Origin: a virus
Reading direction: 5' to 3' (one strand)
Length of the DNA: 44,073 nucleotides
IMG/VR virus record: IMGVR_UViG_3300045988_151777
Span: 1 to 44,073 of that record
Shown: positions 1 through 44,073 of the stretch, one piece after another
Position numbering within the stretch: the first letter of the stretch is position 1
Layout of the letters: each line of letters begins with the position of its first letter
The notes under the pieces: model-generated
Database searches by the model: none
The model's input: only the letters and a program-made list of their open reading frames with translations
What the model was told of the DNA's origin: nothing
Position numbers and translations under genes: made by a program

Positions 1-119
1 CAGAAAGACGCTACTTCACTTCCGAAGACGGCGTCTGAGGTTGAGGCAGAGACTGAGCGTCTTGTGCGTAACGCTCAGGAATATCAGCAGACAGCCCGTC
101 GCGTTTTGAAAGAAGTTCG
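1..119. repeat. Terminal overlap copy 1 (identical to 43955-44073)
   Basis: Direct comparison of the first and last 119 nt. The repeat lies inside an ORF that reads through the junction. Confidence 0.95.
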
Positions 120-336
120 CAAAGACGAAGAAGCAATCGCGATCGATCAGGAAGCCGCCTGCCACAGCATCTACACCTTGACGACCGAGCTCTCGCACTT
201 GGCCTCAACGCACGAAGAAGGCCGCAGCATCCCCGAGGACGCAAACAAAGCCGTCGGCATCCTCGGAGAGCTGATTGAAAACGTGAAGACGCTCTACAGG
301 ATCACAGCCGGTGATTCTTCACAGCAAACCAAATGA
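1..336 (+). CDS. 3' part of a junction-spanning 174-aa hypothetical early protein (starts at 43766)
   Basis: The frame of ORF 64..336 is continuous with ATG 43766 once the 119-nt overlap is collapsed. Stop is TGA at 334-336. Confidence 0.7.
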   Translation, partial: QKDATSLPKTASEVEAETERLVRNAQEYQQTARRVLKEVRKDEEAIAIDQEAACHSIYTLTTELSHLASTHEEGRSIPEDANKAVGILGELIENVKTLYRITAGDSSQQTK

Positions 337-349
337 CGAGGAGTAAGCC

Positions 350-487
350 ATGACGCTCGATTATGTTTTCCGGATGGGCCTTCTGGCCGACATTGCCGAA
401 CGGCGCTTTCAATCTCAGGCGTCTGTGGCTGCCGTCATTGCGGTCCTTTCCTTTGTCGCTTTCTTCATCAAATGGGTGCTGGCATGA
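350..487 (+). CDS. Small membrane protein (45 aa, MTLDYVFRMG...VAFFIKWVLA)
   Basis: ATG 350 is preceded by GAGGAG (339-344). Hand-counted GC3 is about 64 percent. It has a hydrophobic C-terminal helix. It falls below the ORF-track size cut-off, and the track ORF 363..584 is off-frame. Confidence 0.5.
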   Translation: MTLDYVFRMGLLADIAERRFQSQASVAAVIAVLSFVAFFIKWVLA

Positions 488-567
488 AGCAGTTCATCGA
501 AAATGTCCTGGCGGCCGCCGCACTCATCCTCACGATGCTCGTGCTGCTTTCCCTTCCCGGCTACTAG
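484..567 (+). CDS. Small membrane peptide (27 aa, MKQFIENVLAAAALILTMLVLLSLPGY)
   Basis: ATGA start/stop overlap with the preceding small ORF. GC3 is about 85 percent. It has a single hydrophobic helix. Confidence 0.45.
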   Translation: MKQFIENVLAAAALILTMLVLLSLPGY

Positions 568-609
568 AAGAAACGAGAAGGTGAGCGCCCTGCCTTACCG
601 GAGAAAGAA

Positions 610-849
610 ATGATTGATCTCAGCAAACACAACGAAGATTTGATCCGAGACGCCAACACCTGGAAGCCGCTCAACGTCTACCCGCTTGAACGCGTGATGG
701 TGTTCGAGAGCGGCAGCCAAAGCTACTTCGTCTACACCGAGCTGCATACCGTTTCAGTGAGCGACGCAAGCCGCAGAGAAGTATCGAACTCCTACGCCTT
801 AACAGAAGACGAGTTCTCCCGCCTGATTGGCGAACTCAACCTCGACTAG
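610..849 (+). CDS. Hypothetical protein (79 aa)
   Basis: ORF with GGAGAAAGAA immediately upstream of the ATG. Confidence 0.7.
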   Translation: MIDLSKHNEDLIRDANTWKPLNVYPLERVMVFESGSQSYFVYTELHTVSVSDASRREVSNSYALTEDEFSRLIGELNLD

Positions 850-857
850 GAGGCTAC

Positions 858-1013
858 ATGAACGAAGACGACAAGGACCTCGACGACGAAGAGCTCGAGG
901 ACGAAGAAGAGGAAGAAGAGCCGGAAGAGGACGATGGCGACGATGGCTTTGAAGATGACGGCTGGATCAATGCCGGCGACTTCTACCACTGGGACCCGTT
1001 TAAAGGGCAGTAG
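858..1013 (+). CDS. Hyper-acidic 51-aa protein (27 D/E, 2 K), possible DNA mimic or nuclease inhibitor
   Basis: ATG 858 is preceded by TAGGAGG. Sequence is MNEDDKDLDDEELEDEEEEEEPEEDDGDDGFEDDGWINAGDFYHWDPFKGQ. It lies directly upstream of the exonuclease/annealase pair. It is not in the ORF track because it is under 60 aa. Confidence 0.6.
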   Translation: MNEDDKDLDDEELEDEEEEEEPEEDDGDDGFEDDGWINAGDFYHWDPFKGQ

Positions 1014-1016
1014 AAA

Positions 1017-1931
1017 ATGACAGCAGTACAGATCTCTCACGAACAATGGCTCAACGCCCGACAGACCGGAATCGGCGGCAGCGATGTCGCCCCCATTCTT
1101 GGTATTTCCAAATGGACAACGCCGCTGGACGTATACAACGAGAAGGTAGCCGACACCCCGACGGAAAAAGACAGCGATTCAATGGAATGGGGCCGCCGCC
1201 TGGAACCTGTTATCCGCCAGGCCTATGCAGACAAGACGGGACGCGTCGTGGCCGTGCCGGAAAAACAGTTCCGTAGCGACGCTCATCCCTTCATGATCGC
1301 CAATGTAGACGGTGTTTGCGAAGACCGTCTGTTGGAAATCAAGACCGCTCGATCCGGGGCTGACTGGGGAGAAGAAGGCACGAACGGAATCCCCGACTAT
1401 TACCTGACGCAGGTCATGCACTACATGATCGTCACAGGCTACCGGCTTTGCGACGTGGCAGTGCTCATCGGCGCTTCCGACTTTCGCATTTACACAGTCG
1501 AGTACGACGACGAACTTGCTCAGATGTTGATCGAAGCCGAAGCAAAGTTCTGGAAGATGGTCGAGAACCGGACGCCACCGGCTCCTCGTTCGCTTGCAGA
1601 AACGAAGGCCGCTTTCCCCGCCTCCATTACTTCGAGCATTGAGGCCGATAACAAGATAGCCGAGACTATGGCCGAACTCGCCAAGGTACGGAACGAAATC
1701 AAACAGCTGAAGGACACAGACGACAAATTGACCGCAGTCGTTCAGGCCTTCATGGGCGAAAGCGAAAAGCTGACTTTCGGAGGCTCAACCCTTGCCACAT
1801 GGAAGAGCAGCAAACCAGTAGCCCGACTTGATTCGGCTGCACTCAAAAAAGCCATGCCGGACATCTACGACCAATACACGAAACAAAGCGCGCCGACACG
1901 CCGCTTCATCGTAAAAATTACTGAGGAGTAA
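1017..1931 (+). CDS. YqaJ-type (lambda Exo-like, PD-(D/E)XK) recombination exonuclease
   Basis: N-terminal GIGGSDVAPILGISKWTTPLDVY motif typical of YqaJ viral recombinases. It is followed by an annealing-protein gene. Confidence 0.8.
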   Translation: MTAVQISHEQWLNARQTGIGGSDVAPILGISKWTTPLDVYNEKVADTPTEKDSDSMEWGRRLEPVIRQAYADKTGRVVAVPEKQFRSDAHPFMIANVDGVCEDRLLEIKTARSGADWGEEGTNGIPDYYLTQVMHYMIVTGYRLCDVAVLIGASDFRIYTVEYDDELAQMLIEAEAKFWKMVENRTPPAPRSLAETKAAFPASITSSIEADNKIAETMAELAKVRNEIKQLKDTDDKLTAVVQAFMGESEKLTFGGSTLATWKSSKPVARLDSAALKKAMPDIYDQYTKQSAPTRRFIVKITEE

Positions 1932-1937
1932 ATCATA

Positions 1938-2867
1938 ATGACAACCGAAATCACCGTAAACCCCTTCGCCACCCCCGCCCCTGTCGCCAGCCGCGGATCC
2001 GCCCCGGCTACAGCAGCCGTTGAGAGTTCTCGCGCCGTGGCTGAAGTGCAGGCCGCTTTGGCTATCGCCCGCATGAATCCGCGAGATCAACGCGCCGCGA
2101 TGGACCGAATCTTGAACGCCTGCACGCGGCAAACACTCGCTCAGGCCGCCGTTTATTCCTACGCTCGTGGAGGAAGCGAAGTTACAGGTCCGTCGATTCG
2201 CCTCGCCGAAGCCGTCGCACAGCAGTGGGGCAATATGCAGTTTGGCATTCGTGAACTTTCAAACGCCGGGGGAAAGTCTGAAGTTCAGGCGTTCGCCTGG
2301 GACGTAGAAACAAACACCCGACGCGAAGTGACGTTCTCTGTTCCTCACATTCGTCACACGAAGAGAGGCTCCTACAAGCTCGAAGACCCGCGCGACATCT
2401 ATGAGCTTATTGCCAATCAGGGTAGCCGCCGCCTTCGCGCCTGCATTTTGGCCGTGATCCCCGGGGACGTGATTGAGGCGGCTGTGTCGCAGTGCCAGAT
2501 AACGCTTCGCGCCAACGTAGACGTAACGCCGGAAGGCATCAAGAAACTCATTGATGCTTTCTCTCAGTTCGGCGTCACCAAAGCGCAGATCGAGAAGTTC
2601 TGCCAGTGCCACGTAGAAGCCATCCGGCCGGCTCAAATCGTACGGCTTCGCACGATCTACACCAGCCTGAAGGACGGTATGGCCGAGCCAGCGGACTTCT
2701 TCGAGCCGGAGTCCGCCCCTGCCGCTCCAGCCATTGAAAAGCCCGCCGAGAAACAGACGCTGAAAGAAAGACTCAAGGCACAGAAGGTTGCTGAAACGAC
2801 GGAGATTGCCGACGCTGATACGCCGGATGCCGGAGCGGAACCCGCTCCCGTCGCCGAACCTGCCTAA
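1938..2867 (+). CDS. Single-strand annealing protein (RecT/Redbeta-superfamily-like; exact family unresolved)
   Basis: Position immediately after the YqaJ exonuclease, plus size and an acidic C-terminal tail. The family was not confirmed by search. Confidence 0.6.
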   Translation: MTTEITVNPFATPAPVASRGSAPATAAVESSRAVAEVQAALAIARMNPRDQRAAMDRILNACTRQTLAQAAVYSYARGGSEVTGPSIRLAEAVAQQWGNMQFGIRELSNAGGKSEVQAFAWDVETNTRREVTFSVPHIRHTKRGSYKLEDPRDIYELIANQGSRRLRACILAVIPGDVIEAAVSQCQITLRANVDVTPEGIKKLIDAFSQFGVTKAQIEKFCQCHVEAIRPAQIVRLRTIYTSLKDGMAEPADFFEPESAPAAPAIEKPAEKQTLKERLKAQKVAETTEIADADTPDAGAEPAPVAEPA

Positions 2868-2915
2868 GAGCTGAAGTGGCGGGGTGCCGCAGTGTGGATT
2901 GTTGGAGGAGTGAAG

Positions 2916-3131
2916 ATGATGCAGACCGTTTGGTACACAGTTAAAGAAGTCGCTGAGATGTTCCGAGTCTGCGAACAGACCGTGCGCAATTGGATCAAAG
3001 GAATCTTTTACGACAAGGGTAAAGCCCGCGCGTACAAAAGCGACATTCGCCTGAAGGCGACAAAGTTTGGGAAAGGCTTTCGCATTGCCGCACCTGACCT
3101 TGAGCGATTCCGGAGAGATCTCGGATGTTGA
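2916..3131 (+). CDS. Excisionase/MerR-type HTH DNA-binding protein (71 aa)
   Basis: GGAGGAG lies 5 nt upstream of ATG 2916. YTVKEVAEMFRVCEQTVRNWIK is a typical Xis/HTH_17-like helix-turn-helix. Confidence 0.6.
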   Translation: MMQTVWYTVKEVAEMFRVCEQTVRNWIKGIFYDKGKARAYKSDIRLKATKFGKGFRIAAPDLERFRRDLGC

Positions 3132-3157
3132 CAAACGCACAGGAATCCGCGCATAAT
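3128..3157 (+). promoter_or_regulatory. Sigma70-like promoter (TTGACA, 18-nt spacer, CATAAT)
   Basis: -35 TTGACA at 3128-3133 and -10 CATAAT at 3152-3157. It overlaps the 3' end of the HTH gene. Confidence 0.55.
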
Positions 3158-3161
3158 GCCC

Positions 3162-3361
3162 GTGCCTCGTCTACCAAGAGGCACCGGATTGGCGTCCGGA
3201 AATCAACGGCCCAAGAAGCCGCCTTTCCTATCGATTGCGCGGATTTTTTGTGCGTAGCAGTCTTCCTTGACGGGCAGACTGTATGGGGCATGCTTGCATG
3301 CGCCGGTTCCGTTGATCCGGTACGCCAACCCGTACAGTCTGCCCACCCCGATTGGCGTCGG
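3162..3361 (+). other. Highly structured untranslated region (candidate leader RNA, sRNA or protein-binding locus)
   Basis: Hairpin 3162-3184 (7-bp stem). 16-bp interrupted stem 3272-3287 pairing with 3329-3344. Two related mini-hairpins share the loop TTGGCG (3185-3199 and 3348-3361). No credible ORF is present. Confidence 0.4.
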
Positions 3362-3400
3362 AGTGCGCAGGTTTTAAAACCTATCAACGGAGGACACGCT

Positions 3401-3676
3401 ATGCAAGCGTTCCAAAATGCTGCTCAACCGCAGCCGTCAACATTCAATCTCCCGTTCGCCATCACGGCGCTCATCAAACACAAGCTGACCTCCGGCGAAG
3501 CAAGGGACTACGCGATTATGTCGTGTTCCGAAGCCAAGAACATCCTCATCGCCGCAGCCGACTCAGCCGAAAGCGATAGCCAGATGCTTTCCACCGCCGG
3601 GCTTCTCAGCGTCATCAAATCCGCCGCATCGATACTCGAATGCGCCGAACTCCTCGTAAACGAGACGGAGAAATGA
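3401..3676 (+). CDS. Hypothetical protein (91 aa)
   Basis: ATG 3401 is preceded by GGAGGA. The longer track ORF from 3125 has a junk-like N-terminal extension. Confidence 0.65.
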   Translation: MQAFQNAAQPQPSTFNLPFAITALIKHKLTSGEARDYAIMSCSEAKNILIAAADSAESDSQMLSTAGLLSVIKSAASILECAELLVNETEK

Positions 3677-4446
3677 AAATGACACAAGAACTTATTCCCC
3701 TCACCATTTCCGCTATCGGTAACGAAGAACAAAAGACCGTGAACGCCCGAGACCTTCACGCGTTCCTCGAAGTGAAAACCCGTTTTAACGATTGGATCGA
3801 GCGTCGTATCGCTGACTTCGGTTTTGTGGAAAGCGTTGATTTTGTGTCGGTTACTCAAAAAAGAGTAACCGGCGGAACCCAAACCGATTACTTCCTTTCC
3901 CTCTCTATGGCGAAAGAAATCGCCATGGTTGAACGGAACGCGAAAGGCAAGCAAGCCCGTCTATATTTCATCGAATGCGAGAAAATCGCCAAGGCGAAGT
4001 CCCTCCCGACTCAGTTCCAAATTCCCCAGACGATGCAAGAAGCCTTGCGTTTAGCCGCCGATCAAATGGACAAGAACGCCGCGCTTCAGAAACAGATCGA
4101 AGCGGACGCGCCAAAAGTCTCGGCTTACGACGATCTCGTAGACGACACGGGGCTTTTCACCGCCACCGCCGTCGCGAAAATTCTGCATATGAAACGTTGC
4201 GACCTGTTTACTTGGTTAAAGCGCAATCAGGTTGCTTATCAGCAAGGGAAAGATTGGCTTCCTTATTCCACGTGGGAAAAGAAACAATGGGCCGTTGTGA
4301 AGATCAGAGAGTTGGACAACAAGAAAACCGGTGAACCTATCACCAGCCGACGCCTTCGCTTCACTGCCGCCGGAATCTTTCAGATGCACAAAATGATGCA
4401 GGCGCAGAAAATCAACGTGCCCGAACAGCTTGACCTCGACATTTAA
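3673..4446 (+). CDS. Antirepressor (AntA N-terminal domain plus KilAC/ANT C-terminal domain)
   Basis: ARDLHAFLEVKTRFNDWI...MAKEIAMVERNAKGKQARLYFIECEK matches AntA-type domains. The C-terminal half resembles KilAC. ATGA overlap with the upstream ORF. Confidence 0.75.
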   Translation: MKMTQELIPLTISAIGNEEQKTVNARDLHAFLEVKTRFNDWIERRIADFGFVESVDFVSVTQKRVTGGTQTDYFLSLSMAKEIAMVERNAKGKQARLYFIECEKIAKAKSLPTQFQIPQTMQEALRLAADQMDKNAALQKQIEADAPKVSAYDDLVDDTGLFTATAVAKILHMKRCDLFTWLKRNQVAYQQGKDWLPYSTWEKKQWAVVKIRELDNKKTGEPITSRRLRFTAAGIFQMHKMMQAQKINVPEQLDLDI

Positions 4447-4505
4447 AAGGAGCCACAAATGAAACAGATCGATCTCCCCCTATCTACAAGGCCGCCGCGA
4501 AGGTT

Positions 4506-4691
4506 ATGGCAGAAAACAGTATCGAAGAAATCCGCCTCCGCCTTCTAAAAGATGATGATGGCCCGTACGCCATCGACTTCGAGATCAACGGCACGGGCTA
4601 TATGTCCAACTTCGAGGAATACATCCCCACCATCAAGGCCGTTGAGTCCGGCATGATGAAGTTAGTCATCAGCTGCCCTGACAACGCCTAA
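4506..4691 (+). CDS. Hypothetical protein (61 aa as called; probably begins at ATG 4459 in another frame)
   Basis: The ORF is in the track. A strong SD (AAGGAG) serves ATG 4459, which is out of frame by one base at the C5 run 4476-4480. Confidence 0.6.
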   Translation: MAENSIEEIRLRLLKDDDGPYAIDFEINGTGYMSNFEEYIPTIKAVESGMMKLVISCPDNA

Positions 4692-4713
4692 GCATCTTCG
4701 CGGCGTCACGCAA

Positions 4714-4753
4714 ATGGTCCCCGCCAACCGAAAGCTGACGGGGATCATTTTTT
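4714..4753. terminator. Rho-independent terminator between convergent genes
   Basis: 10-bp stem (4714-4723 pairing with 4739-4748) followed by TTTTT. It sits between the + operon end (4691) and the end of the - gene (4752). Confidence 0.7.
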
Positions 4754-5369
4754 AGTCAAATAAAGATCTAGATTTATAGAATCGCGCACTTTTACTCTTG
4801 CAATTGTTTACTACGGTTGCAACACGATTGTCCCGTTCTGCCGAATCTTCTATCTCCATCTGAGTAATAAGACCTCCGTAAAAACTGTCTGACTTTGCTT
4901 GCTCTTTATCTAACAATCCATTTTCTACCAAACAATCAAAATAAATCGCGCTTGCCTTGTCTTCTATCACATGGTTATATTTTTGAACTCCTAATATTAA
5001 AAAAAATACCAATAGGATAGAAAGAACGATAAACACTACGTCTCTTCGAAACACCCGTGACGACAAGAGCCTAATTGTTGCGCTACCGCCCGCTACGACT
5101 CTGTCTTTCACGGTCAGGGCAGAGAAAACAACCGGCCGGCCGGCAATATGGATCATCACCTGTTTTGCTGCCGGCTCAAACCGAGAAAACAAAACGGCAT
5201 CAATTACCCCGTTATATCCTTTCGAGCGACATAGCACCTCAAGTTTGGCCTTTGCTACATCTACATCTAAATCTGCAATGTCTATCAGATTTTCAGTTTT
5301 AATCTCTATCAGGCCAGGATAATCAGTGTCACCTTTTAGTTTTAAAGTAAAAGTTTTCAACTGTCTCAT
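4752..5369 (-). CDS. Single-pass membrane protein of unknown function (205 aa), integrase-coupled cargo
   Basis: AT-richer than its surroundings. TM helix VVFIVLSILLVFFLILGV. The start overlaps the integrase stop (ATGA). Confidence 0.7.
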   Translation of the reverse strand: MRQLKTFTLKLKGDTDYPGLIEIKTENLIDIADLDVDVAKAKLEVLCRSKGYNGVIDAVLFSRFEPAAKQVMIHIAGRPVVFSALTVKDRVVAGGSATIRLLSSRVFRRDVVFIVLSILLVFFLILGVQKYNHVIEDKASAIYFDCLVENGLLDKEQAKSDSFYGGLITQMEIEDSAERDNRVATVVNNCKSKSARFYKSRSLFD

Positions 5370-6661
5370 ACAGTTTCCTTCACCTTACTGAAACAGTAAT
5401 CCGCCCACGCCTGCATCAGCTCACGCCGCCGGCGCAGGTACTTATTCCGGTTGTAAGCGCCGTTGTATTTCTTGTCGATCTTGTGGTGCAGCGCCTGTTC
5501 CACCACCAGCGAATCAAAACGCTGATCGTTGTCGTATTCGTCCGATAGTGCCCAGGTGCAGAACGTCCCGCGAGCAGTGCCATGCTGGGTGGGGATAATC
5601 GGATCATCTTTTTTGCCGCGCTCTTTTGTCTGGGCTTTGTCGATCCATATTGGCAACCCTGCAGCCTTTCGGGCTTTATTCGCATCCTTAATTAATGTCG
5701 AGAATATTGACTGGCAGTAATGATTGCCTTTTTCACCCACAAATACCCAACCTTCTTTTTTTATACCAACGCTTTTTAAAATATCAATTGCCCGATCTGA
5801 TAACGGAACAATAAGAGCGCCATTAGATTTTATTTTTAGATCGATGCGCTTAACCCACCATACTTTCTCGTTAAGATCAATGTCTTCCCATTTAGCAAGC
5901 CGCGCCGTCTTTGAACGGGTAGCGGTCAAAATTGAGAATAAAAAGAGTTTTGCACTATCGTTCGGATTCTCGGTTAATTCCTTGATAAAGTCAGGCAAGT
6001 CCTCTGCGTTTACCGCGCCATAATTTTCAGTCTCAATATCGTTCTTTCCCAAGAGGTGCTTTAATGGACCGTTCTTATCGGCCGGGTTAATCCATCGATC
6101 GGTCTCTTCGGCATAAATCCAATCGAAGGTATCTTTGATTGAGCGAAGGCATCGGTTAAAGACAATGGGCTTATCGAGTAGGTTTTTCTGAAGCTGTACC
6201 ATATCCTTCGGGACAATCTGATCGATCTTCATATCACCCAACACAGGGAACACGTGGTTTTTCCAGTTAGACGTAAAGTCCCGATCAGTACCAGTGCCCT
6301 CCGTCCAGTCCCCAACTTCGAGTTTATGTGCTCTATATAGAAGAGCGGCTTCTTTGAACGTCGGGATCTTGGACGCCTTCTCCTGCTGCTTCGCCTCCTC
6401 TTTGGCCGCGGCCTTCTCCTCAAGATGCTTCAAGAAATCGTCTGCGGAGAGTGCCCGAAGTTTTGAGGCTTCCCGCCGGGCAGTGGCTAAATCCATTGTC
6501 GCACCGCCCATGCCGAGTTCAATGCGCTTGCCGGCAATCTGTCGCCGGAAGACCCATGAGCGATACTCACCGCGGACACGGTAATAAAGGCCGACTACCG
6601 ACCCGTCGTTATGGAGACCATCGGGAAGAGAAGCGAGTTTTGCTTGTGTGAGACGCGCCAT
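5366..6661 (-). CDS. int: Tyrosine integrase, P4-type (DUF4102-like arm-binding N-terminus)
   Basis: The N-terminus LTQAKLASLPDGLHNDGSVVGLYYRVR is typical of P4-like integrases. The C-terminus carries HGTARGTF, LHH and a tyrosine-containing segment. AGGAGG lies 8 nt before ATG 6661, and the track start 6715 is less likely. Confidence 0.85.
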   Translation of the reverse strand: MARLTQAKLASLPDGLHNDGSVVGLYYRVRGEYRSWVFRRQIAGKRIELGMGGATMDLATARREASKLRALSADDFLKHLEEKAAAKEEAKQQEKASKIPTFKEAALLYRAHKLEVGDWTEGTGTDRDFTSNWKNHVFPVLGDMKIDQIVPKDMVQLQKNLLDKPIVFNRCLRSIKDTFDWIYAEETDRWINPADKNGPLKHLLGKNDIETENYGAVNAEDLPDFIKELTENPNDSAKLFLFSILTATRSKTARLAKWEDIDLNEKVWWVKRIDLKIKSNGALIVPLSDRAIDILKSVGIKKEGWVFVGEKGNHYCQSIFSTLIKDANKARKAAGLPIWIDKAQTKERGKKDDPIIPTQHGTARGTFCTWALSDEYDNDQRFDSLVVEQALHHKIDKKYNGAYNRNKYLRRRRELMQAWADYCFSKVKETV

Positions 6662-7054
6662 AAAGTAGACCTCCTGGGAGGTGGTGGTAAGAAGTTCTGC
6701 CACCAGTTTTTCCACCAGCCTTACTTTACAACGAAATGAACTACCTTACACTACCTTAAAGTGACGAGTAGAAATTGACAAGGCCTTGCGCCTGATTTTG
6801 AACGAAAAACTTATACTACCTTGCACCACCTTAAACTACCTGCGCACAATAAGAATGCGTTTTTACGGGACGTTTAACAACCAATAATTGCAAGGCTTGC
6901 AGGTCGTTGTTTAATTTTTCCACCAGTATTTCCACCAGTATTCATAGGAAATTGATAGAATCCATTCAGATGTCCCGAGCGCCTTCGAGCGCCTGAGACA
7001 CGGAACCCCGAGCGCCGCAAGGTACCCGGGGTTCAATTCTGCCCGAAGGCAGCG
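6662..7054. promoter_or_regulatory. attP-like region with arm-type repeats and hairpins
   Basis: 20-nt direct repeats at 6741-6760 and 6816-6835 (CTACCTTRCACYACCTTAAA). TTCCACCAG repeats near 6700-6718. A perfect 12-bp tandem at 6918-6941. Hairpins at 6993-7024 and 7039-7052. No ORF. Confidence 0.55.
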
Positions 7055-7243
7055 TCAGGCTTCTTTGCAGACAGCTTTGATGGTTGCGATAGCGCACCAG
7101 GCTTTTTCAAGCACCCGCACGTCCTCGTCACTCAATCCGCCTCCATCACGGGCCTCATCGCACACCTTGTCGATCTTTTCGAGCAGGCAGTGCATGGATT
7201 GCTCCGCGCGGGCTTTCATAAGTTCCTTCGTTTCCATAATCAT
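7055..7243 (-). CDS. Hypothetical protein (62 aa)
   Basis: ORF overlapping the upstream gene by 4 nt. It is the last gene before the attP-like region. Confidence 0.6.
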   Translation of the reverse strand: MIMETKELMKARAEQSMHCLLEKIDKVCDEARDGGGLSDEDVRVLEKAWCAIATIKAVCKEA

Positions 7244-7575
7244 TCTCCATGCCGGTTCATGATTTCCTTCAGCGCGTCTAAGTCACTTCGATCAGGCTTG
7301 TAAGGCCCTATAGAGAACGGATGCGCTTCGAGATTCTTTGAGGCTTCGCCGTACAGCAGGTCCACATCGATGCGGTTTTGCTCATCCACCGCGCCCAAAG
7401 ATTTGAGCATCGGCAGGTAAGGTTCGATCATCGCCGGGGCCCGCTGTGCGACGAGCCCCGAGACGATGCCGACGGCGAAGGGCAGAGAACCGCCCTGCTT
7501 TTCTGCGGCCGGGATGAGGACTCGCTGAGCAAATTCCACAACCACTGCAGGCAAGTTTCCGATCGGCATTTTCAT
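7240..7575 (-). CDS. Hypothetical protein (111 aa)
   Basis: ORF tightly packed after 7579..8214. Confidence 0.65.
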   Translation of the reverse strand: MKMPIGNLPAVVVEFAQRVLIPAAEKQGGSLPFAVGIVSGLVAQRAPAMIEPYLPMLKSLGAVDEQNRIDVDLLYGEASKNLEAHPFSIGPYKPDRSDLDALKEIMNRHGE

Positions 7576-7578
7576 GGC

Positions 7579-8214
7579 TTAACCCCGGTTAACGTTGATG
7601 CTGCCAGTCACCGGCTGAACCGCCGGAGCCGCGGCTGTGGGCGCAGTCCAGCTGTTGTAACGTTCCATCACTTCAGGACAGATCGCGGTGCGAGGCACGA
7701 CGAGGTGTGTGATCTGGTTCAGCGTGTTGTTGATCCCTGCGACGGCGTTGTTGAGCTGAGCGATACCGCACCCGCACGTCTGCGCAACAGTGTCGATCTT
7801 GGCGCCGAGTTCGGAGCGAACAATCTTTTCACGCAGGTCAGCGATTTCAGCGTTGCTCTTCATCTGGGATTCAAGCACCGCAACGCGTTCGCGGTTGCTC
7901 GCGGATTCCTGAGAGAGCGGCTTAATGTAGTCCATCAGACGGTTTTCGAGCTTCTCGTTTTCGGAGCGCGTCGCCTGATAAAGCGCCGTGTCCTGATTGT
8001 CCGAGTACTTCTGCGAAGTGAGCTCGGCGATTTTGGCGTCCTTTTCAGCAATGACGCCAAGCGCGGCCATCTGCGGGGCGCAGTTGTTTCCACCGAAGAG
8101 GCCGCCGAGGATTCCGTTGCCGTTGTTGGCGGAGCCAAGGAAGCCGAGAGAGCCCAAAACGAGGGCGGGGATGCCTACGCCGTTGGCGAGGCCTTTAGAA
8201 GCAAATTCAGCCAT
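7579..8214 (-). CDS. Hypothetical protein (211 aa) with a glycine-rich hydrophobic N-terminus, coiled-coil middle and Cys-containing C-terminus
   Basis: ORF with SD CAGGAG. N-terminus GLANGVGIPALVLGSLGFLGSANNGNGILGGLFGG. The start codon lies inside the hairpin 8211-8236. Confidence 0.7.
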   Translation of the reverse strand: MAEFASKGLANGVGIPALVLGSLGFLGSANNGNGILGGLFGGNNCAPQMAALGVIAEKDAKIAELTSQKYSDNQDTALYQATRSENEKLENRLMDYIKPLSQESASNRERVAVLESQMKSNAEIADLREKIVRSELGAKIDTVAQTCGCGIAQLNNAVAGINNTLNQITHLVVPRTAICPEVMERYNSWTAPTAAAPAVQPVTGSINVNRG

Positions 8215-8236
8215 GACAAAACTCCTGTTGTCATGG
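8211..8236 (-). promoter_or_regulatory. Translation-initiation hairpin sequestering the start codon of 7579..8214
   Basis: The mRNA reads CCAUGACAA-CAGGAGUU-UUGUCAUGG. This is a perfect 9-bp stem with the SD in the loop and the AUG (8214-8212) in the 3' arm. Confidence 0.6.
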
Positions 8237-8273
8237 AACTCGTGGTTCTCTGGAAATGTGCGCTCGGTTGGCG

Positions 8274-8477
8274 CTAAGGATTAGGCTCAGGGGCCTTGTG
8301 TGAAGCAGAATCCGAACGGTTCTGCTGACTTGATTTATTGTATACAGAAAGATCAAGCACATCAAGCGTCTTGCAGCGCCGACATACGATCATCACCGTC
8401 CCGCCGGGCGGACGTTCTAACGAAAGATCGAAGAGACGTTTACCGCACCTCGGGCAAACAACCTTTACCGCTTCCAT
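8274..8477 (-). CDS. Mu Com-like zinc-ribbon protein (67 aa)
   Basis: VVCPRCGKRLFDLSLERPPGGTVMIVCRRCKTLDV has the CxxCxKxLF...CxRCK layout of Mu Com. AGGAGGG lies 6 nt before ATG 8477. Confidence 0.65.
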   Translation of the reverse strand: MEAVKVVCPRCGKRLFDLSLERPPGGTVMIVCRRCKTLDVLDLSVYNKSSQQNRSDSASHKAPEPNP

Positions 8478-8478
8478 C

Positions 8479-8847
8479 TTATTCCCTCCTATTAATATTG
8501 TCTCGAAGATCAGAAAGAACCGCGTTGAGCGATGTTTTGTCACCGCGGCCACAGGCCAAGACTAGCTCGGTCACGAGCGCGTTCCGGAAAGAACACAAAA
8601 TGCCAGAGAAGTTTCCTCGGCGTGTGATCACTTGGGCGCGGCATTCGTCTGCAGAGAACTCATCGACCATGCGCCGCACGTACCACTCAGCCTTCTGTAA
8701 ATCCAAAAGCTCTGTGCCCTTAAAAGGCGCTCTCAGTATGTACTTCACGGCATTCCCCAGGCAAAAACTCAGATGCTGAGTAAGCTCAATCACCTCGTTG
8801 TCGTAATGCTCGGCGTAGTGCTGAGGATGATTTACAAGATCGGTCAT
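8479..8847 (-). CDS. DUF3310-family protein
   Basis: VNHPQHY...NEVIELTQHL...GNAVKYILRA signature recalled from DUF3310 phage proteins. Confidence 0.65.
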   Translation of the reverse strand: MTDLVNHPQHYAEHYDNEVIELTQHLSFCLGNAVKYILRAPFKGTELLDLQKAEWYVRRMVDEFSADECRAQVITRRGNFSGILCSFRNALVTELVLACGRGDKTSLNAVLSDLRDNINRRE

Positions 8848-9254
8848 TTAAGAATCTCCGTCAGTGCGTCGTGGTTTGCGGCGCATCGCTGATAGAGTCT
8901 GCCGCACTCTGAACCAGAGTCAGCCAGTCGGCGAACCAAGCCTTCCAACTCGGCAACTCGCTTTCTAAGAGCGTCTCCGGAACCTCCGCCGGCGGTGCTG
9001 TGACCGTCCGCGTGGCGCAACCGGGCGCGAGCACGATCAAGCTCAGAACGCAGATCGTTGTACTCAGCCTGCGCCAAGTTAATCGTGTCCGTTGCTTTTG
9101 AAAGTCCTTCCGCATTCTTTCTCTCCGCCACCCGCAGTGCGTCAGACTGCGCCGCCTCCATAAGCGCGATTTCTCTGTCGTAGTGGGCAGAAGTCAGCCA
9201 GCCCCCCGCCCCGAAGGCCAGGACGACCGCCACTATGTAGACGTAATCTTTCAC
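8844..9254 (-). CDS. i-spanin (Rz-like)
   Basis: N-terminal TM helix (YVYIVAVVLAFGAGGWL) followed by a coiled-coil periplasmic domain. GTG start overlaps the upstream stop. A lipoprotein ORF is embedded in another frame. Confidence 0.7.
   Translation of the reverse strand: MKDYVYIVAVVLAFGAGGWLTSAHYDREIALMEAAQSDALRVAERKNAEGLSKATDTINLAQAEYNDLRSELDRARARLRHADGHSTAGGGSGDALRKRVAELEGLVRRLADSGSECGRLYQRCAANHDALTEILK
8861..9115 (-). CDS. o-spanin (Rz1-like lipoprotein) embedded in the i-spanin gene
   Basis: Alternate-frame ORF with the signal/lipobox-like VLSLIVLAPGC, followed by a proline-rich mature part (ATRTVTAPPAEVPE). Confidence 0.55.
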   Translation of the reverse strand: MRKDFQKQRTRLTWRRLSTTICVLSLIVLAPGCATRTVTAPPAEVPETLLESELPSWKAWFADWLTLVQSAADSISDAPQTTTH

Positions 9255-9499
9255 AGCTCAACCCCTTCGAGTTTCGCGCGATTTCGTAATATGTCGAGAT
9301 AGCCGTCCATCGTGTAGAGCTGGAACATATAAAGGCCACGGGGACAAGTCGGCGTAAAGCCTAATTTCCCAGTGTCCAATTTAACAAGCATTGCAGCGAG
9401 TTTGTCTCGCCGAATCTTCAGTTGCAGGTACTCCGCCTTGAAGCGATCTTTGTAGTCATCGCTACACATCAGCGCGGCCGTGTCTTTGAGCTCCATCAT
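9251..9499 (-). CDS. Hypothetical protein (82 aa)
   Basis: ATGA overlap with the endolysin stop at 9496-9499. Helical sequence of a type seen in many phages. Function unknown. Confidence 0.6.
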   Translation of the reverse strand: MMELKDTAALMCSDDYKDRFKAEYLQLKIRRDKLAAMLVKLDTGKLGFTPTCPRGLYMFQLYTMDGYLDILRNRAKLEGVEL

Positions 9500-9873
9500 T
9501 TGCGACTCCTGTAGTCCCAATAAGCGTGATGGCCACGCACGTCAACATGGACGAACGCGTCGTAAAGTCCGACGCCACCGTCAGCGTTGATTTCCAGGCA
9601 CAGGTCCTGAAACTCCGGAATCAATCGCGGATCATCCGGTCGAATGTCCGCCGCCATGCCTTTCGTGTGATAGCTATTCGGCACGGCACCTTTGATCGTT
9701 GCGTTGTATTCCGGGCTTCGGTAGCCCGAATTAACGAGAACCGGCTTCCCCCACTCGCGACGAATGCGGTTCAAAAGGTTCAAAAGCTCATCGCGAACAA
9801 CGTGCTGGAAAGGAGACTTGTGCGGGTCATTCGGACTCTGCAACTCCTTTTCGTCAAAGAAACCGTATCTCAT
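9496..9873 (-). CDS. Endolysin, peptidase M15-type (zinc D-Ala-D-Ala carboxypeptidase/L-Ala-D-Glu peptidase fold)
   Basis: The SGYRSPEYN...SYHTKGMAADI...VHVD pattern is typical of Peptidase_M15_3 / YcbK-like enzymes. Confidence 0.8.
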   Translation of the reverse strand: MRYGFFDEKELQSPNDPHKSPFQHVVRDELLNLLNRIRREWGKPVLVNSGYRSPEYNATIKGAVPNSYHTKGMAADIRPDDPRLIPEFQDLCLEINADGGVGLYDAFVHVDVRGHHAYWDYRSRK

Positions 9874-10006
9874 GAGAACACCTCAATAAACTTCTCAGCC
9901 AACATCAATGCGCCGTAGCACACACCGAACCCCAGAAACTTCAAAGTTGGCGCCAAACCATGTACAACTTAATTCGTCCAGCCATGTGAACAACCTGATC
10001 GGATCG

Positions 10007-10360
10007 TCACTGGATACCCAGATACTTTCTGACTGCAGGAAGCACAATTCCAACCGCCTCCTTGCCAATCATTCCGCCAAGACCAGCCATCGCCCCGCCA
10101 AACTCATAACCAAGTCCATAAGCGTGGCAAGCCATGCAGATACACAACCCCATAATCGCCGACGCCAAAATCGCTGAACAGAAGTCGAGCCAACGGAAAG
10201 GCTCTCCTTTCGACGTCCGATTCAAAAACATTGCCGCCTGTGCAATAGCTGCTACCCCCGCGGAAAAAAGGTAGGGAAAAGTCTCGCTGTGTTCCTGCAT
10301 GGGAATCTCGTTCTCGTTGACTACCGCAAGTAAACCAGACGCGCAAGCCAACAACTGCAC
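10007..10360 (-). CDS. Holin-like multi-TM protein (start uncertain: GTG 10360 or ATG 10300)
   Basis: Three or four hydrophobic helices. It lies immediately upstream of the endolysin. The motif copy overlaps the GTG start. Confidence 0.55.
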   Translation of the reverse strand: MQLLACASGLLAVVNENEIPMQEHSETFPYLFSAGVAAIAQAAMFLNRTSKGEPFRWLDFCSAILASAIMGLCICMACHAYGLGYEFGGAMAGLGGMIGKEAVGIVLPAVRKYLGIQ

Positions 10361-10366
10361 CCCCTC
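10348..10366 (-). promoter_or_regulatory. Conserved late-region motif, copy 5 (GAGGGGGTGCAGTTGTTGG)
   Basis: The 17-mer at 10349-10365 is identical to those at 16318-16334 and 37516-37532. It lies upstream of the lysis cassette. Confidence 0.6.
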
Positions 10367-10444
10367 GGACAGCTTGGAAATAGAAGGTTCCGCTTCGATG
10401 CAGTAAACTGGAACACGTTTCTTCTTTCACCAAAGAAGGTTTTT

Positions 10445-10843
10445 ATGAAAACTTCTTTATGTTTCGCAGCGCTTTTGCTTTCGTCTGCCTTTCTTGCGGG
10501 GTGTCAATCGCCTACAACGATTGTTAACACTGCACCTCAGCAAATCACTCTTGGCACCGTACAAAAATCCATCCATAAGGGGATGACTCAACCCGAAGTT
10601 ATCGCCGAACTCGGGGCCCCCACTATGGTGACTCGCGACAAAGCAGGCATTGAAGTTTGGGTTTACGACAAAGCAAGCACCATTGCCACGACATCAAACG
10701 TTTCAGGCTACGGCACTCTGATTCTCACCGGAGCCTCTGGACACCAATCCGCCAGCGTTGTCACACAAAAAACACTGACTCTGATCCTTAAGTTCAAGGA
10801 TGCCGAACTTTCGGAATACTCTTACCGTTACTCATCCTTCTAA
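10445..10843 (+). CDS. Lipoprotein, BamE/SmpA-OmlA-like (moron)
   Basis: Signal peptide plus lipobox (SAFLAGC). ITLGTVQKSIHKGMTQPEVIAELGAP...VWVY resembles the SmpA/OmlA fold. It is on the opposite strand to the surrounding late genes. Confidence 0.65.
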   Translation: MKTSLCFAALLLSSAFLAGCQSPTTIVNTAPQQITLGTVQKSIHKGMTQPEVIAELGAPTMVTRDKAGIEVWVYDKASTIATTSNVSGYGTLILTGASGHQSASVVTQKTLTLILKFKDAELSEYSYRYSSF

Positions 10844-10853
10844 GGGAGTTTCC

Positions 10854-11342
10854 ATGAAAAAATTGTGTTTCTTGGCGTTAGCCGCACCGATGCTTCTTGG
10901 GGGCTGTGTCACCGTTGATTCAGTCTTTGGCGAATCCGATGCGCCACTGTCAGCTGTAGCTCTCCAAGCGTTGCAGACACGAGAATTTGAAGCCACCGAG
11001 GATGAAGCGTTCCGCGCTGTGATTTCGACTTTCCAGGATTATGGTTACACGATTTCCTCTGCCGATAAAACGACAGGACTCGTCCTGGGGAAGACCACTT
11101 CGGATGCTTCTTTCAGCCGAATGTCCGGAATTGTTCGAGTGGAATACAACAAGGCTTCTGCCTTCATTGAGAAGGTAGCTCAGAACCGCGTCAAGATTCG
11201 GGTCAGCATTGTGAAATATGTTTCCGCAAGAACTGAATTAGGCGGCGGTGGAGAAAAAGAAGTTGTCCGCACAAAGCCTCAGATGTATCAGGATATTTTC
11301 AACAAGATCGAGCAATCGCTCTTCCTGAAGAAAAACATCTAA
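10854..11342 (+). CDS. Lipoprotein of unknown function (162 aa, moron)
   Basis: AAGGGAG lies before ATG 10854. MKKLCFLALAAPMLLGGC provides the signal and lipobox. Confidence 0.7.
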   Translation: MKKLCFLALAAPMLLGGCVTVDSVFGESDAPLSAVALQALQTREFEATEDEAFRAVISTFQDYGYTISSADKTTGLVLGKTTSDASFSRMSGIVRVEYNKASAFIEKVAQNRVKIRVSIVKYVSARTELGGGGEKEVVRTKPQMYQDIFNKIEQSLFLKKNI

Positions 11343-11373
11343 ACGAAAAACCCCGGTCGAGCCGGGGTTTCGC
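11341..11373. terminator. Bidirectional rho-independent terminator
   Basis: 9-bp stem AAACCCCGG/CCGGGGTTT (11348-11356 pairing with 11362-11370), flanked by A/T runs. It sits between convergent genes. Confidence 0.75.
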
Positions 11374-11383
11374 ATTAGGCGGG

Positions 11384-11617
11384 CTAACGCATTGATGGCG
11401 GCAACTGCCTTCGCTCAAGCTCGCTTTCGTAGCTCTCTTGACAGTGATACTTGTCGAAAAAGAGCAGCGTATCGACCAGCTTTCGAGGCCACGAGATGCC
11501 TTTTTTCTGCTCGATTCGCCAGCAATGACTAGACAAAGACTCATCAGGCCATCCGCCAAGAATCGTATTGACGAGCTGGTCAAGCGCAATCAACAAGTTT
11601 TTCAGATAGCGGATCAT
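11384..11617 (-). CDS. Hypothetical protein (77 aa)
   Basis: ORF overlapping the upstream gene by 4 nt. It has conserved-looking Cys/His/Trp residues. Confidence 0.6.
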   Translation of the reverse strand: MIRYLKNLLIALDQLVNTILGGWPDESLSSHCWRIEQKKGISWPRKLVDTLLFFDKYHCQESYESELERRQLPPSMR

Positions 11618-12309
11618 GCCGAGGCCGAGAAATCAAGATATGTAAATTGAATAGATGAGATCACAGCATCTAATTGGTCATTGTCGCCACAGGCTTCTAT
11701 GGCCGTTCGGTATTTCCACTTTTGCGCGTAAAGATTCTGTCCGTTCTGAATGATCTCAGCCCGCAACGTCTCCAACTGCGCCTTGTTCAGCTTGTGAAAT
11801 TGATTGTTATTGTCGCAAAATTGCACTGTGCCGTCGCCGATTGTAATCAGCAAGCCGTTTACGTTCTCGTTTGCCGTCGAGTTCGCATCAGCCGTAAACC
11901 CCAGCGAAGACTTGATATGAGCACTTTCACCCGCCATAGAAAAATCTTCGTTCAATTTGTTTAAGGCGCGGGCTAGGCGATTTTCAAAGCGGTTGTATTC
12001 TACCTCGGCTTCTTCTTGCTCTTGCTGTTGCTGATTTTTCTTTGCTTGCCAAAGATCGGCATAGGGCTTTATGTATTTGTTGTAATTTTCTTCCGTCGTT
12101 TCGAAAAGAATTACTCTGCCAGCCTCTAACACAAAATACGAAGAAGGAGAGTTGTTAATCACCCAAACGATATTTGTTAAATTGTCAACGGCAATGTTCT
12201 CAGGTAAAACATCAGACAATAACTTCTTAGGCACTTCGTCAAACCACAAAACATCTTCGTTCACAGAAATAGCCTTGTCGGGGAAGTGAACATATACACT
12301 TTTTTCCAT
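11614..12309 (-). CDS. Tail-fibre-associated protein (C-terminal half DUF4376-like; possible fibre chaperone)
   Basis: AT-rich ORF directly downstream of the tail-collar genes. The C-terminal ...FHKLNKAQLETLRAEIIQNGQNLYAQKWKYRTAIEAC... resembles DUF4376-type domains (recollection only). Confidence 0.45.
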   Translation of the reverse strand: MEKSVYVHFPDKAISVNEDVLWFDEVPKKLLSDVLPENIAVDNLTNIVWVINNSPSSYFVLEAGRVILFETTEENYNKYIKPYADLWQAKKNQQQQEQEEAEVEYNRFENRLARALNKLNEDFSMAGESAHIKSSLGFTADANSTANENVNGLLITIGDGTVQFCDNNNQFHKLNKAQLETLRAEIIQNGQNLYAQKWKYRTAIEACGDNDQLDAVISSIQFTYLDFSASA

Positions 12310-12331
12310 TTTTGAGCTCTCCGAATAAAAA

Positions 12332-12853
12332 TTAAGCGGTACGCTTCCAAATTGCTACAACTTGATATGGCGGCATATTGTTATGCGACTCACTACCACC
12401 ACTGTAGCCGCTAACGCCCGACCACCCGTTGGCCGCAGATAAAATCATAGTTCTCAAGGAATCAGAGCCATTGTTATAAGCCAACGATGCCGTTCCTTTG
12501 GTTGTAGACAAGGCCCCACTATATGTTGCGGCAGAATCCCACAGAACGCCACAGACTGCTTTCCCGTAAATTTGAGTGCTTCCCCTGTCATGAGCGTGGT
12601 AGGGGATTTGATAGATATTTAGAGTTACATTCTCTTCGCCTCCCTTGCTCCCCACTTCGCGGCGACCGCTACCGAGTAAAAAGCAATTTTCAATTTTTTC
12701 CCATACCCCACCCCACTCAGAATTAGGATCGAATGCCGCATTTTCGGTCATGTACACCGAACCAATTGGATACATCGAAAGAACCGAACTCGCTTCGGCT
12801 TTCGCTTTTAACCAGTTTAGGACTTTTAATACAGATTGATTTGCTTTCGCCAT
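12332..12853 (-). CDS. Phage tail-collar-domain fibre tip protein (paralogue A)
   Basis: The GSKGGEENVTLNIYQIPYHAHD ... SHNNMPPYQVVAIWKRTA motifs are typical of tail collar domains. Confidence 0.75.
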   Translation of the reverse strand: MAKANQSVLKVLNWLKAKAEASSVLSMYPIGSVYMTENAAFDPNSEWGGVWEKIENCFLLGSGRREVGSKGGEENVTLNIYQIPYHAHDRGSTQIYGKAVCGVLWDSAATYSGALSTTKGTASLAYNNGSDSLRTMILSAANGWSGVSGYSGGSESHNNMPPYQVVAIWKRTA

Positions 12854-12869
12854 TTTTTACTCTCTATCT

Positions 12870-13378
12870 TTAATACTTAATGCAGTGAAGTAGACACAAA
12901 GATGCCGGCTGAACAGTGCTTGACCTTCCGTAAACTGCGCTAGACCTTGAAGCATCAATGCTAAAAGTCGTTGGGACATTTCTGAGGCTATCCTGTCCGT
13001 GCTTGTCGGCTGTACCATAATCTGACCCAAAAAAAGCACCTTCATGATTAGACGTTAGCAATGGATAGTTACCAAGCATGACCTTTCCGGTGATGTTCGG
13101 AGTTGATCCGCTATGCGAATGGCTCGGCATTTGGTCAACGCTCAAAACAACGCTGGCCTCTCCGCCTTTAGACCCTGCGGATATGCGGCATTGGCTCCGA
13201 TAAGGACCCGCCCTTCATTAAGCGCTTTCCACCTACCTCCTAAAATTGAAGCTGGATTAGTCGGTTGCGTTCTTATATAAACCGCTCCAATCGGGTACGC
13301 GTCCAACGGCGAAGATGTTTCCGCCTTTCGCTTCAGCCAATTCAATACAGCCGCAATCGTTGAGTTTGGTGTTGCCAT
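12870..13378 (-). pseudogene. Tail-collar-domain fibre tip protein (paralogue B), interrupted by a 1-nt frame discontinuity at G-run 13173-13175
   Basis: ORFs 13142..13405 and 12870..13145 join into one collar protein (..YPQG|SKGGEASVVLSVDQMPSHSHSG..) if one G is added. AAGGAG lies before ATG 13378. Confidence 0.7.
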
Positions 13379-13408
13379 TTGCAACTCCTTTTCGTTTTGA
13401 TTCAAAAA

Positions 13409-13654
13409 TCAGGCGGTGTTATTTTCGTTTGCAAAATCGATAAAGGCTTGAAGAATTGCCTGCGCGTCTTCGGACGTTGTTGCTTGTTCTTTGATTCCAA
13501 GTGCCGAGATATTCTGTCGTGCCTGCGCCTGCTTCGTTGCATTCAACGCCTGTGCCGACGTCTTCACCACAGTGTCCGGAATCACGTCGTCAACGATCTT
13601 GCCGTTGTTCCCCGTGTCTCCGAATAACTTTCTGAAAAACCAAGGTAACGCCAT
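13409..13654 (-). CDS. Small fibre-associated protein (81 aa)
   Basis: GGAGGAG lies before the ATG. The QALNATKQAQARQNISALG motif is common in tail-fibre proteins. Confidence 0.6.
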   Translation of the reverse strand: MALPWFFRKLFGDTGNNGKIVDDVIPDTVVKTSAQALNATKQAQARQNISALGIKEQATTSEDAQAILQAFIDFANENNTA

Positions 13655-13662
13655 GTCTCCTC

Positions 13663-14187
13663 CTACGTATCTGCGATGACGACTATCGGCATCACCGCAG
13701 GAATATCAAAACCAAACACAATCGTTGTCGCCGACGTCTCTTCCCAATCGTCCGCTAAGAACCCGCCGAGATAGACCTTGATCCGGTTCTCCCCGACGGT
13801 ATGTGAGGGAACGGCATAGGCATCCCCCGCCGTTAGTACGGCGTCCCGACTTTCGTCTGTCTGCACCGTCCGCGTTCCTGCGCCTGAGCCGCTGATGACA
13901 ACCGCCGTAATCTCAAAGTCCGTCGGGATGTCCGACGTAAAACTGATACTCGTCGTCGAGACTTCTGTGTACTCAACGCTCTTCGAGCAAAGCAGACCGT
14001 TGAGGAACACTGAGAGCGAGTTATCATCCTTGGTGTATGTAGGCACCCCGAACGCTGTCCCTGCCGTAAGCACTGTAGAGCGGTTCGAGCTGGTGAAGAC
14101 TTTGCGAGAAACGCTACCGCCTCCACCTGTCCCTCCAATCTCAACTTTCTGCAGGCCGCTTGCCGTCTTGACGTAAAGCGCGTCCAT
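13663..14187 (-). CDS. Fibre/receptor-binding accessory protein with an internal two-fold domain duplication
   Basis: Two about-70-aa repeats (VLTAGTAFGVPTYT... and VLTAGDAYAVPSHT...). It lies within the fibre cluster. Confidence 0.6.
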   Translation of the reverse strand: MDALYVKTASGLQKVEIGGTGGGGSVSRKVFTSSNRSTVLTAGTAFGVPTYTKDDNSLSVFLNGLLCSKSVEYTEVSTTSISFTSDIPTDFEITAVVISGSGAGTRTVQTDESRDAVLTAGDAYAVPSHTVGENRIKVYLGGFLADDWEETSATTIVFGFDIPAVMPIVVIADT

Positions 14188-14190
14188 GTC

Positions 14191-15162
14191 TCAGCCCTTA
14201 AGGATCACAAGCCCGCCGTTCCTGAGATTTGCGGGCACGTTGTCAAGCGACGAGACGACGCACGAGTCAACGTACGTTTCCTTGATCGTCACTTTCTTGC
14301 CGGACGCGGTGATCGTTACGCCTTCACCGGCTTCGATTTCGAGGGTGTCTTGCTTCGCCGTAGCCGTGAGCGTCGTCGTGCCGACTTTCACTTTGGCAAA
14401 AGCGTTCTGATTGACCTCTGCCCCCGTCGCGATGCCCGTGAGTTTTGTGCGCTCGGCGGCCGTCATCACGACTTTCGTCGTACCGTCTGCGATATCGTCG
14501 GCGGTATTCGTGGCCGTCATGAAAGCACCGGCGGCTTTCACGTTGGCAGTGTCCGTCTTGTCCGCGCCTTCTTCGATCCCCACAAGTTTCTTGTGCAGGG
14601 ATGCAGTCAGTAAGCCGTCGGCGGCGTCCGTCGCGGCGTTGTAAGTCGTATCAGTGAACTTCGCATTCGCCGGAACGCTTGCGGCAATGGTGAATCCTGA
14701 GTCTTTAATCCGTTTACCTGACGTACCGTCGAAGACGACGACGTGCGCCGCCACACTCGCGGAAGGCCCTGTCACTGCGCCGTCTAAGTTCGCCTGCAAC
14801 ACTGCCCAATCGGCGTTACTCGCAGCGCCAGAGGCGTAATCCTTGATGCAGATAATCAAATCCCCGACTTCGCAGACATTACCCGCGTAGGTACCGGCTT
14901 CCTGCACCGAGTAAAGCCAACCGGCTTTGTAGTTCACGGTCGGGAGGCCGCTCGTAGAGTTCACCACGCCTTGGAAGTGCTGCCCCTTTGAGACGGTGGC
15001 TTCGACAGCCTTTCGGAGCGCGACGATTTCTGCTTCGACGGTAGACGCGTTGCCGTCAACGTCGTTCACCTTCACCGCTTCGGCAACGGTATATGGCGCA
15101 AGCGGCGTATTCGCGTTGCCTTCGTGCGAGTACAGCTGAGTCTTAACGAGATTTTCTGCCAT
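14191..15162 (-). CDS. Tail fibre protein
   Basis: 323-aa A/T/G/V-rich beta-type sequence following the adaptor-containing fibre gene. Confidence 0.6.
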   Translation of the reverse strand: MAENLVKTQLYSHEGNANTPLAPYTVAEAVKVNDVDGNASTVEAEIVALRKAVEATVSKGQHFQGVVNSTSGLPTVNYKAGWLYSVQEAGTYAGNVCEVGDLIICIKDYASGAASNADWAVLQANLDGAVTGPSASVAAHVVVFDGTSGKRIKDSGFTIAASVPANAKFTDTTYNAATDAADGLLTASLHKKLVGIEEGADKTDTANVKAAGAFMTATNTADDIADGTTKVVMTAAERTKLTGIATGAEVNQNAFAKVKVGTTTLTATAKQDTLEIEAGEGVTITASGKKVTIKETYVDSCVVSSLDNVPANLRNGGLVILKG

Positions 15163-15164
15163 TC

Positions 15165-16274
15165 TTAAACCTCTTCTTTGTATACAACCTTACGGCTCAA
15201 GTCGGCCACTGCCGCCGACGCTTCGCCCGCCAAAGCCAGCGCTTCAGCCACATCACCCTTGCCGAGAGCGCCGATCCAAATATCCAGCTCGTCCCCGGCC
15301 TTCGCGTCAAACGTCAGGCGGAACGTGGTGGAAAACGTATCCTGCGCCCCGACTTCCGTGAAGTTCTGCCCGATAGCAAGAACGAGGCCGTTCCAAGCAA
15401 CTCGTAGATGGTGACGGTCCACGAGGTACTTGATACCTGACGGGATGACGATATCTGTGCCAGCGGGCGTATCAGCCGACAGCGCCCAAAATTTCTCGGC
15501 GCATCCTGTGCCGTTCACGATCAGAGTGTTGTCAGCCTCAGCCTTGATCCGGTCGATCTGAGTATTACCCTCGCTGACAAGGCGCTGATCCTGCCTATCG
15601 CCTTCGGTGACAAGGCGCTGATCCTGCCTATCGCCTTCGGTGGCGAGCCGCTGATTTTGCTTGTCGCCTTCGGTGACAAGGCGCTGATACTGCCTATCGC
15701 CTTCCGTTGTAATGGCGTCGATGACTTCTTTCTGATGTTCGAGAATGTCGTCCCGACTTTTCTTCGCATCCGCCGCACTCGCGGCGGCGGCTTCCGCGTA
15801 GCCCTTAGCGATGTCCGTTGCAGTTTCAGCCGCGTCGAGGAGCTTTTGCTTCAGCTCCTGCGGGGTCATCGAGTCTGTGGGATCAGTAACAATGGCGCGC
15901 TCAACTTTCTCCAAAAGCTGCTGTGACAAAATGGTTTGTTTGTCGTCAACCTCATTAAGCGTCTCAGGATAGAAGCCGCCTTTGTTTGTAAAAACTGCCA
16001 ACTGGTTGTACGGCACGTTGCTGATAATCGCCAAGCGAATACCTTCCGCTAAGGCCTTTTTCAGCACCACCTTTCCGCCCGGGGATATGTCTTGGTTTGC
16101 GTTTAATGAAACCGTATAGTCCGTGTTGAGTACCAATGTCTCTTCGCCGTTATCGGACGAACGCGCAACAATGAGCTCACTATCCTCAAAAATTTTGAAA
16201 GAAAAAGCAAACTCTGTAGTTGCCCCGTTACCGGTATACGGCCCGGCGCGCCGAAGTGTAGAAGCGACAGTCAT
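15165..16274 (-). CDS. Tail fibre protein with N-terminal particle-attachment domain and 11-aa tandem repeats
   Basis: The N-terminus GPYTGNGATTEFAFSFKIF...DYTV resembles podovirus fibre/spike adaptor domains. It sits after the giant internal protein, as T7 gp17 does. Confidence 0.7.
   Translation of the reverse strand: MTVASTLRRAGPYTGNGATTEFAFSFKIFEDSELIVARSSDNGEETLVLNTDYTVSLNANQDISPGGKVVLKKALAEGIRLAIISNVPYNQLAVFTNKGGFYPETLNEVDDKQTILSQQLLEKVERAIVTDPTDSMTPQELKQKLLDAAETATDIAKGYAEAAAASAADAKKSRDDILEHQKEVIDAITTEGDRQYQRLVTEGDKQNQRLATEGDRQDQRLVTEGDRQDQRLVSEGNTQIDRIKAEADNTLIVNGTGCAEKFWALSADTPAGTDIVIPSGIKYLVDRHHLRVAWNGLVLAIGQNFTEVGAQDTFSTTFRLTFDAKAGDELDIWIGALGKGDVAEALALAGEASAAVADLSRKVVYKEEV
15543..15707. 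repeat. 33-bp tandem repeat array (about 5 copies) inside the tail fibre gene
   Basis: 15576-15608 and 15609-15641 are identical. Diverged copies are at 15642-15674, 15675-15707 and 15543-15575. The array encodes (TEGDRQxQRLV)n. Confidence 0.9.
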
Positions 16275-16316
16275 GGAGAAATCCTCGTGATGTCGGAATT
16301 CTCCATAGACGCCGCT

Positions 16317-16335
16317 TCAACAACTGCACCCCCTA
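16317..16335 (-). promoter_or_regulatory. Conserved late-region motif, copy 4 (TAGGGGGTGCAGTTGTTGA)
   Basis: Identical 17-mer. It includes the TAG stop of the giant ORF and lies 42 nt upstream of the fibre ATG. Confidence 0.6.
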
Positions 16336-19300
16336 CTCATCGATCTTTCCGGAGAAACCGAACAACGGTGCCAGAACGGCGTCCACGCCCTCGGCCTGGC
16401 CGGATTCGATGGCACGGACGCCCTTGATCGTCCGGTTGATCTGCGTGGACGGTGCACCGGTCAGAGAGCCGGCAATGTCAACGAGGGCTTTCAACCCACG
16501 CCAACTCAAGGGATCAGTGGCCGCCTGCATTGCATTGGCCGTGTTGGCAATCATGCGGGTGCCGGCAGGGCCGTTATAGCCGAACAAAGGTTCGCCGGCG
16601 ATAAGCGACTTGGCCGTGCTGGAGACCTCTCGCAGCCCCAAGAAAAGCCCCAGGTGATATTCGACCACGGCACCCAAAGGTTTACGCAGCCACTGTTTCG
16701 TCCAGTCCTCATCGTCGTCATCATCCGAGTCATGCGCCTGCAGCGCCTCACGGAACAACGACTCAAGTACCGGCATCACGGCACCCATGAAGAGCAACCG
16801 TGCCGCAGCCTTCGCCCGGTCATTCTCGCCCATAGCTTCCACGACACCCATATTGAGCGCCGCGTTCATCCACGAGTAGAAGACCGTGAAGAGTCGCGCC
16901 CCCTGACTCCGTTCAATGGCGGACAGATCAGACACATTACCGGACGACTGCGTATCAATCACCACCTGGTCAGCCATAGCAATCGCCTTGTCCTCGGAAT
17001 TCCCCTCGCGGGTGTAACGCTCATAGGCCGCCTGCCACGCGATGGAATCCACGATATTTTGCATGATGGTCATCATGACGTAGGAGTGATCTTTGAACCA
17101 GTGCTTGCCAGACTCAAGCCGGTTCCGAACCTGCGCGATTTCACGGTTCTGCGTGAGTCCGCGCAGACGCATGGCTTCCGACTTCTTGGTGATGGCTCTA
17201 TGCAACCCCACCGGATCCGAAATGAACTTCCCGACGGCCGTCATCACGGGGGCGATCCCTACGCGCGGGATGACGTACCCTATGCCCGTCAGCTGGACAA
17301 AGGCCGACGTGACACTGAAGCCCATCGTGGCAACGCCAACATTCGCCGCCATGCGGTTGACCCAACTGTCGGCAGAGTCACGGCCGCCTGTAGCAATGTC
17401 CTTGCGCCAGTCTTCGAACTGCTTAGCCACAAGGTAACCATACCGCTCCTTAATAGCCTGACGCAGTCCAGAGTCCCGGCCGTTCACACCGTCCAAAACA
17501 CGCTTGGTTTCGATCAGCCATTCGTGCCAAGCCAGATCATGGATGACATCATTGAAGCCTTCATATAGGGCTGCTAGATCGATTCGAAGCGGCATGTGCA
17601 CGTCACCCTGCGCACGGGACTTGGTGAAGGATCGGCGCGTCGTGGCGGACTGGTAGGCACCCTGCATTTCCTGCCGGACATCGTTGGCGTCGGCGTACTT
17701 GGCCGCGCGGTTCGATCCACGGGGGTCAAACTTCACCGGATAGTAGCCGCCGGACACCTGGATGATTTTCCCTTCGGCCGTCTTCACCATGAAGGGCTGA
17801 TAGTCGATCCACTCAGGTTCCGTGCCGAATACCCGCTTTTCCTTCTCCGCAATAAGCGGACGCAACTCCTCGAATTGCTGCCACACGGCTTCAACGCCCC
17901 TCCAGTCGGCTTCCGTCAACGTAGCGAAAATGGCCTGCAGCGCTTCATCCGTGAATCGACAATCGCCATCCACCAGGCGCTGACGGTTACTGTCGTTGCC
18001 GCAGTTCAATGCCACAGCGATTCTTTGCCCGTGTGTGAGGGGCTTGGAGAACCCCGGGATGATTACCGGGTCTTCATCCTGGCTCTTCTTAAACACCGGG
18101 GCCAGCTTTTCGGCCAATGTCTTCGAGACCTTGGCGCGCATGGAGTTTTCAAACGTCGAACGCTCGTTGGCCGAACGGATGAACAAGTTCCAGAAGAAAC
18201 CGCCCGACTGGTTCTGGTCGAAGATTCGGCACCAGGACTGAATCTTGACGTGGTTCAACAAGAACTGATGCACGTTGTCGCGCCAGCGCTCCCAACGGGT
18301 AAAGGGTACTCGTTCGTTTTCAATGACGTCACGCCCCTGGCGGTCGGCCGCTTCCTTAATGGCCTCCTTGCCCTCCTTCACAATTTCATCAATACGACCC
18401 AGTTCCTCCGCAAGGTTCTGGTTATAGACGTTACGGCCCAGCGTCTCCAGCTGCTTCAACACCGAGAAGAAGTCCTGAGAGTCGTAGCCCGTCATGTCCT
18501 TGGCGTGCTCGTGCGAATCAATGAAGCGTTGCAGTCCTTCAATCGGCGTGCCGGCGTCCTCGACCTCCTTAATGAGTTCCTGCAACTGCGCCGGATCTGC
18601 GGCGAGTTTTCCGAAATCCTCCCGCTCCTTGGCCGTCATGCTCGCCACGCTGTGGGCGTCCAGCAGGGCCAGGATCAGTTTCTTGTAAGCCGGGTGAACG
18701 GTCTTACTCTTCATCGCCCGCTTAGCCATACGCACGCCACGCTGATAACGGTCGAGGGTTTCAAGGGCCGCACGAGCCATTTCGTGGTTAAGCACCTGAC
18801 CGCGCTTCGCTTCAAGGCATGCCCCGAAGTCAGCCTTGCGCATCGCTTGTTCGGCCATGGCGGCACAGCGCCGTTCGGCATTCATGAAAGTCCCCGGTCG
18901 AATGTCCGACAACTTCATGTTGCCGATCTGCTCAACCGCGTATTCGCGGGCGGCCGAGACCATCAGCTGCCGCTTGCCGAGAGCACGCGCCAGGGCATTA
19001 AATTCAGCCGTAATGAAGCGGGAACGGGTTTCGTTATGGGCGGCAAGGTTCGACTGCAACTCGTCGAATGCATCGGGATTCATGCCGCCCTCAATGCGCA
19101 CCTTGTAGGCCACGGACTTGATGGCCTCGGTCTTCGCGTCGTTCATGGACTTCAGTTCGAGTAGATCTCCGATAAGTCCGACGACGTCCGTCGTGCCGGC
19201 GGTATTGGCCAACACTTCAGGAGAGACCCCGCGGCCTTCCGTCACCCACCCGCGATCCATCAGCAACTGTGCCGTTTCCGCATCAATCCCGCAGCGGCTC

Positions 19301-22300
19301 AGCGGCTTGAGTTCAATCGTCATGCGGGACGTCGTGCCGTCCTCGCTCTTGAGGCCGTGCGTCAGCAACGACAACGCCCGGAACCGCGGTTCTTCCAGGA
19401 TTTCGTCGGTGCGCTTGTTCACTTCGTCCCTGCGTTCCCGCAGGATGCGGCGGGCCTCTTTGCGGCGAATGTTGCCGTAGATCCGCAGCACCCCGTGAAC
19501 GGCCTTAGCGATAAGGCCTTCGGCTTCTTGCGTCGCCTCTTCGTTGAGGGCGTTGTAGGCCGCCAGCTCCTCGTCGGTCATCCCCAGGCGCTTGCCGATC
19601 TCGCCGTCGAACAATGCGCGCATACCAAGTTTCTGCTGGGTCTCCATGGCCTGCTGTTCCGTGGCGAACATGAGGTCATAGAGCTTTCGGACTTCCGGGC
19701 TGATCGGGTGCGGTTGCCTTGTGGCCTGCGCGTAAATATCCATCAACCACTTTTTGAAGCGGCCGAAGATCGTCTTCATTTCTGCGTTCGGCGACACACC
19801 TTCGAGCAAGTAGGATTCGAAGCCCTCAGCAAAGAGCTCGTGCATCCCTCGCTGGTCATTGATTGGCATTGCGGCCCACGCACGGACAGCGGCAGCCACT
19901 GTCTTGAGATCATCGGTCACGCCGAGATCAAGCACGCCTTCCTGTTGTCCCCAGCGGAAAAACCCGCCGAGATTCGTGAGGAAGGCTCTCTCCCCGTCTG
20001 TCAACTCGCCGCCGGCCAATACCTTGTCCGCAATATCCTGCGCCAGCATTGTGTCGGCATCCAGCCATGCGTGAGCGGACTCATGCAGGAACGTGGACTT
20101 GTCGGCGCTTTCCATCAGCGTCATTACCCCGCCTTCGCCCGGACGTACGTCGCCGGCGTTGCTGGGCATCATGCTGCCGCGGGTTCCGGATTGTTCCGGC
20201 TGCTCGAGGATGTTGAGAATCTTGAGGGCCGTATCGTCCCAAATCACAGCACAGTTGCCGTCGGGTTCGCTGAAGTACTCAAGCCCCTTGATACCATAAA
20301 GGTTGAGGAGCTCGGAGGCCTCCTTGCTGCCGCCAGCATACGCCGTAAGCCAGCTGTAGACGTCGCGCCCTTCGGTCGAATCCTTGCCGATGAGTTCAAT
20401 CACCTTATTGCGGGCATCCGCTCGCGGGGACGTTGTGCCCTTGTCCAGGTCGTCCATGCCTTCGGCCACCAGGTCGAACGCCAAGTTCTGCAGCGCTTTC
20501 CGGACAACCACCGGCTGGTCAACCATAGCGGCTTCTTCGCTCAGAAGCACATCCGAGTCCGGAATTTCCGTCCGGTAAACGCGCCCCTCCGTGCTGGGCG
20601 TGTATTCGATGCTGTAGTCCTTCGGCTGCTGGTAGATCTTCGCGAGTTCGTTCCGCAGTTTGGACGACGTCGCCTTATCCACTTGGCCGCGTTCCGTGTC
20701 CTCGTTGAGGCGCTTGATGGCCGTCTCGGCCGCGCGCTTCACCTGCGCAGGCTTCGGATGCTTCTGCGTGCCCGGCATCTCCCGCAGCACCCACGTTGCG
20801 GCCAAGTCTTCCATGTCCGCGCTTTCGAGGTTGCGGCTGACGGGCTTCCCGTTCACCGTGTATTCCCCACCGCCGGCCAAGGCATCACGATAGCTTTCGG
20901 CCGTCTTGCGGTTCATGGCGAAGTAAAGGCCATAGCCGTGCTGCTGCGTGCCGGCGCCGGCCCCAATGTGATCCAGTGTGAAGCGGTCGAACTTGAAGGG
21001 AGAACCGTGGTAAGCCGTCTGGGCATACGCACCGGCAATACCGAGCGCAGCCTTTTCCTCGGCCTCGGCAAAGAAGGTGCCGATCTCTTCCGGAGAAGCG
21101 GAATCGAATTCGGTGTCGTCTACAATGCGGCCTTCCGGCGTGTTGTAGGACAGGGCCAGGTAATTCCCTTTGGAAGAGTTTTCAAGGATTCCCAGCTGTG
21201 CCGGCGTCGGCGGCCGCGAGATCGACGCGACTCCGTGAGCGGAATCGATTCGCATTGCACCGGTACGGGCCATGAAGTCATACATCGCCTGAACACCGCT
21301 TGTGTCCATGACTTCCGCGACGTCTGCGTGATCGACCTGACGGCCGTTAACGTCTTGTTCTTCAAGGCCCCAATGGCGTCCGGAGCCGTCCAACATCGTG
21401 CCGTCCGGAAGAATATAAAAGGCCTCGTCAATGTTATCCGTCGTGCCGAAGTTATCCACTGCCTTGCGGAGCAATTCTTCGTCCGGCGTGAAAGCGTTTT
21501 CGGAAGACTGGAAGAAACCGGTAGCCAACGCATTGTCAGCGTCCGGAAAGACTTCATGCACCAAAGCGTCGTCCGCTTCAGTCCACGTAATGTAGGGGAA
21601 GTTGTGCTTGATGCCGTTGCTGGGATCCTGGGCCAGCTTCTGCAGCTGGATCATGATCTTGCCGGGCACCTTGTACGGATCCAGCTTTCGTTCGATCTGC
21701 CGGCCATGTGCCGACGTCACGGCTGCGGCGTTGAGCGCCTGGACGCGACCCTGATACTGCGGCCGCACATTGTCGTGCTGATCCCCAAGAAGGCAAACGG
21801 CACCACCCCGGCCGAAATGGTGGACGATGTAACCGTCAAAGCCGGCCGCCTTGATAAAGTGCTCTGTCCACGTAAAAGCCCAGTCGTCGTTTGAAGACTC
21901 CTTGCGGCCCTTTGCCAACAACCCCAGCGGGTCTTCATCAAGGTCGTAGATATTGTTGAGCCAAATACTGTGCGCTTCGCGGCCAACACCTTCTTCCGGA
22001 ATGATCCCCTTTCCGGTGTCGAGATAGAAGTAGATGCGGGAGTAAACATCGCTGAGCGGCCCGGTCTTAGTGAGGCGTTTCAGTTCTTGGCCCTTCAGAC
22101 CGGTACCGTAGTAGCGAGAGTTGAGCGACGGCCGGTTGACCGCACTCATGTGAATGCCGAGTACTCGAACCGCATTGGGGCGGCCCTTTTCACCGTACTC
22201 AGCCGTAGTCGGTACGTCAGACTCGCGGACTATTCCGCCTTCGAATCTTTGGCCGCTTTCGCCCGGCGATCGTGTTCCGCGAACACCGCCTTCGGCAGAT

Positions 22301-25300
22301 CGTTCGTCCACCGATCGTACACCGCCTGTTCCTGCGGTGTATACCCCTGACTGTCCGAAGCCTCTTGGGCGGCTTGCGATTTTTGCTTTAATCGCTTGTG
22401 CCAGGCGCTTGTCTGTTTCGGACTGAAGATCAGCATCGTACCCAGCGGATGTTTCTTGTCGAACTCCGCCGCTTCTTCCGGTGTCATTTCTCGCATTTGT
22501 CTTTTCCTCTTCGGAGTAGGGCTCAAGGAAACCCGTGTAGGCATCTGAGACGCGATACACCATCTGGTCACCATAGCCTTCAACAATCGAGTTAAGCCCC
22601 GCTTTAATTGCCTCAATGTTCTCGGCGCCAACCGAAAGCATCATCACACCGCCGGCGGTGGACTGCCCCATAATCAGGCGTTCGCCGTTGGAGTCACGGA
22701 TCTGGTCGATATGGTTCCGGTAAAGGTCATCGACCTGTGCTTCGGTGAAGCCGTCCGGCAACTGGATTCGGATGACCTTGCTCGTGAACATTCCCTCGCC
22801 GTTGGTCTGGCTGATAGCCATAACCGAGTCCTGTCGCAGATAGGATGCTAACAGACGTCCGACCTTGACATAGTCTCCACCATCGGCAATACGACAAAGA
22901 ATCGAATAATTTGGGTCACCGAGATAGCCGCCGCGCTGAAGCTCAGGTTCACCAATGTGGGCATGAGTTTGTTCGGCCACACGCTCGAGCAACCACGGGA
23001 CGATTTCCCGAGTCACCGCAAGTTTATCCGCCGGCGACAATTCGTTCCACTGGGCCACGGCTTCCGCGTTGTTCGGATCCGGTGCGGCCTCCATCGTAAG
23101 CACCGGCTCGGGTTCCGGCTGACGGACGTCGTCGTAAAGCGTGACGCCGCTGCGGTCGTAGGTCTCCGTAATCCGGTCATTGAAAGGCGTGTCCTGCCAC
23201 GACAGTTTCGACAAGCCGCCGGCCGCGTCGAAGATCTTCTGTCGGGCCTCATCCGCCGAAATCTTGCCGGCGTCGAACTCCTTCCAAATGTCGTCAACCA
23301 CTGAGCGCAAGACTCGTTTGCGGTTCGGCTCAAAGAGGACTCGCACGGCCTCCCAGGTAATCGACTGTATCTCACGGGGGCTGAGGCCCACGCGTTCGGC
23401 CGCACGGCGGTAGGCTTCAAAGTGAAGCGGGTACGTGCCGTTCTGGCCGGACGTCTTGTTGCCGACGGCGCCAAAGTTGTCCTGCACCGGCTGACTGTTG
23501 GAGCTCTGAATCGTCAGGGTATCCGCACCCACGGCATGCGTGTCAATCGTCGCGGCCTTGGCGTTACTCGGGTCGTAAAGATTGTTGTAGAAGTCGCGTA
23601 CCTTGAACTGCGTACCGATCTTGTCATAGATGTTGTCTACGCTACCGTCCACGATAACCGATAGGGCGTCGGCGATGGACTGCGGGTTAAAGAAGAACGC
23701 CTTCGCCGGCTTCCCCTGACCGCCGGGCACACTCGCCAAACCGCCTACCCCGCCTTCAGGAGTGAGCACGTTGTAAGTGGACGGATTCGTTACGGCATCG
23801 TACGCGCGCACCCACAACGCGGCTCCGCGCATCTGATCGGCCTGAATGAGTTCTTCCAGGGACTTGCCCTTGATCTCGTCGAAGCTGACCTTCTTATCGG
23901 ACTCGCACAGAGTTTTCAACGCCGTCTGCATTTCGGCCGACGGCTTCTCGCGCCGGGCGCTGAAGTAAATATCAAACAAGCGTTCGGCGTTGGTCATGTT
24001 GTTGAACCAGCCGTTCTGGGGGCTGAAGATGGCAATCACGGCCGCCACCTGACGCAAGCGCAGACCGTAGCGCTGAGCCCACACACGGGCTGTCTTGTTG
24101 CCGCCGTCATACCACAACTTAGCGCGTTCACGTTCTGCCGCCGGCATCTTGTCATAAAGCCAAACAAGATTGTCGGCCATAAAGTCAATGATGCGTTCGG
24201 ACGCCTTACCGGCATTCCGGACACGGCCAACGGCACCCTTTACGCCGGGGATGGTTTTCATGGCCGCCACGGCGCGTTCAAAGTAGCGGCTGTTTTTCTT
24301 GGCTTCAGCGAAGTCTGCCCACTGCCGCGCGAACCGCGGGTTCGGGTAGTCCCCCTTCTTCACGGCGGCCTCAGACGGCATAGCCGTGGAAAGCTGCTGT
24401 TGGAACGCCGGAGTTTGCGACTGCTGCCGACGGATCCGTAGATTCATCTTGCCCATGATTTCCTTGGGGCTCAATCCGGTCTGCTTGGCACGGATAGCCA
24501 GCCAAGAAGCCCAGGGACGCGTCTGCAAGTCGGCCACATCTTCAGCCGTGCCGGCGTCGATCAACTGCTTGCGAATAGCGGCAACCTCGGTGTCAATGGC
24601 CTTACGCATCTCGGCGTCGGGCTTCGTGTCCTTCACTATCTTGTCGAAGGCCGCCACGGCTTCCTGTTTGCCGTTCTTCATGAAGTCCTCAGCCTGACGC
24701 GGACTCATGCCGTCGGCATCTACGCGGGACTCATAAAGGAGACTGTTGGCCGCTGCTTCATCCGTCGCTGCCAACTTCACGACGTCAGACACGGGGATAG
24801 CAACGTCGGACTTATTCTGGGCTGCCGTCTCAATGCGGGCCGCGAGTTCCGGAGCGGCCTGGCGAATCTTGTCTGGAACGCCGGCATCCACCAAGTCCTG
24901 AGCAAACGAGAACACGGACTTATCCTGGCCGACGTCGTTGGCCCATTCGGCAATCGTCTGGCCGTCCTTCACCTGTGTCCCCATGGCGGCCACGGCGGCC
25001 GTCACCCTCTGCATATTCTCGCCCAGCACCTTGGCAGCCTGCGCCTGTTGCTGTTGCGCGTTGTAGGCCGCGTTCACTGAAGCGCTCATAGAGACGACTT
25101 CCACCGGTGCAGACGTGAGTTCCCCAATGGCTTCAAAGAGGACGTCGGCCCAGTTGATTTCGTCACCGGCGGCAAGCGAACCGAGCGCTTCGCCGGCGCC
25201 GCCTAAGACACCCTGCAATCCGGCCTGCGTGAGGTGGTTCTCAAGGTTGTAGCCCCACATACCCCCGCGGGACGTCGGCGTTGCAGAGCGGGCCATACCG

Positions 25301-26289
25301 AAGGCTTCCGGAATGCTCTTCACCTTGTCCACGCCGTGCAAGCCGCTTGCCTTCAGAATGCCGGCGGCATCACGCACGGTACGGATGGCGTTACTCGGGT
25401 TGAGGCGGATAGGTGCCGCCAGGGCTGCCACGGCATCGAACGCCCCCACGACGGCCGCGCGCTTCTTCCCCTTTTCGTAGGTCTCGGCCATGTCGTCCGC
25501 CTGCAGGGCCGTACGCATGGCGTCAGGGTTCTGCAGGTCAATCCCCTTTTCCTGCATAGCTTTGATCAGGTAATTGCCCAACTCGTTGTCGTAGGAGCCC
25601 TTAAACATCGTCGCCATCTGGACAGCACGGGCGGCCGACGTCAGGCGCGCCGCACCCAACAAACCGCCGCCGGCGGCCGACAAAGCCATGTAGGGGGCAA
25701 TGGCACCAAGCGAAGACGTGCCGAGATACAAGGCCGAGCTCAACGGATCCGCGGCCATCTCAGTCAAGGCCGTTCCGAGCCCGCTCCAAAAACCCTTGCC
25801 CTTGGCCTTCTGGGATGCGTTCTGAACCGCCAAGGGCGTTACATACTCCTTGTCCTTCTTTGCTAAATCTGCGTACTCGTAGATTGCCTTGTCGCGCGCG
25901 GCCGCCTGCTTTTCCTTGTAGTCCCGGTTCGCCTGCGTATCGCGAGAAAGCAGTTCCTTCACGGACTCGTCTTCGTCATCATCCACCAACGCAGAAAGCC
26001 CGGCCTGAGCTGCCTGCTCAGCCTCATAGGCTGCCGTCGCCGCACGGGACTTCTGCAGCCCGTGGTAGCCGCCTTCAAGGCCGTTCATCAGGCGCTCCGT
26101 GACGCTCATCTGCTCCCACGTCGGCACCTCGCCCTGCGGGTTCGGAGAGCGCAGCACCGCTTTGGCCGTGGCCGGGGTATCGGTAAAACGCATCGTCGGC
26201 AACTGTCCGGCCGGCGTCACAGCCTGAGACGCACGCAGCCCATCGTCTTCGGCTTCCATATCGGAAAGAATCTTTGCGTAATCAGTCAT
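16333..26289 (-). CDS. Giant internal virion (ejected) protein, gp16-position, polyvalent multi-domain (3,318 aa)
   Basis: Uninterrupted 9,957-nt ORF between gp15-like and fibre genes. HESAH zincin motif at aa 2069-2073 (nt 20071-20085). AYHGSPFKFDRF...HGYGLYFA block at aa 1759-1791. Hydrophobic C-terminal helices. Confidence 0.8.
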   Translation of the reverse strand: MTDYAKILSDMEAEDDGLRASQAVTPAGQLPTMRFTDTPATAKAVLRSPNPQGEVPTWEQMSVTERLMNGLEGGYHGLQKSRAATAAYEAEQAAQAGLSALVDDDEDESVKELLSRDTQANRDYKEKQAAARDKAIYEYADLAKKDKEYVTPLAVQNASQKAKGKGFWSGLGTALTEMAADPLSSALYLGTSSLGAIAPYMALSAAGGGLLGAARLTSAARAVQMATMFKGSYDNELGNYLIKAMQEKGIDLQNPDAMRTALQADDMAETYEKGKKRAAVVGAFDAVAALAAPIRLNPSNAIRTVRDAAGILKASGLHGVDKVKSIPEAFGMARSATPTSRGGMWGYNLENHLTQAGLQGVLGGAGEALGSLAAGDEINWADVLFEAIGELTSAPVEVVSMSASVNAAYNAQQQQAQAAKVLGENMQRVTAAVAAMGTQVKDGQTIAEWANDVGQDKSVFSFAQDLVDAGVPDKIRQAAPELAARIETAAQNKSDVAIPVSDVVKLAATDEAAANSLLYESRVDADGMSPRQAEDFMKNGKQEAVAAFDKIVKDTKPDAEMRKAIDTEVAAIRKQLIDAGTAEDVADLQTRPWASWLAIRAKQTGLSPKEIMGKMNLRIRRQQSQTPAFQQQLSTAMPSEAAVKKGDYPNPRFARQWADFAEAKKNSRYFERAVAAMKTIPGVKGAVGRVRNAGKASERIIDFMADNLVWLYDKMPAAERERAKLWYDGGNKTARVWAQRYGLRLRQVAAVIAIFSPQNGWFNNMTNAERLFDIYFSARREKPSAEMQTALKTLCESDKKVSFDEIKGKSLEELIQADQMRGAALWVRAYDAVTNPSTYNVLTPEGGVGGLASVPGGQGKPAKAFFFNPQSIADALSVIVDGSVDNIYDKIGTQFKVRDFYNNLYDPSNAKAATIDTHAVGADTLTIQSSNSQPVQDNFGAVGNKTSGQNGTYPLHFEAYRRAAERVGLSPREIQSITWEAVRVLFEPNRKRVLRSVVDDIWKEFDAGKISADEARQKIFDAAGGLSKLSWQDTPFNDRITETYDRSGVTLYDDVRQPEPEPVLTMEAAPDPNNAEAVAQWNELSPADKLAVTREIVPWLLERVAEQTHAHIGEPELQRGGYLGDPNYSILCRIADGGDYVKVGRLLASYLRQDSVMAISQTNGEGMFTSKVIRIQLPDGFTEAQVDDLYRNHIDQIRDSNGERLIMGQSTAGGVMMLSVGAENIEAIKAGLNSIVEGYGDQMVYRVSDAYTGFLEPYSEEEKTNARNDTGRSGGVRQETSAGYDADLQSETDKRLAQAIKAKIASRPRGFGQSGVYTAGTGGVRSVDERSAEGGVRGTRSPGESGQRFEGGIVRESDVPTTAEYGEKGRPNAVRVLGIHMSAVNRPSLNSRYYGTGLKGQELKRLTKTGPLSDVYSRIYFYLDTGKGIIPEEGVGREAHSIWLNNIYDLDEDPLGLLAKGRKESSNDDWAFTWTEHFIKAAGFDGYIVHHFGRGGAVCLLGDQHDNVRPQYQGRVQALNAAAVTSAHGRQIERKLDPYKVPGKIMIQLQKLAQDPSNGIKHNFPYITWTEADDALVHEVFPDADNALATGFFQSSENAFTPDEELLRKAVDNFGTTDNIDEAFYILPDGTMLDGSGRHWGLEEQDVNGRQVDHADVAEVMDTSGVQAMYDFMARTGAMRIDSAHGVASISRPPTPAQLGILENSSKGNYLALSYNTPEGRIVDDTEFDSASPEEIGTFFAEAEEKAALGIAGAYAQTAYHGSPFKFDRFTLDHIGAGAGTQQHGYGLYFAMNRKTAESYRDALAGGGEYTVNGKPVSRNLESADMEDLAATWVLREMPGTQKHPKPAQVKRAAETAIKRLNEDTERGQVDKATSSKLRNELAKIYQQPKDYSIEYTPSTEGRVYRTEIPDSDVLLSEEAAMVDQPVVVRKALQNLAFDLVAEGMDDLDKGTTSPRADARNKVIELIGKDSTEGRDVYSWLTAYAGGSKEASELLNLYGIKGLEYFSEPDGNCAVIWDDTALKILNILEQPEQSGTRGSMMPSNAGDVRPGEGGVMTLMESADKSTFLHESAHAWLDADTMLAQDIADKVLAGGELTDGERAFLTNLGGFFRWGQQEGVLDLGVTDDLKTVAAAVRAWAAMPINDQRGMHELFAEGFESYLLEGVSPNAEMKTIFGRFKKWLMDIYAQATRQPHPISPEVRKLYDLMFATEQQAMETQQKLGMRALFDGEIGKRLGMTDEELAAYNALNEEATQEAEGLIAKAVHGVLRIYGNIRRKEARRILRERRDEVNKRTDEILEEPRFRALSLLTHGLKSEDGTTSRMTIELKPLSRCGIDAETAQLLMDRGWVTEGRGVSPEVLANTAGTTDVVGLIGDLLELKSMNDAKTEAIKSVAYKVRIEGGMNPDAFDELQSNLAAHNETRSRFITAEFNALARALGKRQLMVSAAREYAVEQIGNMKLSDIRPGTFMNAERRCAAMAEQAMRKADFGACLEAKRGQVLNHEMARAALETLDRYQRGVRMAKRAMKSKTVHPAYKKLILALLDAHSVASMTAKEREDFGKLAADPAQLQELIKEVEDAGTPIEGLQRFIDSHEHAKDMTGYDSQDFFSVLKQLETLGRNVYNQNLAEELGRIDEIVKEGKEAIKEAADRQGRDVIENERVPFTRWERWRDNVHQFLLNHVKIQSWCRIFDQNQSGGFFWNLFIRSANERSTFENSMRAKVSKTLAEKLAPVFKKSQDEDPVIIPGFSKPLTHGQRIAVALNCGNDSNRQRLVDGDCRFTDEALQAIFATLTEADWRGVEAVWQQFEELRPLIAEKEKRVFGTEPEWIDYQPFMVKTAEGKIIQVSGGYYPVKFDPRGSNRAAKYADANDVRQEMQGAYQSATTRRSFTKSRAQGDVHMPLRIDLAALYEGFNDVIHDLAWHEWLIETKRVLDGVNGRDSGLRQAIKERYGYLVAKQFEDWRKDIATGGRDSADSWVNRMAANVGVATMGFSVTSAFVQLTGIGYVIPRVGIAPVMTAVGKFISDPVGLHRAITKKSEAMRLRGLTQNREIAQVRNRLESGKHWFKDHSYVMMTIMQNIVDSIAWQAAYERYTREGNSEDKAIAMADQVVIDTQSSGNVSDLSAIERSQGARLFTVFYSWMNAALNMGVVEAMGENDRAKAAARLLFMGAVMPVLESLFREALQAHDSDDDDDEDWTKQWLRKPLGAVVEYHLGLFLGLREVSSTAKSLIAGEPLFGYNGPAGTRMIANTANAMQAATDPLSWRGLKALVDIAGSLTGAPSTQINRTIKGVRAIESGQAEGVDAVLAPLFGFSGKIDE
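22230..22496 (-). CDS. Embedded alternate-frame ORF (88 aa) inside the giant ORF
   Basis: GAGGA lies 8 nt before ATG 22496, and a second ATG is at 22487. Hand-counted GC3 is about 64 percent here, against about 42 percent for the giant frame over the same bases. The K/E/Q-rich sequence looks protein-like, while the giant frame reads G/R/S-rich. Confidence 0.45.
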   Translation of the reverse strand: MREMTPEEAAEFDKKHPLGTMLIFSPKQTSAWHKRLKQKSQAAQEASDSQGYTPQEQAVYDRWTNDLPKAVFAEHDRRAKAAKDSKAE

Positions 26290-26300
26290 AGTTTTCTCGG

Positions 26301-28439
26301 TTATTTACGGACAAGGCGGGCGTTCAAAAGAGCGCGCGCAATCGTGTGTTGATCCGGTTCGGCGCCGTTGTGGGACGCCTGATAGGCCTGGCGTATCTGT
26401 TGTACTTCAGACACCGGCGCAGCATTGATGAATTGACTCTCCCCTGGGAACGGCCGCCGTGGATTGAGGAAGCACGTAATCAGGAATTCCGAGCGATCCA
26501 AGTCTTTCGGTTCCGGATAGCCCGTCGCCTTAAGGGCCGCGTCGGCCATGTCGCGCACGCCCTTGTCATTCCAAAACGATTCCTTACTGAGGAAATCGGC
26601 CACCTTGTAGTCCGACTTCCAAAGCGTCCCAATGGTGGTGAATTGCGTTTGAACCGCGGCAACCACTTCCTTACGAATTCGCTCATCGTCCCATCCCTTT
26701 CCGAAGTCCGTGTTCACCTTGTCAATCACGCTGTCGGCAATGGCACGGGAGATTCGGGAGTAGAACGCCTTGTCGGTCTTGCCTTCAGGCTTAAGCCCCT
26801 GGCGCTCTAGGGCGTCCTCCACGGACTTAATCACTGTCGCCGAGTTGTCCTTCGTGCCCGCCCCTTGTTCGAGCATCACCTTTCGGTTCGCCAAGGTGTC
26901 GAAGTCCTTGGGCGTGAAGCTACCGGCCATGGCATAAAGGTCGGCCCATTCGGTGTTCTTCAGTTTCTCGTTGTCGTACGCGAGGCTGTAGAAAAGGGCG
27001 CTGTCCGTCGTGAAACTATTGAGTCGGCGACGGCGGGAATACTCAGCCATACCGGCTCGCTGGGGATCTGACAGACCTTCCATCTGAGCCGCGGGAATGT
27101 CCTCAATATCCGTGCCGGCGTGAAGGTTGGTGAACACCTGAGCCGCCCGCTGGTTGCGTTCCTCCCGTTCCACACGGTTGGCGTACTGCCGCTGCTCGAA
27201 AATAGTTTTCGTCACTTTTTCGACCGTGGCCGGATCCAGATCAGGGTTGGCCTCAATCACCTGCATTCGGATCGTGTCCTTGTCTCCGGAACGGACGGCT
27301 TCAATCGTGTTTCGGTAGCGGGCCAGGGCGACTTTCTGCTGCGGGTTCAAGGCCTCTTCCAGCGGGTTTTGCTGCTGCAGTTTGGCGACGGCGGCCTGAT
27401 CCCCGCGTTCCTGAGCGTCGAAAACCTCCCGCGTCCAGTTATCCACGAGTTCCTTCGCCTTCTCCGCCCCAAGCAGATATGCCGCCGGCGCCCATTCCGG
27501 ACGGCCGGCATCAGAGACAAGATTCGTCGCCTTACTGAAATCCTTGGGGTCAAAGTCCTTCCCTGTGGCCGGCGCCAGGCGGGACTTCGCCACGGATTCC
27601 GGAGACAGAGAATTAACCGTCTGCGTCGCGGCCTGAGCTGCCGTTGCAGCGGCCGCTTTCTTCTGTAGCGCGTCACGGATCAACGGCTGCACCTTCAGGA
27701 CGTCGTAGGCCGTGAGTTTGTTCCCGCGGTAATGCCGCAAAACGGCCTGCGCCTGTTCGGGGTTGTCGTTTGCCAAAAGGGTCTTGATCCCGTCCACAAT
27801 GGCGCCGCTCACGCCGTCGGCAATCCCCTTCTTAATCGACTCTTCTGGTTCCCCGCGATGGATCGTGCGGTAGGCGTCCTCGTACGTCTTGGCGTTTTCT
27901 TCGACACTGCGAATGTCGGACGGGTTGACCGTGATTGTTTCGGCCGCTATGGATCCGGACGTCTTGGCCGTCTCCTTCTGGTAGGCGTCCGCCTCCTTCA
28001 CCATGTGGTTCGTCAACTCCAGTTGCCGGTCGGCGCGGTAGCGTTTCAGGCGATCCGTCAGCAAACCGCGCTGGTACTGGTCTAAGTTCTGGATCCGGTC
28101 ACCGATGATCTTGCTGATCTCGTCGTCGTAGTGCTTCACAAACGGGCCGTCCTGGCGCTCCACAACGTCGGTGCCGGTCTGATGCAAGGCACCGCCATCA
28201 CCGTTCATGAGGTCGTTCACCTGGATCTGAATGTCGTTCATGGCCGCATCAGCGCGGGCCTTGGACATCCGTTCGTAGGCGTCGTTGGTAGCCCTCAAAA
28301 ATTCGTTGGAAGCCTCCATGGCCTGCGCGGCCGCCTTCTTCGCCACGGCATCGCCGCCGGTCTTCAAAAGCCCTGCGGCCTCACCCTGCGGCATGGTCGG
28401 GTTGACCCGCGGCCCATCGGGCATCGGAACTATTGCCAT
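26301..28439 (-). CDS. Internal virion protein (gp15-position, 712 aa)
   Basis: Size and position match the T7-like order. It is a helical, charged sequence. Confidence 0.65.
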   Translation of the reverse strand: MAIVPMPDGPRVNPTMPQGEAAGLLKTGGDAVAKKAAAQAMEASNEFLRATNDAYERMSKARADAAMNDIQIQVNDLMNGDGGALHQTGTDVVERQDGPFVKHYDDEISKIIGDRIQNLDQYQRGLLTDRLKRYRADRQLELTNHMVKEADAYQKETAKTSGSIAAETITVNPSDIRSVEENAKTYEDAYRTIHRGEPEESIKKGIADGVSGAIVDGIKTLLANDNPEQAQAVLRHYRGNKLTAYDVLKVQPLIRDALQKKAAAATAAQAATQTVNSLSPESVAKSRLAPATGKDFDPKDFSKATNLVSDAGRPEWAPAAYLLGAEKAKELVDNWTREVFDAQERGDQAAVAKLQQQNPLEEALNPQQKVALARYRNTIEAVRSGDKDTIRMQVIEANPDLDPATVEKVTKTIFEQRQYANRVEREERNQRAAQVFTNLHAGTDIEDIPAAQMEGLSDPQRAGMAEYSRRRRLNSFTTDSALFYSLAYDNEKLKNTEWADLYAMAGSFTPKDFDTLANRKVMLEQGAGTKDNSATVIKSVEDALERQGLKPEGKTDKAFYSRISRAIADSVIDKVNTDFGKGWDDERIRKEVVAAVQTQFTTIGTLWKSDYKVADFLSKESFWNDKGVRDMADAALKATGYPEPKDLDRSEFLITCFLNPRRPFPGESQFINAAPVSEVQQIRQAYQASHNGAEPDQHTIARALLNARLVRK

Positions 28440-28454
28440 CTGTCACACTCCTCA

Positions 28455-29054
28455 CTAACCCCAGGTCGAGGGATATTCGTCGGACGCTGCAGCGTTTGTA
28501 GATCCGCCGGTGTCCTCTGCCGGCGCGTTGCGGGACGCCTGATCCACGTAGTAGCCGGCCACCTTCGTGATTCCGGTAAGCAGACTGTCGGCCGCCACCA
28601 GACCTGAATTAGACTTGTTGCCGCCCGCAGCGATGCTCGCCTGATACTGAGCCGTTGCCTTGCTCATGTAGCCCATGGCTGCATTGAGGCCGTTGGCGTA
28701 GGCCGTGTTGGCGTCCTGCTGCTTATAGAGGTCGGTCGTCGCCAAAATCTCTTTGCTGGATCCGTACCCAATGGCGATACCGTTGGCGGCCATAGCGACG
28801 CGCTGCTTGCTCTTTAAGCGCCCGTACTGGCCCGTGATGTTGGCGATATTGCGGTTCGAGGCGGCAAGCGCTGCCTGCGCCTGAATCGTTGCCCGCTGCT
28901 GATTGATCTCGGCGATACGCTGCTGTATCCGCGACAGTTCCGTCGCTGAGCGTGACGCCTGATAACTGGTAAAAATGCTGCCGACGGCCTGAATCGCGGT
29001 GCCCCAAAGCCCCGCGGTCTGGACGGTCGTCAAGCCTGTGGATTCTCCGGCCAT
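28455..29054 (-). CDS. Internal virion protein (gp14-position, 199 aa)
   Basis: Position after tail tube B. A/G/Q/S-rich with a hydrophobic N-terminal segment. Confidence 0.6.
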   Translation of the reverse strand: MAGESTGLTTVQTAGLWGTAIQAVGSIFTSYQASRSATELSRIQQRIAEINQQRATIQAQAALAASNRNIANITGQYGRLKSKQRVAMAANGIAIGYGSSKEILATTDLYKQQDANTAYANGLNAAMGYMSKATAQYQASIAAGGNKSNSGLVAADSLLTGITKVAGYYVDQASRNAPAEDTGGSTNAAASDEYPSTWG

Positions 29055-29098
29055 TGTTGCCCCCGTGGTAATGCCGGCATTTCACAACGCCACAGGGG

Positions 29099-29113
29099 CC
29101 AACAACTGCACTA
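29099..29113 (-). promoter_or_regulatory. Conserved late-region motif, copy 3 (short form TAGTGCAGTTGTTGG)
   Basis: 12-nt core at 29100-29111 abutting the TAG stop of tail tube B. It lies 44 nt upstream of the next ATG. Confidence 0.5.
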
Positions 29114-31795
29114 CCCGCCGAGCTGCATATTGGCGGCGATGCTGAGAATGGTCAGAGGAAGCGGCGACTTCTGCTTGACGGACACCGCTCCGGAATCACT
29201 CCATTCGGGCTGCAGGTCAATACTCAGGCCGCCCGTCACCGGATCCGGGGCAGAACCAAGCGACTCGGTCGTGCGCTGCCGGAACTCGACCTCTTCACCG
29301 TCTTCCGGCCCGATAAAGATGCCGCTCGACCGGTACACGCGCATGAATACCGAGTTGACGTTCTTGGTAACCGAACCGCCGTCGGATCCGTCCTTCATCG
29401 GAATCGTCACCGGCAACGTGCAAATTTCAGCGTCAATTGGCAAGCCCACCTGGACTACAGAGGCTTCGGCGTCAAGTGTGATCTTGCCGTCCTTCACGAC
29501 TTTCTGATTCATCTCGGCCCCGTCGGCCAAAACACTGACGGTCTTTCCTTCAAGCCACGTGAGGCCGCTGATCGTCTTCGTCGGCTGCCCCGAATACGTA
29601 CCGCCACAGTCCACAAAGAAAGCATCTGCGTCGTTATCTTTCTCGCGCTCCCCCATGCGCTCAATAAATCGGTGAGTTGCCCCGTTAATCTGGCGGCGTA
29701 CCACACAATAGACCGCATCAATCTTGTCCTCGGCCACCGCCGCCACAGACTCGAAAGCACCGTCCGTCGTGTGTTCGTGCCAGGCTCCGATCTGCTGATC
29801 CGGAACGTAAGTGAGCCCCAGCAGCTTTCCGGAAGAACTGACGAACCAACCAATTGGGTACGGCGCCTTGGAAAAGGCCCCGTCAATCACCTCGTAGCTG
29901 TCAAAGAGGTGCGCCGCCCGGATACTCACGTCGCCCGTCACGTAGCCGCCGGCGTTGTAGTTGTAGCCCAGTTCCCGGATATGCCCCCCGCGTGCGGCCG
30001 CATAGAGCACGGTGTTGTTCACAATCAACGGTTGCACCATATTGGAACCGACAAAGGACTGGCTTTTGAGTTGCACCGACTCTGGCGTGATGGCGTCAGA
30101 GTTGACTGACGTCACCACCCATTCCCCAGCCTCCGTGAATACAAGCAGGCGATTAAGAGGCACCAGGTGGAAAATCTCGTGGCGTTCACGGCTGGCGATT
30201 TTGAAAGACACTCGGTCATCGTCACGCACCGGAATGGAGTAGGAAAAGTCGCTGTCCGTCCCCGTTCGTGTCATCCAGATACCCTGAGGTTCCGTTGTCG
30301 TTGCCGCAAAAACGCGACGCTGCTCAAAGTACGTCACGCACTGAGGATAATCGTTCGCCTTGCCGACGGTGGCCCTAGCTGTTGCACCTGATCCGCCGGA
30401 TTTACTGCCGTCAATGTGAACGACAGGATTGGTGTATCCTGAGCCTGGTTTCTTGACTACGATTCCAATAATTTTGCCGTTTTCAGTTAAGGCCGCAAGC
30501 TCGGCCCCCGATCCAGTAGGGTCGGTGACATAGACGATAGGGGCGGTGTCATGGGCCAAGACGGCGGGAAAATAGTAGTCGCACCTTTCTCCTTTAGAGC
30601 CACACGCCAAACTTGCGTGAAATTGGGCTCCCTCCGTATAGCCTTCCCCGCGAGATGTGAGGGAAACGCCCGTCAGGTAAGCGTCCAACCACGTGCCAAA
30701 GACCATATTGTTGTTTACGTAAGTTAGGCGCCCTTTCCCTCCGGAGCCGCTGCCTTCGATAGTTCCATCAACGTAAAACACTTTATCAAATGTTGGGTTG
30801 GGGTAGGGAATACCTTGCTTGTCGTCATGATGGAATTTTTCAGCGGCTAAGTTTACGGATACGGTTTTTCCGTTAGATCCGACGATTCGTCCTTTTTGCG
30901 AAATATATAAAACGCTTCGCAATGAACCATACCCGCTCCCGCCATTCGTTACCGTCACCGACGTAATGCCTCCACTCGAATGGAAAAGCTCGTCCACACG
31001 CGGCGGAGTGAATTCGGCGTTAGGGGCAATGTTGTCATCAATGATGCTTTGTTCCTCAGTCTCACCAATGTAAGCGTAGATGCCGCCTTCATTGCGATAG
31101 ACGCGGTAGAACATCGCCCCTGCCACGGCATCCCATGAAATCTGAATGGTGGTACCTGTGTTATAAATGTTGGCAGTACAGGAAACTATCGAACTTCGCT
31201 GAGATTGAATCGTGCGGTCGGCATTGAGAGCCGTCACGCAGTACTTGAAGGTGTACTTGTCGGCGTTGATTTCGTTTTCGGCCGATGTCGCCTTAATCGC
31301 ATTCACGTTTTTCGGCGCCGCTAAGGCCGGATTGAAATCAATCTTCTTGAATCGCCAGTCTCGTACGCTGTAGCGTCGCAATTCCGTCGGCGGGTAACCC
31401 CGATGCGTAATTGTCAGAATGTCGGCCGACTGCACGTAATGAAGCGCCATCACATCGTCTGCGTCATACTGAGAGGCAATCTCATATGGCTCTGTTCCCG
31501 CTGCGTTCTTGAGCGTAGCTCCTTGCGTATGGAACCGGACGTACTTGTGGCCGAACTCAAGAATCATCGTCTGGTCTCGGGAGAACGTGAACGGGATCAG
31601 CCTCACCCGCTTGTCCGGGTACTTGGCCTCGGCCACATACGCAAACCCCGGACGGTTTTGGACGGCCCCCTGGGGCAGGCAGATAAAGTTCCGGCAAACC
31701 TTTAAGCCGGCCTGATACTTGGGGTCATCGCTACGGCCCAACATCATCGGGCCCATGATGCCGCCGGCGAAACTCTTCTGATTGACTACGGTCAT
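29111..31795 (-). CDS. Tail tubular protein B / nozzle (gp12-like, 894 aa)
   Basis: The N-terminus KSFAGGIMGPMMLGRSDDPKYQAGLKVCRNFICLPQGAVQNRPGF is typical of podovirus nozzle proteins. It follows the gp11-like gene. Confidence 0.75.
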   Translation of the reverse strand: MTVVNQKSFAGGIMGPMMLGRSDDPKYQAGLKVCRNFICLPQGAVQNRPGFAYVAEAKYPDKRVRLIPFTFSRDQTMILEFGHKYVRFHTQGATLKNAAGTEPYEIASQYDADDVMALHYVQSADILTITHRGYPPTELRRYSVRDWRFKKIDFNPALAAPKNVNAIKATSAENEINADKYTFKYCVTALNADRTIQSQRSSIVSCTANIYNTGTTIQISWDAVAGAMFYRVYRNEGGIYAYIGETEEQSIIDDNIAPNAEFTPPRVDELFHSSGGITSVTVTNGGSGYGSLRSVLYISQKGRIVGSNGKTVSVNLAAEKFHHDDKQGIPYPNPTFDKVFYVDGTIEGSGSGGKGRLTYVNNNMVFGTWLDAYLTGVSLTSRGEGYTEGAQFHASLACGSKGERCDYYFPAVLAHDTAPIVYVTDPTGSGAELAALTENGKIIGIVVKKPGSGYTNPVVHIDGSKSGGSGATARATVGKANDYPQCVTYFEQRRVFAATTTEPQGIWMTRTGTDSDFSYSIPVRDDDRVSFKIASRERHEIFHLVPLNRLLVFTEAGEWVVTSVNSDAITPESVQLKSQSFVGSNMVQPLIVNNTVLYAAARGGHIRELGYNYNAGGYVTGDVSIRAAHLFDSYEVIDGAFSKAPYPIGWFVSSSGKLLGLTYVPDQQIGAWHEHTTDGAFESVAAVAEDKIDAVYCVVRRQINGATHRFIERMGEREKDNDADAFFVDCGGTYSGQPTKTISGLTWLEGKTVSVLADGAEMNQKVVKDGKITLDAEASVVQVGLPIDAEICTLPVTIPMKDGSDGGSVTKNVNSVFMRVYRSSGIFIGPEDGEEVEFRQRTTESLGSAPDPVTGGLSIDLQPEWSDSGAVSVKQKSPLPLTILSIAANMQLGG

Positions 31796-32412
31796 ACTCT
31801 TAACCCTCGCTTCTTAGTCCACGTGGCGCGCAGATATAAGTCCTTGCGGCGTTGCTTCATGTCGAAGTGCACGGCGGCCGCCAAAATCGTCTGATACTGC
31901 TTCTCAAGATTCACCGCCACCTGCTGCCCCGGCGTCCCCTTGATGATGTTTCCGGAAAGGCGTATCGCGAGTTTGAACGCCACGGCCTGGCAGAACTGTT
32001 CCGGGAAGAGAGACGTGTTTGTGACGCGGACCAGATAGCGGCAGACGGCCCCCGGAAGGTCTGTGAGGATGAGGCTCACCCCGGATTCCTGGTCGGCCTC
32101 CACAATGAATTCGTGCGGGTGTTCAAAGTATCTGTCGTCTTCCGAAACGACGGCCACAATGCTCACGGCATCCGCCGGCCGAACATAGCCGAACTGCCAC
32201 CCGAAGAGGTCGGTGCGCAAAACAGCTAAGTTGGCCCGCCGGCACGCAAAGCTCCAGTCGTGAGCCTCAAGCACCAAGTTCCGGGCAATCGAATACTCTC
32301 GGGCACACACCTCCGCAAAGCGGCCGCCTTCAACCGGCGAAATACTGGCTATGTCCGCACGGCATCCCAGGAGCGACAAGGCGGTGTTGCAAATATCTAC
32401 TTCAGTCGCCAT
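31792..32412 (-). CDS. Tail tubular protein A / adaptor (gp11-like, 206 aa)
   Basis: The MATEVDICNTALSLLG...HDWSFA pattern is typical of podovirus adaptor proteins. ATGA overlap with the nozzle gene. Confidence 0.7.
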   Translation of the reverse strand: MATEVDICNTALSLLGCRADIASISPVEGGRFAEVCAREYSIARNLVLEAHDWSFACRRANLAVLRTDLFGWQFGYVRPADAVSIVAVVSEDDRYFEHPHEFIVEADQESGVSLILTDLPGAVCRYLVRVTNTSLFPEQFCQAVAFKLAIRLSGNIIKGTPGQQVAVNLEKQYQTILAAAVHFDMKQRRKDLYLRATWTKKRGLRV

Positions 32413-32423
32413 TTAATTCTCCA

Positions 32424-32450
32424 TACGAAAACAGGGGCGCGAAGCCCCTG
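32424..32450 (-). terminator. Rho-independent terminator after the capsid/cement genes
   Basis: The mRNA reads CAGGGGC-UUCGC-GCCCCUG followed by UUUUCGU. Confidence 0.7.
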
Positions 32451-32474
32451 CGGTTGCTCATGGCGAGCGGTCTA

Positions 32475-32891
32475 TCACTGGAAGGTCGTGTCTTCCGTGT
32501 GAATGATCTGCTGCGCGTCGAGGCTCGTCGTGATGCCGGCCGTGATCTTGCCGGCGGCCACCGTGCCGTTCACGGTGTAGACGAGTTTCAGGTAGCGACG
32601 GTGCTCGAGCGGCATCGGGATAACCGCCTTCGCAAACTTCGTCGCTACTACGGCCGCCGAAGCGCCTACCGTGGCGAAGGTGCCGGATGCCGTGTCGCAG
32701 TCCTGCAGCTCGACCTTAATCGTGCCGGTACCAGTGAAGTCCGTCGTCGCGATGGCGATGGCATAGAGGTTCATGGCACCGTTAAGCGCCGGCGTCAAAA
32801 TCGCCTGACCGCAGTCAAGCACATTGGTTCCCGAAGCCGTGGCGGTAACCGCCTGGTTTTCGGAGAACATCAAATCATTGTCGAAAAGCAT
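32475..32891 (-). CDS. Capsid cement/decoration protein (Bbp16-like)
   Basis: MLFDNDLMFSENQAVTATASGTNVLDCG... resembles the Bbp16-family cement proteins found next to BPP-1-type capsid genes (recollection only). Confidence 0.6.
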   Translation of the reverse strand: MLFDNDLMFSENQAVTATASGTNVLDCGQAILTPALNGAMNLYAIAIATTDFTGTGTIKVELQDCDTASGTFATVGASAAVVATKFAKAVIPMPLEHRRYLKLVYTVNGTVAAGKITAGITTSLDAQQIIHTEDTTFQ

Positions 32892-32903
32892 TTCGTGTCC
32901 TCC

Positions 32904-33890
32904 TTAAATGGGCTTGTCGTAAGTTGTGAGGATGGATTCCGGAAGTTTGTGAACCGGAACTCCGTCAAAGCTCACCACCTTGCGGCCGGCCACCTCTTCC
33001 CACTGAAGGTTAACGTTGCTGCAGTGGCGAATCTGCTTGCGGAGCATGGCGCGCAACGTACCGTTCATGTACATGGCCGCACCGCTGCCCAAAGACTGCG
33101 GGAACATTTCAACCGCGTCGATCAGCATATCCACCAGATCAAGGCCACCGTCAACCGTAGCCTTTAAGGCGTCCTGGTCGATATTGGCGATTCGAACCAC
33201 CTGGCGGCGATCTTCAACGGCCAGCCCCAACTTCCAGTCGTAGTCAGTCACAACGCCGCGGAAACGCTTGTGGTTCTTGTCGTAGCAGTCCTGTTCACCA
33301 CGGTCGATGCGCTTCAAACCAGCCACACCGCCCTTCGGGAAAATGCCGTGCACAAGGGCCGTATCCCAGTTCACGATGAAAATATCCGTCAACCCCTTGG
33401 CTGCAGAAGCCTGGCCGCCGGCGTCAACCACGACATCTTCGTAGCCGCTACCCGTTTTGTTGTAGCGAGCACGCAGACCATCGAATGACTTCGGATCTTT
33501 CTTCAAGGAGCCGTTGAACATCATGTTCGCGACCTTATGCGCAATACCCACCTGGAAAGCGTGCTCCTGGTTGTAGCGCCATTCGGCCGACGTATCGTTC
33601 AAGGCCAGCAAGTTCACGTCGATCTGCGAGTAGGTCGAGAGCATGCAGGTCGAATCCTGCATCGTGAGACCGCCGGCCTTTTCCGGCGAGACGCCTTCGT
33701 TAAAGCCATGGAGCTGACCTTCCGGGTAATCGGTAATCAGCATCGTCTGGTTGTTCACGCCGTTGTTGCACTGTGCAAAACGCATCTGGTCAAGCAACGG
33801 CATGCACTGAATAATGGAATCGACAACCTTGGTCGGCACTTCCGAAGAAAGGCGGCTCAGGTCGTACAAAGTGCCAGTTCCGTAAGACAT
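32904..33890 (-). CDS. Major capsid protein
   Basis: 328-aa ORF after the scaffold gene and before the cement-like gene. Strong SD. Confidence 0.8.
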   Translation of the reverse strand: MSYGTGTLYDLSRLSSEVPTKVVDSIIQCMPLLDQMRFAQCNNGVNNQTMLITDYPEGQLHGFNEGVSPEKAGGLTMQDSTCMLSTYSQIDVNLLALNDTSAEWRYNQEHAFQVGIAHKVANMMFNGSLKKDPKSFDGLRARYNKTGSGYEDVVVDAGGQASAAKGLTDIFIVNWDTALVHGIFPKGGVAGLKRIDRGEQDCYDKNHKRFRGVVTDYDWKLGLAVEDRRQVVRIANIDQDALKATVDGGLDLVDMLIDAVEMFPQSLGSGAAMYMNGTLRAMLRKQIRHCSNVNLQWEEVAGRKVVSFDGVPVHKLPESILTTYDKPI

Positions 33891-33900
33891 TTACGTCTCC

Positions 33901-34629
33901 TTAATGGTTCATACGAGTATTCGGATATAACTTTCGATAGTCCTCGGCACCGGTATCCACGGCGCCCTTCTTGCCCTGCACGAACGTCCCCTCGGACATA
34001 TCGGCTCCCAACTGCTTCATGACTCCGATGAAATCAGGATCCACGTCCAGATTGAAGGCGCGAATCTTTGCCATCAGCTGAGGTTTGCCGGCGAAGTACT
34101 TGCCGAAAACCGCGTTGGTACGGTTCACGACGGCCGGATCCGTAAATCCGAGTGTCTTGTCCGACAGGGCTTGCTGCCGAAGCTCTGCGCGCTGTTTGGC
34201 GAGCTGTGCCTTCATCCCGGCCATCGTCTGCGCCATGAGCTTGTTGGCGCTGTCCTGGGACAGGTCGAGCTCCTTGGCAACTTCGCTGAAGGCCTGAATA
34301 CCGGCATCGGCCGGATTGAAGCCTTCAAACTGATAGCCTTCCTCGGGGGCGCCCAGCACGGACGGCTTGTCTTTCTCGCCATCCTTACCTTCTTCCTCCT
34401 CGGGCTTCTGGGGATCCGTGCCCTTTAAAAGGCCGTCCTGATCCCCTTCGGGTTTCGGGTCACCTTCGCCGGCATTGGCGGCAGGCTGAGAGTCCGGCGC
34501 CTTCGGATCCACAACCGGCGGAGTGGCCGGGGGCTGATCTTGGGGAGCCGCGGCAGGTGCTGCATCCGTCTCAGTGGGCGCAGCGGCGGGGTTGTTTGCG
34601 TTTTGACCCAGTGCGTTTTCAAGACTCAT
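33901..34629 (-). CDS. Scaffolding protein
   Basis: P/A/E/K-rich, low-complexity N-terminus with a helical C-terminus, located between the portal and capsid genes. Confidence 0.7.
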   Translation of the reverse strand: MSLENALGQNANNPAAAPTETDAAPAAAPQDQPPATPPVVDPKAPDSQPAANAGEGDPKPEGDQDGLLKGTDPQKPEEEEGKDGEKDKPSVLGAPEEGYQFEGFNPADAGIQAFSEVAKELDLSQDSANKLMAQTMAGMKAQLAKQRAELRQQALSDKTLGFTDPAVVNRTNAVFGKYFAGKPQLMAKIRAFNLDVDPDFIGVMKQLGADMSEGTFVQGKKGAVDTGAEDYRKLYPNTRMNH

Positions 34630-34909
34630 CGCTATCTCTCATTTTCAAAAACTGCGGGACTACCTCGGGGGTGAACCGTGCGAGCCGATCCCACAAATAC
34701 AAACCGACGTTGCGCTGCCCTTCGCCGAAGGACATCGTCAACGCATTGGGGTTAAAGCCGTTGCGGAACACGCCGCAAAAGCCCATAGCCCGGTGAAGAA
34801 TGCGCAGTCCGCGTTCGTCAGAAGTGAGCCATTCCCAGTCGTTTTTCTCCCGCTGGGCGGCCTGCTCCTGCTTCTTCTTGGCCTCTGCGCGTTTGTCATT
34901 CGTCGTCAT
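34619..34909 (-). CDS. Bbp19-like small protein (96 aa)
   Basis: WEWLTSDERGLRIL...FGEGQRNVGLYLWDRL resembles Bbp19-family proteins located between portal and scaffold genes. Confidence 0.6.
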   Translation of the reverse strand: MTTNDKRAEAKKKQEQAAQREKNDWEWLTSDERGLRILHRAMGFCGVFRNGFNPNALTMSFGEGQRNVGLYLWDRLARFTPEVVPQFLKMRDSDES

Positions 34910-34934
34910 GCCGGCATCTTCCTCTGTGATTTCG

Positions 34935-34954
34935 TCAACAACTGCACCCCCCTA
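34935..34954 (-). promoter_or_regulatory. Conserved late-region motif, copy 2 (TAGGGGGGTGCAGTTGTTGA)
   Basis: Copy with one extra G. It includes the portal TAG stop and is flanked by ATGCCGGCAT palindromes at 34908-34917 and 34956-34965. Confidence 0.6.
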
Positions 34955-36706
34955 CATGCCGGCATATCCGCTCATGGCTTTCATGGCGTCGGCAGAACTC
35001 GCCTGCGGAATGTTTTTGGCAATGTCGGAGAGCTGCTTGGCGGATTCGAGCTGCTGGGCCTGTTGCTGTTGCTGGGCCCGTTGTTCGCGCTTCTGATCCA
35101 CCTCTTCCTGACTCGGGATGATTTCCGGATCGACCCCCAACTGGTCGGCCAACTTGCGGGCCCACTTGTCCTCGTCGAGGTTGTCGATAGCGTTCGGCCA
35201 AACCTGAGAGGCACCGGCCAGGCTTTGAACGTAGGTACTCATAGCATCCACGCCGGCGGCACGCTGGGCCTGCGCCAGGATCGACACGTACTCAATGTTG
35301 ATGAAATCGCCCGGCCCCTTCTCTTCGGCGTTCTGCGTGTACTCTCGCTCCCCGAAAATGCTGTCCAGGCTCTTAATCTCGTCGGGCATCGGCGGGATCA
35401 GGTCGAAGCGCTGCATGCACTGCAGGGTCGTCGCGATCAGCGGGTCGAGGAGTTCGAGGTGAAGGCGCTCGAGCACCGGGCCCATAATCAGCATCTTTTC
35501 CTTGTCGAGCTTTTCGACTTCGTAAGCCGTGCGGCCGTAGCGAGCCGTCTGAGCCAGCATGAGGAAAAGATCCTTGTAGAAGTAGTTGTTGATGCTCTGA
35601 CGCTTGTCGTCAATGTCCACCTTAACGGCGTTTAGATCTAGCCTGACATCCCAGGCAGTCTTCACCTGCTGCGCCTGCGTGAGATTGCAGTAGCTGACGC
35701 CGCCGGGCCCGAAGTCGAGCGGCTTGCTCTCATACTCTTCCGGAACGAGCAACGGAGGGTTCACCGCATAGTCCGTGCCGCGCTCCTTGATGGTTGTTTC
35801 TTCCTGCAGCGCCATCACAACGCCCAGGGCCTTCATGCCGGGGCTGCGGCCGTATGGGGACCGCTTGCTGATGGCCCAGCGCGGGACAAGGCACGGGAAC
35901 GTCTTAAAGCCCTCCTCTCGAAGCACTCGATCCTGAGCGTTCGGGAGTTCGTCCGATCCAATCTCATCGGTGTATCGGCCGGCCGTCTCTTCGAAGTAGA
36001 CCCCGCGATAGGGCATGGAGTACTTGTCCTTCTTCGTCGGGTCGTAGTCCGGCCGCGGCTCAATGGCGTGGATGACCGTATGAGTCTTGAAGCATTGAGC
36101 GGGGTTCTTGGCCTCCCGGCGAACGCCGTCGCTCACGGCAGATTCCCCGAAGACTTCCACCATCTGGGCGGATGTCATGACAATCTGTCGATAGACGGTG
36201 TTCACCCGCTGTTCTGCGTCCTCTTCGATCCAGTACTCGCCGGCGGTCATCTCATGCAAATGGATGACCCTGCGGTCGGACGGCAACGCCACCAGGCAGG
36301 CCGTGCCGTAGCAGGCAAGTTCCAGGTAGGCATTGTTGAGCGCTTGGTAGACGTTGGACTTCGCGAAGACCATCTGCATTTCGGTCTGCAGTTCGGAGAG
36401 CCAGCGCTTGACGTTGGTGTTCTCATCCAATTCCGGAGAGCGCGTTGTAAGCCGGAACCAAGGGCGCGCCGGCGACGTCATGCCGCCCAGCATGCCGGCC
36501 CCCAGGACATCAATGGCATCCGTGGCCGTCGCGTCGTTGATGAATTCGTAGCCGGTCTCTTCGGACTCAACTCCGGGCACTTCATCAAACCGCCCTGTTT
36601 CCGGCAGGATATAGCGCTGCAGCTTGCGATAAAGCGGCTCAATGGGCGTTCGAGTCGCTTTCATCTGAGCAAGCCGTTGGCGCAGCTCTGATGCTTTTGC
36701 CTTCAT
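34952..36706 (-). CDS. Portal (head-tail connector, T7 gp8-like)
   Basis: 584-aa ORF between the terminase and scaffold genes. Acidic/Q-rich C-terminus. Confidence 0.8.
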   Translation of the reverse strand: MKAKASELRQRLAQMKATRTPIEPLYRKLQRYILPETGRFDEVPGVESEETGYEFINDATATDAIDVLGAGMLGGMTSPARPWFRLTTRSPELDENTNVKRWLSELQTEMQMVFAKSNVYQALNNAYLELACYGTACLVALPSDRRVIHLHEMTAGEYWIEEDAEQRVNTVYRQIVMTSAQMVEVFGESAVSDGVRREAKNPAQCFKTHTVIHAIEPRPDYDPTKKDKYSMPYRGVYFEETAGRYTDEIGSDELPNAQDRVLREEGFKTFPCLVPRWAISKRSPYGRSPGMKALGVVMALQEETTIKERGTDYAVNPPLLVPEEYESKPLDFGPGGVSYCNLTQAQQVKTAWDVRLDLNAVKVDIDDKRQSINNYFYKDLFLMLAQTARYGRTAYEVEKLDKEKMLIMGPVLERLHLELLDPLIATTLQCMQRFDLIPPMPDEIKSLDSIFGEREYTQNAEEKGPGDFINIEYVSILAQAQRAAGVDAMSTYVQSLAGASQVWPNAIDNLDEDKWARKLADQLGVDPEIIPSQEEVDQKREQRAQQQQQAQQLESAKQLSDIAKNIPQASSADAMKAMSGYAGM

Positions 36707-36708
36707 GC

Positions 36709-37023
36709 TCAGCTCCCGAGCGTCCCGCCCTTACCGAGCAAGTCCTTGTTGACCGGCGCCCCTCCGGCCCCTGTCAGGGTGGCCGAGTTACCCATTGCCC
36801 CGGACGTGTCGCCGGCGTCAAGCAAGCCTTCAATATCGGCCTGCTTTCGGTTGGCGCGGTTCTGCGCCTCGTCCTCGGCTGCAAGCTGCTTCTTGGCGGC
36901 CGCCTCCTGTTTACGGGCGTTCTCACGCTGGGCTTTGCGCTCCTTCGCGCTGCTGTAAGCACTGGACGCCGTACTGGCCGCGAGTGCGGCCACAGCGACC
37001 CATGCGGCTGCTGCTAACCCCAT
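36709..37023 (-). CDS. Small membrane/coiled-coil virion-associated protein (104 aa)
   Basis: N-terminal hydrophobic helix followed by a K/E/A/Q-rich helix. It lies immediately upstream of the portal gene. Confidence 0.55.
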   Translation of the reverse strand: MGLAAAAWVAVAALAASTASSAYSSAKERKAQRENARKQEAAAKKQLAAEDEAQNRANRKQADIEGLLDAGDTSGAMGNSATLTGAGGAPVNKDLLGKGGTLGS

Positions 37024-37475
37024 TTGAAGCTCCTTTCGTAGATTTTGGAAACCAAGGTGAAGTAGGGCTTGACAGACAGACTGCGGTCGAGGTGTCCGCC
37101 GGGCGGGCAGCTGATCTCAACGTGCTCAATGCGTTTGGCCTTAGCCAGGCGGTAGGCTGACGCCAGCAAGCGGCTGCCGACGCCTTTGTCGCGGTATTCC
37201 GGGAGAACGAAAAAGCCGTCCGTTGCCAGCATCGGGACGCGGTAATGCAGATGAAGCGTTATCAGGCAGCCGACAATGCCCACGGGCGTGTCATCGTCGT
37301 AGGCGACGTACACCACAAAGCAACCGGTGTTTTCCAGCGCTTCATAGTTCTGCCACGCCACGGCCCAATTACCGAACGACTCAATACCGGACTCGGCGGC
37401 ATACAGATCAAACAACGACTTGAATTTGTCGTCGGTCAATGCTTTGACCGGCGTCATCCGCACAGAAATAGTCAT
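37014..37475 (-). CDS. GNAT-family N-acetyltransferase (153 aa)
   Basis: FVLPEYRDKGVGSRLL provides the acetyl-CoA binding motif (R/Q-x-x-G-x-G/A). AAGGAGGAG lies before ATG 37475. Confidence 0.75.
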   Translation of the reverse strand: MTISVRMTPVKALTDDKFKSLFDLYAAESGIESFGNWAVAWQNYEALENTGCFVVYVAYDDDTPVGIVGCLITLHLHYRVPMLATDGFFVLPEYRDKGVGSRLLASAYRLAKAKRIEHVEISCPPGGHLDRSLSVKPYFTLVSKIYERSFKWG

Positions 37476-37514
37476 GCCCTCCTCCTTCGCCGGCATGATC
37501 GGCGGGGGAATAGG

Positions 37515-37533
37515 TCAACAACTGCACCCCCTA
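37515..37533 (-). promoter_or_regulatory. Conserved late-region motif, copy 1 (TAGGGGGTGCAGTTGTTGA)
   Basis: Identical 17-mer. It includes the terL TAG stop. Confidence 0.6.
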
Positions 37534-39111
37534 CCTATTGAAGCGGCGGCGGTTGGAGAGAGAGTTGCGGCGGGACTCGCGGGTGAAGTAACTGGCACGC
37601 CCCTGATCCGGGCCCACGGACTGAGCACGCTCGTAGACGATTTCAGCGAACGTAAGGGCCAGCGCGTCGGCCTTGTCGGGGGAATGCAGGCCGCGTTTCT
37701 TCATCTCCTCCTTGGACTCAAGCGCCAGGCGGTTGTCGGTGATCTGGTGGAAGTACTCCGGCGCTACGAGGTCATACTTGAGGTCATCGTCATCAGGCAG
37801 TTTAGCCATCGGCCCCTGCAGCCATTCCTTCATGCGGGCCCACATCTCCGAACGCTTGTTGAGGTACACCATCGGCCTATCGGCGCCTTGTCCGAAGTTC
37901 ACCCCGTTCACCGGAAAGTTGGACTCCTTAAGCAGGGTGACGTACGGGTAGCCGATGCCGCCGCTGTCCATGAAGACGTAGACCTTTTCAAAGCCGTAGG
38001 TGTCGTAAAGCCAATTGACGTGCTCTTTGATGCGGGTACACATCGCCGTGACGCTCGTCTCGTGGAAAGCCTCAATCTTGATAACCTCCGGACCAATGCG
38101 CGTAGCGATTGCCGTATCGTCGGAACCGGGGCCGGCCAAGTCCACGCCAACTATGCAGATCGGGTGCTCTCCCGGGTGAAACTCCATGGACGGCCGGGCC
38201 ATGGCGGCTTCTACAATGTTCTGCGGGATAAACTGGCAGTCGGACGCGTTCGGGAACTCGCCCCGGACACGGACGCGGACAAAGTCAGAGTCATAGCCGT
38301 AAAGGTCGATCCAGGCCTGTATAGCGGGCTTATTGGTAATCTGGGCCTCGCGGCTGTCGATCTTGAAACACGTCCACTGGTCTCTGTACTTGTGGAAGAT
38401 ATCGTAGAAAGCGCCGGAGTTTCGGGTAGGGTTGCCGAAGACAAAGAACATCGGCTCACCGTCCGTGAGGCCGCCTTCTGCCACCTCATAGATTTTGTCG
38501 TCGATACCGGAACCCTCGTCAAAGAGATAGAACGACGTCGAGTTGGCGGCGTGCTGGCCGGCGAAGGCTTCGGAGTTCTCTTTGCGGCAGGACTGAGCCG
38601 ACACGAACCATTCGGAGGGCGCTTCACGGCTGCGCAGTTCCATGGAGCCGCGACCGTCCTTCACATCGAACCAATCGTAGGTCAGGGCCTTGGTTGTCCA
38701 AGACTTGATCTGGGCCCACGTACGCGTCGCCAGCTGCCCGTTTGTCGTGGCAGTCACCGTGCCCTTCGCATAGGGCCGGGTGCTCATGATCCAGTCAATC
38801 AGCCAGGAACTCAGGCATGACTTGCCGATACCGTGGCCGCTACTGACGGCGACTCGAATGGGCTTCACGGCGTGCCGGCCGTCGAAGGCATTCTCACGCA
38901 CCTGGCGGCCGATCTCATCCATTACCCGACAACTCCAAGCGTCAGGGCCGTAGTGGCAGTTGGGATACCGGGACCGCCACGGTTCCGGAAGTGTGCACAA
39001 CTGGATGGACGGATTCGAGTCCCATGGGTAGGCGGCAAGAACATACCCCAGGGGATCAGCGTAGAACTGCCCGATGAAATCCGCTAATTCTTGGTTCAAC
39101 TCATCAATCAT
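37531..39111 (-). CDS. terL: Terminase large subunit
   Basis: Walker A-like VSSGHGIGKS. 526 aa from ATG 39111, overlapping the terS stop by 8 nt. The track start 39279 has a junk-like extension. Confidence 0.85.
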   Translation of the reverse strand: MIDELNQELADFIGQFYADPLGYVLAAYPWDSNPSIQLCTLPEPWRSRYPNCHYGPDAWSCRVMDEIGRQVRENAFDGRHAVKPIRVAVSSGHGIGKSCLSSWLIDWIMSTRPYAKGTVTATTNGQLATRTWAQIKSWTTKALTYDWFDVKDGRGSMELRSREAPSEWFVSAQSCRKENSEAFAGQHAANSTSFYLFDEGSGIDDKIYEVAEGGLTDGEPMFFVFGNPTRNSGAFYDIFHKYRDQWTCFKIDSREAQITNKPAIQAWIDLYGYDSDFVRVRVRGEFPNASDCQFIPQNIVEAAMARPSMEFHPGEHPICIVGVDLAGPGSDDTAIATRIGPEVIKIEAFHETSVTAMCTRIKEHVNWLYDTYGFEKVYVFMDSGGIGYPYVTLLKESNFPVNGVNFGQGADRPMVYLNKRSEMWARMKEWLQGPMAKLPDDDDLKYDLVAPEYFHQITDNRLALESKEEMKKRGLHSPDKADALALTFAEIVYERAQSVGPDQGRASYFTRESRRNSLSNRRRFNR

Positions 39112-39499
39112 TTTTCTGCTGCATCCTCGCCCGGGCGGCCAACAAACGATCAGCCACCGACAGTTCTCCGGAAAGGTCGACCTGCTGCACTGGCTTACCT
39201 TCAACGCGGTCAGCAATGGCGACAAAGGCCTTGACGTCCCCCGCCATAGCCGTGGCAATGATGGAATCCACCACGGCATCGCCCACCGTGCCGCCGTCCG
39301 GAAGTTTCTTGGCCAACTTCTTCATGAGGAGCGCGGTGAGGATCTTGTTCTCCCGCCGGGAGACCCCGGAAGCGACCCCGCCTTTTTTCCCTTTTTCTCT
39401 CGCTTCGTCCACGCTTCGAAACGGTTTCAGATTCTCGACCTTCCCCTTCTTGGCGGGCACTGCTTTGGCTTTCTTCGTCGTCTCCTTCTTCTCAGTCAT
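39104..39499 (-). CDS. terS: Terminase small subunit
   Basis: Basic N-terminus with KGGVASGVSRR, and ATAMAGDVKAFVAIADRVEGKP, typical of small terminases. It lies directly upstream of terL. Confidence 0.65.
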   Translation of the reverse strand: MTEKKETTKKAKAVPAKKGKVENLKPFRSVDEAREKGKKGGVASGVSRRENKILTALLMKKLAKKLPDGGTVGDAVVDSIIATAMAGDVKAFVAIADRVEGKPVQQVDLSGELSVADRLLAARARMQQKND

Positions 39500-39714
39500 G
39501 CTCGCCTCAACTCGTTAATCCTTGGCCGGATTTCGCCGCGGCAGATGGCAGCCACCGTAGACCGCGGCATGTCCAGCTTTTCCGAAATCCGGGTGTAACT
39601 CATGCCGCCCTCATGCAGTTGCAGTACCCACCGAACTTCGGCGTCCGTCCACCGGGCCCAGTGATGTGACTGGCCGACGGGCTGGTTTCTATCGTTTCTT
39701 TCGACATACAACAT
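39496..39714 (-). CDS. Sigma70-region-4/LuxR-like HTH protein (candidate late regulator). The coding signal extends upstream of ATG 39714.
   Basis: WTDAEVRWVLQLHEGGMSYTRISEKLDMPRSTVAAICRG is a region-4-type HTH. GC3 stays high in this frame upstream of the ATG. Confidence 0.6.
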   Translation of the reverse strand: MLYVERNDRNQPVGQSHHWARWTDAEVRWVLQLHEGGMSYTRISEKLDMPRSTVAAICRGEIRPRINELRRA

Positions 39715-39895
39715 TTTGGCCGTCTCGGTCTGAGACAAATGCACCCGGTATCCGGAGCCGCAATTCGTGGTAGACGGTCTCGATACACTTGTCCCGTTTG
39801 CGCGTGTCTTCCGGAGTGTTGTGGACGGATGCCGCTTTCCGGAGAAGGAGTTGCGCCCACTCGGGCAGCAAGGTGTGAAAGTTCTCGTCATCCAT
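39689..39895 (-). CDS. Hypothetical protein (68 aa), possibly the N-terminal part of the HTH protein in another frame
   Basis: ATG lies 2 nt after the rusA stop. GC3 is about 77 percent for the first 48 codons and drops to about 30 percent for the last 20. Confidence 0.45.
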   Translation of the reverse strand: MDDENFHTLLPEWAQLLLRKAASVHNTPEDTRKRDKCIETVYHELRLRIPGAFVSDRDGQNVVCRKKR

Positions 39896-39897
39896 GG

Positions 39898-40272
39898 TCA
39901 GGCCTCCTTGATGAAAACATGCACAAGCACATACCCATAACGCTGACGCCCCGAGAACCGATATTGGTGCTCGAGATGGTGGAATTTCCTGTCGTTGATG
40001 CCCAGGCGGTCGGCGATACCGTCGAAGCCGGCCTTCATGGTTGCGACAAGGTTGTCTTCATCGCGAGCCCGGCGGTCGGGCGTGCAAAACTCGCACTGAA
40101 TGTCGACCTTGCCGGCGTAACCATCGAAGGTGAGCGGCGTCGTACATCGGGTAAGGTAGGCCGCGTCGCTTCGGTACCGCTTGACCGCCAGGGCTTTTGC
40201 CGCCCAGTGTCCCCGCCAATTGGGCTTCAACTGTTGCGGGGGCCAGGAAAGTTTCACGACGATCTCTGTCAT
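39898..40272 (-). CDS. rusA: RusA-family Holliday junction resolvase
   Basis: PDRRARDEDNLVATMKAGFDGIADRLGINDRKF matches the RusA catalytic aspartate region. Confidence 0.8.
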   Translation of the reverse strand: MTEIVVKLSWPPQQLKPNWRGHWAAKALAVKRYRSDAAYLTRCTTPLTFDGYAGKVDIQCEFCTPDRRARDEDNLVATMKAGFDGIADRLGINDRKFHHLEHQYRFSGRQRYGYVLVHVFIKEA

Positions 40273-40472
40273 TCGCTCTCATCCTCCCTGTGGTTCTTTT
40301 CGACCTGAGCGTCGCAGACGCCCAGCCAGAAATACCGCTGCTCTAATTTCGTCTTGAACTGTGCAGCCTCGACTGACGGCGCTGAGCCCTTCAGGCCTAC
40401 GTCGTGGCCGACCTTGTAAGCGCGAGTCAGCTTCTCTGCAACAGCACGGGAGACCCCGGTAGGCGTTTTCAT
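40269..40472 (-). CDS. Hypothetical protein (67 aa)
   Basis: ORF with 4-nt overlaps on both sides. Confidence 0.6.
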   Translation of the reverse strand: MKTPTGVSRAVAEKLTRAYKVGHDVGLKGSAPSVEAAQFKTKLEQRYFWLGVCDAQVEKNHREDESE

Positions 40473-40654
40473 TCCTCATCCTCCCTTTCGTACTGAGCGT
40501 GAACGCGGCGGACTTCTCTCTTCAGCCGCATCAACTGCAAAGACAAACCATGTTTTTTGAAATATCGCGGCGCAGTTGTTTCAACATCCGCGAGAACTTC
40601 CACGATCTTGGCGGCGTCCTCAGGCTTCAACTGCACGTGCTTCGGGTTGCTCAT
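40469..40654 (-). CDS. Hypothetical protein (61 aa)
   Basis: AAGGAGGG lies before ATG 40654. ATGA overlap with the upstream ORF. Confidence 0.6.
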   Translation of the reverse strand: MSNPKHVQLKPEDAAKIVEVLADVETTAPRYFKKHGLSLQLMRLKREVRRVHAQYEREDEE

Positions 40655-40932
40655 GCCAATCCCTCCTTTTTGAGTTTTTCGATAAATTCCACAGCGACCT
40701 TTTCGCAGTCCTTTGCTGTCATGCGCCAGGCCGCCGGAACCGGCCACAGTCTGCGTTCGCCCTCATCGAGCCCCACCCAGACGCAAGGCGTCCACTGCAC
40801 GTGCGCCGGAATGCTGATAACGACGTGCCAAGAGTCGTACACCACGTCTTCCGGCCCGAGTACTTTTTCTCTGACAAAGACGTCGCACGAAATCAGACTC
40901 GCGTTAGGATCAAGAAAAGTTTCGGTGCTCAT
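40651..40932 (-). CDS. Hypothetical protein (93 aa)
   Basis: ORF tightly packed within the early operon. Confidence 0.6.
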   Translation of the reverse strand: MSTETFLDPNASLISCDVFVREKVLGPEDVVYDSWHVVISIPAHVQWTPCVWVGLDEGERRLWPVPAAWRMTAKDCEKVAVEFIEKLKKEGLA

Positions 40933-41606
40933 GCCGCCTCCGGATGAAAAACGATTTCCTGGTTGATCTCTTCCTCGGTCTTTCCGAGCATTCCGGCCGC
41001 AATAAGCTGAGCCTCATCAGGCGTGCCCATGGCATACGGATCAGGTCGGGAAATCTTGCGCGAATCCAGGCCGAGCCCATGCAGGTAAATCTGTGTGAGG
41101 TACGTCATGTCGTCGGCCTTCCAGTCGCCGCGGCTCTTGCCGAAGCGTTCGAGGTAGGCCACCTGGGCCGTATGAAGCGGACGGCCGAGCTCCGGGTGCT
41201 CGTGCATGAAGCGGAGCCGAAAGACGTGGAGAATGGGACTCAAGGGCTTGGCACGCTGCCAGCGCAGGTAGTCGAGGCACCACCGCGGAATGGGAATGCC
41301 TGTGCCCTGAACGGCCCTGCGCATACTCCCGCGGCGTTCGGTCTCGGTGTTGGCTGCCATTTCCGCGCGCTGCGCCCGGCGTTCGTCAAGCTCCCTGCAG
41401 AGCTTCACGATGTCGTAAGGGGTCGGTGCCGCCTTGTGGTTGATCGGCCAGTCGTTGATCACGCGCACGGCCGTCTGGCAGTCGATGTCGCACAGGGCGT
41501 TCTGCCAGATGTCCCAGCCGGTCTCGGTGACGTTCTTGCCGCCGGTGACAGCAATGACACCCGACAGCAGCTCCCTGACGTAGCGGTTGAAGTCAAGCTT
41601 GTCCAT
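40929..41606 (-). CDS. Replication accessory protein, G39P-like helicase-loader N-terminal domain (tentative)
   Basis: GWDIWQNALCDIDCQTAVRVINDW...APTPYDIVKLCRE resembles replisome-organiser/helicase-loader N-domains. It follows the initiator gene. Confidence 0.45.
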   Translation of the reverse strand: MDKLDFNRYVRELLSGVIAVTGGKNVTETGWDIWQNALCDIDCQTAVRVINDWPINHKAAPTPYDIVKLCRELDERRAQRAEMAANTETERRGSMRRAVQGTGIPIPRWCLDYLRWQRAKPLSPILHVFRLRFMHEHPELGRPLHTAQVAYLERFGKSRGDWKADDMTYLTQIYLHGLGLDSRKISRPDPYAMGTPDEAQLIAAGMLGKTEEEINQEIVFHPEAA

Positions 41607-42489
41607 CGTTTTCGTCCTTTCGGAGCTGCTTTTCGCCCCGGATAATCGCTTGGATTTCTTCAAAGGAAGCCGGCTTCACCTTGTCGGCCTCGGTTTTCTT
41701 TCGGAAGGTCTTGCGCTTCCAGTCCGGCATTGAGAGCACAGAGTTGCGGAACGTGGCAAACCAATCGAGCTTCACGCCTTTGGCACCGGGCACCGCGATC
41801 CAGTAGTTCCGGAATTCCTCGAAGGCTGCCTTCGGATCAAGATCAGGGGCTTTTTCTTCCGCCCACCGCTCCCAAGGCTCCGGGAGCTCCTTCAGGTCAA
41901 GCCGTGTTCCGCGCTTTTCCTTTTTCGCCGGTTTCGTCTCCGGCGGAGGCAAAGGCTCAAGAGCGCCCCAGTCCTCCGGGAACAGTTCCTCGGGAATCTC
42001 GTCACAAAAATCCGAAGGAGGAGGTTCGGGAGCGTCAGCGACTTTTTCGCTAAAAGCGCCCCCTACCTTATTTATATTGGTTATTGGTTGTTGGTTATTG
42101 GTTAGCATTCCATTTGCATTGCATTCGCATTGCGTTTGCTCTGCATTTGGATATGCACTTGCATCGATTTCAGGCTTTTTTGCCCACCTTGACGCCGCCG
42201 CACGCTTTCTTTTGTTGGAAACCGTCTGGGCTTTTTCGATTTCCTCATCGCAACGCGACTGCCGATACTCGCCATTTTCCAAAGTGAAGAACCTTTGCAA
42301 TACGTAGTGCATAGCCTCTTGCTCTGCAGGTGCATATCCACGTGCAATGCGTTTGCATTCGTCTTGCATAAGCGGACGCTCTTCTTTGTAGTATCTGACG
42401 AGCAAATCCATATAGACGCCTCGTTCTGTTGGCGTCAGGTCAAGCGTCCCGGCGATCCAGTCGCCTAAGTGAAGCTGCACATAGTTCAT
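41593..42489 (-). CDS. Replication initiation protein (N-terminal DUF1376/YdaU-like) containing the putative origin
   Basis: MNYVQLHLGDWIAGTLDLTPTERGVYMDLLVRYY is typical of DUF1376. Iterons lie in its linker-coding part. Confidence 0.7.
   Translation of the reverse strand: MNYVQLHLGDWIAGTLDLTPTERGVYMDLLVRYYKEERPLMQDECKRIARGYAPAEQEAMHYVLQRFFTLENGEYRQSRCDEEIEKAQTVSNKRKRAAASRWAKKPEIDASAYPNAEQTQCECNANGMLTNNQQPITNINKVGGAFSEKVADAPEPPPSDFCDEIPEELFPEDWGALEPLPPPETKPAKKEKRGTRLDLKELPEPWERWAEEKAPDLDPKAAFEEFRNYWIAVPGAKGVKLDWFATFRNSVLSMPDWKRKTFRKKTEADKVKPASFEEIQAIIRGEKQLRKDENDGQA
42076..42170. repeat. Iteron cluster / putative origin of replication within the rep gene
   Basis: Four tandem heptamers (ATTGGTT ATTGGTT GTTGGTT ATTGGTT, 42076-42103) are followed by about nine GCAYT(N) repeats at 42105-42170. 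Confidence 0.55.
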
Positions 42490-42503
42490 GGCGAGCCTCC
42501 CGG

Positions 42504-42737
42504 CTACTTGCCCGTGCTTTCAATGAGTTCCCAATCGATCTGAGGAAGAATCGCCCGACGGGAAACCTGCCGGCGCGTTGCCTCTTCGAGTTTGCAAGCA
42601 AGCGTGACGGACACACGACGTTCCGGGTGGTTGACGATGTTGTAAAAGTAGTTGAGTTTGATCCCGCACTTTTTGCAAATGGCCTTTTTCTCGACCGACG
42701 CAAGGGAGCGGAAATACTGCGATGCAGAGGGAAGCAT
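42504..42737 (-). CDS. Cro/YdaS-like HTH regulator (77 aa)
   Basis: It diverges from the CI-like gene. ...VTLACKLEEATRRQVSRRAILPQIDW resembles YdaS/Cro-type proteins. Confidence 0.65.
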   Translation of the reverse strand: MLPSASQYFRSLASVEKKAICKKCGIKLNYFYNIVNHPERRVSVTLACKLEEATRRQVSRRAILPQIDWELIESTGK

Positions 42738-42889
42738 GAGAGCTACTCCGTTTTAGTTCAATTATGGGTACTGGAATACTACCCCATGCATTCCCCAAAA
42801 GTCAACCAATACGGCGCAAAACTTTCCTAGACTTTGTGCGACAATCTAACCCATAATTTGACCTAGCCGGACTAAGAGGAGGACAAATA
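42738..42889. promoter_or_regulatory. Immunity switch: divergent promoters and inverted operator half-sites
   Basis: Minus promoter: TTGACT (42805-42800), 18-nt spacer, TAGTAT (42781-42776). Plus promoter: TAGACT (42828-42833), 18-nt spacer, CATAAT (42852-42857). AATTATGGGT at 42761-42770 has its inverted copy at 42849-42858. Confidence 0.6.
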
Positions 42890-43561
42890 ATGGTTGATGA
42901 TGAACTGACAGCTCGTCGCCGGGTTAATCTGCGACGTATCGCCGATGAGTTAGGTGGAGCCGCTGCTGTTGCCAGGAAGACTCAAAAGAGCGTCCAACAA
43001 ATAAGCAGTATGCTCAACGGCACCAAGTCCTTTGGCTCAAAGATCGCTCGTGACATAGAACCTAAACTGGGGCTTCCCCTGCAAAGCCTGGATAAGGAAG
43101 CGCCAAATTTTGTAGTTGCAATGGAAACGCCTGAAGCTACGGGGTACGTGCGCATTACAGCGCTTGAGGCGCGGAAAGAGTACAACCTGATGCGCATTCA
43201 GGAATTGAGCAAAATCAGGCTGATGGAGTGCAAAGAAGATTGGCTGTACGAACAAGCTCTTTCCACATCCAAGCCCAGTGCGCTAAAGCTATTCTCTGCG
43301 CCATCGGACAACATGGAGCCAGAAATTCTCCAAGGCGGATCAGTCGTCGTTGACATCTCGCAAAACACTTTCACCGCCAACGGCATATACGCCATGACGT
43401 ATCAGGGTTCGGCATTCATATATCGGATACAGATGAACCCTGACGGATCAGTATATTTTTTGTCGGATAATCCAAAATATGAAAAGATGGTAGTGAAGGA
43501 CACGTCCAACATCGTGATAGTTGGACGGTGTGTCGGCTGCTGTAACACGCACTCGCTCTAA
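42890..43561 (+). CDS. CI-like repressor with HTH and a degenerate S24 (LexA-like) C-terminal domain
   Basis: AAGAGGAGG lies before the ATG. The C-terminal S24-like fold (..SDNMEPEILQGGSVVVD..AFIYRIQMNPDGSVYFLSDNPKY..VGRCV) has Asn in place of the Ser nucleophile and no Lys at the KR position. Confidence 0.75.
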   Translation: MVDDELTARRRVNLRRIADELGGAAAVARKTQKSVQQISSMLNGTKSFGSKIARDIEPKLGLPLQSLDKEAPNFVVAMETPEATGYVRITALEARKEYNLMRIQELSKIRLMECKEDWLYEQALSTSKPSALKLFSAPSDNMEPEILQGGSVVVDISQNTFTANGIYAMTYQGSAFIYRIQMNPDGSVYFLSDNPKYEKMVVKDTSNIVIVGRCVGCCNTHSL

Positions 43562-43588
43562 TAAAATTCCATTGTTCATCAAATCTCA

Positions 43589-43612
43589 AGCCCGCGCACT
43601 GCGGGCTTTTTT
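43589..43612 (+). terminator. Rho-independent terminator after the repressor gene
   Basis: AGCCCGC-GCACT-GCGGGCT followed by a T run of six (43607-43612). Confidence 0.8.
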
Positions 43613-43679
43613 GTTGCCTTTTTGACTCCTATCAAAAACCGGTCACCTAACCAGAATACCCTGAAGTCATCTTTTATAG

Positions 43680-43716
43680 TTGACAGCAGGTTAGTGCTGT
43701 GGTTTAATTTCGGGTA
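43680..43716 (+). promoter_or_regulatory. Early rightward promoter (TTGACA, 17-nt spacer, TTTAAT) overlapped by an operator-like site
   Basis: -35 at 43680-43685 and -10 at 43703-43708. AATTTCGGGTA (43706-43716) matches the switch operator AATTATGGGTA at 9 of 11 positions. Confidence 0.6.
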
Positions 43717-43720
43717 TGCC

Positions 43721-43741
43721 GATGAGTAATTCAAACTCATC
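43721..43741 (+). promoter_or_regulatory. Perfect 7-bp inverted repeat in the early leader (GATGAGT-N7-ACTCATC)
   Basis: It lies between the promoter and the SD of the first early gene. Confidence 0.4.
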
Positions 43742-43765
43742 TAAACAAAACCACCAGGAGGCAAC

Positions 43766-44073
43766 ATGACAATCACACTCACACCCCGTGAAACCGCGCG
43801 TCTCATCGTTGACCGCGCAAACGAACTTCAGGAACTCGTCAACCAGAAGTGCGACGAATTAGATGACGCCGTCTCGGAAGTCACGGCGGCGATCTACCTC
43901 GACAAGATGACTAAAGACCGCGAGCTTAGCGTGCGTGCAGCGCCGGTACGCGACCAGAAAGACGCTACTTCACTTCCGAAGACGGCGTCTGAGGTTGAGG
44001 CAGAGACTGAGCGTCTTGTGCGTAACGCTCAGGAATATCAGCAGACAGCCCGTCGCGTTTTGAAAGAAGTTCG
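43766..44073 (+). CDS. 5' part of the junction-spanning 174-aa hypothetical early protein
   Basis: AGGAGG (43756-43761) lies 4 nt before ATG 43766. The frame continues into 120-336 after collapsing the overlap. Confidence 0.7.
   Translation, partial: MTITLTPRETARLIVDRANELQELVNQKCDELDDAVSEVTAAIYLDKMTKDRELSVRAAPVRDQKDATSLPKTASEVEAETERLVRNAQEYQQTARRVLKEV
43955..44073. repeat. Terminal overlap copy 2 (identical to 1-119)
   Basis: Direct comparison of the contig ends. Confidence 0.95.

Follow-up and report, generated by a model that had tools for sequence, protein, structure and literature searches.

Experimental work on Com-type translational activation has, to our knowledge, been confined almost entirely to phage Mu. 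The Com RNA motif has been defined by experiment as a CC(N)2-3GAG hairpin loop, closed by a C-G pair and lying beside an inhibitory structure (PMC6483171). Other Mu-like phages, namely FluMu, Pnm1, B3, Pseudomonas phages JD024 and UMP151, and Escherichia phage Chuche, have Com homologues upstream of a gene for a DNA adenine methyltransferase or a Mom-like protein (PMC3299994). In Pseudomonas, Com-like (PF10122) genes lie ahead of genes for lectin-like bacteriocins, levansucrases, a tailocin lytic enzyme and further tailocin cargo (PMC6240691). Com homologues that gate cargo other than Mom, such as methyltransferases and bacteriocins, are already described, and the locus presented here adds one more example to this known type of system rather than introducing a new type. 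It lies in a 44,073-nt viral record (IMGVR_UViG_3300045988_151777, positions 1 to 44,073; hereafter "the window"), where a Com-type translational switch probably controls a three-gene module in a gut prophage. The features of the locus, in the order of transcription, are as follows.

8274-8477, minus strand: Com-like zinc-ribbon gene, 67 aa (MEAVKVVCPRCGKRLFDLSLERPPGGTVMIVCRRCKTL...), with Cys8, Cys11, Cys32 and Cys35 and a low-complexity C-terminal tail
8283-8296, minus strand: Com-type hairpin A, AGGC-CCCUGA-GCCU, within the last zinc-ribbon codons; covariation across 18 leaders
8260-8274, minus strand: Com-type hairpin B, GCGC-CAACCGA-GCGC, sharing its first base with the end of the stop codon
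8236-8248, minus strand: Com-type hairpin C, GAAC-CACGA-GUUC
8211-8236, minus strand: putative translation-inhibitory stem-loop, CCAUGACAA-CAGGAGUU-UUGUCAUGG, with a perfect 9-bp stem and an 8-nt loop
7579-8214, minus strand: gene 1 of the module (putatively gated), 211 aa; the N-terminus is hydrophobic and rich in Gly, a long helix follows, and the C-terminus has a conserved Cys-Pro motif
7240-7575, minus strand: gene 2, 111 aa, probably soluble, with helices predicted; behind gene 1 in 67 related loci
7055-7243, minus strand: gene 3, 62 aa, helical, its first 4 nt shared with the 3' end of gene 2; present in 23 loci
7003-7052, minus strand: two GC-rich hairpins 3' of gene 3, CUGCC-UUCG-GGCAG and GAACCCCG...CGGGGUUC
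5366-6715, minus strand: tyrosine integrase (Pfam Phage_integrase and Arm-DNA-bind_3), a neighbour of the module given for context only

The DUF3310 gene, the zinc-ribbon gene, the three-gene module and the integrase gene follow one another on the minus strand. The ATG of the zinc-ribbon gene is placed 1 nt past the DUF3310 stop codon in the lysis operon, behind an SD of its own (AGGAGGG, 8484-8490). An earlier note on this DNA had located the module at the distal end of the late operon, next to attP. The first part stands, since the module of the Com-like regulator is the final block of the minus-strand late/lysis operon, much as com-mom occupies the far end of the Mu late genes; the second reduces to an adjacent integrase gene, separated from the module by a 340-nt gap, and a scan found no tRNA gene. 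In contrast to Mu, a transposable phage, this phage carries a tyrosine integrase and is not transposable or Mu-like. Homology with relatives ends at the hairpins at 7003-7052, which bound the conserved block and probably mark the end of the transcript; no U-run follows them and a terminator scan made no call. A search of Rfam with 6700-8700 returned nothing, and 7000-8900 had no DNA-level match among isolated phages.

The earlier note had read the C-x-x-C-x-K-x-L-F ... C-x-R-C-K layout of Mu Com in ORF 8274-8477, and this layout is indeed present. The protein shares with Mu Com a small N-terminal four-cysteine ribbon (RC..C.K.LF ... I.I.C.RCK) and a disordered tail, and it has the size and shape of the family (an N-terminal C-x-x-C ... 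C-x-x-C ribbon of ~35 residues in the ~60-aa protein class). The four cysteines are invariant among 10 relatives. Profile-profile alignment with hhalign matched the zinc-ribbon protein to Mu Com (96.0%, E 3.8e-9) and, more strongly, to a profile of four bona fide Coms (Mu, Chuche, JD024 and UMP151; 96.7%, E 4.2e-10), the latter alignment spanning the whole zinc ribbon. The PHROG family phrog_6417, "translational regulator," also matched (E 5.2e-5). Judged by sequence comparison, the protein is a remote yet significant relative of Com.

The distance is considerable: the Coms of the Mu-like phages can be recognized from Mu Com by BLAST, whereas the window's protein cannot. PF10122 (Zn_ribbon_Com) had no match in it at E <= 0.1, the gathering score not being reached, and matched four of the 10 relatives below threshold (best E 0.0031). 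A tblastn search of isolated phages with the zinc ribbon gave nothing relevant, a word-based protein search recovered close relatives only and no named protein, and its profile, searched against solved structures, hit generic zinc fingers only. Com-like control is probably under-annotated in gut phages, because this lineage has diverged so far that family models miss the protein. The likeness to Com is confined to the ~35 residues of the cysteine-rich motif, and zinc-ribbon profiles from many Pfam families match the ORF weakly, as would be expected if a generic zinc ribbon merely happened to lie beside a chance inverted repeat.

Such a coincidence could also draw on the start-codon hairpin taken alone. 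The SD (AGGAG, 8226-8222) sits in the loop and the AUG (8214-8212) in the 3' arm of the hairpin at 8211-8236, exactly as the earlier note described, 37 nt beyond the stop codon of the zinc-ribbon gene (TAG, 8276-8274). The minimum-free-energy fold includes this hairpin, and the AUG has a predicted unpaired probability of 0.00. Perfect 9-bp hairpins with 4-12-nt loops are, however, not rare: there are three in the window, and counting both strands gives six, where dinucleotide shuffles average 3.9. The z-score of the 151-nt fold is only -1.55. By itself, then, the start-codon hairpin does not go beyond chance; its position, and its conservation with compensatory changes in relatives, lift it above that level.

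Using a custom hairpin scan, we found that the 60-nt leader holds three further hairpins that the first reading of the sequence had left unnoticed. In each of hairpins A, B and C, a C-G pair closes a loop of the form C-N2-4-GA (N = 3, 4 and 2, respectively), which fits the published Com motif upstream of the regulated start; the 7-nt loop of hairpin B (N = 4) is one base larger than any tested Com site. The last base of hairpin C is the first base of the start-codon hairpin. The lone motif CCNNNGAGC was not enriched in the window, and only its hairpin context and clustering are informative; even so, a three-hairpin cluster of Com type appeared in four of 100 shuffles, which again leaves room for coincidence.

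The arrangement is Mu-like, as had been proposed, with a C-G-closed C...GA hairpin directly 5' of a stem-loop whose loop carries the SD and whose 3' arm includes the start codon. The Com site of Mu (L080 878-891, beside 892-912) is placed as hairpin C is relative to the start-codon hairpin. There are differences too. Mu has one Com hairpin and a 5-bp inhibitory stem, compared with three tandem hairpins and a 9-bp stem here; its regulator ORF overlaps the target start, whereas here the ORF ends 59 nt before it; and the Mom cargo of Mu is unrelated to the cargo of the window. In the other Mu-like phages (FluMu, Pnm1, B3, JD024, UMP151 and Chuche), a Com-like gene is likewise paired with cargo other than Mom. 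In JD024 and UMP151 there are two tandem Com-type hairpins, with stems (GCGC...GCGC and AGGC...GCCU) that resemble those of sites B and A. The cargo of this group is, on the other hand, a DNA-modifying enzyme, and its hosts are gamma- and betaproteobacterial pathogens. Pseudomonas com-like loci, which we compared by gene layout alone, also have a short Com-like gene directly before accessory cargo beside a phage-derived lysis cassette, but there the cargo consists of identified secreted toxins and enzymes, not of an unannotated three-gene module.

Relatives of the locus also support the reading. Across 18 distinct leaders, 99% of the cells in hairpins A to C paired, with changes on both sides in seven of the 11 base pairs, and none of 500 shuffles reached the observed number of paired cells, the both-side changes or the covariation score; slid controls had 3%-48% of cells paired. 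The stem of hairpin B covaries (GCGC/GCGC, AAGC/GCUU and AGGU/ACCU), and CC..GAG of hairpin C is invariant in 18 out of 18 leaders. Hairpin A is constrained at the level of RNA, since relatives have the same nucleotides outside the ORF or in another frame. For the start-codon hairpin, all cells (100%) paired in the eight variants, and two pairs changed on both sides. The helices are thus kept by compensatory changes; the number of independent events is small, because just two main clades are represented among these 18 leaders.

Regulator and sites are inherited together. Two or three Com-type hairpins were present in all 21 distinct leaders with a Com-like ORF, and no such hairpin was found in 59 out of 62 leaders lacking the ORF. 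When the pattern of site A plus site B was searched in IMG/VR, all 29 matches stood 5' of the 211-aa gene family. Conservation, covariation and co-occurrence persist across loci whose cargo proteins are just 30% identical, which leaves the coincidental reading highly improbable. Com homology, fit to the motif, helix covariation, start-site occlusion and co-inheritance of regulator and sites are all direct results of the computation. This natural variation offers an independent, covariation-based view of Com RNA (the C-G closing pair, the C...GA loop, the tandem arrangement of sites, and the way in which the Com site touches or overlaps the inhibitory helix), and the motif can be used to find further systems of this type.

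Helices conserved as RNA structures could also act without any protein, for example as a constitutive brake, an RNA thermometer, RNase III or RNase E sites, or stabilizers of the upstream 3' end, in which case the zinc ribbon would have some other role. G-U pairs in some helix variants agree with this, as does a clade with an HTH_17 regulator, where the start site is occluded in the same gene family without any Com-like gene. We nevertheless judge it unlikely. The loop CC...GAG is as strongly conserved as the stems, needlessly so for a purely structural element; the sites are present only alongside a Com-like gene; and no U-run follows any leader hairpin. Occlusion of the start site is not universal in the 211-aa gene family, an idea ruled out by the open leaders of the Bacteroides type.

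In the switch that we favor, the late lysis-operon transcript would give rise to the zinc-ribbon protein (8274-8477), and the AUG of the first module gene, locked in the 9-bp hairpin, would not be translated on its own. The protein would bind the loops of the three tandem leader hairpins and, on hairpin C, would tip the RNA in favor of an open ribosome-binding site. Production of the 211-aa protein, and probably also of the 111-aa and 62-aa proteins, would then have to wait until the regulator has accumulated late in infection. We infer the binding of leader RNA, the activating direction, the late timing and the harm done by early cargo. If the switch works in this way, the Com leader and zinc-ribbon gene together would make a ready-made on/off switch for cargo.

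The AUG or SD is predicted to be paired in every Com-bearing clade, with the SD rather than the AUG locked in the sister clade. When hairpin C is enforced, the inhibitory structure loses 2-8 kcal/mol; in the window's clade this strips only the lower part of the inhibitory helix and leaves the AUG paired in the model, so opening would need more than a simple alternative fold, as is likewise the case in Mu. A protein that binds the hairpins as a repressor or autoregulator, limiting its own translation or stabilizing the closed form, would be in keeping with that result and with the overlap of hairpins A and B with the 3' end and stop codon of the zinc-ribbon ORF. This seems improbable to us, as the start site is already closed in the absence of protein, which would make a repressor redundant, and the characterized members of the Com family are all activators (PMC6483171, PMC3299994). 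Moreover, the entire 3' arm of hairpin C belongs to the inhibitory hairpin in the sister clade; because some bases there belong both to hairpin C and to the anti-SD helix, binding should free the start site. A similar overlap with an anti-SD helix involves the 3' arm of one of the UMP151 sites.

Activation by the zinc-ribbon protein can also be set against translational coupling, in which ribosomes finishing the zinc-ribbon ORF or a 44-aa ORF (8231-8365) would melt the hairpin. The TGA of the 44-aa ORF does fall inside CCAUGACAA, the 5' arm, and in relatives of the L004 type the zinc-ribbon ORF continues across hairpins A and B. Against this, the distance from upstream stop to start varies (33, 38, 59, 68 and 81 nt) and no conserved ORF ends in the hairpin, and we regard coupling as very unlikely. 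The 44-aa ORF was rejected as a coupling leader peptide, having a TTG start inside another gene and being absent from other clades.

Turning to the cargo, the 211-aa product has a Gly-rich hydrophobic N-terminus (27%-38% Gly; Kyte-Doolittle 1.4-1.9 in a 19-residue window), a long helix and a Cys-bearing C-terminus, where an I-C-P..M..Y-N-S-W motif is conserved; the earlier note had read a glycine-zipper-like hydrophobic N-terminus, a coiled coil and a Cys-containing C-terminus. The two ORFs said to follow it (111 aa and 62 aa) are both conserved, and the 62-aa gene has weak similarity to a syntenic 56-aa gene in phages of the Bacteroides type. The first gene is not Mom-like, showing no homology to Mom or DNA methyltransferases in Pfam, PHROG, NCBIfam or PADLOC; searched against the same four collections, the three proteins and distant members had no credible family. 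The cargo profile matched only generic coiled coils among solved structures. AlphaFold modeled the 211-aa protein (40 sequences) as one long helix at residues 48-171 (pLDDT 63, pTM 0.24), which makes the model unsuitable for a fold search. From a single sequence, the 111-aa protein was modeled as five helices (pLDDT 62), and Foldseek of this model against the PDB gave nothing at E <= 0.001.

The 211-aa family is large: clustering at 50% identity leaves at least 1,044 clusters, and its members come from phages of four bacterial phyla. Sutterellaceae, Bilophila, Bacteroides, Clostridia and Spirochaetales are the hosts whose phages or prophages carry the module. No domain fusions were seen among the 1,044 representatives, all of which are stand-alone proteins of 70-271 aa. 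The module is always at the end of a tail-fibre or lysis block; in Bacteroides phage DAC16, its annotated surroundings are all hypothetical. The regulator directly 5' of it differs by lineage (Com-like zinc ribbon, HTH_17, sigma-70 region-4-like or other zinc ribbons). Since unrelated phage lineages each put a different small regulator directly before the module, the cargo is perhaps harmful if made early. Our best guess is that the 211-aa protein is a membrane-associated coiled-coil protein acting at or after lysis. More tentatively, the cargo may be an unrecognized widespread three-gene module whose first product, with its fusion-peptide-like Gly-rich N-terminus and ~120-residue helix, belongs to a new class of membrane-acting late effectors (for lysis or egress, exclusion, or as a bacteriocin-like released factor) that do harm if early, a possibility that we hold with considerable doubt. 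Being large, unannotated and under dedicated control in several phage lineages, the three-gene family is a sensible target for functional work.

Two-component spanins, which pair a protein with an N-terminal membrane anchor and a periplasmic coiled coil with an outer-membrane lipoprotein, belong to phages of diderm hosts. We considered and rejected the 211-aa protein as a spanin: the family also occurs in Clostridia phages and prophages, and a separate spanin-like pair is already present at 8844-9254. That pair has no family match in Pfam or PHROG; its embedded ORF (8861-9115) carries, by eye, a lipobox-like LAPGC.

We examined the end of the long late operon, where every feature lies on the minus strand. 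The features, in transcriptional order, are as follows.

10007-10360, minus: holin gene
9496-9873, minus: M15 endolysin gene
9251-9520, minus: crAss001_48-like gene
8844-9254, minus: spanin-like gene pair, the inner member being an embedded ORF (8861-9115) with a lipobox-like LAPGC
8479-8847, minus: DUF3310 gene
8274-8477, minus: zinc-ribbon gene (67 aa)
8283-8296, minus: site A, AGGC-CCCUGA-GCCU, within the last codons of the zinc-ribbon ORF
8260-8274, minus: site B, GCGC-CAACCGA-GCGC, beginning in the stop codon
8236-8248, minus: site C, GAAC-CACGA-GUUC, whose final base also begins the start-codon hairpin
between the zinc-ribbon ORF and the 211-aa gene, minus: leader (59 nt)
7579-8214, minus: 211-aa gene
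7240-7575, minus: 111-aa gene
7055-7243, minus: 62-aa gene
7003-7052, minus: two GC-rich hairpins, after the 62-aa gene
5366-6715, minus: tyrosine integrase gene, 340 nt beyond the module

The operon thus closes with the three-gene module and the integrase follows, the distal position that the earlier note had described, and the two further ORFs it placed after the 211-aa gene were both recovered. The spanin-like pair was called by eye because family searches returned no spanin family for either ORF.

The RNA site of Com is a short hairpin with 5'-CC(N)2-3GAG-3' in its loop, closed by a pair between the first C and the last G and adjoining a translation-inhibitory structure (PMC6483171). In Mu, the site AUGC-CUGCGA-GCAU is directly followed by CCCAC-GGAGAAACAUU-GUGGG (PMC6483171), whose loop contains the Shine-Dalgarno sequence (SD) and whose 3' arm contains the GUG start. 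A hairpin scan of the window's leader found three hairpins of the Com type (sites A-C). Site C runs into the start-codon hairpin CCAUGACAA-CAGGAGUU-UUGUCAUGG (8236-8211), with AGGAG in the loop and AUG in the 3' arm, exactly where the earlier note had put it; the arrangement is therefore that of Mu, and the proposed likeness to the Com-mom stem-loop holds. The start-codon hairpin belongs to the minimum-free-energy fold. By itself it is statistically unremarkable: it is one of three perfect 9-bp hairpins in the window, the count over both strands is six where dinucleotide-shuffled sequences average 3.9, and the 151-nt fold around it has a z-score of -1.55. In its eight variants pairing was complete (100%), and compensatory change affected two pairs, one going from G-C to A-U and the other from A-U to G-C.

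The zinc-ribbon protein matched Mu Com weakly by pairwise BLAST and had no match to Pfam PF10122; it did match a PHROG with the annotation "translational regulator" (E 5e-5). A profile built from ten relatives in related loci (alignment A3) matched Mu Com across the whole zinc ribbon (96% probability, E 3.8e-9) and a profile of the four annotated Coms of Mu, Chuche, JD024 and UMP151 (96.7% probability, E 4.2e-10), the common pattern being (V/I)RC..C.K(R/L)LF ... I.(I/V).C.RCK. These matches, at 96%-97% profile-profile probability, uphold the Com layout read from the ORF by eye, and we conclude on sequence grounds that the regulator is a remote relative of Com. A sub-clade that includes the Duodenibacillus massiliensis isolate genome (loci L004, L007, L010, L016, L018 and L081, at about 3755-3967 in each) has two zinc knuckles that both read C-x-C instead of C-x-x-C (VRCRCGKRLF ... 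ILCRCKT), and its Com-like ORF continues through hairpins A and B. The two one-codon deletions match, which makes an error less likely than a functional variant. Within the window's zinc-ribbon ORF there is also a weak sigma-70-like promoter match on the minus strand (8337-8365, TTGATG-17-TACAAT, 9/12), which if used would give a leader-bearing transcript without the regulator gene. An extra hairpin with a stem of ~9 bp (8304-8326, AGCAGAACCGUUCGGAUUCUGCU, minus strand) lies inside the ORF towards its 3' end, immediately upstream of site A, and relatives have other hairpins in its place.

A search with the 211-aa protein recruited 79 viral and 18 genome loci, the closest isolate being a D. massiliensis prophage and further sources being Sutterella and metagenome-assembled genomes of Clostridia and Spirochaetales. 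The Com-like ORF lies directly upstream of the cargo in two clades, between which the cargo is only about 30% identical. Across 18 distinct leaders (alignment A5), 99% of cells in hairpins A-C pair and both sides change in seven of 11 pairs; in 500 shuffles the real alignment was never equalled in paired cells, in both-side changes or in covariation score, and slid controls were 3%-48% paired. The CC and GAG of site C did not vary. Depending on the locus, the nucleotides of site A are translated in one frame or another or lie outside coding sequence, so the constraint acts on the nucleic acid. Hairpins and regulator also occurred together almost without exception: two to three Com-type hairpins are present in each of the 21 distinct leaders that have a Com-like ORF, and 59 of the 62 without one bear none. 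Among the three exceptions, the com-like gene has been inverted away in L015 and frameshifted in L017. In L015 the inverted segment (2332-4001) comprises the lysis cassette and the com-like gene, whose second knuckle has degenerated to FCRKQK; before the cargo, the three-hairpin leader remains intact. The combined pattern of sites A and B occurred in 29 loci among 2.9 million viral contigs, 29/29 before the 211-aa gene family.

Com-type activation is the reading best supported by these comparisons. The lysis-operon transcript would yield the regulator, which would bind the hairpin loops, and binding at site C would favour an open ribosome-binding site. Repression or autoregulation by the zinc-ribbon protein, a protein-independent role of the RNA structure, and translational coupling are rival accounts, but none of them explains jointly the conserved loop sequences and the co-inheritance of gene and sites. 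In a thermodynamic model of the window's clade, enforcing hairpin C took from the inhibitory helix no more than its lower extension, at a cost of 2-4 kcal/mol, and left a core of 8-9 bp paired; for Com-type activation, the protein would therefore have to do more than stabilize an alternative fold. The sister clade has a different inhibitory structure, an anti-SD helix with a 5' arm, GAGUUU(Y)CUC, that starts inside site C; there, this helix and the Com hairpin contest the same bases.

The cargo had been judged not Mom-like, and indeed the 211-aa protein belongs to no family in Pfam, PHROG, NCBIfam or PADLOC and carries no name. A single-sequence search gave 1,162 matches and a profile search more than 6,600; at 50% identity the family comprises at least 1,044 clusters, every one of them made up of stand-alone proteins. 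The hydrophobic N-terminus and Cys-containing C-terminus noted earlier are borne out by a hydrophobic segment with 30% glycine (Kyte-Doolittle 1.4-1.9, 19-residue window) and by the conserved motif V-P-x-S-A-I-C-P-x-x-M-x-x-Y-N-S-W; residues 48-171 are predicted to form one helix, and the N-terminal MAEFASKG is near-invariant. The 111-aa gene follows in 67 loci, Bacteroides-type phages among them, and a small helical third gene comes next in most. The module is always last in a tail-fibre or lysis block, often with an integrase or host DNA at the border. A late function acting on membranes is a fair guess, no more. The first 24 nt of the gene (8191-8214, ATGGCWGAATTTGCTTCTAARGG) are almost invariant as nucleotides in the homologous starts of L001-L098, spanning phages of four phyla with proteins otherwise 30%-40% identical; the peptide accounts for part of this, and synonymous sites are conserved too.

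Other lineages carry HTH_17, Sigma70_r4, GerE-like or other CxxC proteins directly upstream of the cargo, and Bacteroides-type phages have a tail assembly chaperone instead. Start-site occlusion was not found in Bacteroides-type leaders and recurs in the HTH_17 clade (L021-L031 and L129, with no Com-like gene), where the 60 nt before the gene start hold a perfect 9-bp long-range anti-SD helix (GACCUCCAA ... UUGGAGGUC) around a GC-rich hairpin, an independent way of occluding the ribosome-binding site of the same gene. In two loci of this clade (L021 2654-3082; L129 6600-7031), the 211-like gene is separated from the 111-like gene by one for an extra cysteine-rich protein of ~142 aa (MCCVPTINVTG...). 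In further clades, the cargo is directly preceded by other small proteins that have two CxxC pairs and are unrelated to Com in sequence (L019/L020, 3662-3919; L028, 3665-3907), and L019 also has a 10-bp anti-SD hairpin (CCUCCUGUAU/AUACAGGAGG).

Com homologues gating non-Mom cargo are already known. They precede DNA methyltransferases in FluMu, Pnm1 and B3 (PMC3299994) and, in Pseudomonas, about 90% of lectin-like bacteriocin genes as well as other tailocin cargo, a lytic enzyme and levansucrases (PMC6240691). Multiple sites are not new either, since the Pseudomonas phages JD024 (CAGC-CGCGA-GCUG, GCGC-CAUGGA-GCGC) and UMP151 (AGGC-CGAGA-GCCU, GCGC-CGCUGA-GCGC), both with an annotated Com, carry tandem sites with stems near-identical to the window's. 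The regulatory part thus confirms and extends a known mechanism. New here are the host lineage (integrase-bearing gut phages of Sutterellaceae), a regulator so diverged that family models miss it, three tandem sites, clean covariation evidence and an unannotated cargo.

Elsewhere in the window, the structural region contains a single 3,318-aa ORF (16333-26289, minus strand). Between the holin and the structural genes, two opposite-strand ORFs (10445-11342, plus strand) with, by eye, apparent N-terminal signal sequences and a cysteine may be moron-type insertions. The gap between integrase and module holds a tandem direct repeat (6920-6950, two copies of AATACTGGTGGAAA), and these copies may be arm-type sites of the integrase.

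Follow-up and report, generated by a model that had tools for sequence, protein, structure and literature searches.

Probable factor-dependent late promoters at five gene junctions of a temperate BPP-1-like phage

In phage Mu, several promoters are spread along the late region (Plys, PI, PP and Pmom, controlled by protein C), and these promoters, as well as the middle promoter controlled by Mor, keep a -10 box and have no usable -35. They depend on a small phage HTH activator that sits over or next to the -35 region and whose gene directly precedes the late genes. We describe here a similar arrangement in a temperate phage with integrase and CI/S24 repressor genes, of which we analysed a stretch of 44,073 nucleotides, referred to as the window. 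Five motifs at junctions of its late genes are, in our judgement, likely to be the upstream elements of five phage-specific late promoters that have no -35 box, carry a weak -10 box at a fixed distance and depend on a factor, probably a small phage DNA-binding protein. However, Mu C and Mor are dimers of 129-140 aa from the Mor family that recognise dyad-symmetric sites, whereas the candidate protein in the window has 72 aa and the element is asymmetric. Membership of this protein in the Mor/C family was rejected, as Pfam gave no Mor match and the element is not a dyad.

Other described systems share part of this design. At T4 middle promoters, which rely on sigma appropriation by MotA and AsiA, a phage-specific box likewise replaces the -35 while the sigma-70 -10 is retained, but the MotA box is centred at -30 instead of near -35 as in the window, and T4 is virulent. 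The Pfam and PHROGs scans of the window ORFs named no MotA or AsiA homologue. The late promoters of P2 (Ogr), P4 (Delta), 186 (B) and P1 (Lpa) belong to temperate phages with at least four co-regulated promoters that each head one late cassette, every set being under one small phage-coded activator, as we propose for the window. Ogr-type activators, however, are zinc-finger proteins acting on a dyad near -55, and the P1 late promoters have an inverted repeat near -22; neither matches the element or the protein found here. In Gram-positive phages, the genes for the small HTH regulators RinA, ArpU and LtrC, which are needed for the packaging and lysis genes, are located immediately upstream of terS, comparable to the position of the candidate gene in the window. 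These regulators serve a single late promoter upstream of terS, whereas the window has five putative promoters, none of them upstream of terS, and there is no sequence relationship.

Motif copies and putative promoter anatomy in the window

The late-gene (minus) strand of the window carries five co-oriented motif copies with the consensus AGGGGGTGCAGTTGTTG and the core GTGCAGTTGTTG (Table 1), while 0.10 matches were expected by chance and none of 100 shuffled sequences reached five. The lysis, tail-fibre and terL copies are exact (CAACAACTGCACCCCCT), the portal/Bbp19 copy (34936-34952/53) has one mismatch that is equivalent to one extra C, and the copy between tube B and the internal proteins consists of the 12-nt core. 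In a scan of both strands of the window with a two-block weight matrix, the five sites scored 30-36 bits and the next best position 12.5 bits, and no sixth copy was found. At the terL, portal and giant-ORF sites, the extended element includes the TAG stop of the gene, the tube B stop codon shares one base with the core, and the holin copy has no upstream stop. The genes at the junctions were identified by Pfam and PHROGs as terL, GNAT, a T7-type portal, Bbp19, GP7 capsid, Bbp16, an internal virion protein, a tail fibre N-terminus and a LydA-type holin, and the next ATG follows the motif after 26-48 nt. A previous sequence-only reading of the window had listed the same copies at late-gene boundaries, with a TAG stop within three of them, the same boundary genes and a start codon about 25-47 nt downstream, all of which was borne out. 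In contrast, its statement that no -35/-10 pair is shared downstream of the copies fails, since each copy is followed by a -10-like box.

Table 1. Features of the five late-gene junctions and the candidate activator gene (coordinates of the window)
Feature	Position	Strand	Remark
Putative upstream promoter element AGGGGGTGCAGTTGTTG, terL/GNAT	37516..37532	minus	terL TAG stop 37531-37533 overlaps
-10-like box GATCAT, terL/GNAT	37495..37500	minus	15 nt past element
Likely GNAT start ATG	37473-37475	minus	preceded by GGAGGAGGG
Putative upstream element AGGGGGGTGCAGTTGTTG, portal/Bbp19	34936..34953	minus	portal TAG stop overlaps
-10-like box GAAGAT, portal/Bbp19	34916..34921	minus	14 nt past element
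Bbp19 ATG	34907-34909	minus	6 nt beyond -10-like box
Putative upstream element GGGTAGTGCAGTTGTTG, tube B/internal protein	29100..29116	minus	core 29100-29111; stop 29111-29113
-10-like box TGAAAT, tube B/internal protein	29079..29084	minus	15 nt past core; next ATG 29052-29054
Conserved hairpin, tube B/internal protein	about 29057-29099		TGAAAT box in loop
Putative upstream element, giant ORF/tail fibre	16318..16334	minus	TAG stop of 3318-aa ORF overlaps
-10-like box GAGAAT, giant ORF/tail fibre	16298..16303	minus	14 nt past element
Hairpin, giant ORF/tail fibre	16272-16307		GAGAAT box in 5' arm; tail-fibre ATG (16272-16274) in 3' arm
Putative upstream element ahead of lysis cassette	10349..10365	minus	co-oriented upstream gene absent; plus-strand ORFs at 10445-11342
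-10-like box TTTACT, lysis cassette	10329..10334	minus	14 nt past element; likely holin ATG 10298-10300
72-aa HTH gene, Bbp27 family, candidate late-promoter activator	39496..39714	minus	directly upstream of DUF5681 ORF (small-terminase position) and terL

The -10-like hexamer is located 14 nt past the motif at three sites and 15 nt past it at two, and is followed by a G+C-rich stretch. These boxes are weak, matching TATAAT only at positions 2 and 6 or 5 and 6. Nevertheless, all 18 of the 18 non-redundant sites of the window clade have a -10 element at a set distance from the upstream site; the base at +16 past the core is A or T in 94% of them and the base at +20 in 100%, and the summed -10 score was 93, compared with 39.5 ± 5.2 for shuffled sequences, none of 2000 of which reached this value. 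With a standard sigma-70 consensus scan, no call was made at any of the five sites, since they have no -35; positions -35 to -30 are occupied by CAGTTG or AGTTGT. Relatives with 98% identity vary at the terL junction in 5 of the 15 spacer positions and nowhere in the element, -10 box or leader. The anatomy established by sequence and comparison is thus that of a putative promoter with a phage-specific element that spans roughly -43 to -27 (GTGC at -38 to -35), a spacer of 14-15 nt, a host-type but weak -10 hexamer, a discriminator rich in G+C and no sigma-70-type -35. As in activator-dependent sigma-70 late promoters, the -10 lies at a fixed distance from an upstream site and a functional -35 hexamer is lacking.

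In this reading, the five promoters would split the late region into units running from GNAT to portal, from Bbp19, scaffold and capsid through the tail tubes, over the internal and giant proteins, over the tail fibres, and over the lysis genes. The -10 box would be read by the RNA polymerase of the host, carrying the primary sigma factor, a phage protein on the upstream element would supply the missing -35 contact, and all five units would be switched on jointly, either late in infection or upon induction. The HTH protein itself would be made from an early or middle transcript shared with the terminase genes. Since the lysis copy follows opposite-strand ORFs and no co-oriented gene precedes it, a promoter would be needed at this cassette. 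In relatives, transcription may start at or beside the ATG of several junctions and give leaderless mRNAs. The same may apply to the Bbp19 junction of the window, where the ATG lies so close to the -10-like box that the transcript is a candidate leaderless one. Two junctions have a hairpin around the -10 box. Read-through transcripts that enter from upstream could adopt this fold, with termination in some relatives, whereas a transcript initiated at the promoter would be made without the 5' arm of the hairpin.

The same design in related phages

The design was present at the same gene junctions in close relatives, Bordetella phage BPP-1, Caulobacter phage JessA, Limnohabitans phage DC33 and dozens of IMG/VR contigs. 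Each genome has its own homogeneous element of 10-17 nt, which spans roughly -43 to -27 and precedes a TAnnnT box. Where the portal is 75-82% identical, relatives carry the element at unchanged junctions in versions such as GTGCAGTAGTTG, GTGCAGTTGTC and GTGCGGTAGT, with the changes common to all copies of a genome. BPP-1 has four exact copies of GGGTGCCCGTGCC, located upstream of terS, at terL/GNAT, ahead of bbp19 and at bbp10/bbp9, whereas the window phage has no copy ahead of its terminase genes. The hexamers 15 nt past the BPP-1 copies are TACTGT, TAGAGT, TAGCCT or AAAACT (TAnnnT in three of the four sites). Over 97 family sites from IMG/VR relatives, the distance from the end of the -10 box to the next ATG peaked at 5-8 nt (43 of 97) and was exactly 6 nt in 21; an ATG that often lies 6-7 nt past the box implies that these mRNAs would be leaderless. 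The 5-8 nt distance supports, indirectly, the 6-8 nt expected between the -10 box and the transcript start at activator-dependent sigma-70 late promoters. The strand control of the family search was noisy, with sites on the late strand in 43 of 66 loci versus 19 on the opposite strand. SPN1S and Vibrio phage 1.185.O, which have a related portal, lack the promoter family.

By these comparisons, the same promoter-like design, with a different motif in each phage, recurs across the whole BPP-1-like group; we found no published description of the elements in the literature. Conservation of the motif in related phages had been proposed as a check by the sequence-only reading, and the outcome was an element at the same junctions with a genome-specific sequence. 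Together with the fixed -10 spacing and the start-codon distance in relatives, this lends good support to the late promoter or activator site that was among its candidates.

Alternative readings of the motifs

The stoperators of cluster A mycobacteriophages, which are bound by L5 gp71, resemble the motifs in being asymmetric, uniformly oriented sites of 13-17 bp that are located in short spaces between genes and overlap stop codons. The motifs could likewise be silencing sites at which a phage repressor blocks stray late transcription in the lysogen, and both the temperate nature of the phage and a genome-specific motif, which would suit immunity specificity, agree with this idea. We nevertheless consider it very unlikely. 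L5 stoperators share their sequence with the operator of an early promoter and have no fixed downstream -10 or ATG, and neither trait was observed here. No copy, not even a degenerate one, was present at the divergent early promoters by the repressor gene (42776-42857), and the sole late-strand match in the immunity region (42.5-43.6 kb) scored 5.2 bits and the best opposite-strand match 12.5 bits (42631), far from the scores of the five sites. Stoperators would not be expected to keep a fixed distance from a -10 box or, as in relatives, from the ATG. The CI protein is a LexA-like S24 protein, and repressors of this type usually bind palindromes. Furthermore, the conserved partner gene is located at the head of the late region, outside the immunity region, and the design is shared by JessA-type phages, with no integrase or repressor annotated in the JessA record.

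Equally improbable is an RNA-level element that would divide one long transcript into the late cassettes, be it by processing, by antitermination or within a terminator module. Confinement of the element to the mRNA strand would be in agreement with this, as would the conserved hairpins that come after it at the junctions of tube B and the fibre, in which 6 of 16 pairs show compensatory changes; a T run follows some hairpins. The motif itself, however, is located outside the hairpins and unpaired in the consensus fold, folding at three of the five window sites is weak or no stronger than in shuffled sequences (z -0.1 to -2.1), and Rfam showed no family match at the motif sites. An RNA element would also leave unexplained the TAnnnT at fixed spacing and an ATG 6-7 nt later without a Shine-Dalgarno sequence.

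The layout of the motifs mirrors that of the class III promoters of the T7 group, which are long, near-identical sequences in one orientation at late cassette boundaries and differ among related phages. This analogy, drawn in the sequence-only reading, holds for the layout and not beyond it, since no phage RNA polymerase was recognised in the scanned ORFs and the host-type -10 is kept. T7 promoters are a single 23-bp block read by a single-subunit phage polymerase, whereas the sites here are bipartite. We therefore rejected promoters of the T7 type: the sites consist of an element, a variable spacer of 14-15 nt and a -10-like hexamer instead of one block of about 20-23 bp that includes the start site, and, as that reading had already remarked for recognisable genes, none of the ORFs scanned with Pfam or PHROGs gave a polymerase domain. 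JessA-type relatives were also reported to be without a phage single-subunit RNA polymerase (PMC11053796). Likewise very unlikely are promoters of an unrecognised phage polymerase or sigma factor, for instance a domain of the 3318-aa virion protein, in place of activator sites for the host enzyme. The long, identical and genome-specific boundary motif recalls promoters of single-subunit phage polymerases, and the giant ORF is largely without annotated domains. Yet Pfam detected no polymerase or sigma domain in the scanned ORFs and PHROGs named none in the covered ORFs, while the bipartite form and the host-type TAnnnT box point to the host primary sigma factor. Moreover, a virion-borne polymerase, as in N4, is expected to serve early and not late genes.

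That the motifs are junction sequences through which related phages swap gene modules, with no role in expression, is hardly credible. They lie exactly at cassette boundaries, and the GNAT after the terL junction is 26-43% identical or absent among relatives versus 66-82% for its neighbours, but 12-17 bp is short for homologous exchange, motifs that differ between phages could not mediate exchange between those phages, and such a role would not account for the bias in orientation, the -10 box or the ATG distance. The RNA-processing and recombination options of the sequence-only reading are not needed for the data and do not account for the fixed geometry.

The Bbp27-like HTH protein as candidate activator

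The 72-aa HTH protein of the Bbp27 family is the most likely candidate for the activator that would act at the upstream element. An HTH partner had been suggested previously, and this part of the suggestion finds indirect support; the gene, however, spans 39496-39714 and not 39496-39895, and its product is a predicted resolvase/transposase-type three-helix HTH protein and not a sigma factor. It is 42% identical to Bbp27 over 66 aa, and a Bbp27-like HTH is the only non-structural protein common to the window and BPP-1. Among the 38 related loci whose upstream DNA is long enough, 36 encode such a protein, in every case co-oriented and 2.6-4.8 kb in front of portal. In favour of a link, SPN1S and Vibrio phage 1.185.O, which lack the promoter family, gave no Bbp27 match; against it, one related locus (L102) has the promoter family and gave no HTH match.

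Motif divergence correlated with HTH divergence when portal divergence was controlled for (partial Mantel r = 0.39, P = 0.0004), as it did with portal divergence when the HTH was controlled for (partial r = 0.30, P = 0.006). The apparent link between the HTH protein and the motif is correlative and confounded by phylogeny. In one pair of loci (L097 and L098), the putative recognition helix is nearly identical, yet one motif position differs.

The predicted fold combines an N-terminal beta-hairpin with a three-helix HTH and is closest to resolvase/transposase DNA-binding domains, with fold matches that are statistically non-significant; Pfam gave generic HTH matches only, below threshold. DNA-binding domains of this kind, as in gamma-delta resolvase and Hin, bind as monomers to asymmetric sites of about 12 bp. 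The Bbp27-like family, with 542 homologues (76-130 aa among the 120 listed, most of them 76-90 aa), comprises proteins of about 72-85 aa encoded just ahead of the terminase genes in BPP-1-like podophages, with conserved position and strand. Its members, including the protein from the window, follow the pattern VN..G.R.G..H...(T/S)D..V..(I/L)R.LH..G.SY......(S/K).(T/A)(V/I)..IC...R, in which G14, H17, Y40, C58 and R63 are invariant.

Repeated elements and -10-like boxes at five late-gene junctions

The phage in the window is akin to Bordetella phage BPP-1 and is a temperate podophage with an essentially whole genome. It carries structural genes (T7-type portal, Bbp19, GP7-type capsid, Bbp16, an internal virion protein, a 3318-aa virion protein and a tail-fibre N-terminus) as well as genes for a LydA-type holin, an M15 endolysin, an integrase and a CI/S24 repressor, and the minus strand holds nearly all genes, from ~42.7 kb down to 4.7 kb. 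In the window ORFs scanned with Pfam or PHROGs, neither an RNA polymerase nor a sigma factor domain was detected, in agreement with the earlier sequence-only reading, in which no phage RNA polymerase gene was recognizable.

Read on the minus strand, the plus-strand text CAACAACTGCACCCCCT becomes AGGGGGTGCAGTTGTTG, and copies of this element, or of its 12-nt core GTGCAGTTGTTG, stand at five junctions whose gene assignments had been made correctly from the start (Table). All copies have one orientation; 0.1 matches were expected by chance, and five were reached in none of 100 shuffles. When both strands were scanned with a two-block weight matrix built from the clade, the five sites scored 30-36 bits. 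Since the next best match on either strand reached only 12.5 bits, we conclude that the window contains exactly the five copies originally counted. As had also been noticed, terL, portal and the giant ORF have their TAG stops within the extended element. The tube B stop shares one base with the core, and the fifth copy has no gene end upstream. A candidate sixth copy, GTGCATTTGT, was rejected, as it scores 10 bits without a usable -10 box. It sits in protein-conserved coding sequence (PGAFV) and was therefore not counted; moreover, its counterpart in the relative L097 is followed by a normal Shine-Dalgarno sequence, which argues against a sixth copy.

The sequence-only reading had found no shared -35/-10 pair downstream of the copies. 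It had missed a second, -10-like box, which is located at a fixed spacing of 14-15 nt downstream of the core at each of the five, followed in every case by a G+C-rich stretch (GCCGGC in three). Among 18 non-redundant sites pooled from the window and from relatives sharing 75-82% portal identity with it, A/T was present at +16 after the core in 94% and at +20 in 100%, and the summed -10 hexamer match was 93 versus 39.5 ± 5.2 in shuffled downstream sequence, with none of 2000 shuffles scoring as high. By this register the element spans roughly positions -43 to -27, GTGC occupying -38 to -35, and the bases at the -35 hexamer position, CAGTTG or AGTTGT, are unlike TTGACA. Indeed, a standard sigma-70 scan called none of the five sites, while the same scan did detect the divergent early promoters beside the repressor gene. 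Two other sigma assignments were dropped: sigma-54 (GG-N10-GC, judged by eye), as the -12 GC is missing and the Pfam-scanned ORFs showed no enhancer-binding ATPase domain, and ECF-sigma, as the CGTCT downstream of two copies is not common to the others.

Positions of the elements, boxes, hairpins and genes under discussion
Feature	Genome	Position (nt)	Strand	Remark
Element, exact	window	37516-37532	minus	terL|GNAT
-10-like box	window	37500-37495	minus	GATCAT
Element, one extra G	window	34936-34953	minus	portal|Bbp19
-10-like box	window	34921-34916	minus	GAAGAT
Element, 12-nt core alone	window	29100-29111	minus	tube B|internal proteins
-10-like box	window	29084-29079	minus	TGAAAT
Element, exact	window	16318-16334	minus	giant ORF|tail fibre
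-10-like box	window	16303-16298	minus	GAGAAT
Element, exact	window	10349-10365	minus	ahead of holin/lysis cassette
-10-like box	window	10334-10329	minus	TTTACT
Rejected sixth copy	window	39735-39744
Tube B hairpin	window	29057-29099	minus
Tube B hairpin	L093	17708-17783
Tube B hairpin	L094	17653-17715
Tube B hairpin	L097	16425-16487
Tube B hairpin	L098	14870-14932
Giant ORF|fibre hairpin	window	16272-16307	minus
bbp10|bbp9 hairpin	BPP-1 (L099)	6123-6186	minus
Terminator-like hairpin	window	32431-32451	minus	Bbp16/tail tube A gap
HTH gene	window	39496-39714	minus	start ATG 39714
68-aa ORF	window	39689-39895	minus
GNAT start call	window	37014-37496		suggested ATG 37475
Holin start call	window	10007-10360		suggested ATG 10300
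terS start call	BPP-1 (L099)	25734-26318		suggested ATG about 26250
3318-aa virion protein	window	16333-26289	minus
Opposite-strand ORF	window	10445-10843	plus
Opposite-strand ORF	window	10800-11342	plus
C4 antisense RNA	window	3266-3350	plus	Rfam RF01695
AntA/KilAC antirepressor gene	window	3640-4446	plus
CI/S24 repressor	window	42890-43561

Conservation of the design in related phages

In IMG/VR relatives at 98% portal identity the element and box are unchanged, and the 15-nt spacer of the terL junction varies at five positions. For more distant relatives (L093, L094 and L096-L098), the three junctions covered by their DNA were compared. The element is kept at the same three junctions, and its variant is generally uniform within each genome: GTGCAGTAGTTG in L093, GTGCAGTTGTC in L094 and L096, and GTGCGGTAGT in L097; of the L098 copies, two are GTGCAGTAGT and one is GTGCGGTAGT. 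On the late strand of BPP-1, which has 42% portal identity, GGGTGCCCGTGCC occurs four times without mismatch: in front of terS, between terL and GNAT, before bbp19 and at the bbp10|bbp9 junction. At 15 nt past each copy comes AAAACT, TACTGT, TAGAGT or TAGCCT, and at three of the copies the following gene has its ATG only 6-7 nt further on, without a Shine-Dalgarno sequence. The element of Caulobacter phage JessA is GGTGCGCAT(A/G)A, with the annotated terS start exactly 6 nt past AAAAAT, and Limnohabitans phage DC33 has four copies of GGTACCCGTAT. Furthermore, an element of its own is present in each of dozens of IMG/VR contigs at about 40% portal identity (for example GGTGCACGTACC, GGGTGCGCGCATCG, GGGTGCGCGTATC, GTGTGACCGTAAC, GGGACCCATAGGC, GGGGGTGTGCATAGG and GATGCACTTACCCA). 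Conservation in related phages, which the sequence-only reading had proposed as a check, was thus found for the position at the same junctions, with a sequence that differs by genome; across the group the bipartite design is conserved as well.

Over the family, the spacing between the -10 box and the next ATG shows a sharp peak at 5-8 nt (43 of 97 sites; exactly 6 nt in 21), as expected if the start codon is the transcription start. The Bbp19 junction of the window, GAAGAT-GCCGGC-ATG, has this same geometry, and the leaders at the remaining four window sites measure about 12-21 nt and include a Shine-Dalgarno sequence. Early family-wide searches, by plain repeated 10-11-mers or by relaxed -10 criteria with a strand control, were too noisy. 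As a strict search still gave opposite-strand matches in 19 of 66 loci, support was taken from the inspected families and from the ATG-distance distribution. Current start calls for BPP-1 terS and for the GNAT and holin genes of the window run through the promoter, and the geometry suggests later true starts (Table).

Because the element is homogeneous within each genome yet genome-specific, with conserved junction positions, and because orientation is single and both the element/-10 and the -10/start-codon spacings are fixed, we infer that the five sites are late promoters with a host-type -10 box, in which a phage-factor site stands in place of the -35 box. Their transcripts are predicted to start 6-8 nt past each -10-like box, on the minus strand near 37488, 34909, 29072, 16291 and 10322. 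The lysis copy has no co-oriented gene upstream and comes after two opposite-strand ORFs, so the lysis genes need a promoter of their own. Of the three options initially offered, the comparative geometry argues for a late promoter or activator site, and against an RNA signal or a recombination junction.

A Bbp27-family protein as candidate late activator

The sequence-only reading had proposed a sigma-region-4-like HTH gene at 39496-39895 as a possible partner. As a candidate it stands, but the region actually consists of two overlapping ORFs. The HTH protein itself has 72 aa, its start being assigned by homology with the relatives, and is 42% identical to BPP-1 Bbp27 (78 aa). The 68-aa ORF that overlaps the start of its gene has no family match and is protein-conserved in L093-L098 (43-57% identity), not in BPP-1; a 131-aa ORF call is spurious, as it fuses the region of this ORF with the HTH frame. 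The RefSeq name of Bbp27, "endonuclease", comes solely from the likeness of its HTH to those joined to HNH nucleases.

The HTH protein is the sole non-structural protein shared by the window and BPP-1. Homologues were found in 36 of the 38 related loci reaching far enough upstream, always co-oriented, 2.6-4.8 kb ahead of portal and just before the terminase genes, and in BPP-1 the first promoter copy comes directly after bbp27. The sites and the gene co-occur: SPN1S and Vibrio phage 1.185.O, which have a related portal, gave no Bbp27 match, and the promoter family is also absent from them. They also co-vary. In a partial Mantel test on 23 genomes, motif distance correlated with HTH distance when portal distance was controlled (r = 0.39, P = 0.0004), the correlation with portal being weaker when HTH was controlled (r = 0.30, P = 0.006). 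This supports a link between protein and promoter, short of proof.

The Bbp27 family has at least 542 members; among 120 members listed, lengths were 76-130 aa (most 76-90), and none carried a functional name. Pfam and NCBIfam gave no match above curated cut-offs for the HTH protein, and PHROGs matches were weak (best E = 9e-5). The predicted structure (mean pLDDT 76) has an N-terminal beta-hairpin followed by a three-helix HTH. The nearest sequences or folds were DNA-binding domains of resolvases, of the IstA and Sleeping Beauty transposases, of NarL-type regulators and of ECF sigma region 4, all generic HTH matches and none significant. Resolvase and Hin-type domains bind as monomers to asymmetric sites of about 12 bp, and such a mode would fit the asymmetric element. 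Family elements such as those of BPP-1 and the loci L100, L180 and L110 resemble a direct repeat of GT(G/A)C-type half-sites 6 nt apart (examples are GTGCCCGTGCC, GTGCACGTACC, GTACCCGTATC and GTGACCGTAAC), a pattern that may reflect the way in which the protein reads DNA.

The HTH protein would be the activator at the element and would contact the polymerase. Tentatively, Bbp27-family proteins could even be a new class of minimal (about 75 aa, probably monomeric) late activators that replace the sigma -35 contact at a genome-specific asymmetric element. In hundreds of BPP-1-like podophages of Proteobacteria they would then drive a set of late mRNAs, most of them leaderless, and promoter would co-evolve with protein into a lineage-private late-gene code. 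Activator-dependent phage late promoters are a classical kind of system, so the principle is not new; what sets this case apart is its protein family, an asymmetric element placed in the -35 region and the frequency of leaderless starts. We found no published account of how late genes are switched on in this phage group, and no published description of these promoters or the HTH protein in a search outside which the 2004 BPP-1 genome paper lay. The group includes the model phage for diversity-generating retroelements, BPP-1, and the JessA-type phages, whose host Caulobacter is a model bacterium. The proposal offers a concrete circuit of one small protein and a readable, lineage-specific promoter code with predicted start sites, including leaderless late mRNAs in Gram-negative hosts. 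It corrects gene starts (BPP-1 terS; GNAT, holin and HTH in the window), and the pairs, if orthogonal, would be compact parts for synthetic transcription control.

Alternative readings, junction hairpins and genome setting

Stoperator-like silencing sites would fit the placement at stop codons. However, the early promoters are without any related site, and neither the fixed -10 and ATG geometry nor the position of the partner gene fits silencing. Action of the element at the RNA level is suggested by hairpins after two copies. The tube B hairpin starts directly after the element, and has the -10 box in its loop. Five relatives keep it, 6 of its 16 pairs showing compensatory changes, and in L097 and L098 it precedes a T run. 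In the giant ORF|fibre hairpin of the window the -10 region is base-paired with the start codon of the tail fibre, the ATG being in the 3' arm. The motif nevertheless lies outside these hairpins, three sites fold no better than shuffles or only weakly, and the -10 box is left unexplained. Promoters for an unrecognized phage polymerase are not supported, given the lack of a domain match in the ORFs scanned and the conflicting host-type -10 box, and recombination junctions cannot explain motifs that differ between the very phages needing to recombine.

Under the late-promoter reading, the tube B hairpin may be a terminator, or a mask against read-through RNA, that overlaps the promoter. At bbp10|bbp9 of BPP-1, the counterpart of the giant ORF|fibre junction, a terminator-like, very stable hairpin (-33.4 kcal/mol, z = -3.8) with a T run encloses the -10 box TAGCCT. 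On one reading, RNA derived from upstream would fold at such a hairpin and be stopped or masked, and promoter-started RNA would be missing the 5' arm. The 62-nt gap that separates Bbp16 from tail tube A holds a further terminator-like hairpin, GCAGGGGCTTCGCGCCCCTGT and then TTTCG, which could attenuate transcription past the head genes; BPP-1 has similar hairpins behind capsid-proximal genes.

Megablast with 13.7 kb of the late region gave no match among cultured phages, and a scan of a metagenome contig collection found no relatives. The close relatives of the window are metagenome contigs only; a species-representative genome collection yielded two (L097 and L098), both from metagenome bins. 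As the bin names, Anaerovoracaceae and Hallella faecis, are unlikely for a phage of 57-62% G+C with proteobacterial-type modules, these contigs are probably mis-binned. The 3318-aa virion protein is mostly unannotated, with a single Pfam match (DUF7178, residues about 699-795) and 35% identity to BPP-1 Bbp10 over about 1300 aa. A C4 antisense RNA (67.7 bits; gathering score 45) precedes the antirepressor gene, and the two form a P1/P7-type immI module in this BPP-1-like podophage, which also has the CI/S24 repressor. Finally, two plus-strand ORFs break the minus-strand late region where the tail genes give way to the lysis promoter. One of them has a weak BamE-like match, and the pair may represent a moron cassette.

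What the first reader, a model, noticed from the sequence alone, without database searches (positions are those of the whole stretch)
16333..26289. 3,318-codon polyvalent-type internal virion protein with a zincin HExxH site and an ART-like block
Size and position:
- One uninterrupted ORF covers about 23 percent of the genome.
- It occupies the position of the T7 gp16 ejected core protein, after the gp14- and gp15-like ORFs and before the fibre gene.
- It is about 2.5 times larger than gp16.

Modules in the roughly 2,000 aa beyond a gp16-sized N-terminal part:
- a conserved-looking block at aa 695-990 (LWYDGGNKTARVWAQRYG...FSPQNGW...KVRDFYNNL...IDTHA...REIQSITWEAVR);
- blocks at about aa 1380-1510 and 1595-1700;
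- AYHGSPFKFDRFTLDHIGAGAGTQQHGYGLYFA at aa 1759-1791 (nt 20917-21015), which I recall from ART-like modules of phage/ICE polyvalent proteins;
- an exact HESAH at nt 20071-20085, with a downstream MHELFAEGFESY, consistent with a zincin metallopeptidase;
- hydrophobic helices near the C-terminus.

Interpretation: this architecture suggests a cocktail of effectors injected with the DNA, for example anti-defence or host-takeover enzymes.
Basis: partly seen in the sequence, partly recalled or inferred. Interest (0 to 1): 0.8.

Follow-up and report, generated by a model that had tools for sequence, protein, structure and literature searches.

The report
Giant phage ejection protein carrying effector modules
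This 3,318-residue gene encodes the large protein that a temperate short-tailed phage injects with its DNA, enlarged by about 1,400 residues of swappable effector-like modules; this design has been described before, so it is a well-documented new example rather than a new kind of system.

Summary
The ORF and every quoted motif are real and at the stated coordinates. It lies on the minus strand.

It sits in a T7-type structural module, after homologues of the gp14 and gp15 internal virion proteins and before the fibre gene.

Its last ~1,280 aa are 35% identical to Bordetella phage BPP-1 Bbp10. Hardies et al. 2016 list Bbp10 as a T7 gp16 (IVP-D) homologue. The extra material is a ~1,400-aa insert (aa ~640-2035) between two backbone parts.

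- **Polyvalent reading: supported.** Relatives (1,850-3,709 aa) carry LPD22, ART-PolyVal, DUF7178, PBECR nucleases, MuF_C, Zeta toxin and RadC-JAB in the same position. Modules are exchanged between near-identical phages. All modules are under purifying selection.
- **ART-like block: partly supported.** It is homologous to ART-PolyVal over the His and Tyr motifs (hhalign 96%). It is below the Pfam threshold, lacks the canonical Asp, and Foldseek is not significant.
- **Zincin claim: rests on the motif only.** HExxH and two downstream Glu are invariant in ~77 homologues and belong to the backbone. No profile or fold search links the module to a peptidase.

Verdict: a new member of a known kind.

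The parts
16333..26289 (-). Whole ORF, 3,318 aa: giant internal virion (ejection) protein of the BPP-1 Bbp10 family
   Evidence: full-length relatives at 97-98% identity on five IMG/VR contigs
24370..26289 (-). N-terminal backbone, aa 1-640. It is weakly conserved across the family (21-30% identity, e.g. aa 424-619 to Bbp10 397-595). No Pfam match; the LPD22 domain found in most relatives is not detected here.
23170..24318 (-). DUF7178 unit, aa 658-1040. It has many invariant polar residues (LWYDG, SPQ..W, HKVRNFYNN, TIDTHA, QSITWE). Function unknown.
   Evidence: Pfam PF23802 E 5e-20 to 7e-24; 3,445 representative clusters match the middle region, mostly proteins of 2,000-5,000 aa; invariant columns; no PDB relative
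22510..23106 (-). Module M3, aa 1062-1260. It usually follows DUF7178 in relatives. Function unknown.
22180..22509 (-). Low-complexity Gly/Arg/Ser/Glu-rich linker, aa 1261-1370, under relaxed constraint
   Evidence: sequence; dN/dS 0.8-1.1
21736..22179 (-). Module M4, aa 1371-1518. It belongs to its own family, with motifs H[YF]S, GTGxKGxE, RxYFY, PExGVG, NLYD and AGFDGY. It may be a second ART-PolyVal-like domain. The segment is swapped between near-identical phages.
   Evidence: 75 copies collected; hhalign to canonical ART-PolyVal 30%, E 5e-4 against a background of at most 4.5%; dS 1.05 against 0.03-0.05 in the flanking modules, versus L006; no Pfam hit
21040..21504 (-). Module M5, aa 1596-1750. 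Function unknown. Present in a few other giant proteins.
20185..21039 (-). Module M6, aa 1751-2035: divergent ART-PolyVal-related domain with two helical inserts. H1761 lies in AYHGS and Y1789 in GLYFA. K2001 sits where canonical members have the Asp of GYDG.
19510..20184 (-). HExxH module, aa 2036-2260, the first part of the conserved C-terminal core. H2069, E2070, H2073, E2151 and E2158 are invariant.
16336..19509 (-). Rest of the conserved C-terminal core, aa 2261-3318 (phrog_9880; Bbp10-like), with moderately hydrophobic segments at aa 2980-3024 and 3161-3183
26301..28439 (-). Upstream 712-aa protein in the gp15 (IVP-C) position. It is homologous to the ends of BPP-1 Bbp11 but lacks Bbp11's SLT domain.
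28455..29054 (-). gp14-like internal virion protein (IVP-B)
   Evidence: phrog_418 E 4e-11; 42% identity to Bbp12
15165..16274 (-). Downstream tail fibre/spike gene with a T7 gp17-type N-terminal adaptor

Best explanation
The ORF encodes the large ejection protein (internal virion protein D type, BPP-1 Bbp10 family) of a temperate BPP-1/epsilon15-like podovirus.

**Architecture**
- The backbone is about 1,900 aa: an N-terminal ~640 aa plus a C-terminal ~1,280 aa that begins with a conserved HExxH module.
- This backbone is what the family shares. By synteny and by published HMM comparisons it is the counterpart of T7 gp16 and of the C-terminal part of the N4 virion RNA polymerase.
- Between the two backbone parts the protein has acquired about 1,400 aa of cargo: a DUF7178 unit, M3, a flexible linker, M4, a short unassigned stretch (aa 1519-1595), M5, and a divergent ART-PolyVal-like domain.

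**Inferred mechanism (not shown here)**
- The protein is packaged in the capsid core next to the gp14- and gp15-like proteins.
- It is ejected through the tail at infection.
- The backbone helps build the trans-envelope DNA conduit.
- The cargo modules reach the cell before any phage gene is expressed and act on host or defence components.
- The ART-like module most plausibly binds NAD+ and transfers ADP-ribose.
- The HExxH module may hold a metal and cut the polypeptide, or another substrate, at the cargo/core junction.

**What is shown**
- The architecture.
- Homology to Bbp10.
- The polyvalent domain repertoire of relatives.
- Module exchange between close relatives.
- Purifying selection on every module.
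For: **Context and backbone**
- Gene order is terminase, portal, scaffold/protease, capsid, tail tubular A and B, IVP-B, IVP-C-like, this ORF, then fibre.
- Residues 2055-3312 align to Bbp10 783-2048 at 35% identity, including HESGH and HEQFARGFEAY.
- BPP-1 has the same gene order.
- phrog_9880 matches aa 2052-3304 at E 5e-239.
- Hardies et al. 2016 (PMC4819975) list Bbp10 as an IVP-D homologue. They state that the N4 gp50 C-terminal domain is one too, and that IVPs host domains destined for the cytoplasm.

**Family variation**
- 80 IMG/VR relatives have ORFs of 1,850-3,709 aa, with a constant C-terminal core and a variable region upstream of it.
- The variable regions of 34 relatives carry the polyvalent repertoire of Iyer et al. 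2017 (PMC5512222).

**ART-like module**
- Homologues are labelled PF18760.
- H and Y are invariant.
- hhalign to canonical ART-PolyVal gives 96%, E 4e-9. The 34 comparisons between unrelated module profiles give at most 4.5%; the only other pair above that is M4 against canonical ART-PolyVal at 30%.

**Selection and exchange**
- dN/dS against L004 is 0.02-0.10 for the backbone, DUF7178, M5, M6 (0.09) and the HExxH module (0.03), but about 0.8 for the linker.
- M4 plus the linker is replaced by a diverged allele in L006. M3 is replaced in L003. L004 has an extra ~320-aa insert with LPD23 after aa 631.
Against: - I could not detect sequence similarity of the core to T7 gp16, epsilon15 gp15-17 or any PDB chain. 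Similarity to N4-like gp50 C-termini was limited to a 27-column strand-plus-HExxH motif (P 0.003). The IVP-D assignment therefore rests on synteny and on the literature.
- No module of the window protein except DUF7178 passes a curated Pfam threshold.
- The ART-like module lacks the canonical Asp: K2001 in the window, Pro in its subfamily. It has also lost several residues that are nearly invariant in its family, e.g. GAGAG in place of GTGEG.
- Foldseek gives no significant ART or peptidase match.
- Packaging, ejection, processing and every enzymatic activity are untested.
Confidence: 0.72

Rival explanations
1. The HExxH module is not a protease. It is a conserved helical part of the ejection-protein backbone in which the His/Glu residues hold a structural metal, or serve another role such as conformational switching or membrane or peptidoglycan contact.
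For: - The motif is present in every family member, including those with almost no cargo (1,850-1,860 aa). It therefore tracks the backbone, not the effectors.
- The AF2 model (pLDDT 86.5) is nearly all helix with only two 3-residue strands. It lacks the 3-stranded sheet and N-terminal helix of the zincin core.
- Foldseek against PDB finds no peptidase.
- Neither the PDB profile search nor Pfam finds anything for the window protein.
Against: - The pattern is the gluzincin arrangement: HExxH in one helix plus invariant Glu (E2151, E2158) in a later helix.
- A few relatives give weak hits to Peptidase_M3, Mx, M91 and M50B.
- Iyer et al. assigned the analogous HExxH region of N4 gp50 to zincins by HHpred.
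- My modelled slice starts only 32 residues before the motif, so upstream elements could have been cut off.
Confidence: 0.4
2. The ART-like module (aa 1751-2035) is a catalytically dead or repurposed descendant of ART-PolyVal, for example an NAD+ or nucleotide binder or a purely structural spacer.
For: - It scores below the Pfam cut-off.
- The canonical Asp of GYDG is Lys in the window and Pro in the subfamily.
- E35 of the GTGEG loop and other near-invariant acidic residues are lost.
- There are two large helical inserts, and Foldseek is not significant.
Against: - H1761 and Y1789 are invariant.
- dN/dS is 0.09-0.2.
- Its own sub-clade keeps an acidic residue (E1918) in the loop after the RVYRTEI strand, and keeps VIWDD.
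- The subfamily is large and conserved as stand-alone proteins of 300-540 aa.
Confidence: 0.35
3. The added modules work in the cell envelope, for example in breaching peptidoglycan or membranes or lengthening the conduit, rather than as cytoplasmic effectors.
For: - The gp15-position neighbour lacks the SLT domain that Bbp11 and epsilon15 gp15 carry, so a muralytic activity seems to be missing.
- None of the 10 DUF7178-bearing loci has a detectable SLT.
Against: - That anticorrelation is confounded by relatedness, and 40 loci lack both.
- DUF7178 shows no profile similarity to SLT.
- Relatives carry nucleases, a Zeta toxin and ART domains, which have cytoplasmic targets.
Confidence: 0.15
4. 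The giant ORF is an assembly or sequencing artefact that fuses several genes.
For: Public protein sets hold many short fragments of homologues (170-480 aa).
Against: - Five independent contigs carry the same uninterrupted ORF.
- There are dozens of relatives of 2,000-3,700 aa and representatives up to 5,118 aa.
- Purifying selection runs the whole length.
Confidence: 0.02

Closest known systems
Bordetella phage BPP-1 Bbp10 (2,052 aa; annotated 'crystallin beta/gamma motif-containing protein') and its homologues in Rauchvirus-like Caulobacter, Xanthomonas, Vibrio and Pseudomonas podophages
   Same: - It occupies the same genomic position.
- It is 35% identical over the C-terminal ~1,270 aa, including the HExxH and HE.FA.GFE.Y motifs.
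- There is weak N-terminal similarity.
- It is polyvalent in its own right, with LPD22 and PBECR1.
   Different: - The window protein is 1,266 aa longer.
- It has no detectable LPD22 or PBECR1.
- It carries DUF7178, M3, M4, M5 and an ART-like module instead.
- Its gp15-position neighbour has no SLT domain.
Phage-type polyvalent proteins (Iyer, Burroughs, Anand, de Souza, Aravind 2017, PMC5512222)
   Same: - It is a giant late-gene protein that strings together unrelated effector-type domains.
- It has an ART-PolyVal-related module and an HExxH module.
- The proposed delivery with the DNA is the same.
   Different: - In the window protein only DUF7178 passes a Pfam threshold.
- The HExxH module is not recognised by any Pfam model, MPTase-PolyVal included.
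- Several modules (M3, M4, M5) are not among the described LPDs as far as Pfam can tell.
T7 gp16 (internal virion protein D) and the N4 gp50 virion RNA polymerase, whose C-terminal part is an IVP-D homologue according to Hardies et al. 2016, PMC4819975
   Same: - The synteny matches T7 gp14-gp15-gp16-gp17.
- The core is ~1,290 aa, against gp16 at 1,318 aa and N4-like C-terminal parts at 1,270-1,340 aa measured from their HExxH.
- N4 likewise has cargo N-terminal to a core that begins with a strand followed by HExxH.
   Different: - No sequence similarity was detectable here to T7 gp16.
- Only a 27-column motif match to N4-like proteins was found.
- T7 gp16 has an N-terminal lytic transglycosylase and no equivalent HExxH.
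- N4's cargo is an RNA polymerase.
Pfam ART-PolyVal (PF18760; the Tox-ART-HYD2 clade, with an H-Y-D active site)
   Same: - The His motif (YHGS) lies in a predicted strand and the Tyr motif (GLYFA) in the next strand.
- hhalign gives 96%.
   Different: - It scores below the gathering threshold.
- It has two helical inserts.
- The canonical Asp position is Lys.
- No significant structural match to solved ARTs was found.

Membership tests
BPP-1 Bbp10 family (phrog_9880) of podophage giant virion proteins | Full-length homology of the C-terminal ~1,270 aa core | tested here: met
   35% identity over 1,312 columns; phrog_9880 E 5e-239; 49 phage records and 410 IMG/VR stretches match
BPP-1 Bbp10 family (phrog_9880) of podophage giant virion proteins | Position between the gp15-like protein and the fibre gene in a T7-type structural module | tested here: met
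T7 gp16 / IVP-D ejection proteins | Detectable sequence or profile homology to T7 gp16 | tested here: inconclusive
   Nothing was found by family HMM or hhalign against T7 gp16 (best P 0.036) or by PDB profile search. Hardies et al. 2016 list Bbp10 as an IVP-D homologue, using joined HMMs that I could not reproduce.
T7 gp16 / IVP-D ejection proteins | Presence in the virion core and ejection into the host | not testable with these tools
   Needs virion proteomics and infection assays.
Phage-type polyvalent proteins (Iyer et al. 2017) | Several unrelated effector-type domains in one late-gene polypeptide, drawn from the polyvalent repertoire | tested here: met
   The window protein has DUF7178 (above threshold), an ART-PolyVal-related module and at least three further conserved modules. 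Relatives carry LPD22, LPD23, PBECR1/3/5, MuF_C, ART-PolyVal, Zeta toxin and RadC-JAB.
ART-PolyVal (PF18760) | Score above the Pfam gathering threshold (31.2 bits) | tested here: not met
   16.8 bits for the whole protein and 18.8 bits for the slice; only profile positions 9-47 of 140 are matched
ART-PolyVal (PF18760) | His in strand 1 and Tyr in strand 2 | tested here: met
   H1761 and Y1789 are invariant in 31 homologues. They lie in predicted strands 13-19 and 44-47 of the model. hhalign to canonical members gives 96%, E 4e-9.
ART-PolyVal (PF18760) | Asp in strand 5 (the Asp of GYDG in canonical members) | tested here: not met
   The aligned position is K2001 in the window and Pro in its subfamily. 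Other acidic residues (E1918/E1919, D2018/D2019) might substitute, but this is unverified.
ART-PolyVal (PF18760) | ART fold recognisable by structure comparison | tested here: inconclusive
   The model has pLDDT 83. The best Foldseek hit is MbcT (6fkg_B, an ART-like toxin) at E 0.21, and tankyrase ranks 26th. Nothing has E <= 0.001.
Zincin / gluzincin metallopeptidases (including the polyvalent MPTase) | HExxH in a helix plus a downstream helix supplying a Glu ligand | tested here: met
   H2069, E2070 and H2073 lie in helix 28-55 of the model. The invariant E2151 and E2158 lie in helix 107-127. The geometry was not measured because no coordinates were available.
Zincin / gluzincin metallopeptidases (including the polyvalent MPTase) | Core beta-sheet (three strands) and N-terminal helix preceding the active-site helix | tested here: not met
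   Only two 3-residue strands are predicted upstream, and family conservation begins at the RG motif about 30 aa before HExxH.
Zincin / gluzincin metallopeptidases (including the polyvalent MPTase) | Profile or fold similarity to a known metallopeptidase | tested here: not met
   Pfam finds nothing for the window protein. In 22 relatives only sporadic sub-threshold hits appear (Peptidase_M3 E 0.005; Mx, M91 and M50B about 0.03). The PDB profile search finds nothing. Foldseek against PDB finds no peptidase. BFVD returns only family members.

The most novel reading that the evidence does not exclude
Two readings remain open.
- **HExxH as a self-processing or gating element.** The HExxH module would be an ancestral element at the head of the IVP-D core. 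It would be shared by this family and by N4-type virion RNA polymerases: both have a strand followed by HExxH, then about 1,300 aa to the C-terminus. Its role would be to release whatever cargo is fused upstream once the protein has been ejected.
- **DUF7178+M3 and M4 as new injected enzymes.** The DUF7178+M3 unit (more than 3,400 protein clusters) and the M4 family would be new, uncharacterised classes of injected enzymes. M4 would be a cryptic second ART-like domain.
Probability: 0.2. Interest if true: 0.6.

Novelty: new member of a known kind. Interest (0 to 1): 0.4.

Why it matters
Proteins injected with phage DNA act before any phage gene is expressed, so they are prime candidates for the first strike against host defences.

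- This locus gives a cleanly delimited example. Its cargo boundaries can be read from comparison with about 80 relatives. Near-identical phages differ by whole modules, which is the pattern expected from an arms race.
- It points to three conserved but uncharacterised modules (DUF7178+M3, M4, M5) that could be cloned and tested individually.
- It shows that the HExxH site belongs to the ejection backbone itself. This changes which experiment is informative: mutate it and look at assembly, processing and ejection, not at host toxicity.

It does not change the general picture already drawn by Iyer et al. 2017 and Hardies et al. 2016.

Tried and rejected
- **Whole-protein homologue search:** timed out.
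- **Megablast of the ORF against phage records:** no match, so there is no close cultured relative.
- **phmmer and profile searches of PDB sequences:** nothing found with the whole protein, the C-terminal core, the HExxH module or the DUF7178 unit.
- **NCBIfam:** nothing.
- **Foldseek of both AF2 models against PDB:** nothing significant. BFVD returned only unannotated family members.
- **hhalign of the family core against N4-like gp50 C-termini (11 sequences):** only the HExxH motif aligned. Homology to N4 is therefore not claimed from my data.
- **hmmsearch and hhalign against T7 gp15/gp16 and epsilon15 gp15-17:** nothing.
- **Test of whether DUF7178 replaces the missing SLT domain:** there is no overlap between SLT-bearing and DUF7178-bearing loci. 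However, 40 loci have neither, the DUF7178 loci are close relatives of each other, and my upstream-gene filter missed some SLT genes. There is also no profile similarity between DUF7178 and SLT. I rejected this as evidence.
- **Host identification through bacterial genomes:** only one 4.5-kb contig in an Anaerovoracaceae bin at 69% identity, which is uninformative.
- **My first slicing of the protein:** it cut M4 in two. I corrected this after printing the numbered sequence and rescanned.

Full report
**1. The observation**

The window holds one uninterrupted minus-strand ORF at 16333..26289, 3,318 codons.
- HESAH at aa 2069-2073, nt 20071-20085.
- AYHGSPFKF from aa 1759.
- MHELFAEGFESY at aa 2149-2160.
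- The block motifs at aa 725-983.

A single HExxH is expected only 0.05 times by chance in this protein. More importantly, it is invariant in about 77 homologues.

The ORF is not an artefact. Five independent IMG/VR contigs carry it full-length at 97-98% identity (3,320-3,326 aa) or as a 3,709-aa variant.

**2. Context**

The minus strand carries a T7-type structural module. In order it encodes:
- large terminase
- portal
- scaffold/protease
- major capsid protein
- tail tubular A and B
- a phrog_418 internal virion protein
- a 712-aa protein
- the giant ORF
- a fibre gene with a T7 gp17-type N-terminus

The phage is temperate. It has an integrase, a CI-like repressor, an Ant antirepressor, a RecE-like exonuclease and RusA.

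The closest cultured relatives are Bordetella phage BPP-1 and other Rauchvirus-like podophages, which have the same gene order. The 199-aa and 712-aa neighbours are homologous to Bbp12 and Bbp11. The 712-aa protein lacks the SLT domain of Bbp11.

**3. Anatomy**

Residues 2055-3312 align with Bbp10 residues 783-2048 at 35% identity. They match phrog_9880 at E 5e-239.

In 80 IMG/VR relatives the ORF ranges from about 1,850 to 3,709 aa. What is constant is:
- the C-terminal ~1,280 aa;
- more weakly, an N-terminal ~600 aa (window aa ~140-650, 21-30% identity).

What varies lies between these two parts.

The cargo is an insert at aa ~640-2035. From the numbered sequence and module-wise searches I divide it as follows:

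| Module | Residues |
|---|---|
| DUF7178 unit | 658-1040 |
| M3 | 1062-1260 |
| Gly/Arg/Ser-rich linker | 1261-1370 |
| M4 | 1371-1518 |
| Short unassigned stretch | 1519-1595 |
| M5 | 1596-1750 |
| ART-like M6 | 1751-2035 |

**4. Is it polyvalent?**

Yes, in the sense of Iyer et al. 2017 (PMC5512222). A Pfam scan of the variable regions of 34 diverse relatives found:
- LPD22 in 29
- ART-PolyVal in 17 (best E 8e-38)
- DUF7178 in 7
- MuF_C
- PBECR1/3/5
- LPD23
- RadC-JAB
- Zeta toxin
- DUF3293
- GNAT

Bbp10 itself has LPD22 and PBECR1.

The middle region of the window protein matches 3,445 representative protein clusters, most of them 2,000-5,000 aa. Of the top 150, 70 share this same C-terminal core.

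**5. The ART-like block**

Evidence for:
- Homologues of aa 1745-2055 are almost all labelled PF18760 (173 hits, best E 6e-15).
- H1761 and Y1789 are invariant.
The 34 comparisons between unrelated module profiles never exceeded 4.5%.
- With a permissive alignment the C-terminal GIPGIKY...NYVVFDD lines up with the canonical GYDGV...vvF.P.QIKS.

Evidence against:
- Pfam ART-PolyVal hits only at 16.8-18.8 bits (cut-off 31.2), over profile positions 9-47.
- The family's third catalytic residue (Asp; Iyer et al.) is Lys in the window and Pro in its subfamily.
- The window copy has also lost the Glu of the GTGEG loop.
- The AF2 model (pLDDT 83) has two long helical inserts.
- Foldseek finds nothing significant. 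Its top hit, MbcT, is an ART-like toxin, but at E 0.21.

The module is under purifying selection, with dN/dS 0.09 against L004.

Conclusion: it is a true relative of ART-PolyVal, and its activity is uncertain.

**6. The HExxH module**

What the family shows:
- Conservation begins abruptly at ..RG.F.P....I.LL..AD.STFLHE.GH, about 30 residues before the motif.
- HExxH, E2151 and E2158 are invariant.
- The module is present even in relatives with hardly any cargo, so it belongs to the backbone.

What the searches show:
- The AF2 model (pLDDT 86.5) puts HExxH in a long helix and the two Glu in a later helix. It has only two 3-residue strands upstream.
- Foldseek against PDB finds no peptidase and nothing significant.
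- BFVD returns only family members.
- The profile search of PDB sequences finds nothing.
- Pfam finds nothing in the window protein. In 22 relatives it finds only sporadic sub-threshold hits to Peptidase_M3, Mx, M91 and M50B.

The zincin reading therefore rests on motif pattern and conservation alone.

Iyer et al. assigned an analogous HExxH in the N4 gp50 C-terminal region to zincins. My hhalign of this family against 11 N4-like C-termini aligned only that 27-column strand-plus-HExxH motif (P 0.003). Both kinds of protein run about 1,270-1,340 aa from the motif to the end.

**7. Relation to T7 gp16**

The evidence here is synteny and size. My family HMM and hhalign found nothing in T7 gp16 or epsilon15 gp15-17. 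The PDB profile search also found nothing.

Hardies et al. 2016 (PMC4819975) used podovirus-only joined HMMs. They list Bbp10 as an IVP-D homologue. They identify the N4 gp50 C-terminal domain as another. [quoted passage not shown] The concept is thus already published.

**8. Evolutionary signal**

dN/dS against the 93%-identical relative L004:

| Region | dN/dS |
|---|---|
| Both backbone parts, DUF7178, M5, M6, HExxH module | 0.02-0.10 |
| Linker | about 0.8 |

Module exchange between near-identical phages:
- In L006 the linker plus M4 has dS 0.6-1.05, against 0.03-0.05 in the neighbouring modules. This indicates replacement by a diverged allele.
- M3 is similarly replaced in L003.
- L004 has an extra ~320 aa with LPD23 after aa 631.

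This module exchange fits cargo under diversifying pressure.

**9. Other modules**

- **DUF7178.** It has many invariant polar residues, typical of an enzyme. It has no relative in PDB and no profile similarity to SLT or ART.
- **M4.** It defines its own family of 75 copies, with motifs H[YF]S, GTGxKGxE, RxYFY, PExGVG, NLYD and AGFDGY. Its C-terminal half aligns to canonical ART-PolyVal at 30% probability, E 5e-4. That is above background but not conclusive.
- **M3 and M5.** Neither has an assignable family.

**10. Verdict**

- Polyvalent internal virion protein: yes.
- ART-like: homologous, but atypical.
- Zincin: unproven, and part of the backbone.
- Domain order: wrong.

This is a new, large and well-resolved member of a known kind.

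Noticed in passing
L004:2765-13894 (IMGVR_UViG_3300045988_148821), compared with window 16333-26289: A relative that is 85-95% identical carries an extra ~320-aa insert, containing an LPD23 domain, right after aa 631. This is exactly at the backbone/cargo boundary. Its M4 region is only 46% identical.
   Followed up: partly
window 21736-22509 (aa 1261-1518), compared with L006 and L010: The linker plus M4 has dS 0.6-1.05, while the flanking modules have dS 0.03-0.05. This is a recombination patch inside the gene between near-identical phages. M3 shows the same pattern against L003.
   Followed up: partly
window 26301-28439 (-): The gp15-position protein is homologous to the N- and C-terminal parts of BPP-1 Bbp11 but lacks its central SLT lytic transglycosylase. 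No muralytic domain was recognised anywhere in the three ejection proteins.
   Followed up: partly
L083:9524-20026 and L086-L095 (N4-like gp50 genes): In N4-like virion RNA polymerases the stretch from the HExxH motif to the C-terminus is 1,270-1,340 aa. This is the same as in the Bbp10 family (~1,290 aa). The motif has the same strand-then-helix context (IYL..S.ETL.HELVHA).
   Followed up: partly
window 37014-37496 (-): A GNAT acetyltransferase-like ORF (phrog_1249, E 3e-13) lies between the large terminase and the portal gene. Hardies et al. note acetyltransferase-family genes, the family of T7 IVP-A, in podovirus structural modules.
   Followed up: no
window 1017-6715 and 39898-43561: There is a lysogeny and recombination gene set: RecE-like exonuclease (1017-1931), Ant antirepressor (3640-4446), integrase (5366-6715), RusA (39898-40272), a primosomal/replication protein (41593-42489) and a CI/UmuD-like repressor (42890-43561). 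No tRNA gene was found.
   Followed up: partly
window 4001-7000 and 11001-14000: G+C content drops to 0.46-0.47, against 0.55-0.61 elsewhere. The dips lie around the integrase and around the small genes downstream of the fibre genes, which suggests recently acquired segments.
   Followed up: no
P0123-P0131 (public protein fragments): Several short predicted proteins (168-259 aa) consist of a MuF_C domain followed by the RG...HESAH start of the core. They stop about 40 residues after the motif. They may be truncated gene calls or frameshifted homologues in which MuF_C sits directly upstream of the HExxH module.
   Followed up: no

Follow-up and report, generated by a model that had tools for sequence, protein, structure and literature searches.

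A probable out-of-frame gene nested within the giant internal-virion protein gene of a podophage

Embedded phage genes of the Rz/Rz1 type include lambda Rz1 inside Rz and T7 18.7 inside 18.5, and both products of such a pair come from one late transcript. T7 10A/10B and lambda G/GT, by contrast, are programmed frameshift pairs in phage structural genes. Overprinted genes are also described in small viruses, with phiX174 E lying in D and B and K in A/C, and codon usage serves there as the criterion for separating ancestral from novel frames (PMC3494269, PMC8227390). The polyvalent proteins of phages and conjugative elements were treated by Iyer et al. 2017 (PMC5512222), a paper whose main text does not contain the terms 'overlapping' and 'frameshift'.

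Our analysis of a 44,073-nt viral sequence (IMG/VR record IMGVR_UViG_3300045988_151777, the window) indicates that one segment of a giant virion-module gene is probably dual-coding, with the +1 frame at 22496-22230 (minus strand) being a genuine gene that is nested out of frame and translated through internal initiation (Table 1). As in the Rz/Rz1 pairs, a small gene is wholly enclosed by a larger phage gene, is read in the +1 frame and has its own ribosome-binding site and start codon, and both products would likewise come from the same late mRNA. Rz1, however, is an outer-membrane lipoprotein that carries a signal sequence and a lipobox Cys, whereas the nested protein lacks Cys and any hydrophobic run of more than four residues, and unlike the Rz/Rz1 lysis genes, to which there is no obvious sequence kinship, the host gene here encodes a virion/ejection protein at the gp16 position. 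Two polypeptides from overlapping frames of a virion-module gene also recall T7 10A/10B and lambda G/GT, but the nested gene lacks a slippery site or stimulatory structure, and its frame has its own conserved ATG and Shine-Dalgarno (SD) element and occurs elsewhere as a free-standing ORF. The resemblance to phiX174-type overprinting lies in the apparent selection on both frames of one stretch, in the suppression of synonymous variation within the overlap, and in the pairing of genome-typical codons in one frame with a compositionally skewed and probably disordered peptide in the other. Unlike the small viruses, however, this is a dsDNA podophage of the ~40-kb class with no obvious genome-size pressure, and the typical codon usage belongs to the small nested ORF. 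If the codon-usage criterion applies, the linker of the giant protein is the novel reading and the usual picture is inverted; by the codon-usage argument of the overprinting literature alone (e.g. PMC3494269), we infer that the nested frame is older and that the giant linker arose by out-of-frame read-through.

Table 1. Features of the dual-coding segment and its host gene (window coordinates)
Feature	Position	Strand	Details
Giant ORF	26289-16333	-	3318 aa, 9,957 nt; hosts the nested ORF
Upstream 'domain X'	22495..22803	-	giant-protein aa 1163-1265, NGEGMFTSKVIRIQLPDGFTEAQVDDLY...DAYTGFLEPYSEEEKTN
Shine-Dalgarno-like GAGGA	22509-22505	-	8 nt 5' of ATG 22496
A4 run	22505-22502	-	
Nested +1-frame ORF	22496..22230	-	88 aa + TAG, 267 bases; MREMTPEEAAEFDKKHPLGTMLIFSPKQTS...AKAAKDSKAE
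Nested ORF ends	ATG 22496-22494, TAG 22232-22230	-	+1 relative to giant ORF
Start region ATG-CGA-GAA-ATG	22485..22496	-	two in-frame ATGs: 22496, 22487-22485
TGA in third frame	22486-22484	-	
Conserved core of small protein	22407..22484	-	TPEEAAEFDKKHPLGTMLIFSPKQTS; giant frame over same bases: DTGRSGGVRQETSAGYDADLQSETDK
Giant-frame segment GYDADLQSETDKRLAQAIKAKIA	22375..22443	-	hydrophobic periodicity D.R[LVI]..AI.A[KR][IL] kept across relatives
Variable tail cassette of nested ORF	22255..22370	-	also G-rich part of giant linker; mosaic breakpoint zone
Example nested-frame peptides			EMTPEEAAEFDK, HPLGTMLIFSPK
Example giant-frame linker peptide			QETSAGYDADLQSETDK

The giant ORF encodes an internal-virion, polyvalent-type protein. 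Synteny places it where gp16 lies in T7, within a T7-like structural module, as an earlier sequence-only reading of this DNA had rightly proposed, with TerL, portal, protease/scaffold, MCP, tail tubular A/B and internal virion protein as upstream neighbours and the tail fibre downstream. Like the polyvalent proteins (PMC5512222), it is a multi-module giant encoded among virion genes with exchanged downstream modules, and its relatives carry MuF_C, ART-PolyVal, LPD3 and ddrB-ParB modules; an HExxH motif is also present. Unlike them, the window protein reaches no polyvalent Pfam model above threshold; its domain matches are DUF7178 at aa 699-795 and PHROG 9880 at aa 2052-3304, with a sub-threshold ART-PolyVal match near aa 1759-1803. 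The conserved upstream module would end in domain X, which lies ahead of the nested ORF in most of the copies found (it is reduced to vestiges in loci L008, L023 and L017), has no Pfam match and no PDB sequence match, and is modelled by AF2 as beta-alpha-beta-beta-alpha-beta at low confidence (pLDDT 55-69). Between this module and the exchangeable cargo modules downstream, the giant frame would read the nested span as a G/R/S-rich linker, a character already noted from the sequence and borne out by a G+R+S content of 42% against 21% for the whole protein. The hydrophobic periodicity within the linker was seen by eye in 13 copies, where the nested frame is low-complexity K/Q/S, and a low-confidence AF2 model predicts a helix there.

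The frame signal at the nested ORF is real and far beyond chance, as follows from this G+R+S figure together with base composition and codon usage. Over 22521-22252, GC1/2/3 is 0.64/0.60/0.46 in the giant frame, against 0.62/0.43/0.72 for the whole gene, and 0.60/0.46/0.64 in the +1 frame; the hand-counted GC3 values had been 42% (giant) and 64% (+1). By codon-usage log-odds the 88-codon span reaches 0.361 bits/codon when read in the +1 frame, more than any other +1 window of the gene (mean -0.647, sd 0.23), and -0.150 in the giant frame, the 0.06th percentile (gene mean 0.434, sd 0.137). When codon usage is trained on other genes only, the stretch 22539-22150 is the only one in the 9,957-nt gene in which frame 0 is not best, in keeping with the frame preference that had been claimed for the embedded ORF.

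The ORF, its translation, the GAGGA element, the second ATG, the A4 run and the TGA all lie exactly where the sequence-only reading had put them. In an alignment of 18 distinct copies the first ATG is present in all 18 and the second in 17, and the first is retained where the giant-frame codon AAT (N) becomes CAT (H) or TAT (Y), so that the constraint falls on xAT-G and not on Asn. A purine-rich SD-like run, judged by eye, lies ~4-10 nt 5' of the first ATG in most of these copies; in the window, GAGGA is part of E-E-E-K codons when read in the giant frame. The folding energy of the 50 nt around the ATG is -3.3 kcal/mol, where the gene averages -12.6 (sd 3.8), placing it in the least-structured 0.4%; for the window, L004, L027 and L019 together, the start regions rank within the least-structured 0.3-1.5%. 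Ribosomes would initiate internally at the conserved SD and ATG, in this unstructured, purine-rich stretch, and translation would really start at the ATG of the nested ORF, giving an independent small protein (88 aa here).

Patterns of substitution indicate that the nested frame is under purifying selection. Among the 18 distinct copies, pairwise differences average 0.253/0.228/0.414 at nested positions 1/2/3, variation being lowest at the third position of the giant frame, and in the core block (22407..22484) the averages are 0.22/0.17/0.38; nested codons 25-40 vary about equally at all three positions (0.53/0.56/0.58). The seven strictly phage-type copies give 0.183/0.167/0.276, a borderline result (permutation p ~0.055), and the giant third position is still the least variable in their core block. 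Pairwise substitution counts, which come from copies that are not phylogenetically independent, show 11 nested-synonymous changes among 15 differences between the bacterial copy L008a and the window (~22% expected by chance) and 17 nested-synonymous versus 8 giant-synonymous differences between L017 and L023, while giant-synonymous changes prevail between L004 and L027 (11 versus 6) and between the window and L019 (13 versus 9), contrary to this direction. The giant frame is under selection as well. Synonymous divergence of the nested frame is lower in the block than in the adjacent single-coding domain, at 0.23 versus 0.57 for the window and L001 (p=0.005) and 0.11 versus 0.49 for L001 and L004 (p=0.0005). 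The giant frame is also evidently selected against stops: when eight different nested proteins are recoded synonymously, the -1 frame stays open in only 0.2-5.5% of the recodings, yet it is actually open in 8/8.

At least four distinct contigs of related phages, together with contigs from four other datasets, have both frames uninterrupted. The arrangement recurs within IMG/VR sample 3300045988 (L002/L003, L004 and L005/L006, 88-97% identical to the window) and in Logan SRR6824180, a SPAdes MAG contig, JGI 3300037400 and ENA ERZ27237440, which are unrelated datasets. Open giant frames of 3325, 3714, 3331 and >1638 aa occur in L002/3, L004, L005/6 and L027, and the giant frame is also open in L001, L017 and L019, in each case with the nested ORF and its ATG; the alignment with relatives that had been suggested as a check thus shows the giant frame unbroken at the linker in all phage-type copies and the nested ORF kept. 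Elsewhere the nested frame survives by itself. In L008a it is intact although the giant frame is broken by TGA and TAG, in L023 it is likewise intact beside a broken giant frame, and in L020 the upstream gene stops at a TAG directly 5' of the SD and ATG of an intact nested ORF; a terminator-like hairpin and a repeated 130-nt leader precede L008a and the likewise intact L008b. The bacterial copies were retrieved by searching with the nested ORF, so their intactness is partly ascertainment. Three GenBank podophages whose flanking domain is ~30% identical also show, in the corresponding place, a +1 ORF of 70-96 aa with coding-like GC1/2/3, an ATG and an SD-like run. Scored with the family HMM, these ORFs take the first three places among 177 six-frame segments, though by sequence alone they fall below significance (9.7, 9.3 and 3.0 bits; hhalign probability 28%), and the ORF, ATG and SD are probably kept in these distant phages also. 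Because independent assemblies and distant relatives keep both readings, we favour a real nested gene over sequencing error. Of the explanations offered by the sequence-only reading, the overprinted gene within a linker is therefore the one that our data uphold, through purifying selection, a conserved ATG and SD, an unstructured start, copies that outlive a broken giant frame and a positional counterpart in distant phages.

It is unlikely, in our view, that the nested ORF is a relic or by-product, no longer expressed or needed in the phage, with only the giant frame mattering. Such an ORF could descend from a small gene overrun by gene fusion, or from a module-exchange boundary that happened to keep the frame open. 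The segment does lie exactly at a module boundary: relatives exchange the modules 3' of the linker, L001, L019 and L027 cease to be homologous to the window at 22356-22381, where homology between different polyvalent genes ends, and close relatives are mosaic. The window and L005 are identical upstream of the tail cassette, carry unrelated segments of equal length within it and are ~75% identical 3' of it, with a giant-frame wobble pattern from ~22225. The window and L001 share a ~68-nt block at 100% identity, where the background is ~75%; a recombination 'linker' would look much like the core block, which is more conserved in nucleotides than its flanks, and some phage pairs have no excess of nested-synonymous changes. 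However, low variation at the giant third position of the core, even among phage-type copies, is the opposite of what giant-only coding predicts. The ORF, ATG and SD also persist with completely different tails in the window, L005, L004, L001 and L027, several lineages have a start region with unusually little structure, and in L008a the giant frame decays while the nested frame stays intact and changes mostly synonymously.

Programmed +1 frameshifting, also raised from the sequence alone, appears distinctly improbable. Some giant-frame ribosomes would slip shortly before 22496 and terminate at TAG 22230, yielding beside the cargo-bearing 3,318-aa protein a cargo-less isoform of ~1,350 aa (~150 kDa; a gp16-sized core plus the conserved peptide) that joins ...PYSEEEK to nested-frame sequence, in a ratio set as in T7 10A/10B or lambda G/GT. 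Such isoform logic would be biologically attractive for a giant protein packaged in the capsid. The +1 frame of the window is open from ~22640 to 22230, AGA codons stand in the giant frame where the overlap begins, and an SD-like element lies just 5' of the nested ORF; such elements stimulate frameshifting in prfB and dnaX. Yet the alignment of 18 copies shows no conserved slippery or hungry-codon site, and a stop shuts the +1 frame 10-11 codons ahead of the ATG in the phages most closely related and 15-24 codons ahead of it in more distant ones, so that there is almost no room for a shared shift site. Neither a covarying RNA structure (folding -7.9, covariation -0.16 kcal/mol) nor an Rfam match was found. 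In protein P0010 of L007 the end of domain X is in frame with the small-protein motif, but the L007 contig derives from nanopore reads and has genes that are split (gyrB in two pieces), so this junction is probably error or decay. Frameshifting also leaves unexplained the ATG of 18/18 copies despite changes in the giant-frame residue, and the stand-alone copies with their own ATG (L008a, L020 and L023).

The last proposal, that two compensating homopolymer indels in the assembly hide a ~1,270-aa gene and a separate ~2,050-aa gene, is arithmetically sound (with one more A at 22502-22505 the upstream part would stop at TGA 22486-22484, and with one more G near 22236 the small ORF would run on into the downstream part) but scarcely credible and was rejected, since the same two frames recur in independent contigs and in datasets from different pipelines, lengths among copies differ by multiples of three, the giant frame stays open through tail sequences that are unrelated, an improbable outcome by chance, and A4 and G2 runs are not error-prone in short-read assemblies.

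If the segment is dual-coding, as we favour, the functional part of the small protein would be its N-terminal ~30 residues, M..(E)MTPEE.AEF.KKHP(L/F).T..IF, with a variable tail exchanged together with the downstream cargo. We guess, at low confidence, that the small protein serves as an accessory factor made along with the ejected giant protein, or as its partner. Searches of Pfam, PHROG, NCBIfam, PDB sequences and PDB folds gave no match to the small protein. Homologues of the nested ORF are present in protein collections and in the fetched loci, and the nested proteins of relatives range from 56 to 128 aa. An AF2 model of the small protein consists of three helices only (pLDDT 71, pTM 0.30).

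We consider it likely that part of the giant ORF, which encodes a virion-module protein, is a dual-coding segment holding a genuine nested small gene. The nested ORF (22496-22230) is fully enclosed by the giant ORF (26289-16333), on the same strand and in frame +1. Its computed translation agrees with that of the sequence-only reading, which had also placed the GAGGA, the second ATG, the A4 run and the out-of-frame TGA where we find them, and the coding-frame switch proposed there was confirmed by GC content at the three codon positions (GC1/2/3), by codon-usage log-odds and by a frame scan. Over 22521-22252 the giant-frame GC1/2/3 is 0.64/0.60/0.46, compared with 0.62/0.43/0.72 for the whole gene, a shift that places the normal GC pattern in the +1 frame. 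By codon-usage log-odds, the nested span tops all 88-codon windows of the gene in the +1 frame, with 0.361 bits/codon in a distribution of mean -0.647 and sd 0.23, and the same span read in the giant frame is almost the lowest window (-0.150; mean 0.434, sd 0.137). With a scoring table trained without the giant gene, frame 0 is outscored at a single place in the 9,957 nt, namely 22539-22150. The G+R+S content of the giant-frame peptide at the overlap is 42%, against 21% overall.

Features of the giant and nested ORFs in the window, and counterpart ORFs in three GenBank podophages
Feature	Position	Strand, frame	Length or detail
Giant ORF	26289-16333	(-)	3318 aa
Nested ORF	ATG 22496 to TAG 22232-22230	(-), +1 frame	88 aa
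GAGGA, SD-like	22509-22505	(-)	8 nt before ATG 22496
Second in-frame ATG of nested ORF	22487	(-)	
A4 run	22505-22502	(-)	
Out-of-frame TGA	22486-22484	(-)	
Nested-frame tryptic peptides (predicted)			EMTPEEAAEFDK and HPLGTMLIFSPK
Giant-frame linker peptide (predicted)			QETSAGYDADLQSETDK
ctQRb9 ORF		+1 frame	70 aa, start MTMAVKEMTPQEVKDWLGAGIVMPGPKQ..
ctEw122 ORF		+1 frame	80 aa, start MPVRKATQQETAAWLGSGIVMQGPKR..
zth2-2 ORF		+1 frame	96 aa, start ..GHPLKDGLIVFGQKRP..

Other open frames overlap the giant gene. A second +1-frame ORF, longer than the nested one (window 23013-23474 (-), 153 aa, TTG start), scores like out-of-frame sequence in the stretch that was scanned (about -0.3 to -0.6 bits/codon). 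The frame scan picks up no part of it, and we regard it as most likely spurious. On the plus strand, antisense to the giant gene, three long ORFs start with GTG (19357-21894, 845 aa; 17596-19164, 522 aa; 16654-17568, 304 aa); they are probably shadow ORFs of a GC3-rich gene.

The two-frame arrangement recurs among related contigs. Those from the same IMG/VR sample, 3300045988 (L002/L003, L004 and L005/L006), are 88-97% identical to the window and keep the nested ORF and its ATG within an open giant frame of 3325, 3714 and 3331 aa, respectively. The same arrangement is found in four other datasets, represented by L001 (Logan), L027, L017 (JGI) and L019 (ENA), of which L027 is a SPAdes MAG contig labelled Anaerovoracaceae with a giant frame of >1638 aa. 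Scanned in full by HMMER with the nested 88-aa ORF as query, a set of 1.84 billion representative proteins yielded eight short ones (56-144 aa) with the N-terminal motif in common, and 18 distinct DNA copies were aligned in register. In the 29-codon core, pairwise differences among these 18 copies average 0.253/0.228/0.414 at nested positions 1/2/3; nested position 3 is the most variable, and the third position of the giant frame is therefore the least. The corresponding values are 0.22/0.17/0.38 for nested codons 1-24, and 0.183/0.167/0.276 for seven strictly phage-type copies, where the permutation result is borderline (p ~0.055). In L008a, one of two small-ORF copies in locus L008, the former giant frame is broken by a TGA and a TAG; 15 core sites differ from the window, and 11 of these differences are synonymous only in the nested frame, as against ~22% expected from random mutation. 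Between L017 and L023, the latter with a broken giant frame, 17 differences are nested-synonymous and 8 giant-synonymous. On these comparisons the nested frame is under purifying selection, with the strict phage subset borderline.

The giant frame is maintained as well, so that the constraint is dual. Synonymous recoding of eight different nested proteins, with codons sampled according to the usage of the phage itself, left the -1 frame open in 0.2-5.5% of trials; in the actual sequences it is open in 8/8, unrelated tails included. Synonymous divergence in the nested core compared with the adjacent single-coding domain is 0.23 vs 0.57 between the window and L001 (p=0.005) and 0.11 vs 0.49 between L001 and L004 (p=0.0005), and the window and L001 share a block of ~68 nt at 100% identity against a background of ~75%. 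Past nested codon 24 all three positions are equally variable; there the giant frame keeps an amphipathic D.R[LVI]..AI.A[KR][IL] pattern over a low-complexity nested frame. The two frames appear to take turns in dominance along the overlap.

We propose that the small protein would be made by internal initiation on the late mRNA. All 18 distinct copies have the first ATG of the nested ORF, in most of them preceded by an SD-like purine run, and this ATG is kept where the giant-frame codon AAT (N) has become CAT (H) or TAT (Y), which places the constraint on xAT-G and not on Asn. The small gene thus has a start codon of its own and a putative ribosome-binding site that are conserved among relatives. 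The 50-nt window centred on the ATG has a folding energy of -3.3 kcal/mol, among the least-structured 0.4%, compared with a gene-wide -12.6 (sd 3.8); the start region ranks at 0.7% in L004, 1.5% in L027 and 0.3% in L019, and at just 7-24% in L001, L017 and the CRISPR-locus contig L014. Of the explanations put forward from the sequence alone, an overprinted gene inside a linker is the one borne out by the dual selection and by the conserved ATG and SD-like run. Programmed ribosomal frameshifting into the +1 frame, offered there as a source of alternative products, is unsupported. A stop closes the +1 frame upstream of the ATG, at a distance of 10-11 codons in the most closely related phages and of 15-24 codons in more distant ones, and no slippery or shift-prone motif common to the 18-copy alignment was found. 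The RNAalifold consensus came to -8.09 kcal/mol, of which covariation contributed -0.16, and one of 13 pairs was compensatory; an Rfam search of the region returned no match. With upstream +1 stops and neither a conserved slippery site, a covarying structure nor an Rfam match, internal initiation is favoured over frameshifting. A scan for sigma-70 promoters and terminators gave nothing convincing. We also rejected a double-frameshift detour, by which the giant protein would borrow the nested-frame peptide and then return. The idea came from two related called proteins, P0010 and P0007, which join the frames at either end; P0010, however, is from an error-prone nanopore contig, P0007 is the product of a 2-nt deletion in a decayed bacterial copy, and in the window the nested-frame codon signal continues to the ORF's own stop. 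Two homopolymer indels in the assembly, the remaining suggestion, are rejected because both frames are kept in the related contigs and the four other datasets, with length differences near the nested start of 0, 3, 6 or 9 nt, all multiples of 3.

The conserved part of the small protein is its N-terminal ~30 residues, M..(E)MTPEE.AEF.KKHP(L/F).T..IF, followed by tails that vary, for a total length of 56-128 aa. The window and L005 are identical to ~22370, then carry unrelated segments of equal length, and are ~75% identical again from ~22255, with the giant-frame wobble pattern returning immediately past the nested stop; L001, L019 and L027 cease to be homologous to the window at 22356-22381. 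Since homology ends inside the overlap, the overlap spans the joint of a conserved upstream module and exchangeable cargo. In L004 (~10170-10480) the nested frame is broken by a stop with an ATG one codon later (..KKE*AMTGRW..), and a second protein-like ORF of ~95 aa follows, over which the giant frame reads as a longer Gly-rich linker. The C-terminal part of this second ORF, EEEYIRANNRICEEVYRSVLE, resembles the tail of the L014 copy.

PHROG matches of the neighbouring genes outline a T7-like structural module on the minus strand, in the order terminase, portal, protease/scaffold, major capsid protein, tail tubular A and B, internal virion protein, a 712-aa protein, the giant gene and a tail fibre with a T7-gp17-type N-terminus. 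As the gene order is that of T7, the giant gene stands at the gp16 position, that of the last internal-core gene, in the stretch from the gp14/gp15-like genes to the tail fibre. No gp16-type or other internal-virion family is among the giant-protein matches in PHROG, Pfam and NCBIfam, and the domain matches are DUF7178 (aa 699-795, above threshold) and PHROG 9880 (aa 2052-3304). ART-PolyVal reaches 18.3 bits, below its cut-off of 31.2, and of the other family-type features just an HExxH motif is present. Among relatives, the called protein P0001 has MuF_C at 72.7 bits, above the cut-off, L019 has LPD3 and ddrB-ParB domains, and ART-PolyVal is also found. Its own domain matches, together with MuF_C, ART-PolyVal, LPD3 and ddrB-ParB in relatives, make the giant protein a candidate of the polyvalent type, that is, the giant multi-domain proteins of phages and conjugative elements carrying MuF, MPTase, ART-PolyVal and LPDs (Iyer et al. 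2017, PMC5512222). Neither 'overlapping' nor 'frameshift' is found in the main text of that paper. At ~6300-6330 of L019 a plus-strand polyvalent fragment stops just past its HExxH motif (STFMHESAH) and adjoins the minus-strand 1718-aa gene with LPD3 and ddrB-ParB, a junction that is either an inversion or a chimeric assembly. The L019 linker runs directly into the HExxH module, which in the window lies ~700 aa further on.

Three GenBank podophages, ~30% identical, were recovered by tblastn with giant aa 1031-1265. All three have a +1-frame ORF directly past domain X (giant protein aa 1163-1265, directly preceding the nested ORF in the window); each such ORF has an ATG and an SD-like run, and its GC1/2/3 is coding-like. 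These ORFs take ranks 1-3 among 177 six-frame segments scored with an HMM from the 18 copies, at weak scores of 9.7, 9.3 and 3.0 bits, and their hhalign comparison gave P=6e-4 with a probability of 28%; as putative counterparts they support a greater depth of conservation but fall short of proof. GenBank phages gave no match by blastn with the DNA or by tblastn with the 88-aa ORF, and plasmids gave none by tblastn with the small-protein motif. In word-indexed protein searches nothing was found with domain X, and a single relative, P0001, with 500 aa spanning the junction region; in IMG/VR a domain-X profile picked up the five contigs already known and nothing else. In the 'circular', unannotated record of zth2-2 (OL791268, L039+L038), ~130 nt of the giant gene (..DSMMVVSEQQVVGTDPVGAISIDLPEGYGEKEVRALYDRLW..) is repeated at both ends, probably as an untrimmed terminal overlap.

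The small protein has no match in Pfam, PHROG or NCBIfam, nor by PDB sequence profile or a Foldseek PDB search of its AF2 model, which consists of three helices (pLDDT 71, pTM 0.30); the model of the giant-frame segment (pLDDT 43) is too poor to prove linker disorder. With no Cys, and a longest hydrophobic run of 4 residues, the small protein is not a spanin or lipoprotein. Rz1/o-spanin carries a lipobox Cys signal and belongs to a lysis cassette, whereas the nested gene lies in a virion module, from internal virion protein to tail fibre. Our guess is that it may be an accessory factor co-expressed with, or a partner of, the ejected giant protein. Phage genes nested out of frame with their own RBS are already known; what is new is the setting in the linker of a giant, candidate polyvalent-type protein at an internal-virion position. 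The nested gene would bring a small-protein family, conserved and not described before, into the virion/ejection module of T7-like podophages with giant polyvalent-type proteins. Because gene callers report the giant ORF alone, annotation of this phage group misses the nested gene, which has been called as a protein only on contigs that are fragmentary or decayed. A low-complexity linker that looks like junk can in fact be another gene's shadow, and this bears on how linkers are interpreted, for example as disorder, protease sites or module boundaries. Two AAT to AAC changes in Asn codons (22497-22495 and 22488-22486), silent in the giant frame, would turn both ATGs of the small gene into ACG.

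The overprinting literature (PMC3494269, PMC8227390) uses codon usage as a criterion for older versus newer frames; by inference only, the nested ORF would on this criterion come first and the giant linker would be the later reading of the two. If that direction holds, the locus exemplifies how a multidomain effector can gain length when an adjacent gene is read through out of frame. A fuller scenario, in which the nested ORF is older, the linker is its out-of-frame read-through and the N-terminal module is self-sufficient with a role in phage-host conflict, seems to us rather unlikely. If true, giant proteins of the polyvalent or ejected kind could lengthen by taking in the genes that lie between without destroying them, and the dual-coded boundary would serve in addition as the recombination joint at which one cargo module replaces another. 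The ~30-aa N-terminal motif, which occurs in stand-alone genes and, in one lineage, in a 620-nt phage-derived 'giant spacer' beside a type II-B-like CRISPR array, would then be a functional module repeatedly retained by bacteria; such retention would suggest a role in phage-host conflict, for example as a decoy or inhibitor of the injected protein.

Copies in bacterial contexts take several forms. At L008 1600-3460 (also L009-L013) a cassette of ~950 nt is repeated twice and adjoined by MFS, alanine racemase and ABC genes, each unit comprising a 62-aa ORF, a terminator-like hairpin, a conserved ~130-nt leader and a stand-alone small ORF. In the second copy, P0007 (144 aa, on 12 contigs), the 2-nt deletion fuses the small ORF to the former giant frame. 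The leader gave sub-threshold noise alone in Rfam, and the idea that the 62-aa ORF (RFIFSPYF motif) is a paralogue of the small protein was rejected, BLASTP finding no alignment. In L020 the upstream gene stops at a TAG just before the SD and ATG of the small ORF, and L021-L026 hold decayed polyvalent-gene remnants in which the small ORF is intact; at L021 667-1690 a 608-nt unit with a short domain X and the small ORF is tandemly duplicated at ~86-92% identity. At L007 1055-3851 a decayed domain X and small ORF (P0010) lie 1.7 kb downstream of RNase_T and a short RVT_1 reverse-transcriptase gene; frame junctions there are unreliable because the contig is nanopore-derived ('polypolish') and its gyrB is split in two. 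The intact copies outside phage genomes show that the small ORF can persist alone. Because giant-frame remnants are still recognisable, the bacterial-context copies derive from the embedded state, and they are therefore uninformative on which frame is older.

A Csx12(Cas9)-Cas1-Cas2-Cas4 CRISPR locus with the 37-nt repeat GTTTCAGTAGCTGAGTTTATTACTGTAAGATTTCAAC (L014 5671-6364; also L015 and L016) carries, between repeats 1 and 2, a 620-nt unit in place of a spacer of ~35 nt. This unit is ~70% identical to window 22791-22411. It takes in domain X from the Met onwards, the nested ORF in full (P0006, 79 aa) and the beginning of the domain that follows. It is common to the three arrays, whose remaining spacers differ. 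L015 carries one additional spacer between the 620-nt unit and the spacer it has in common with L016, which suggests that new spacers enter just past the unit.
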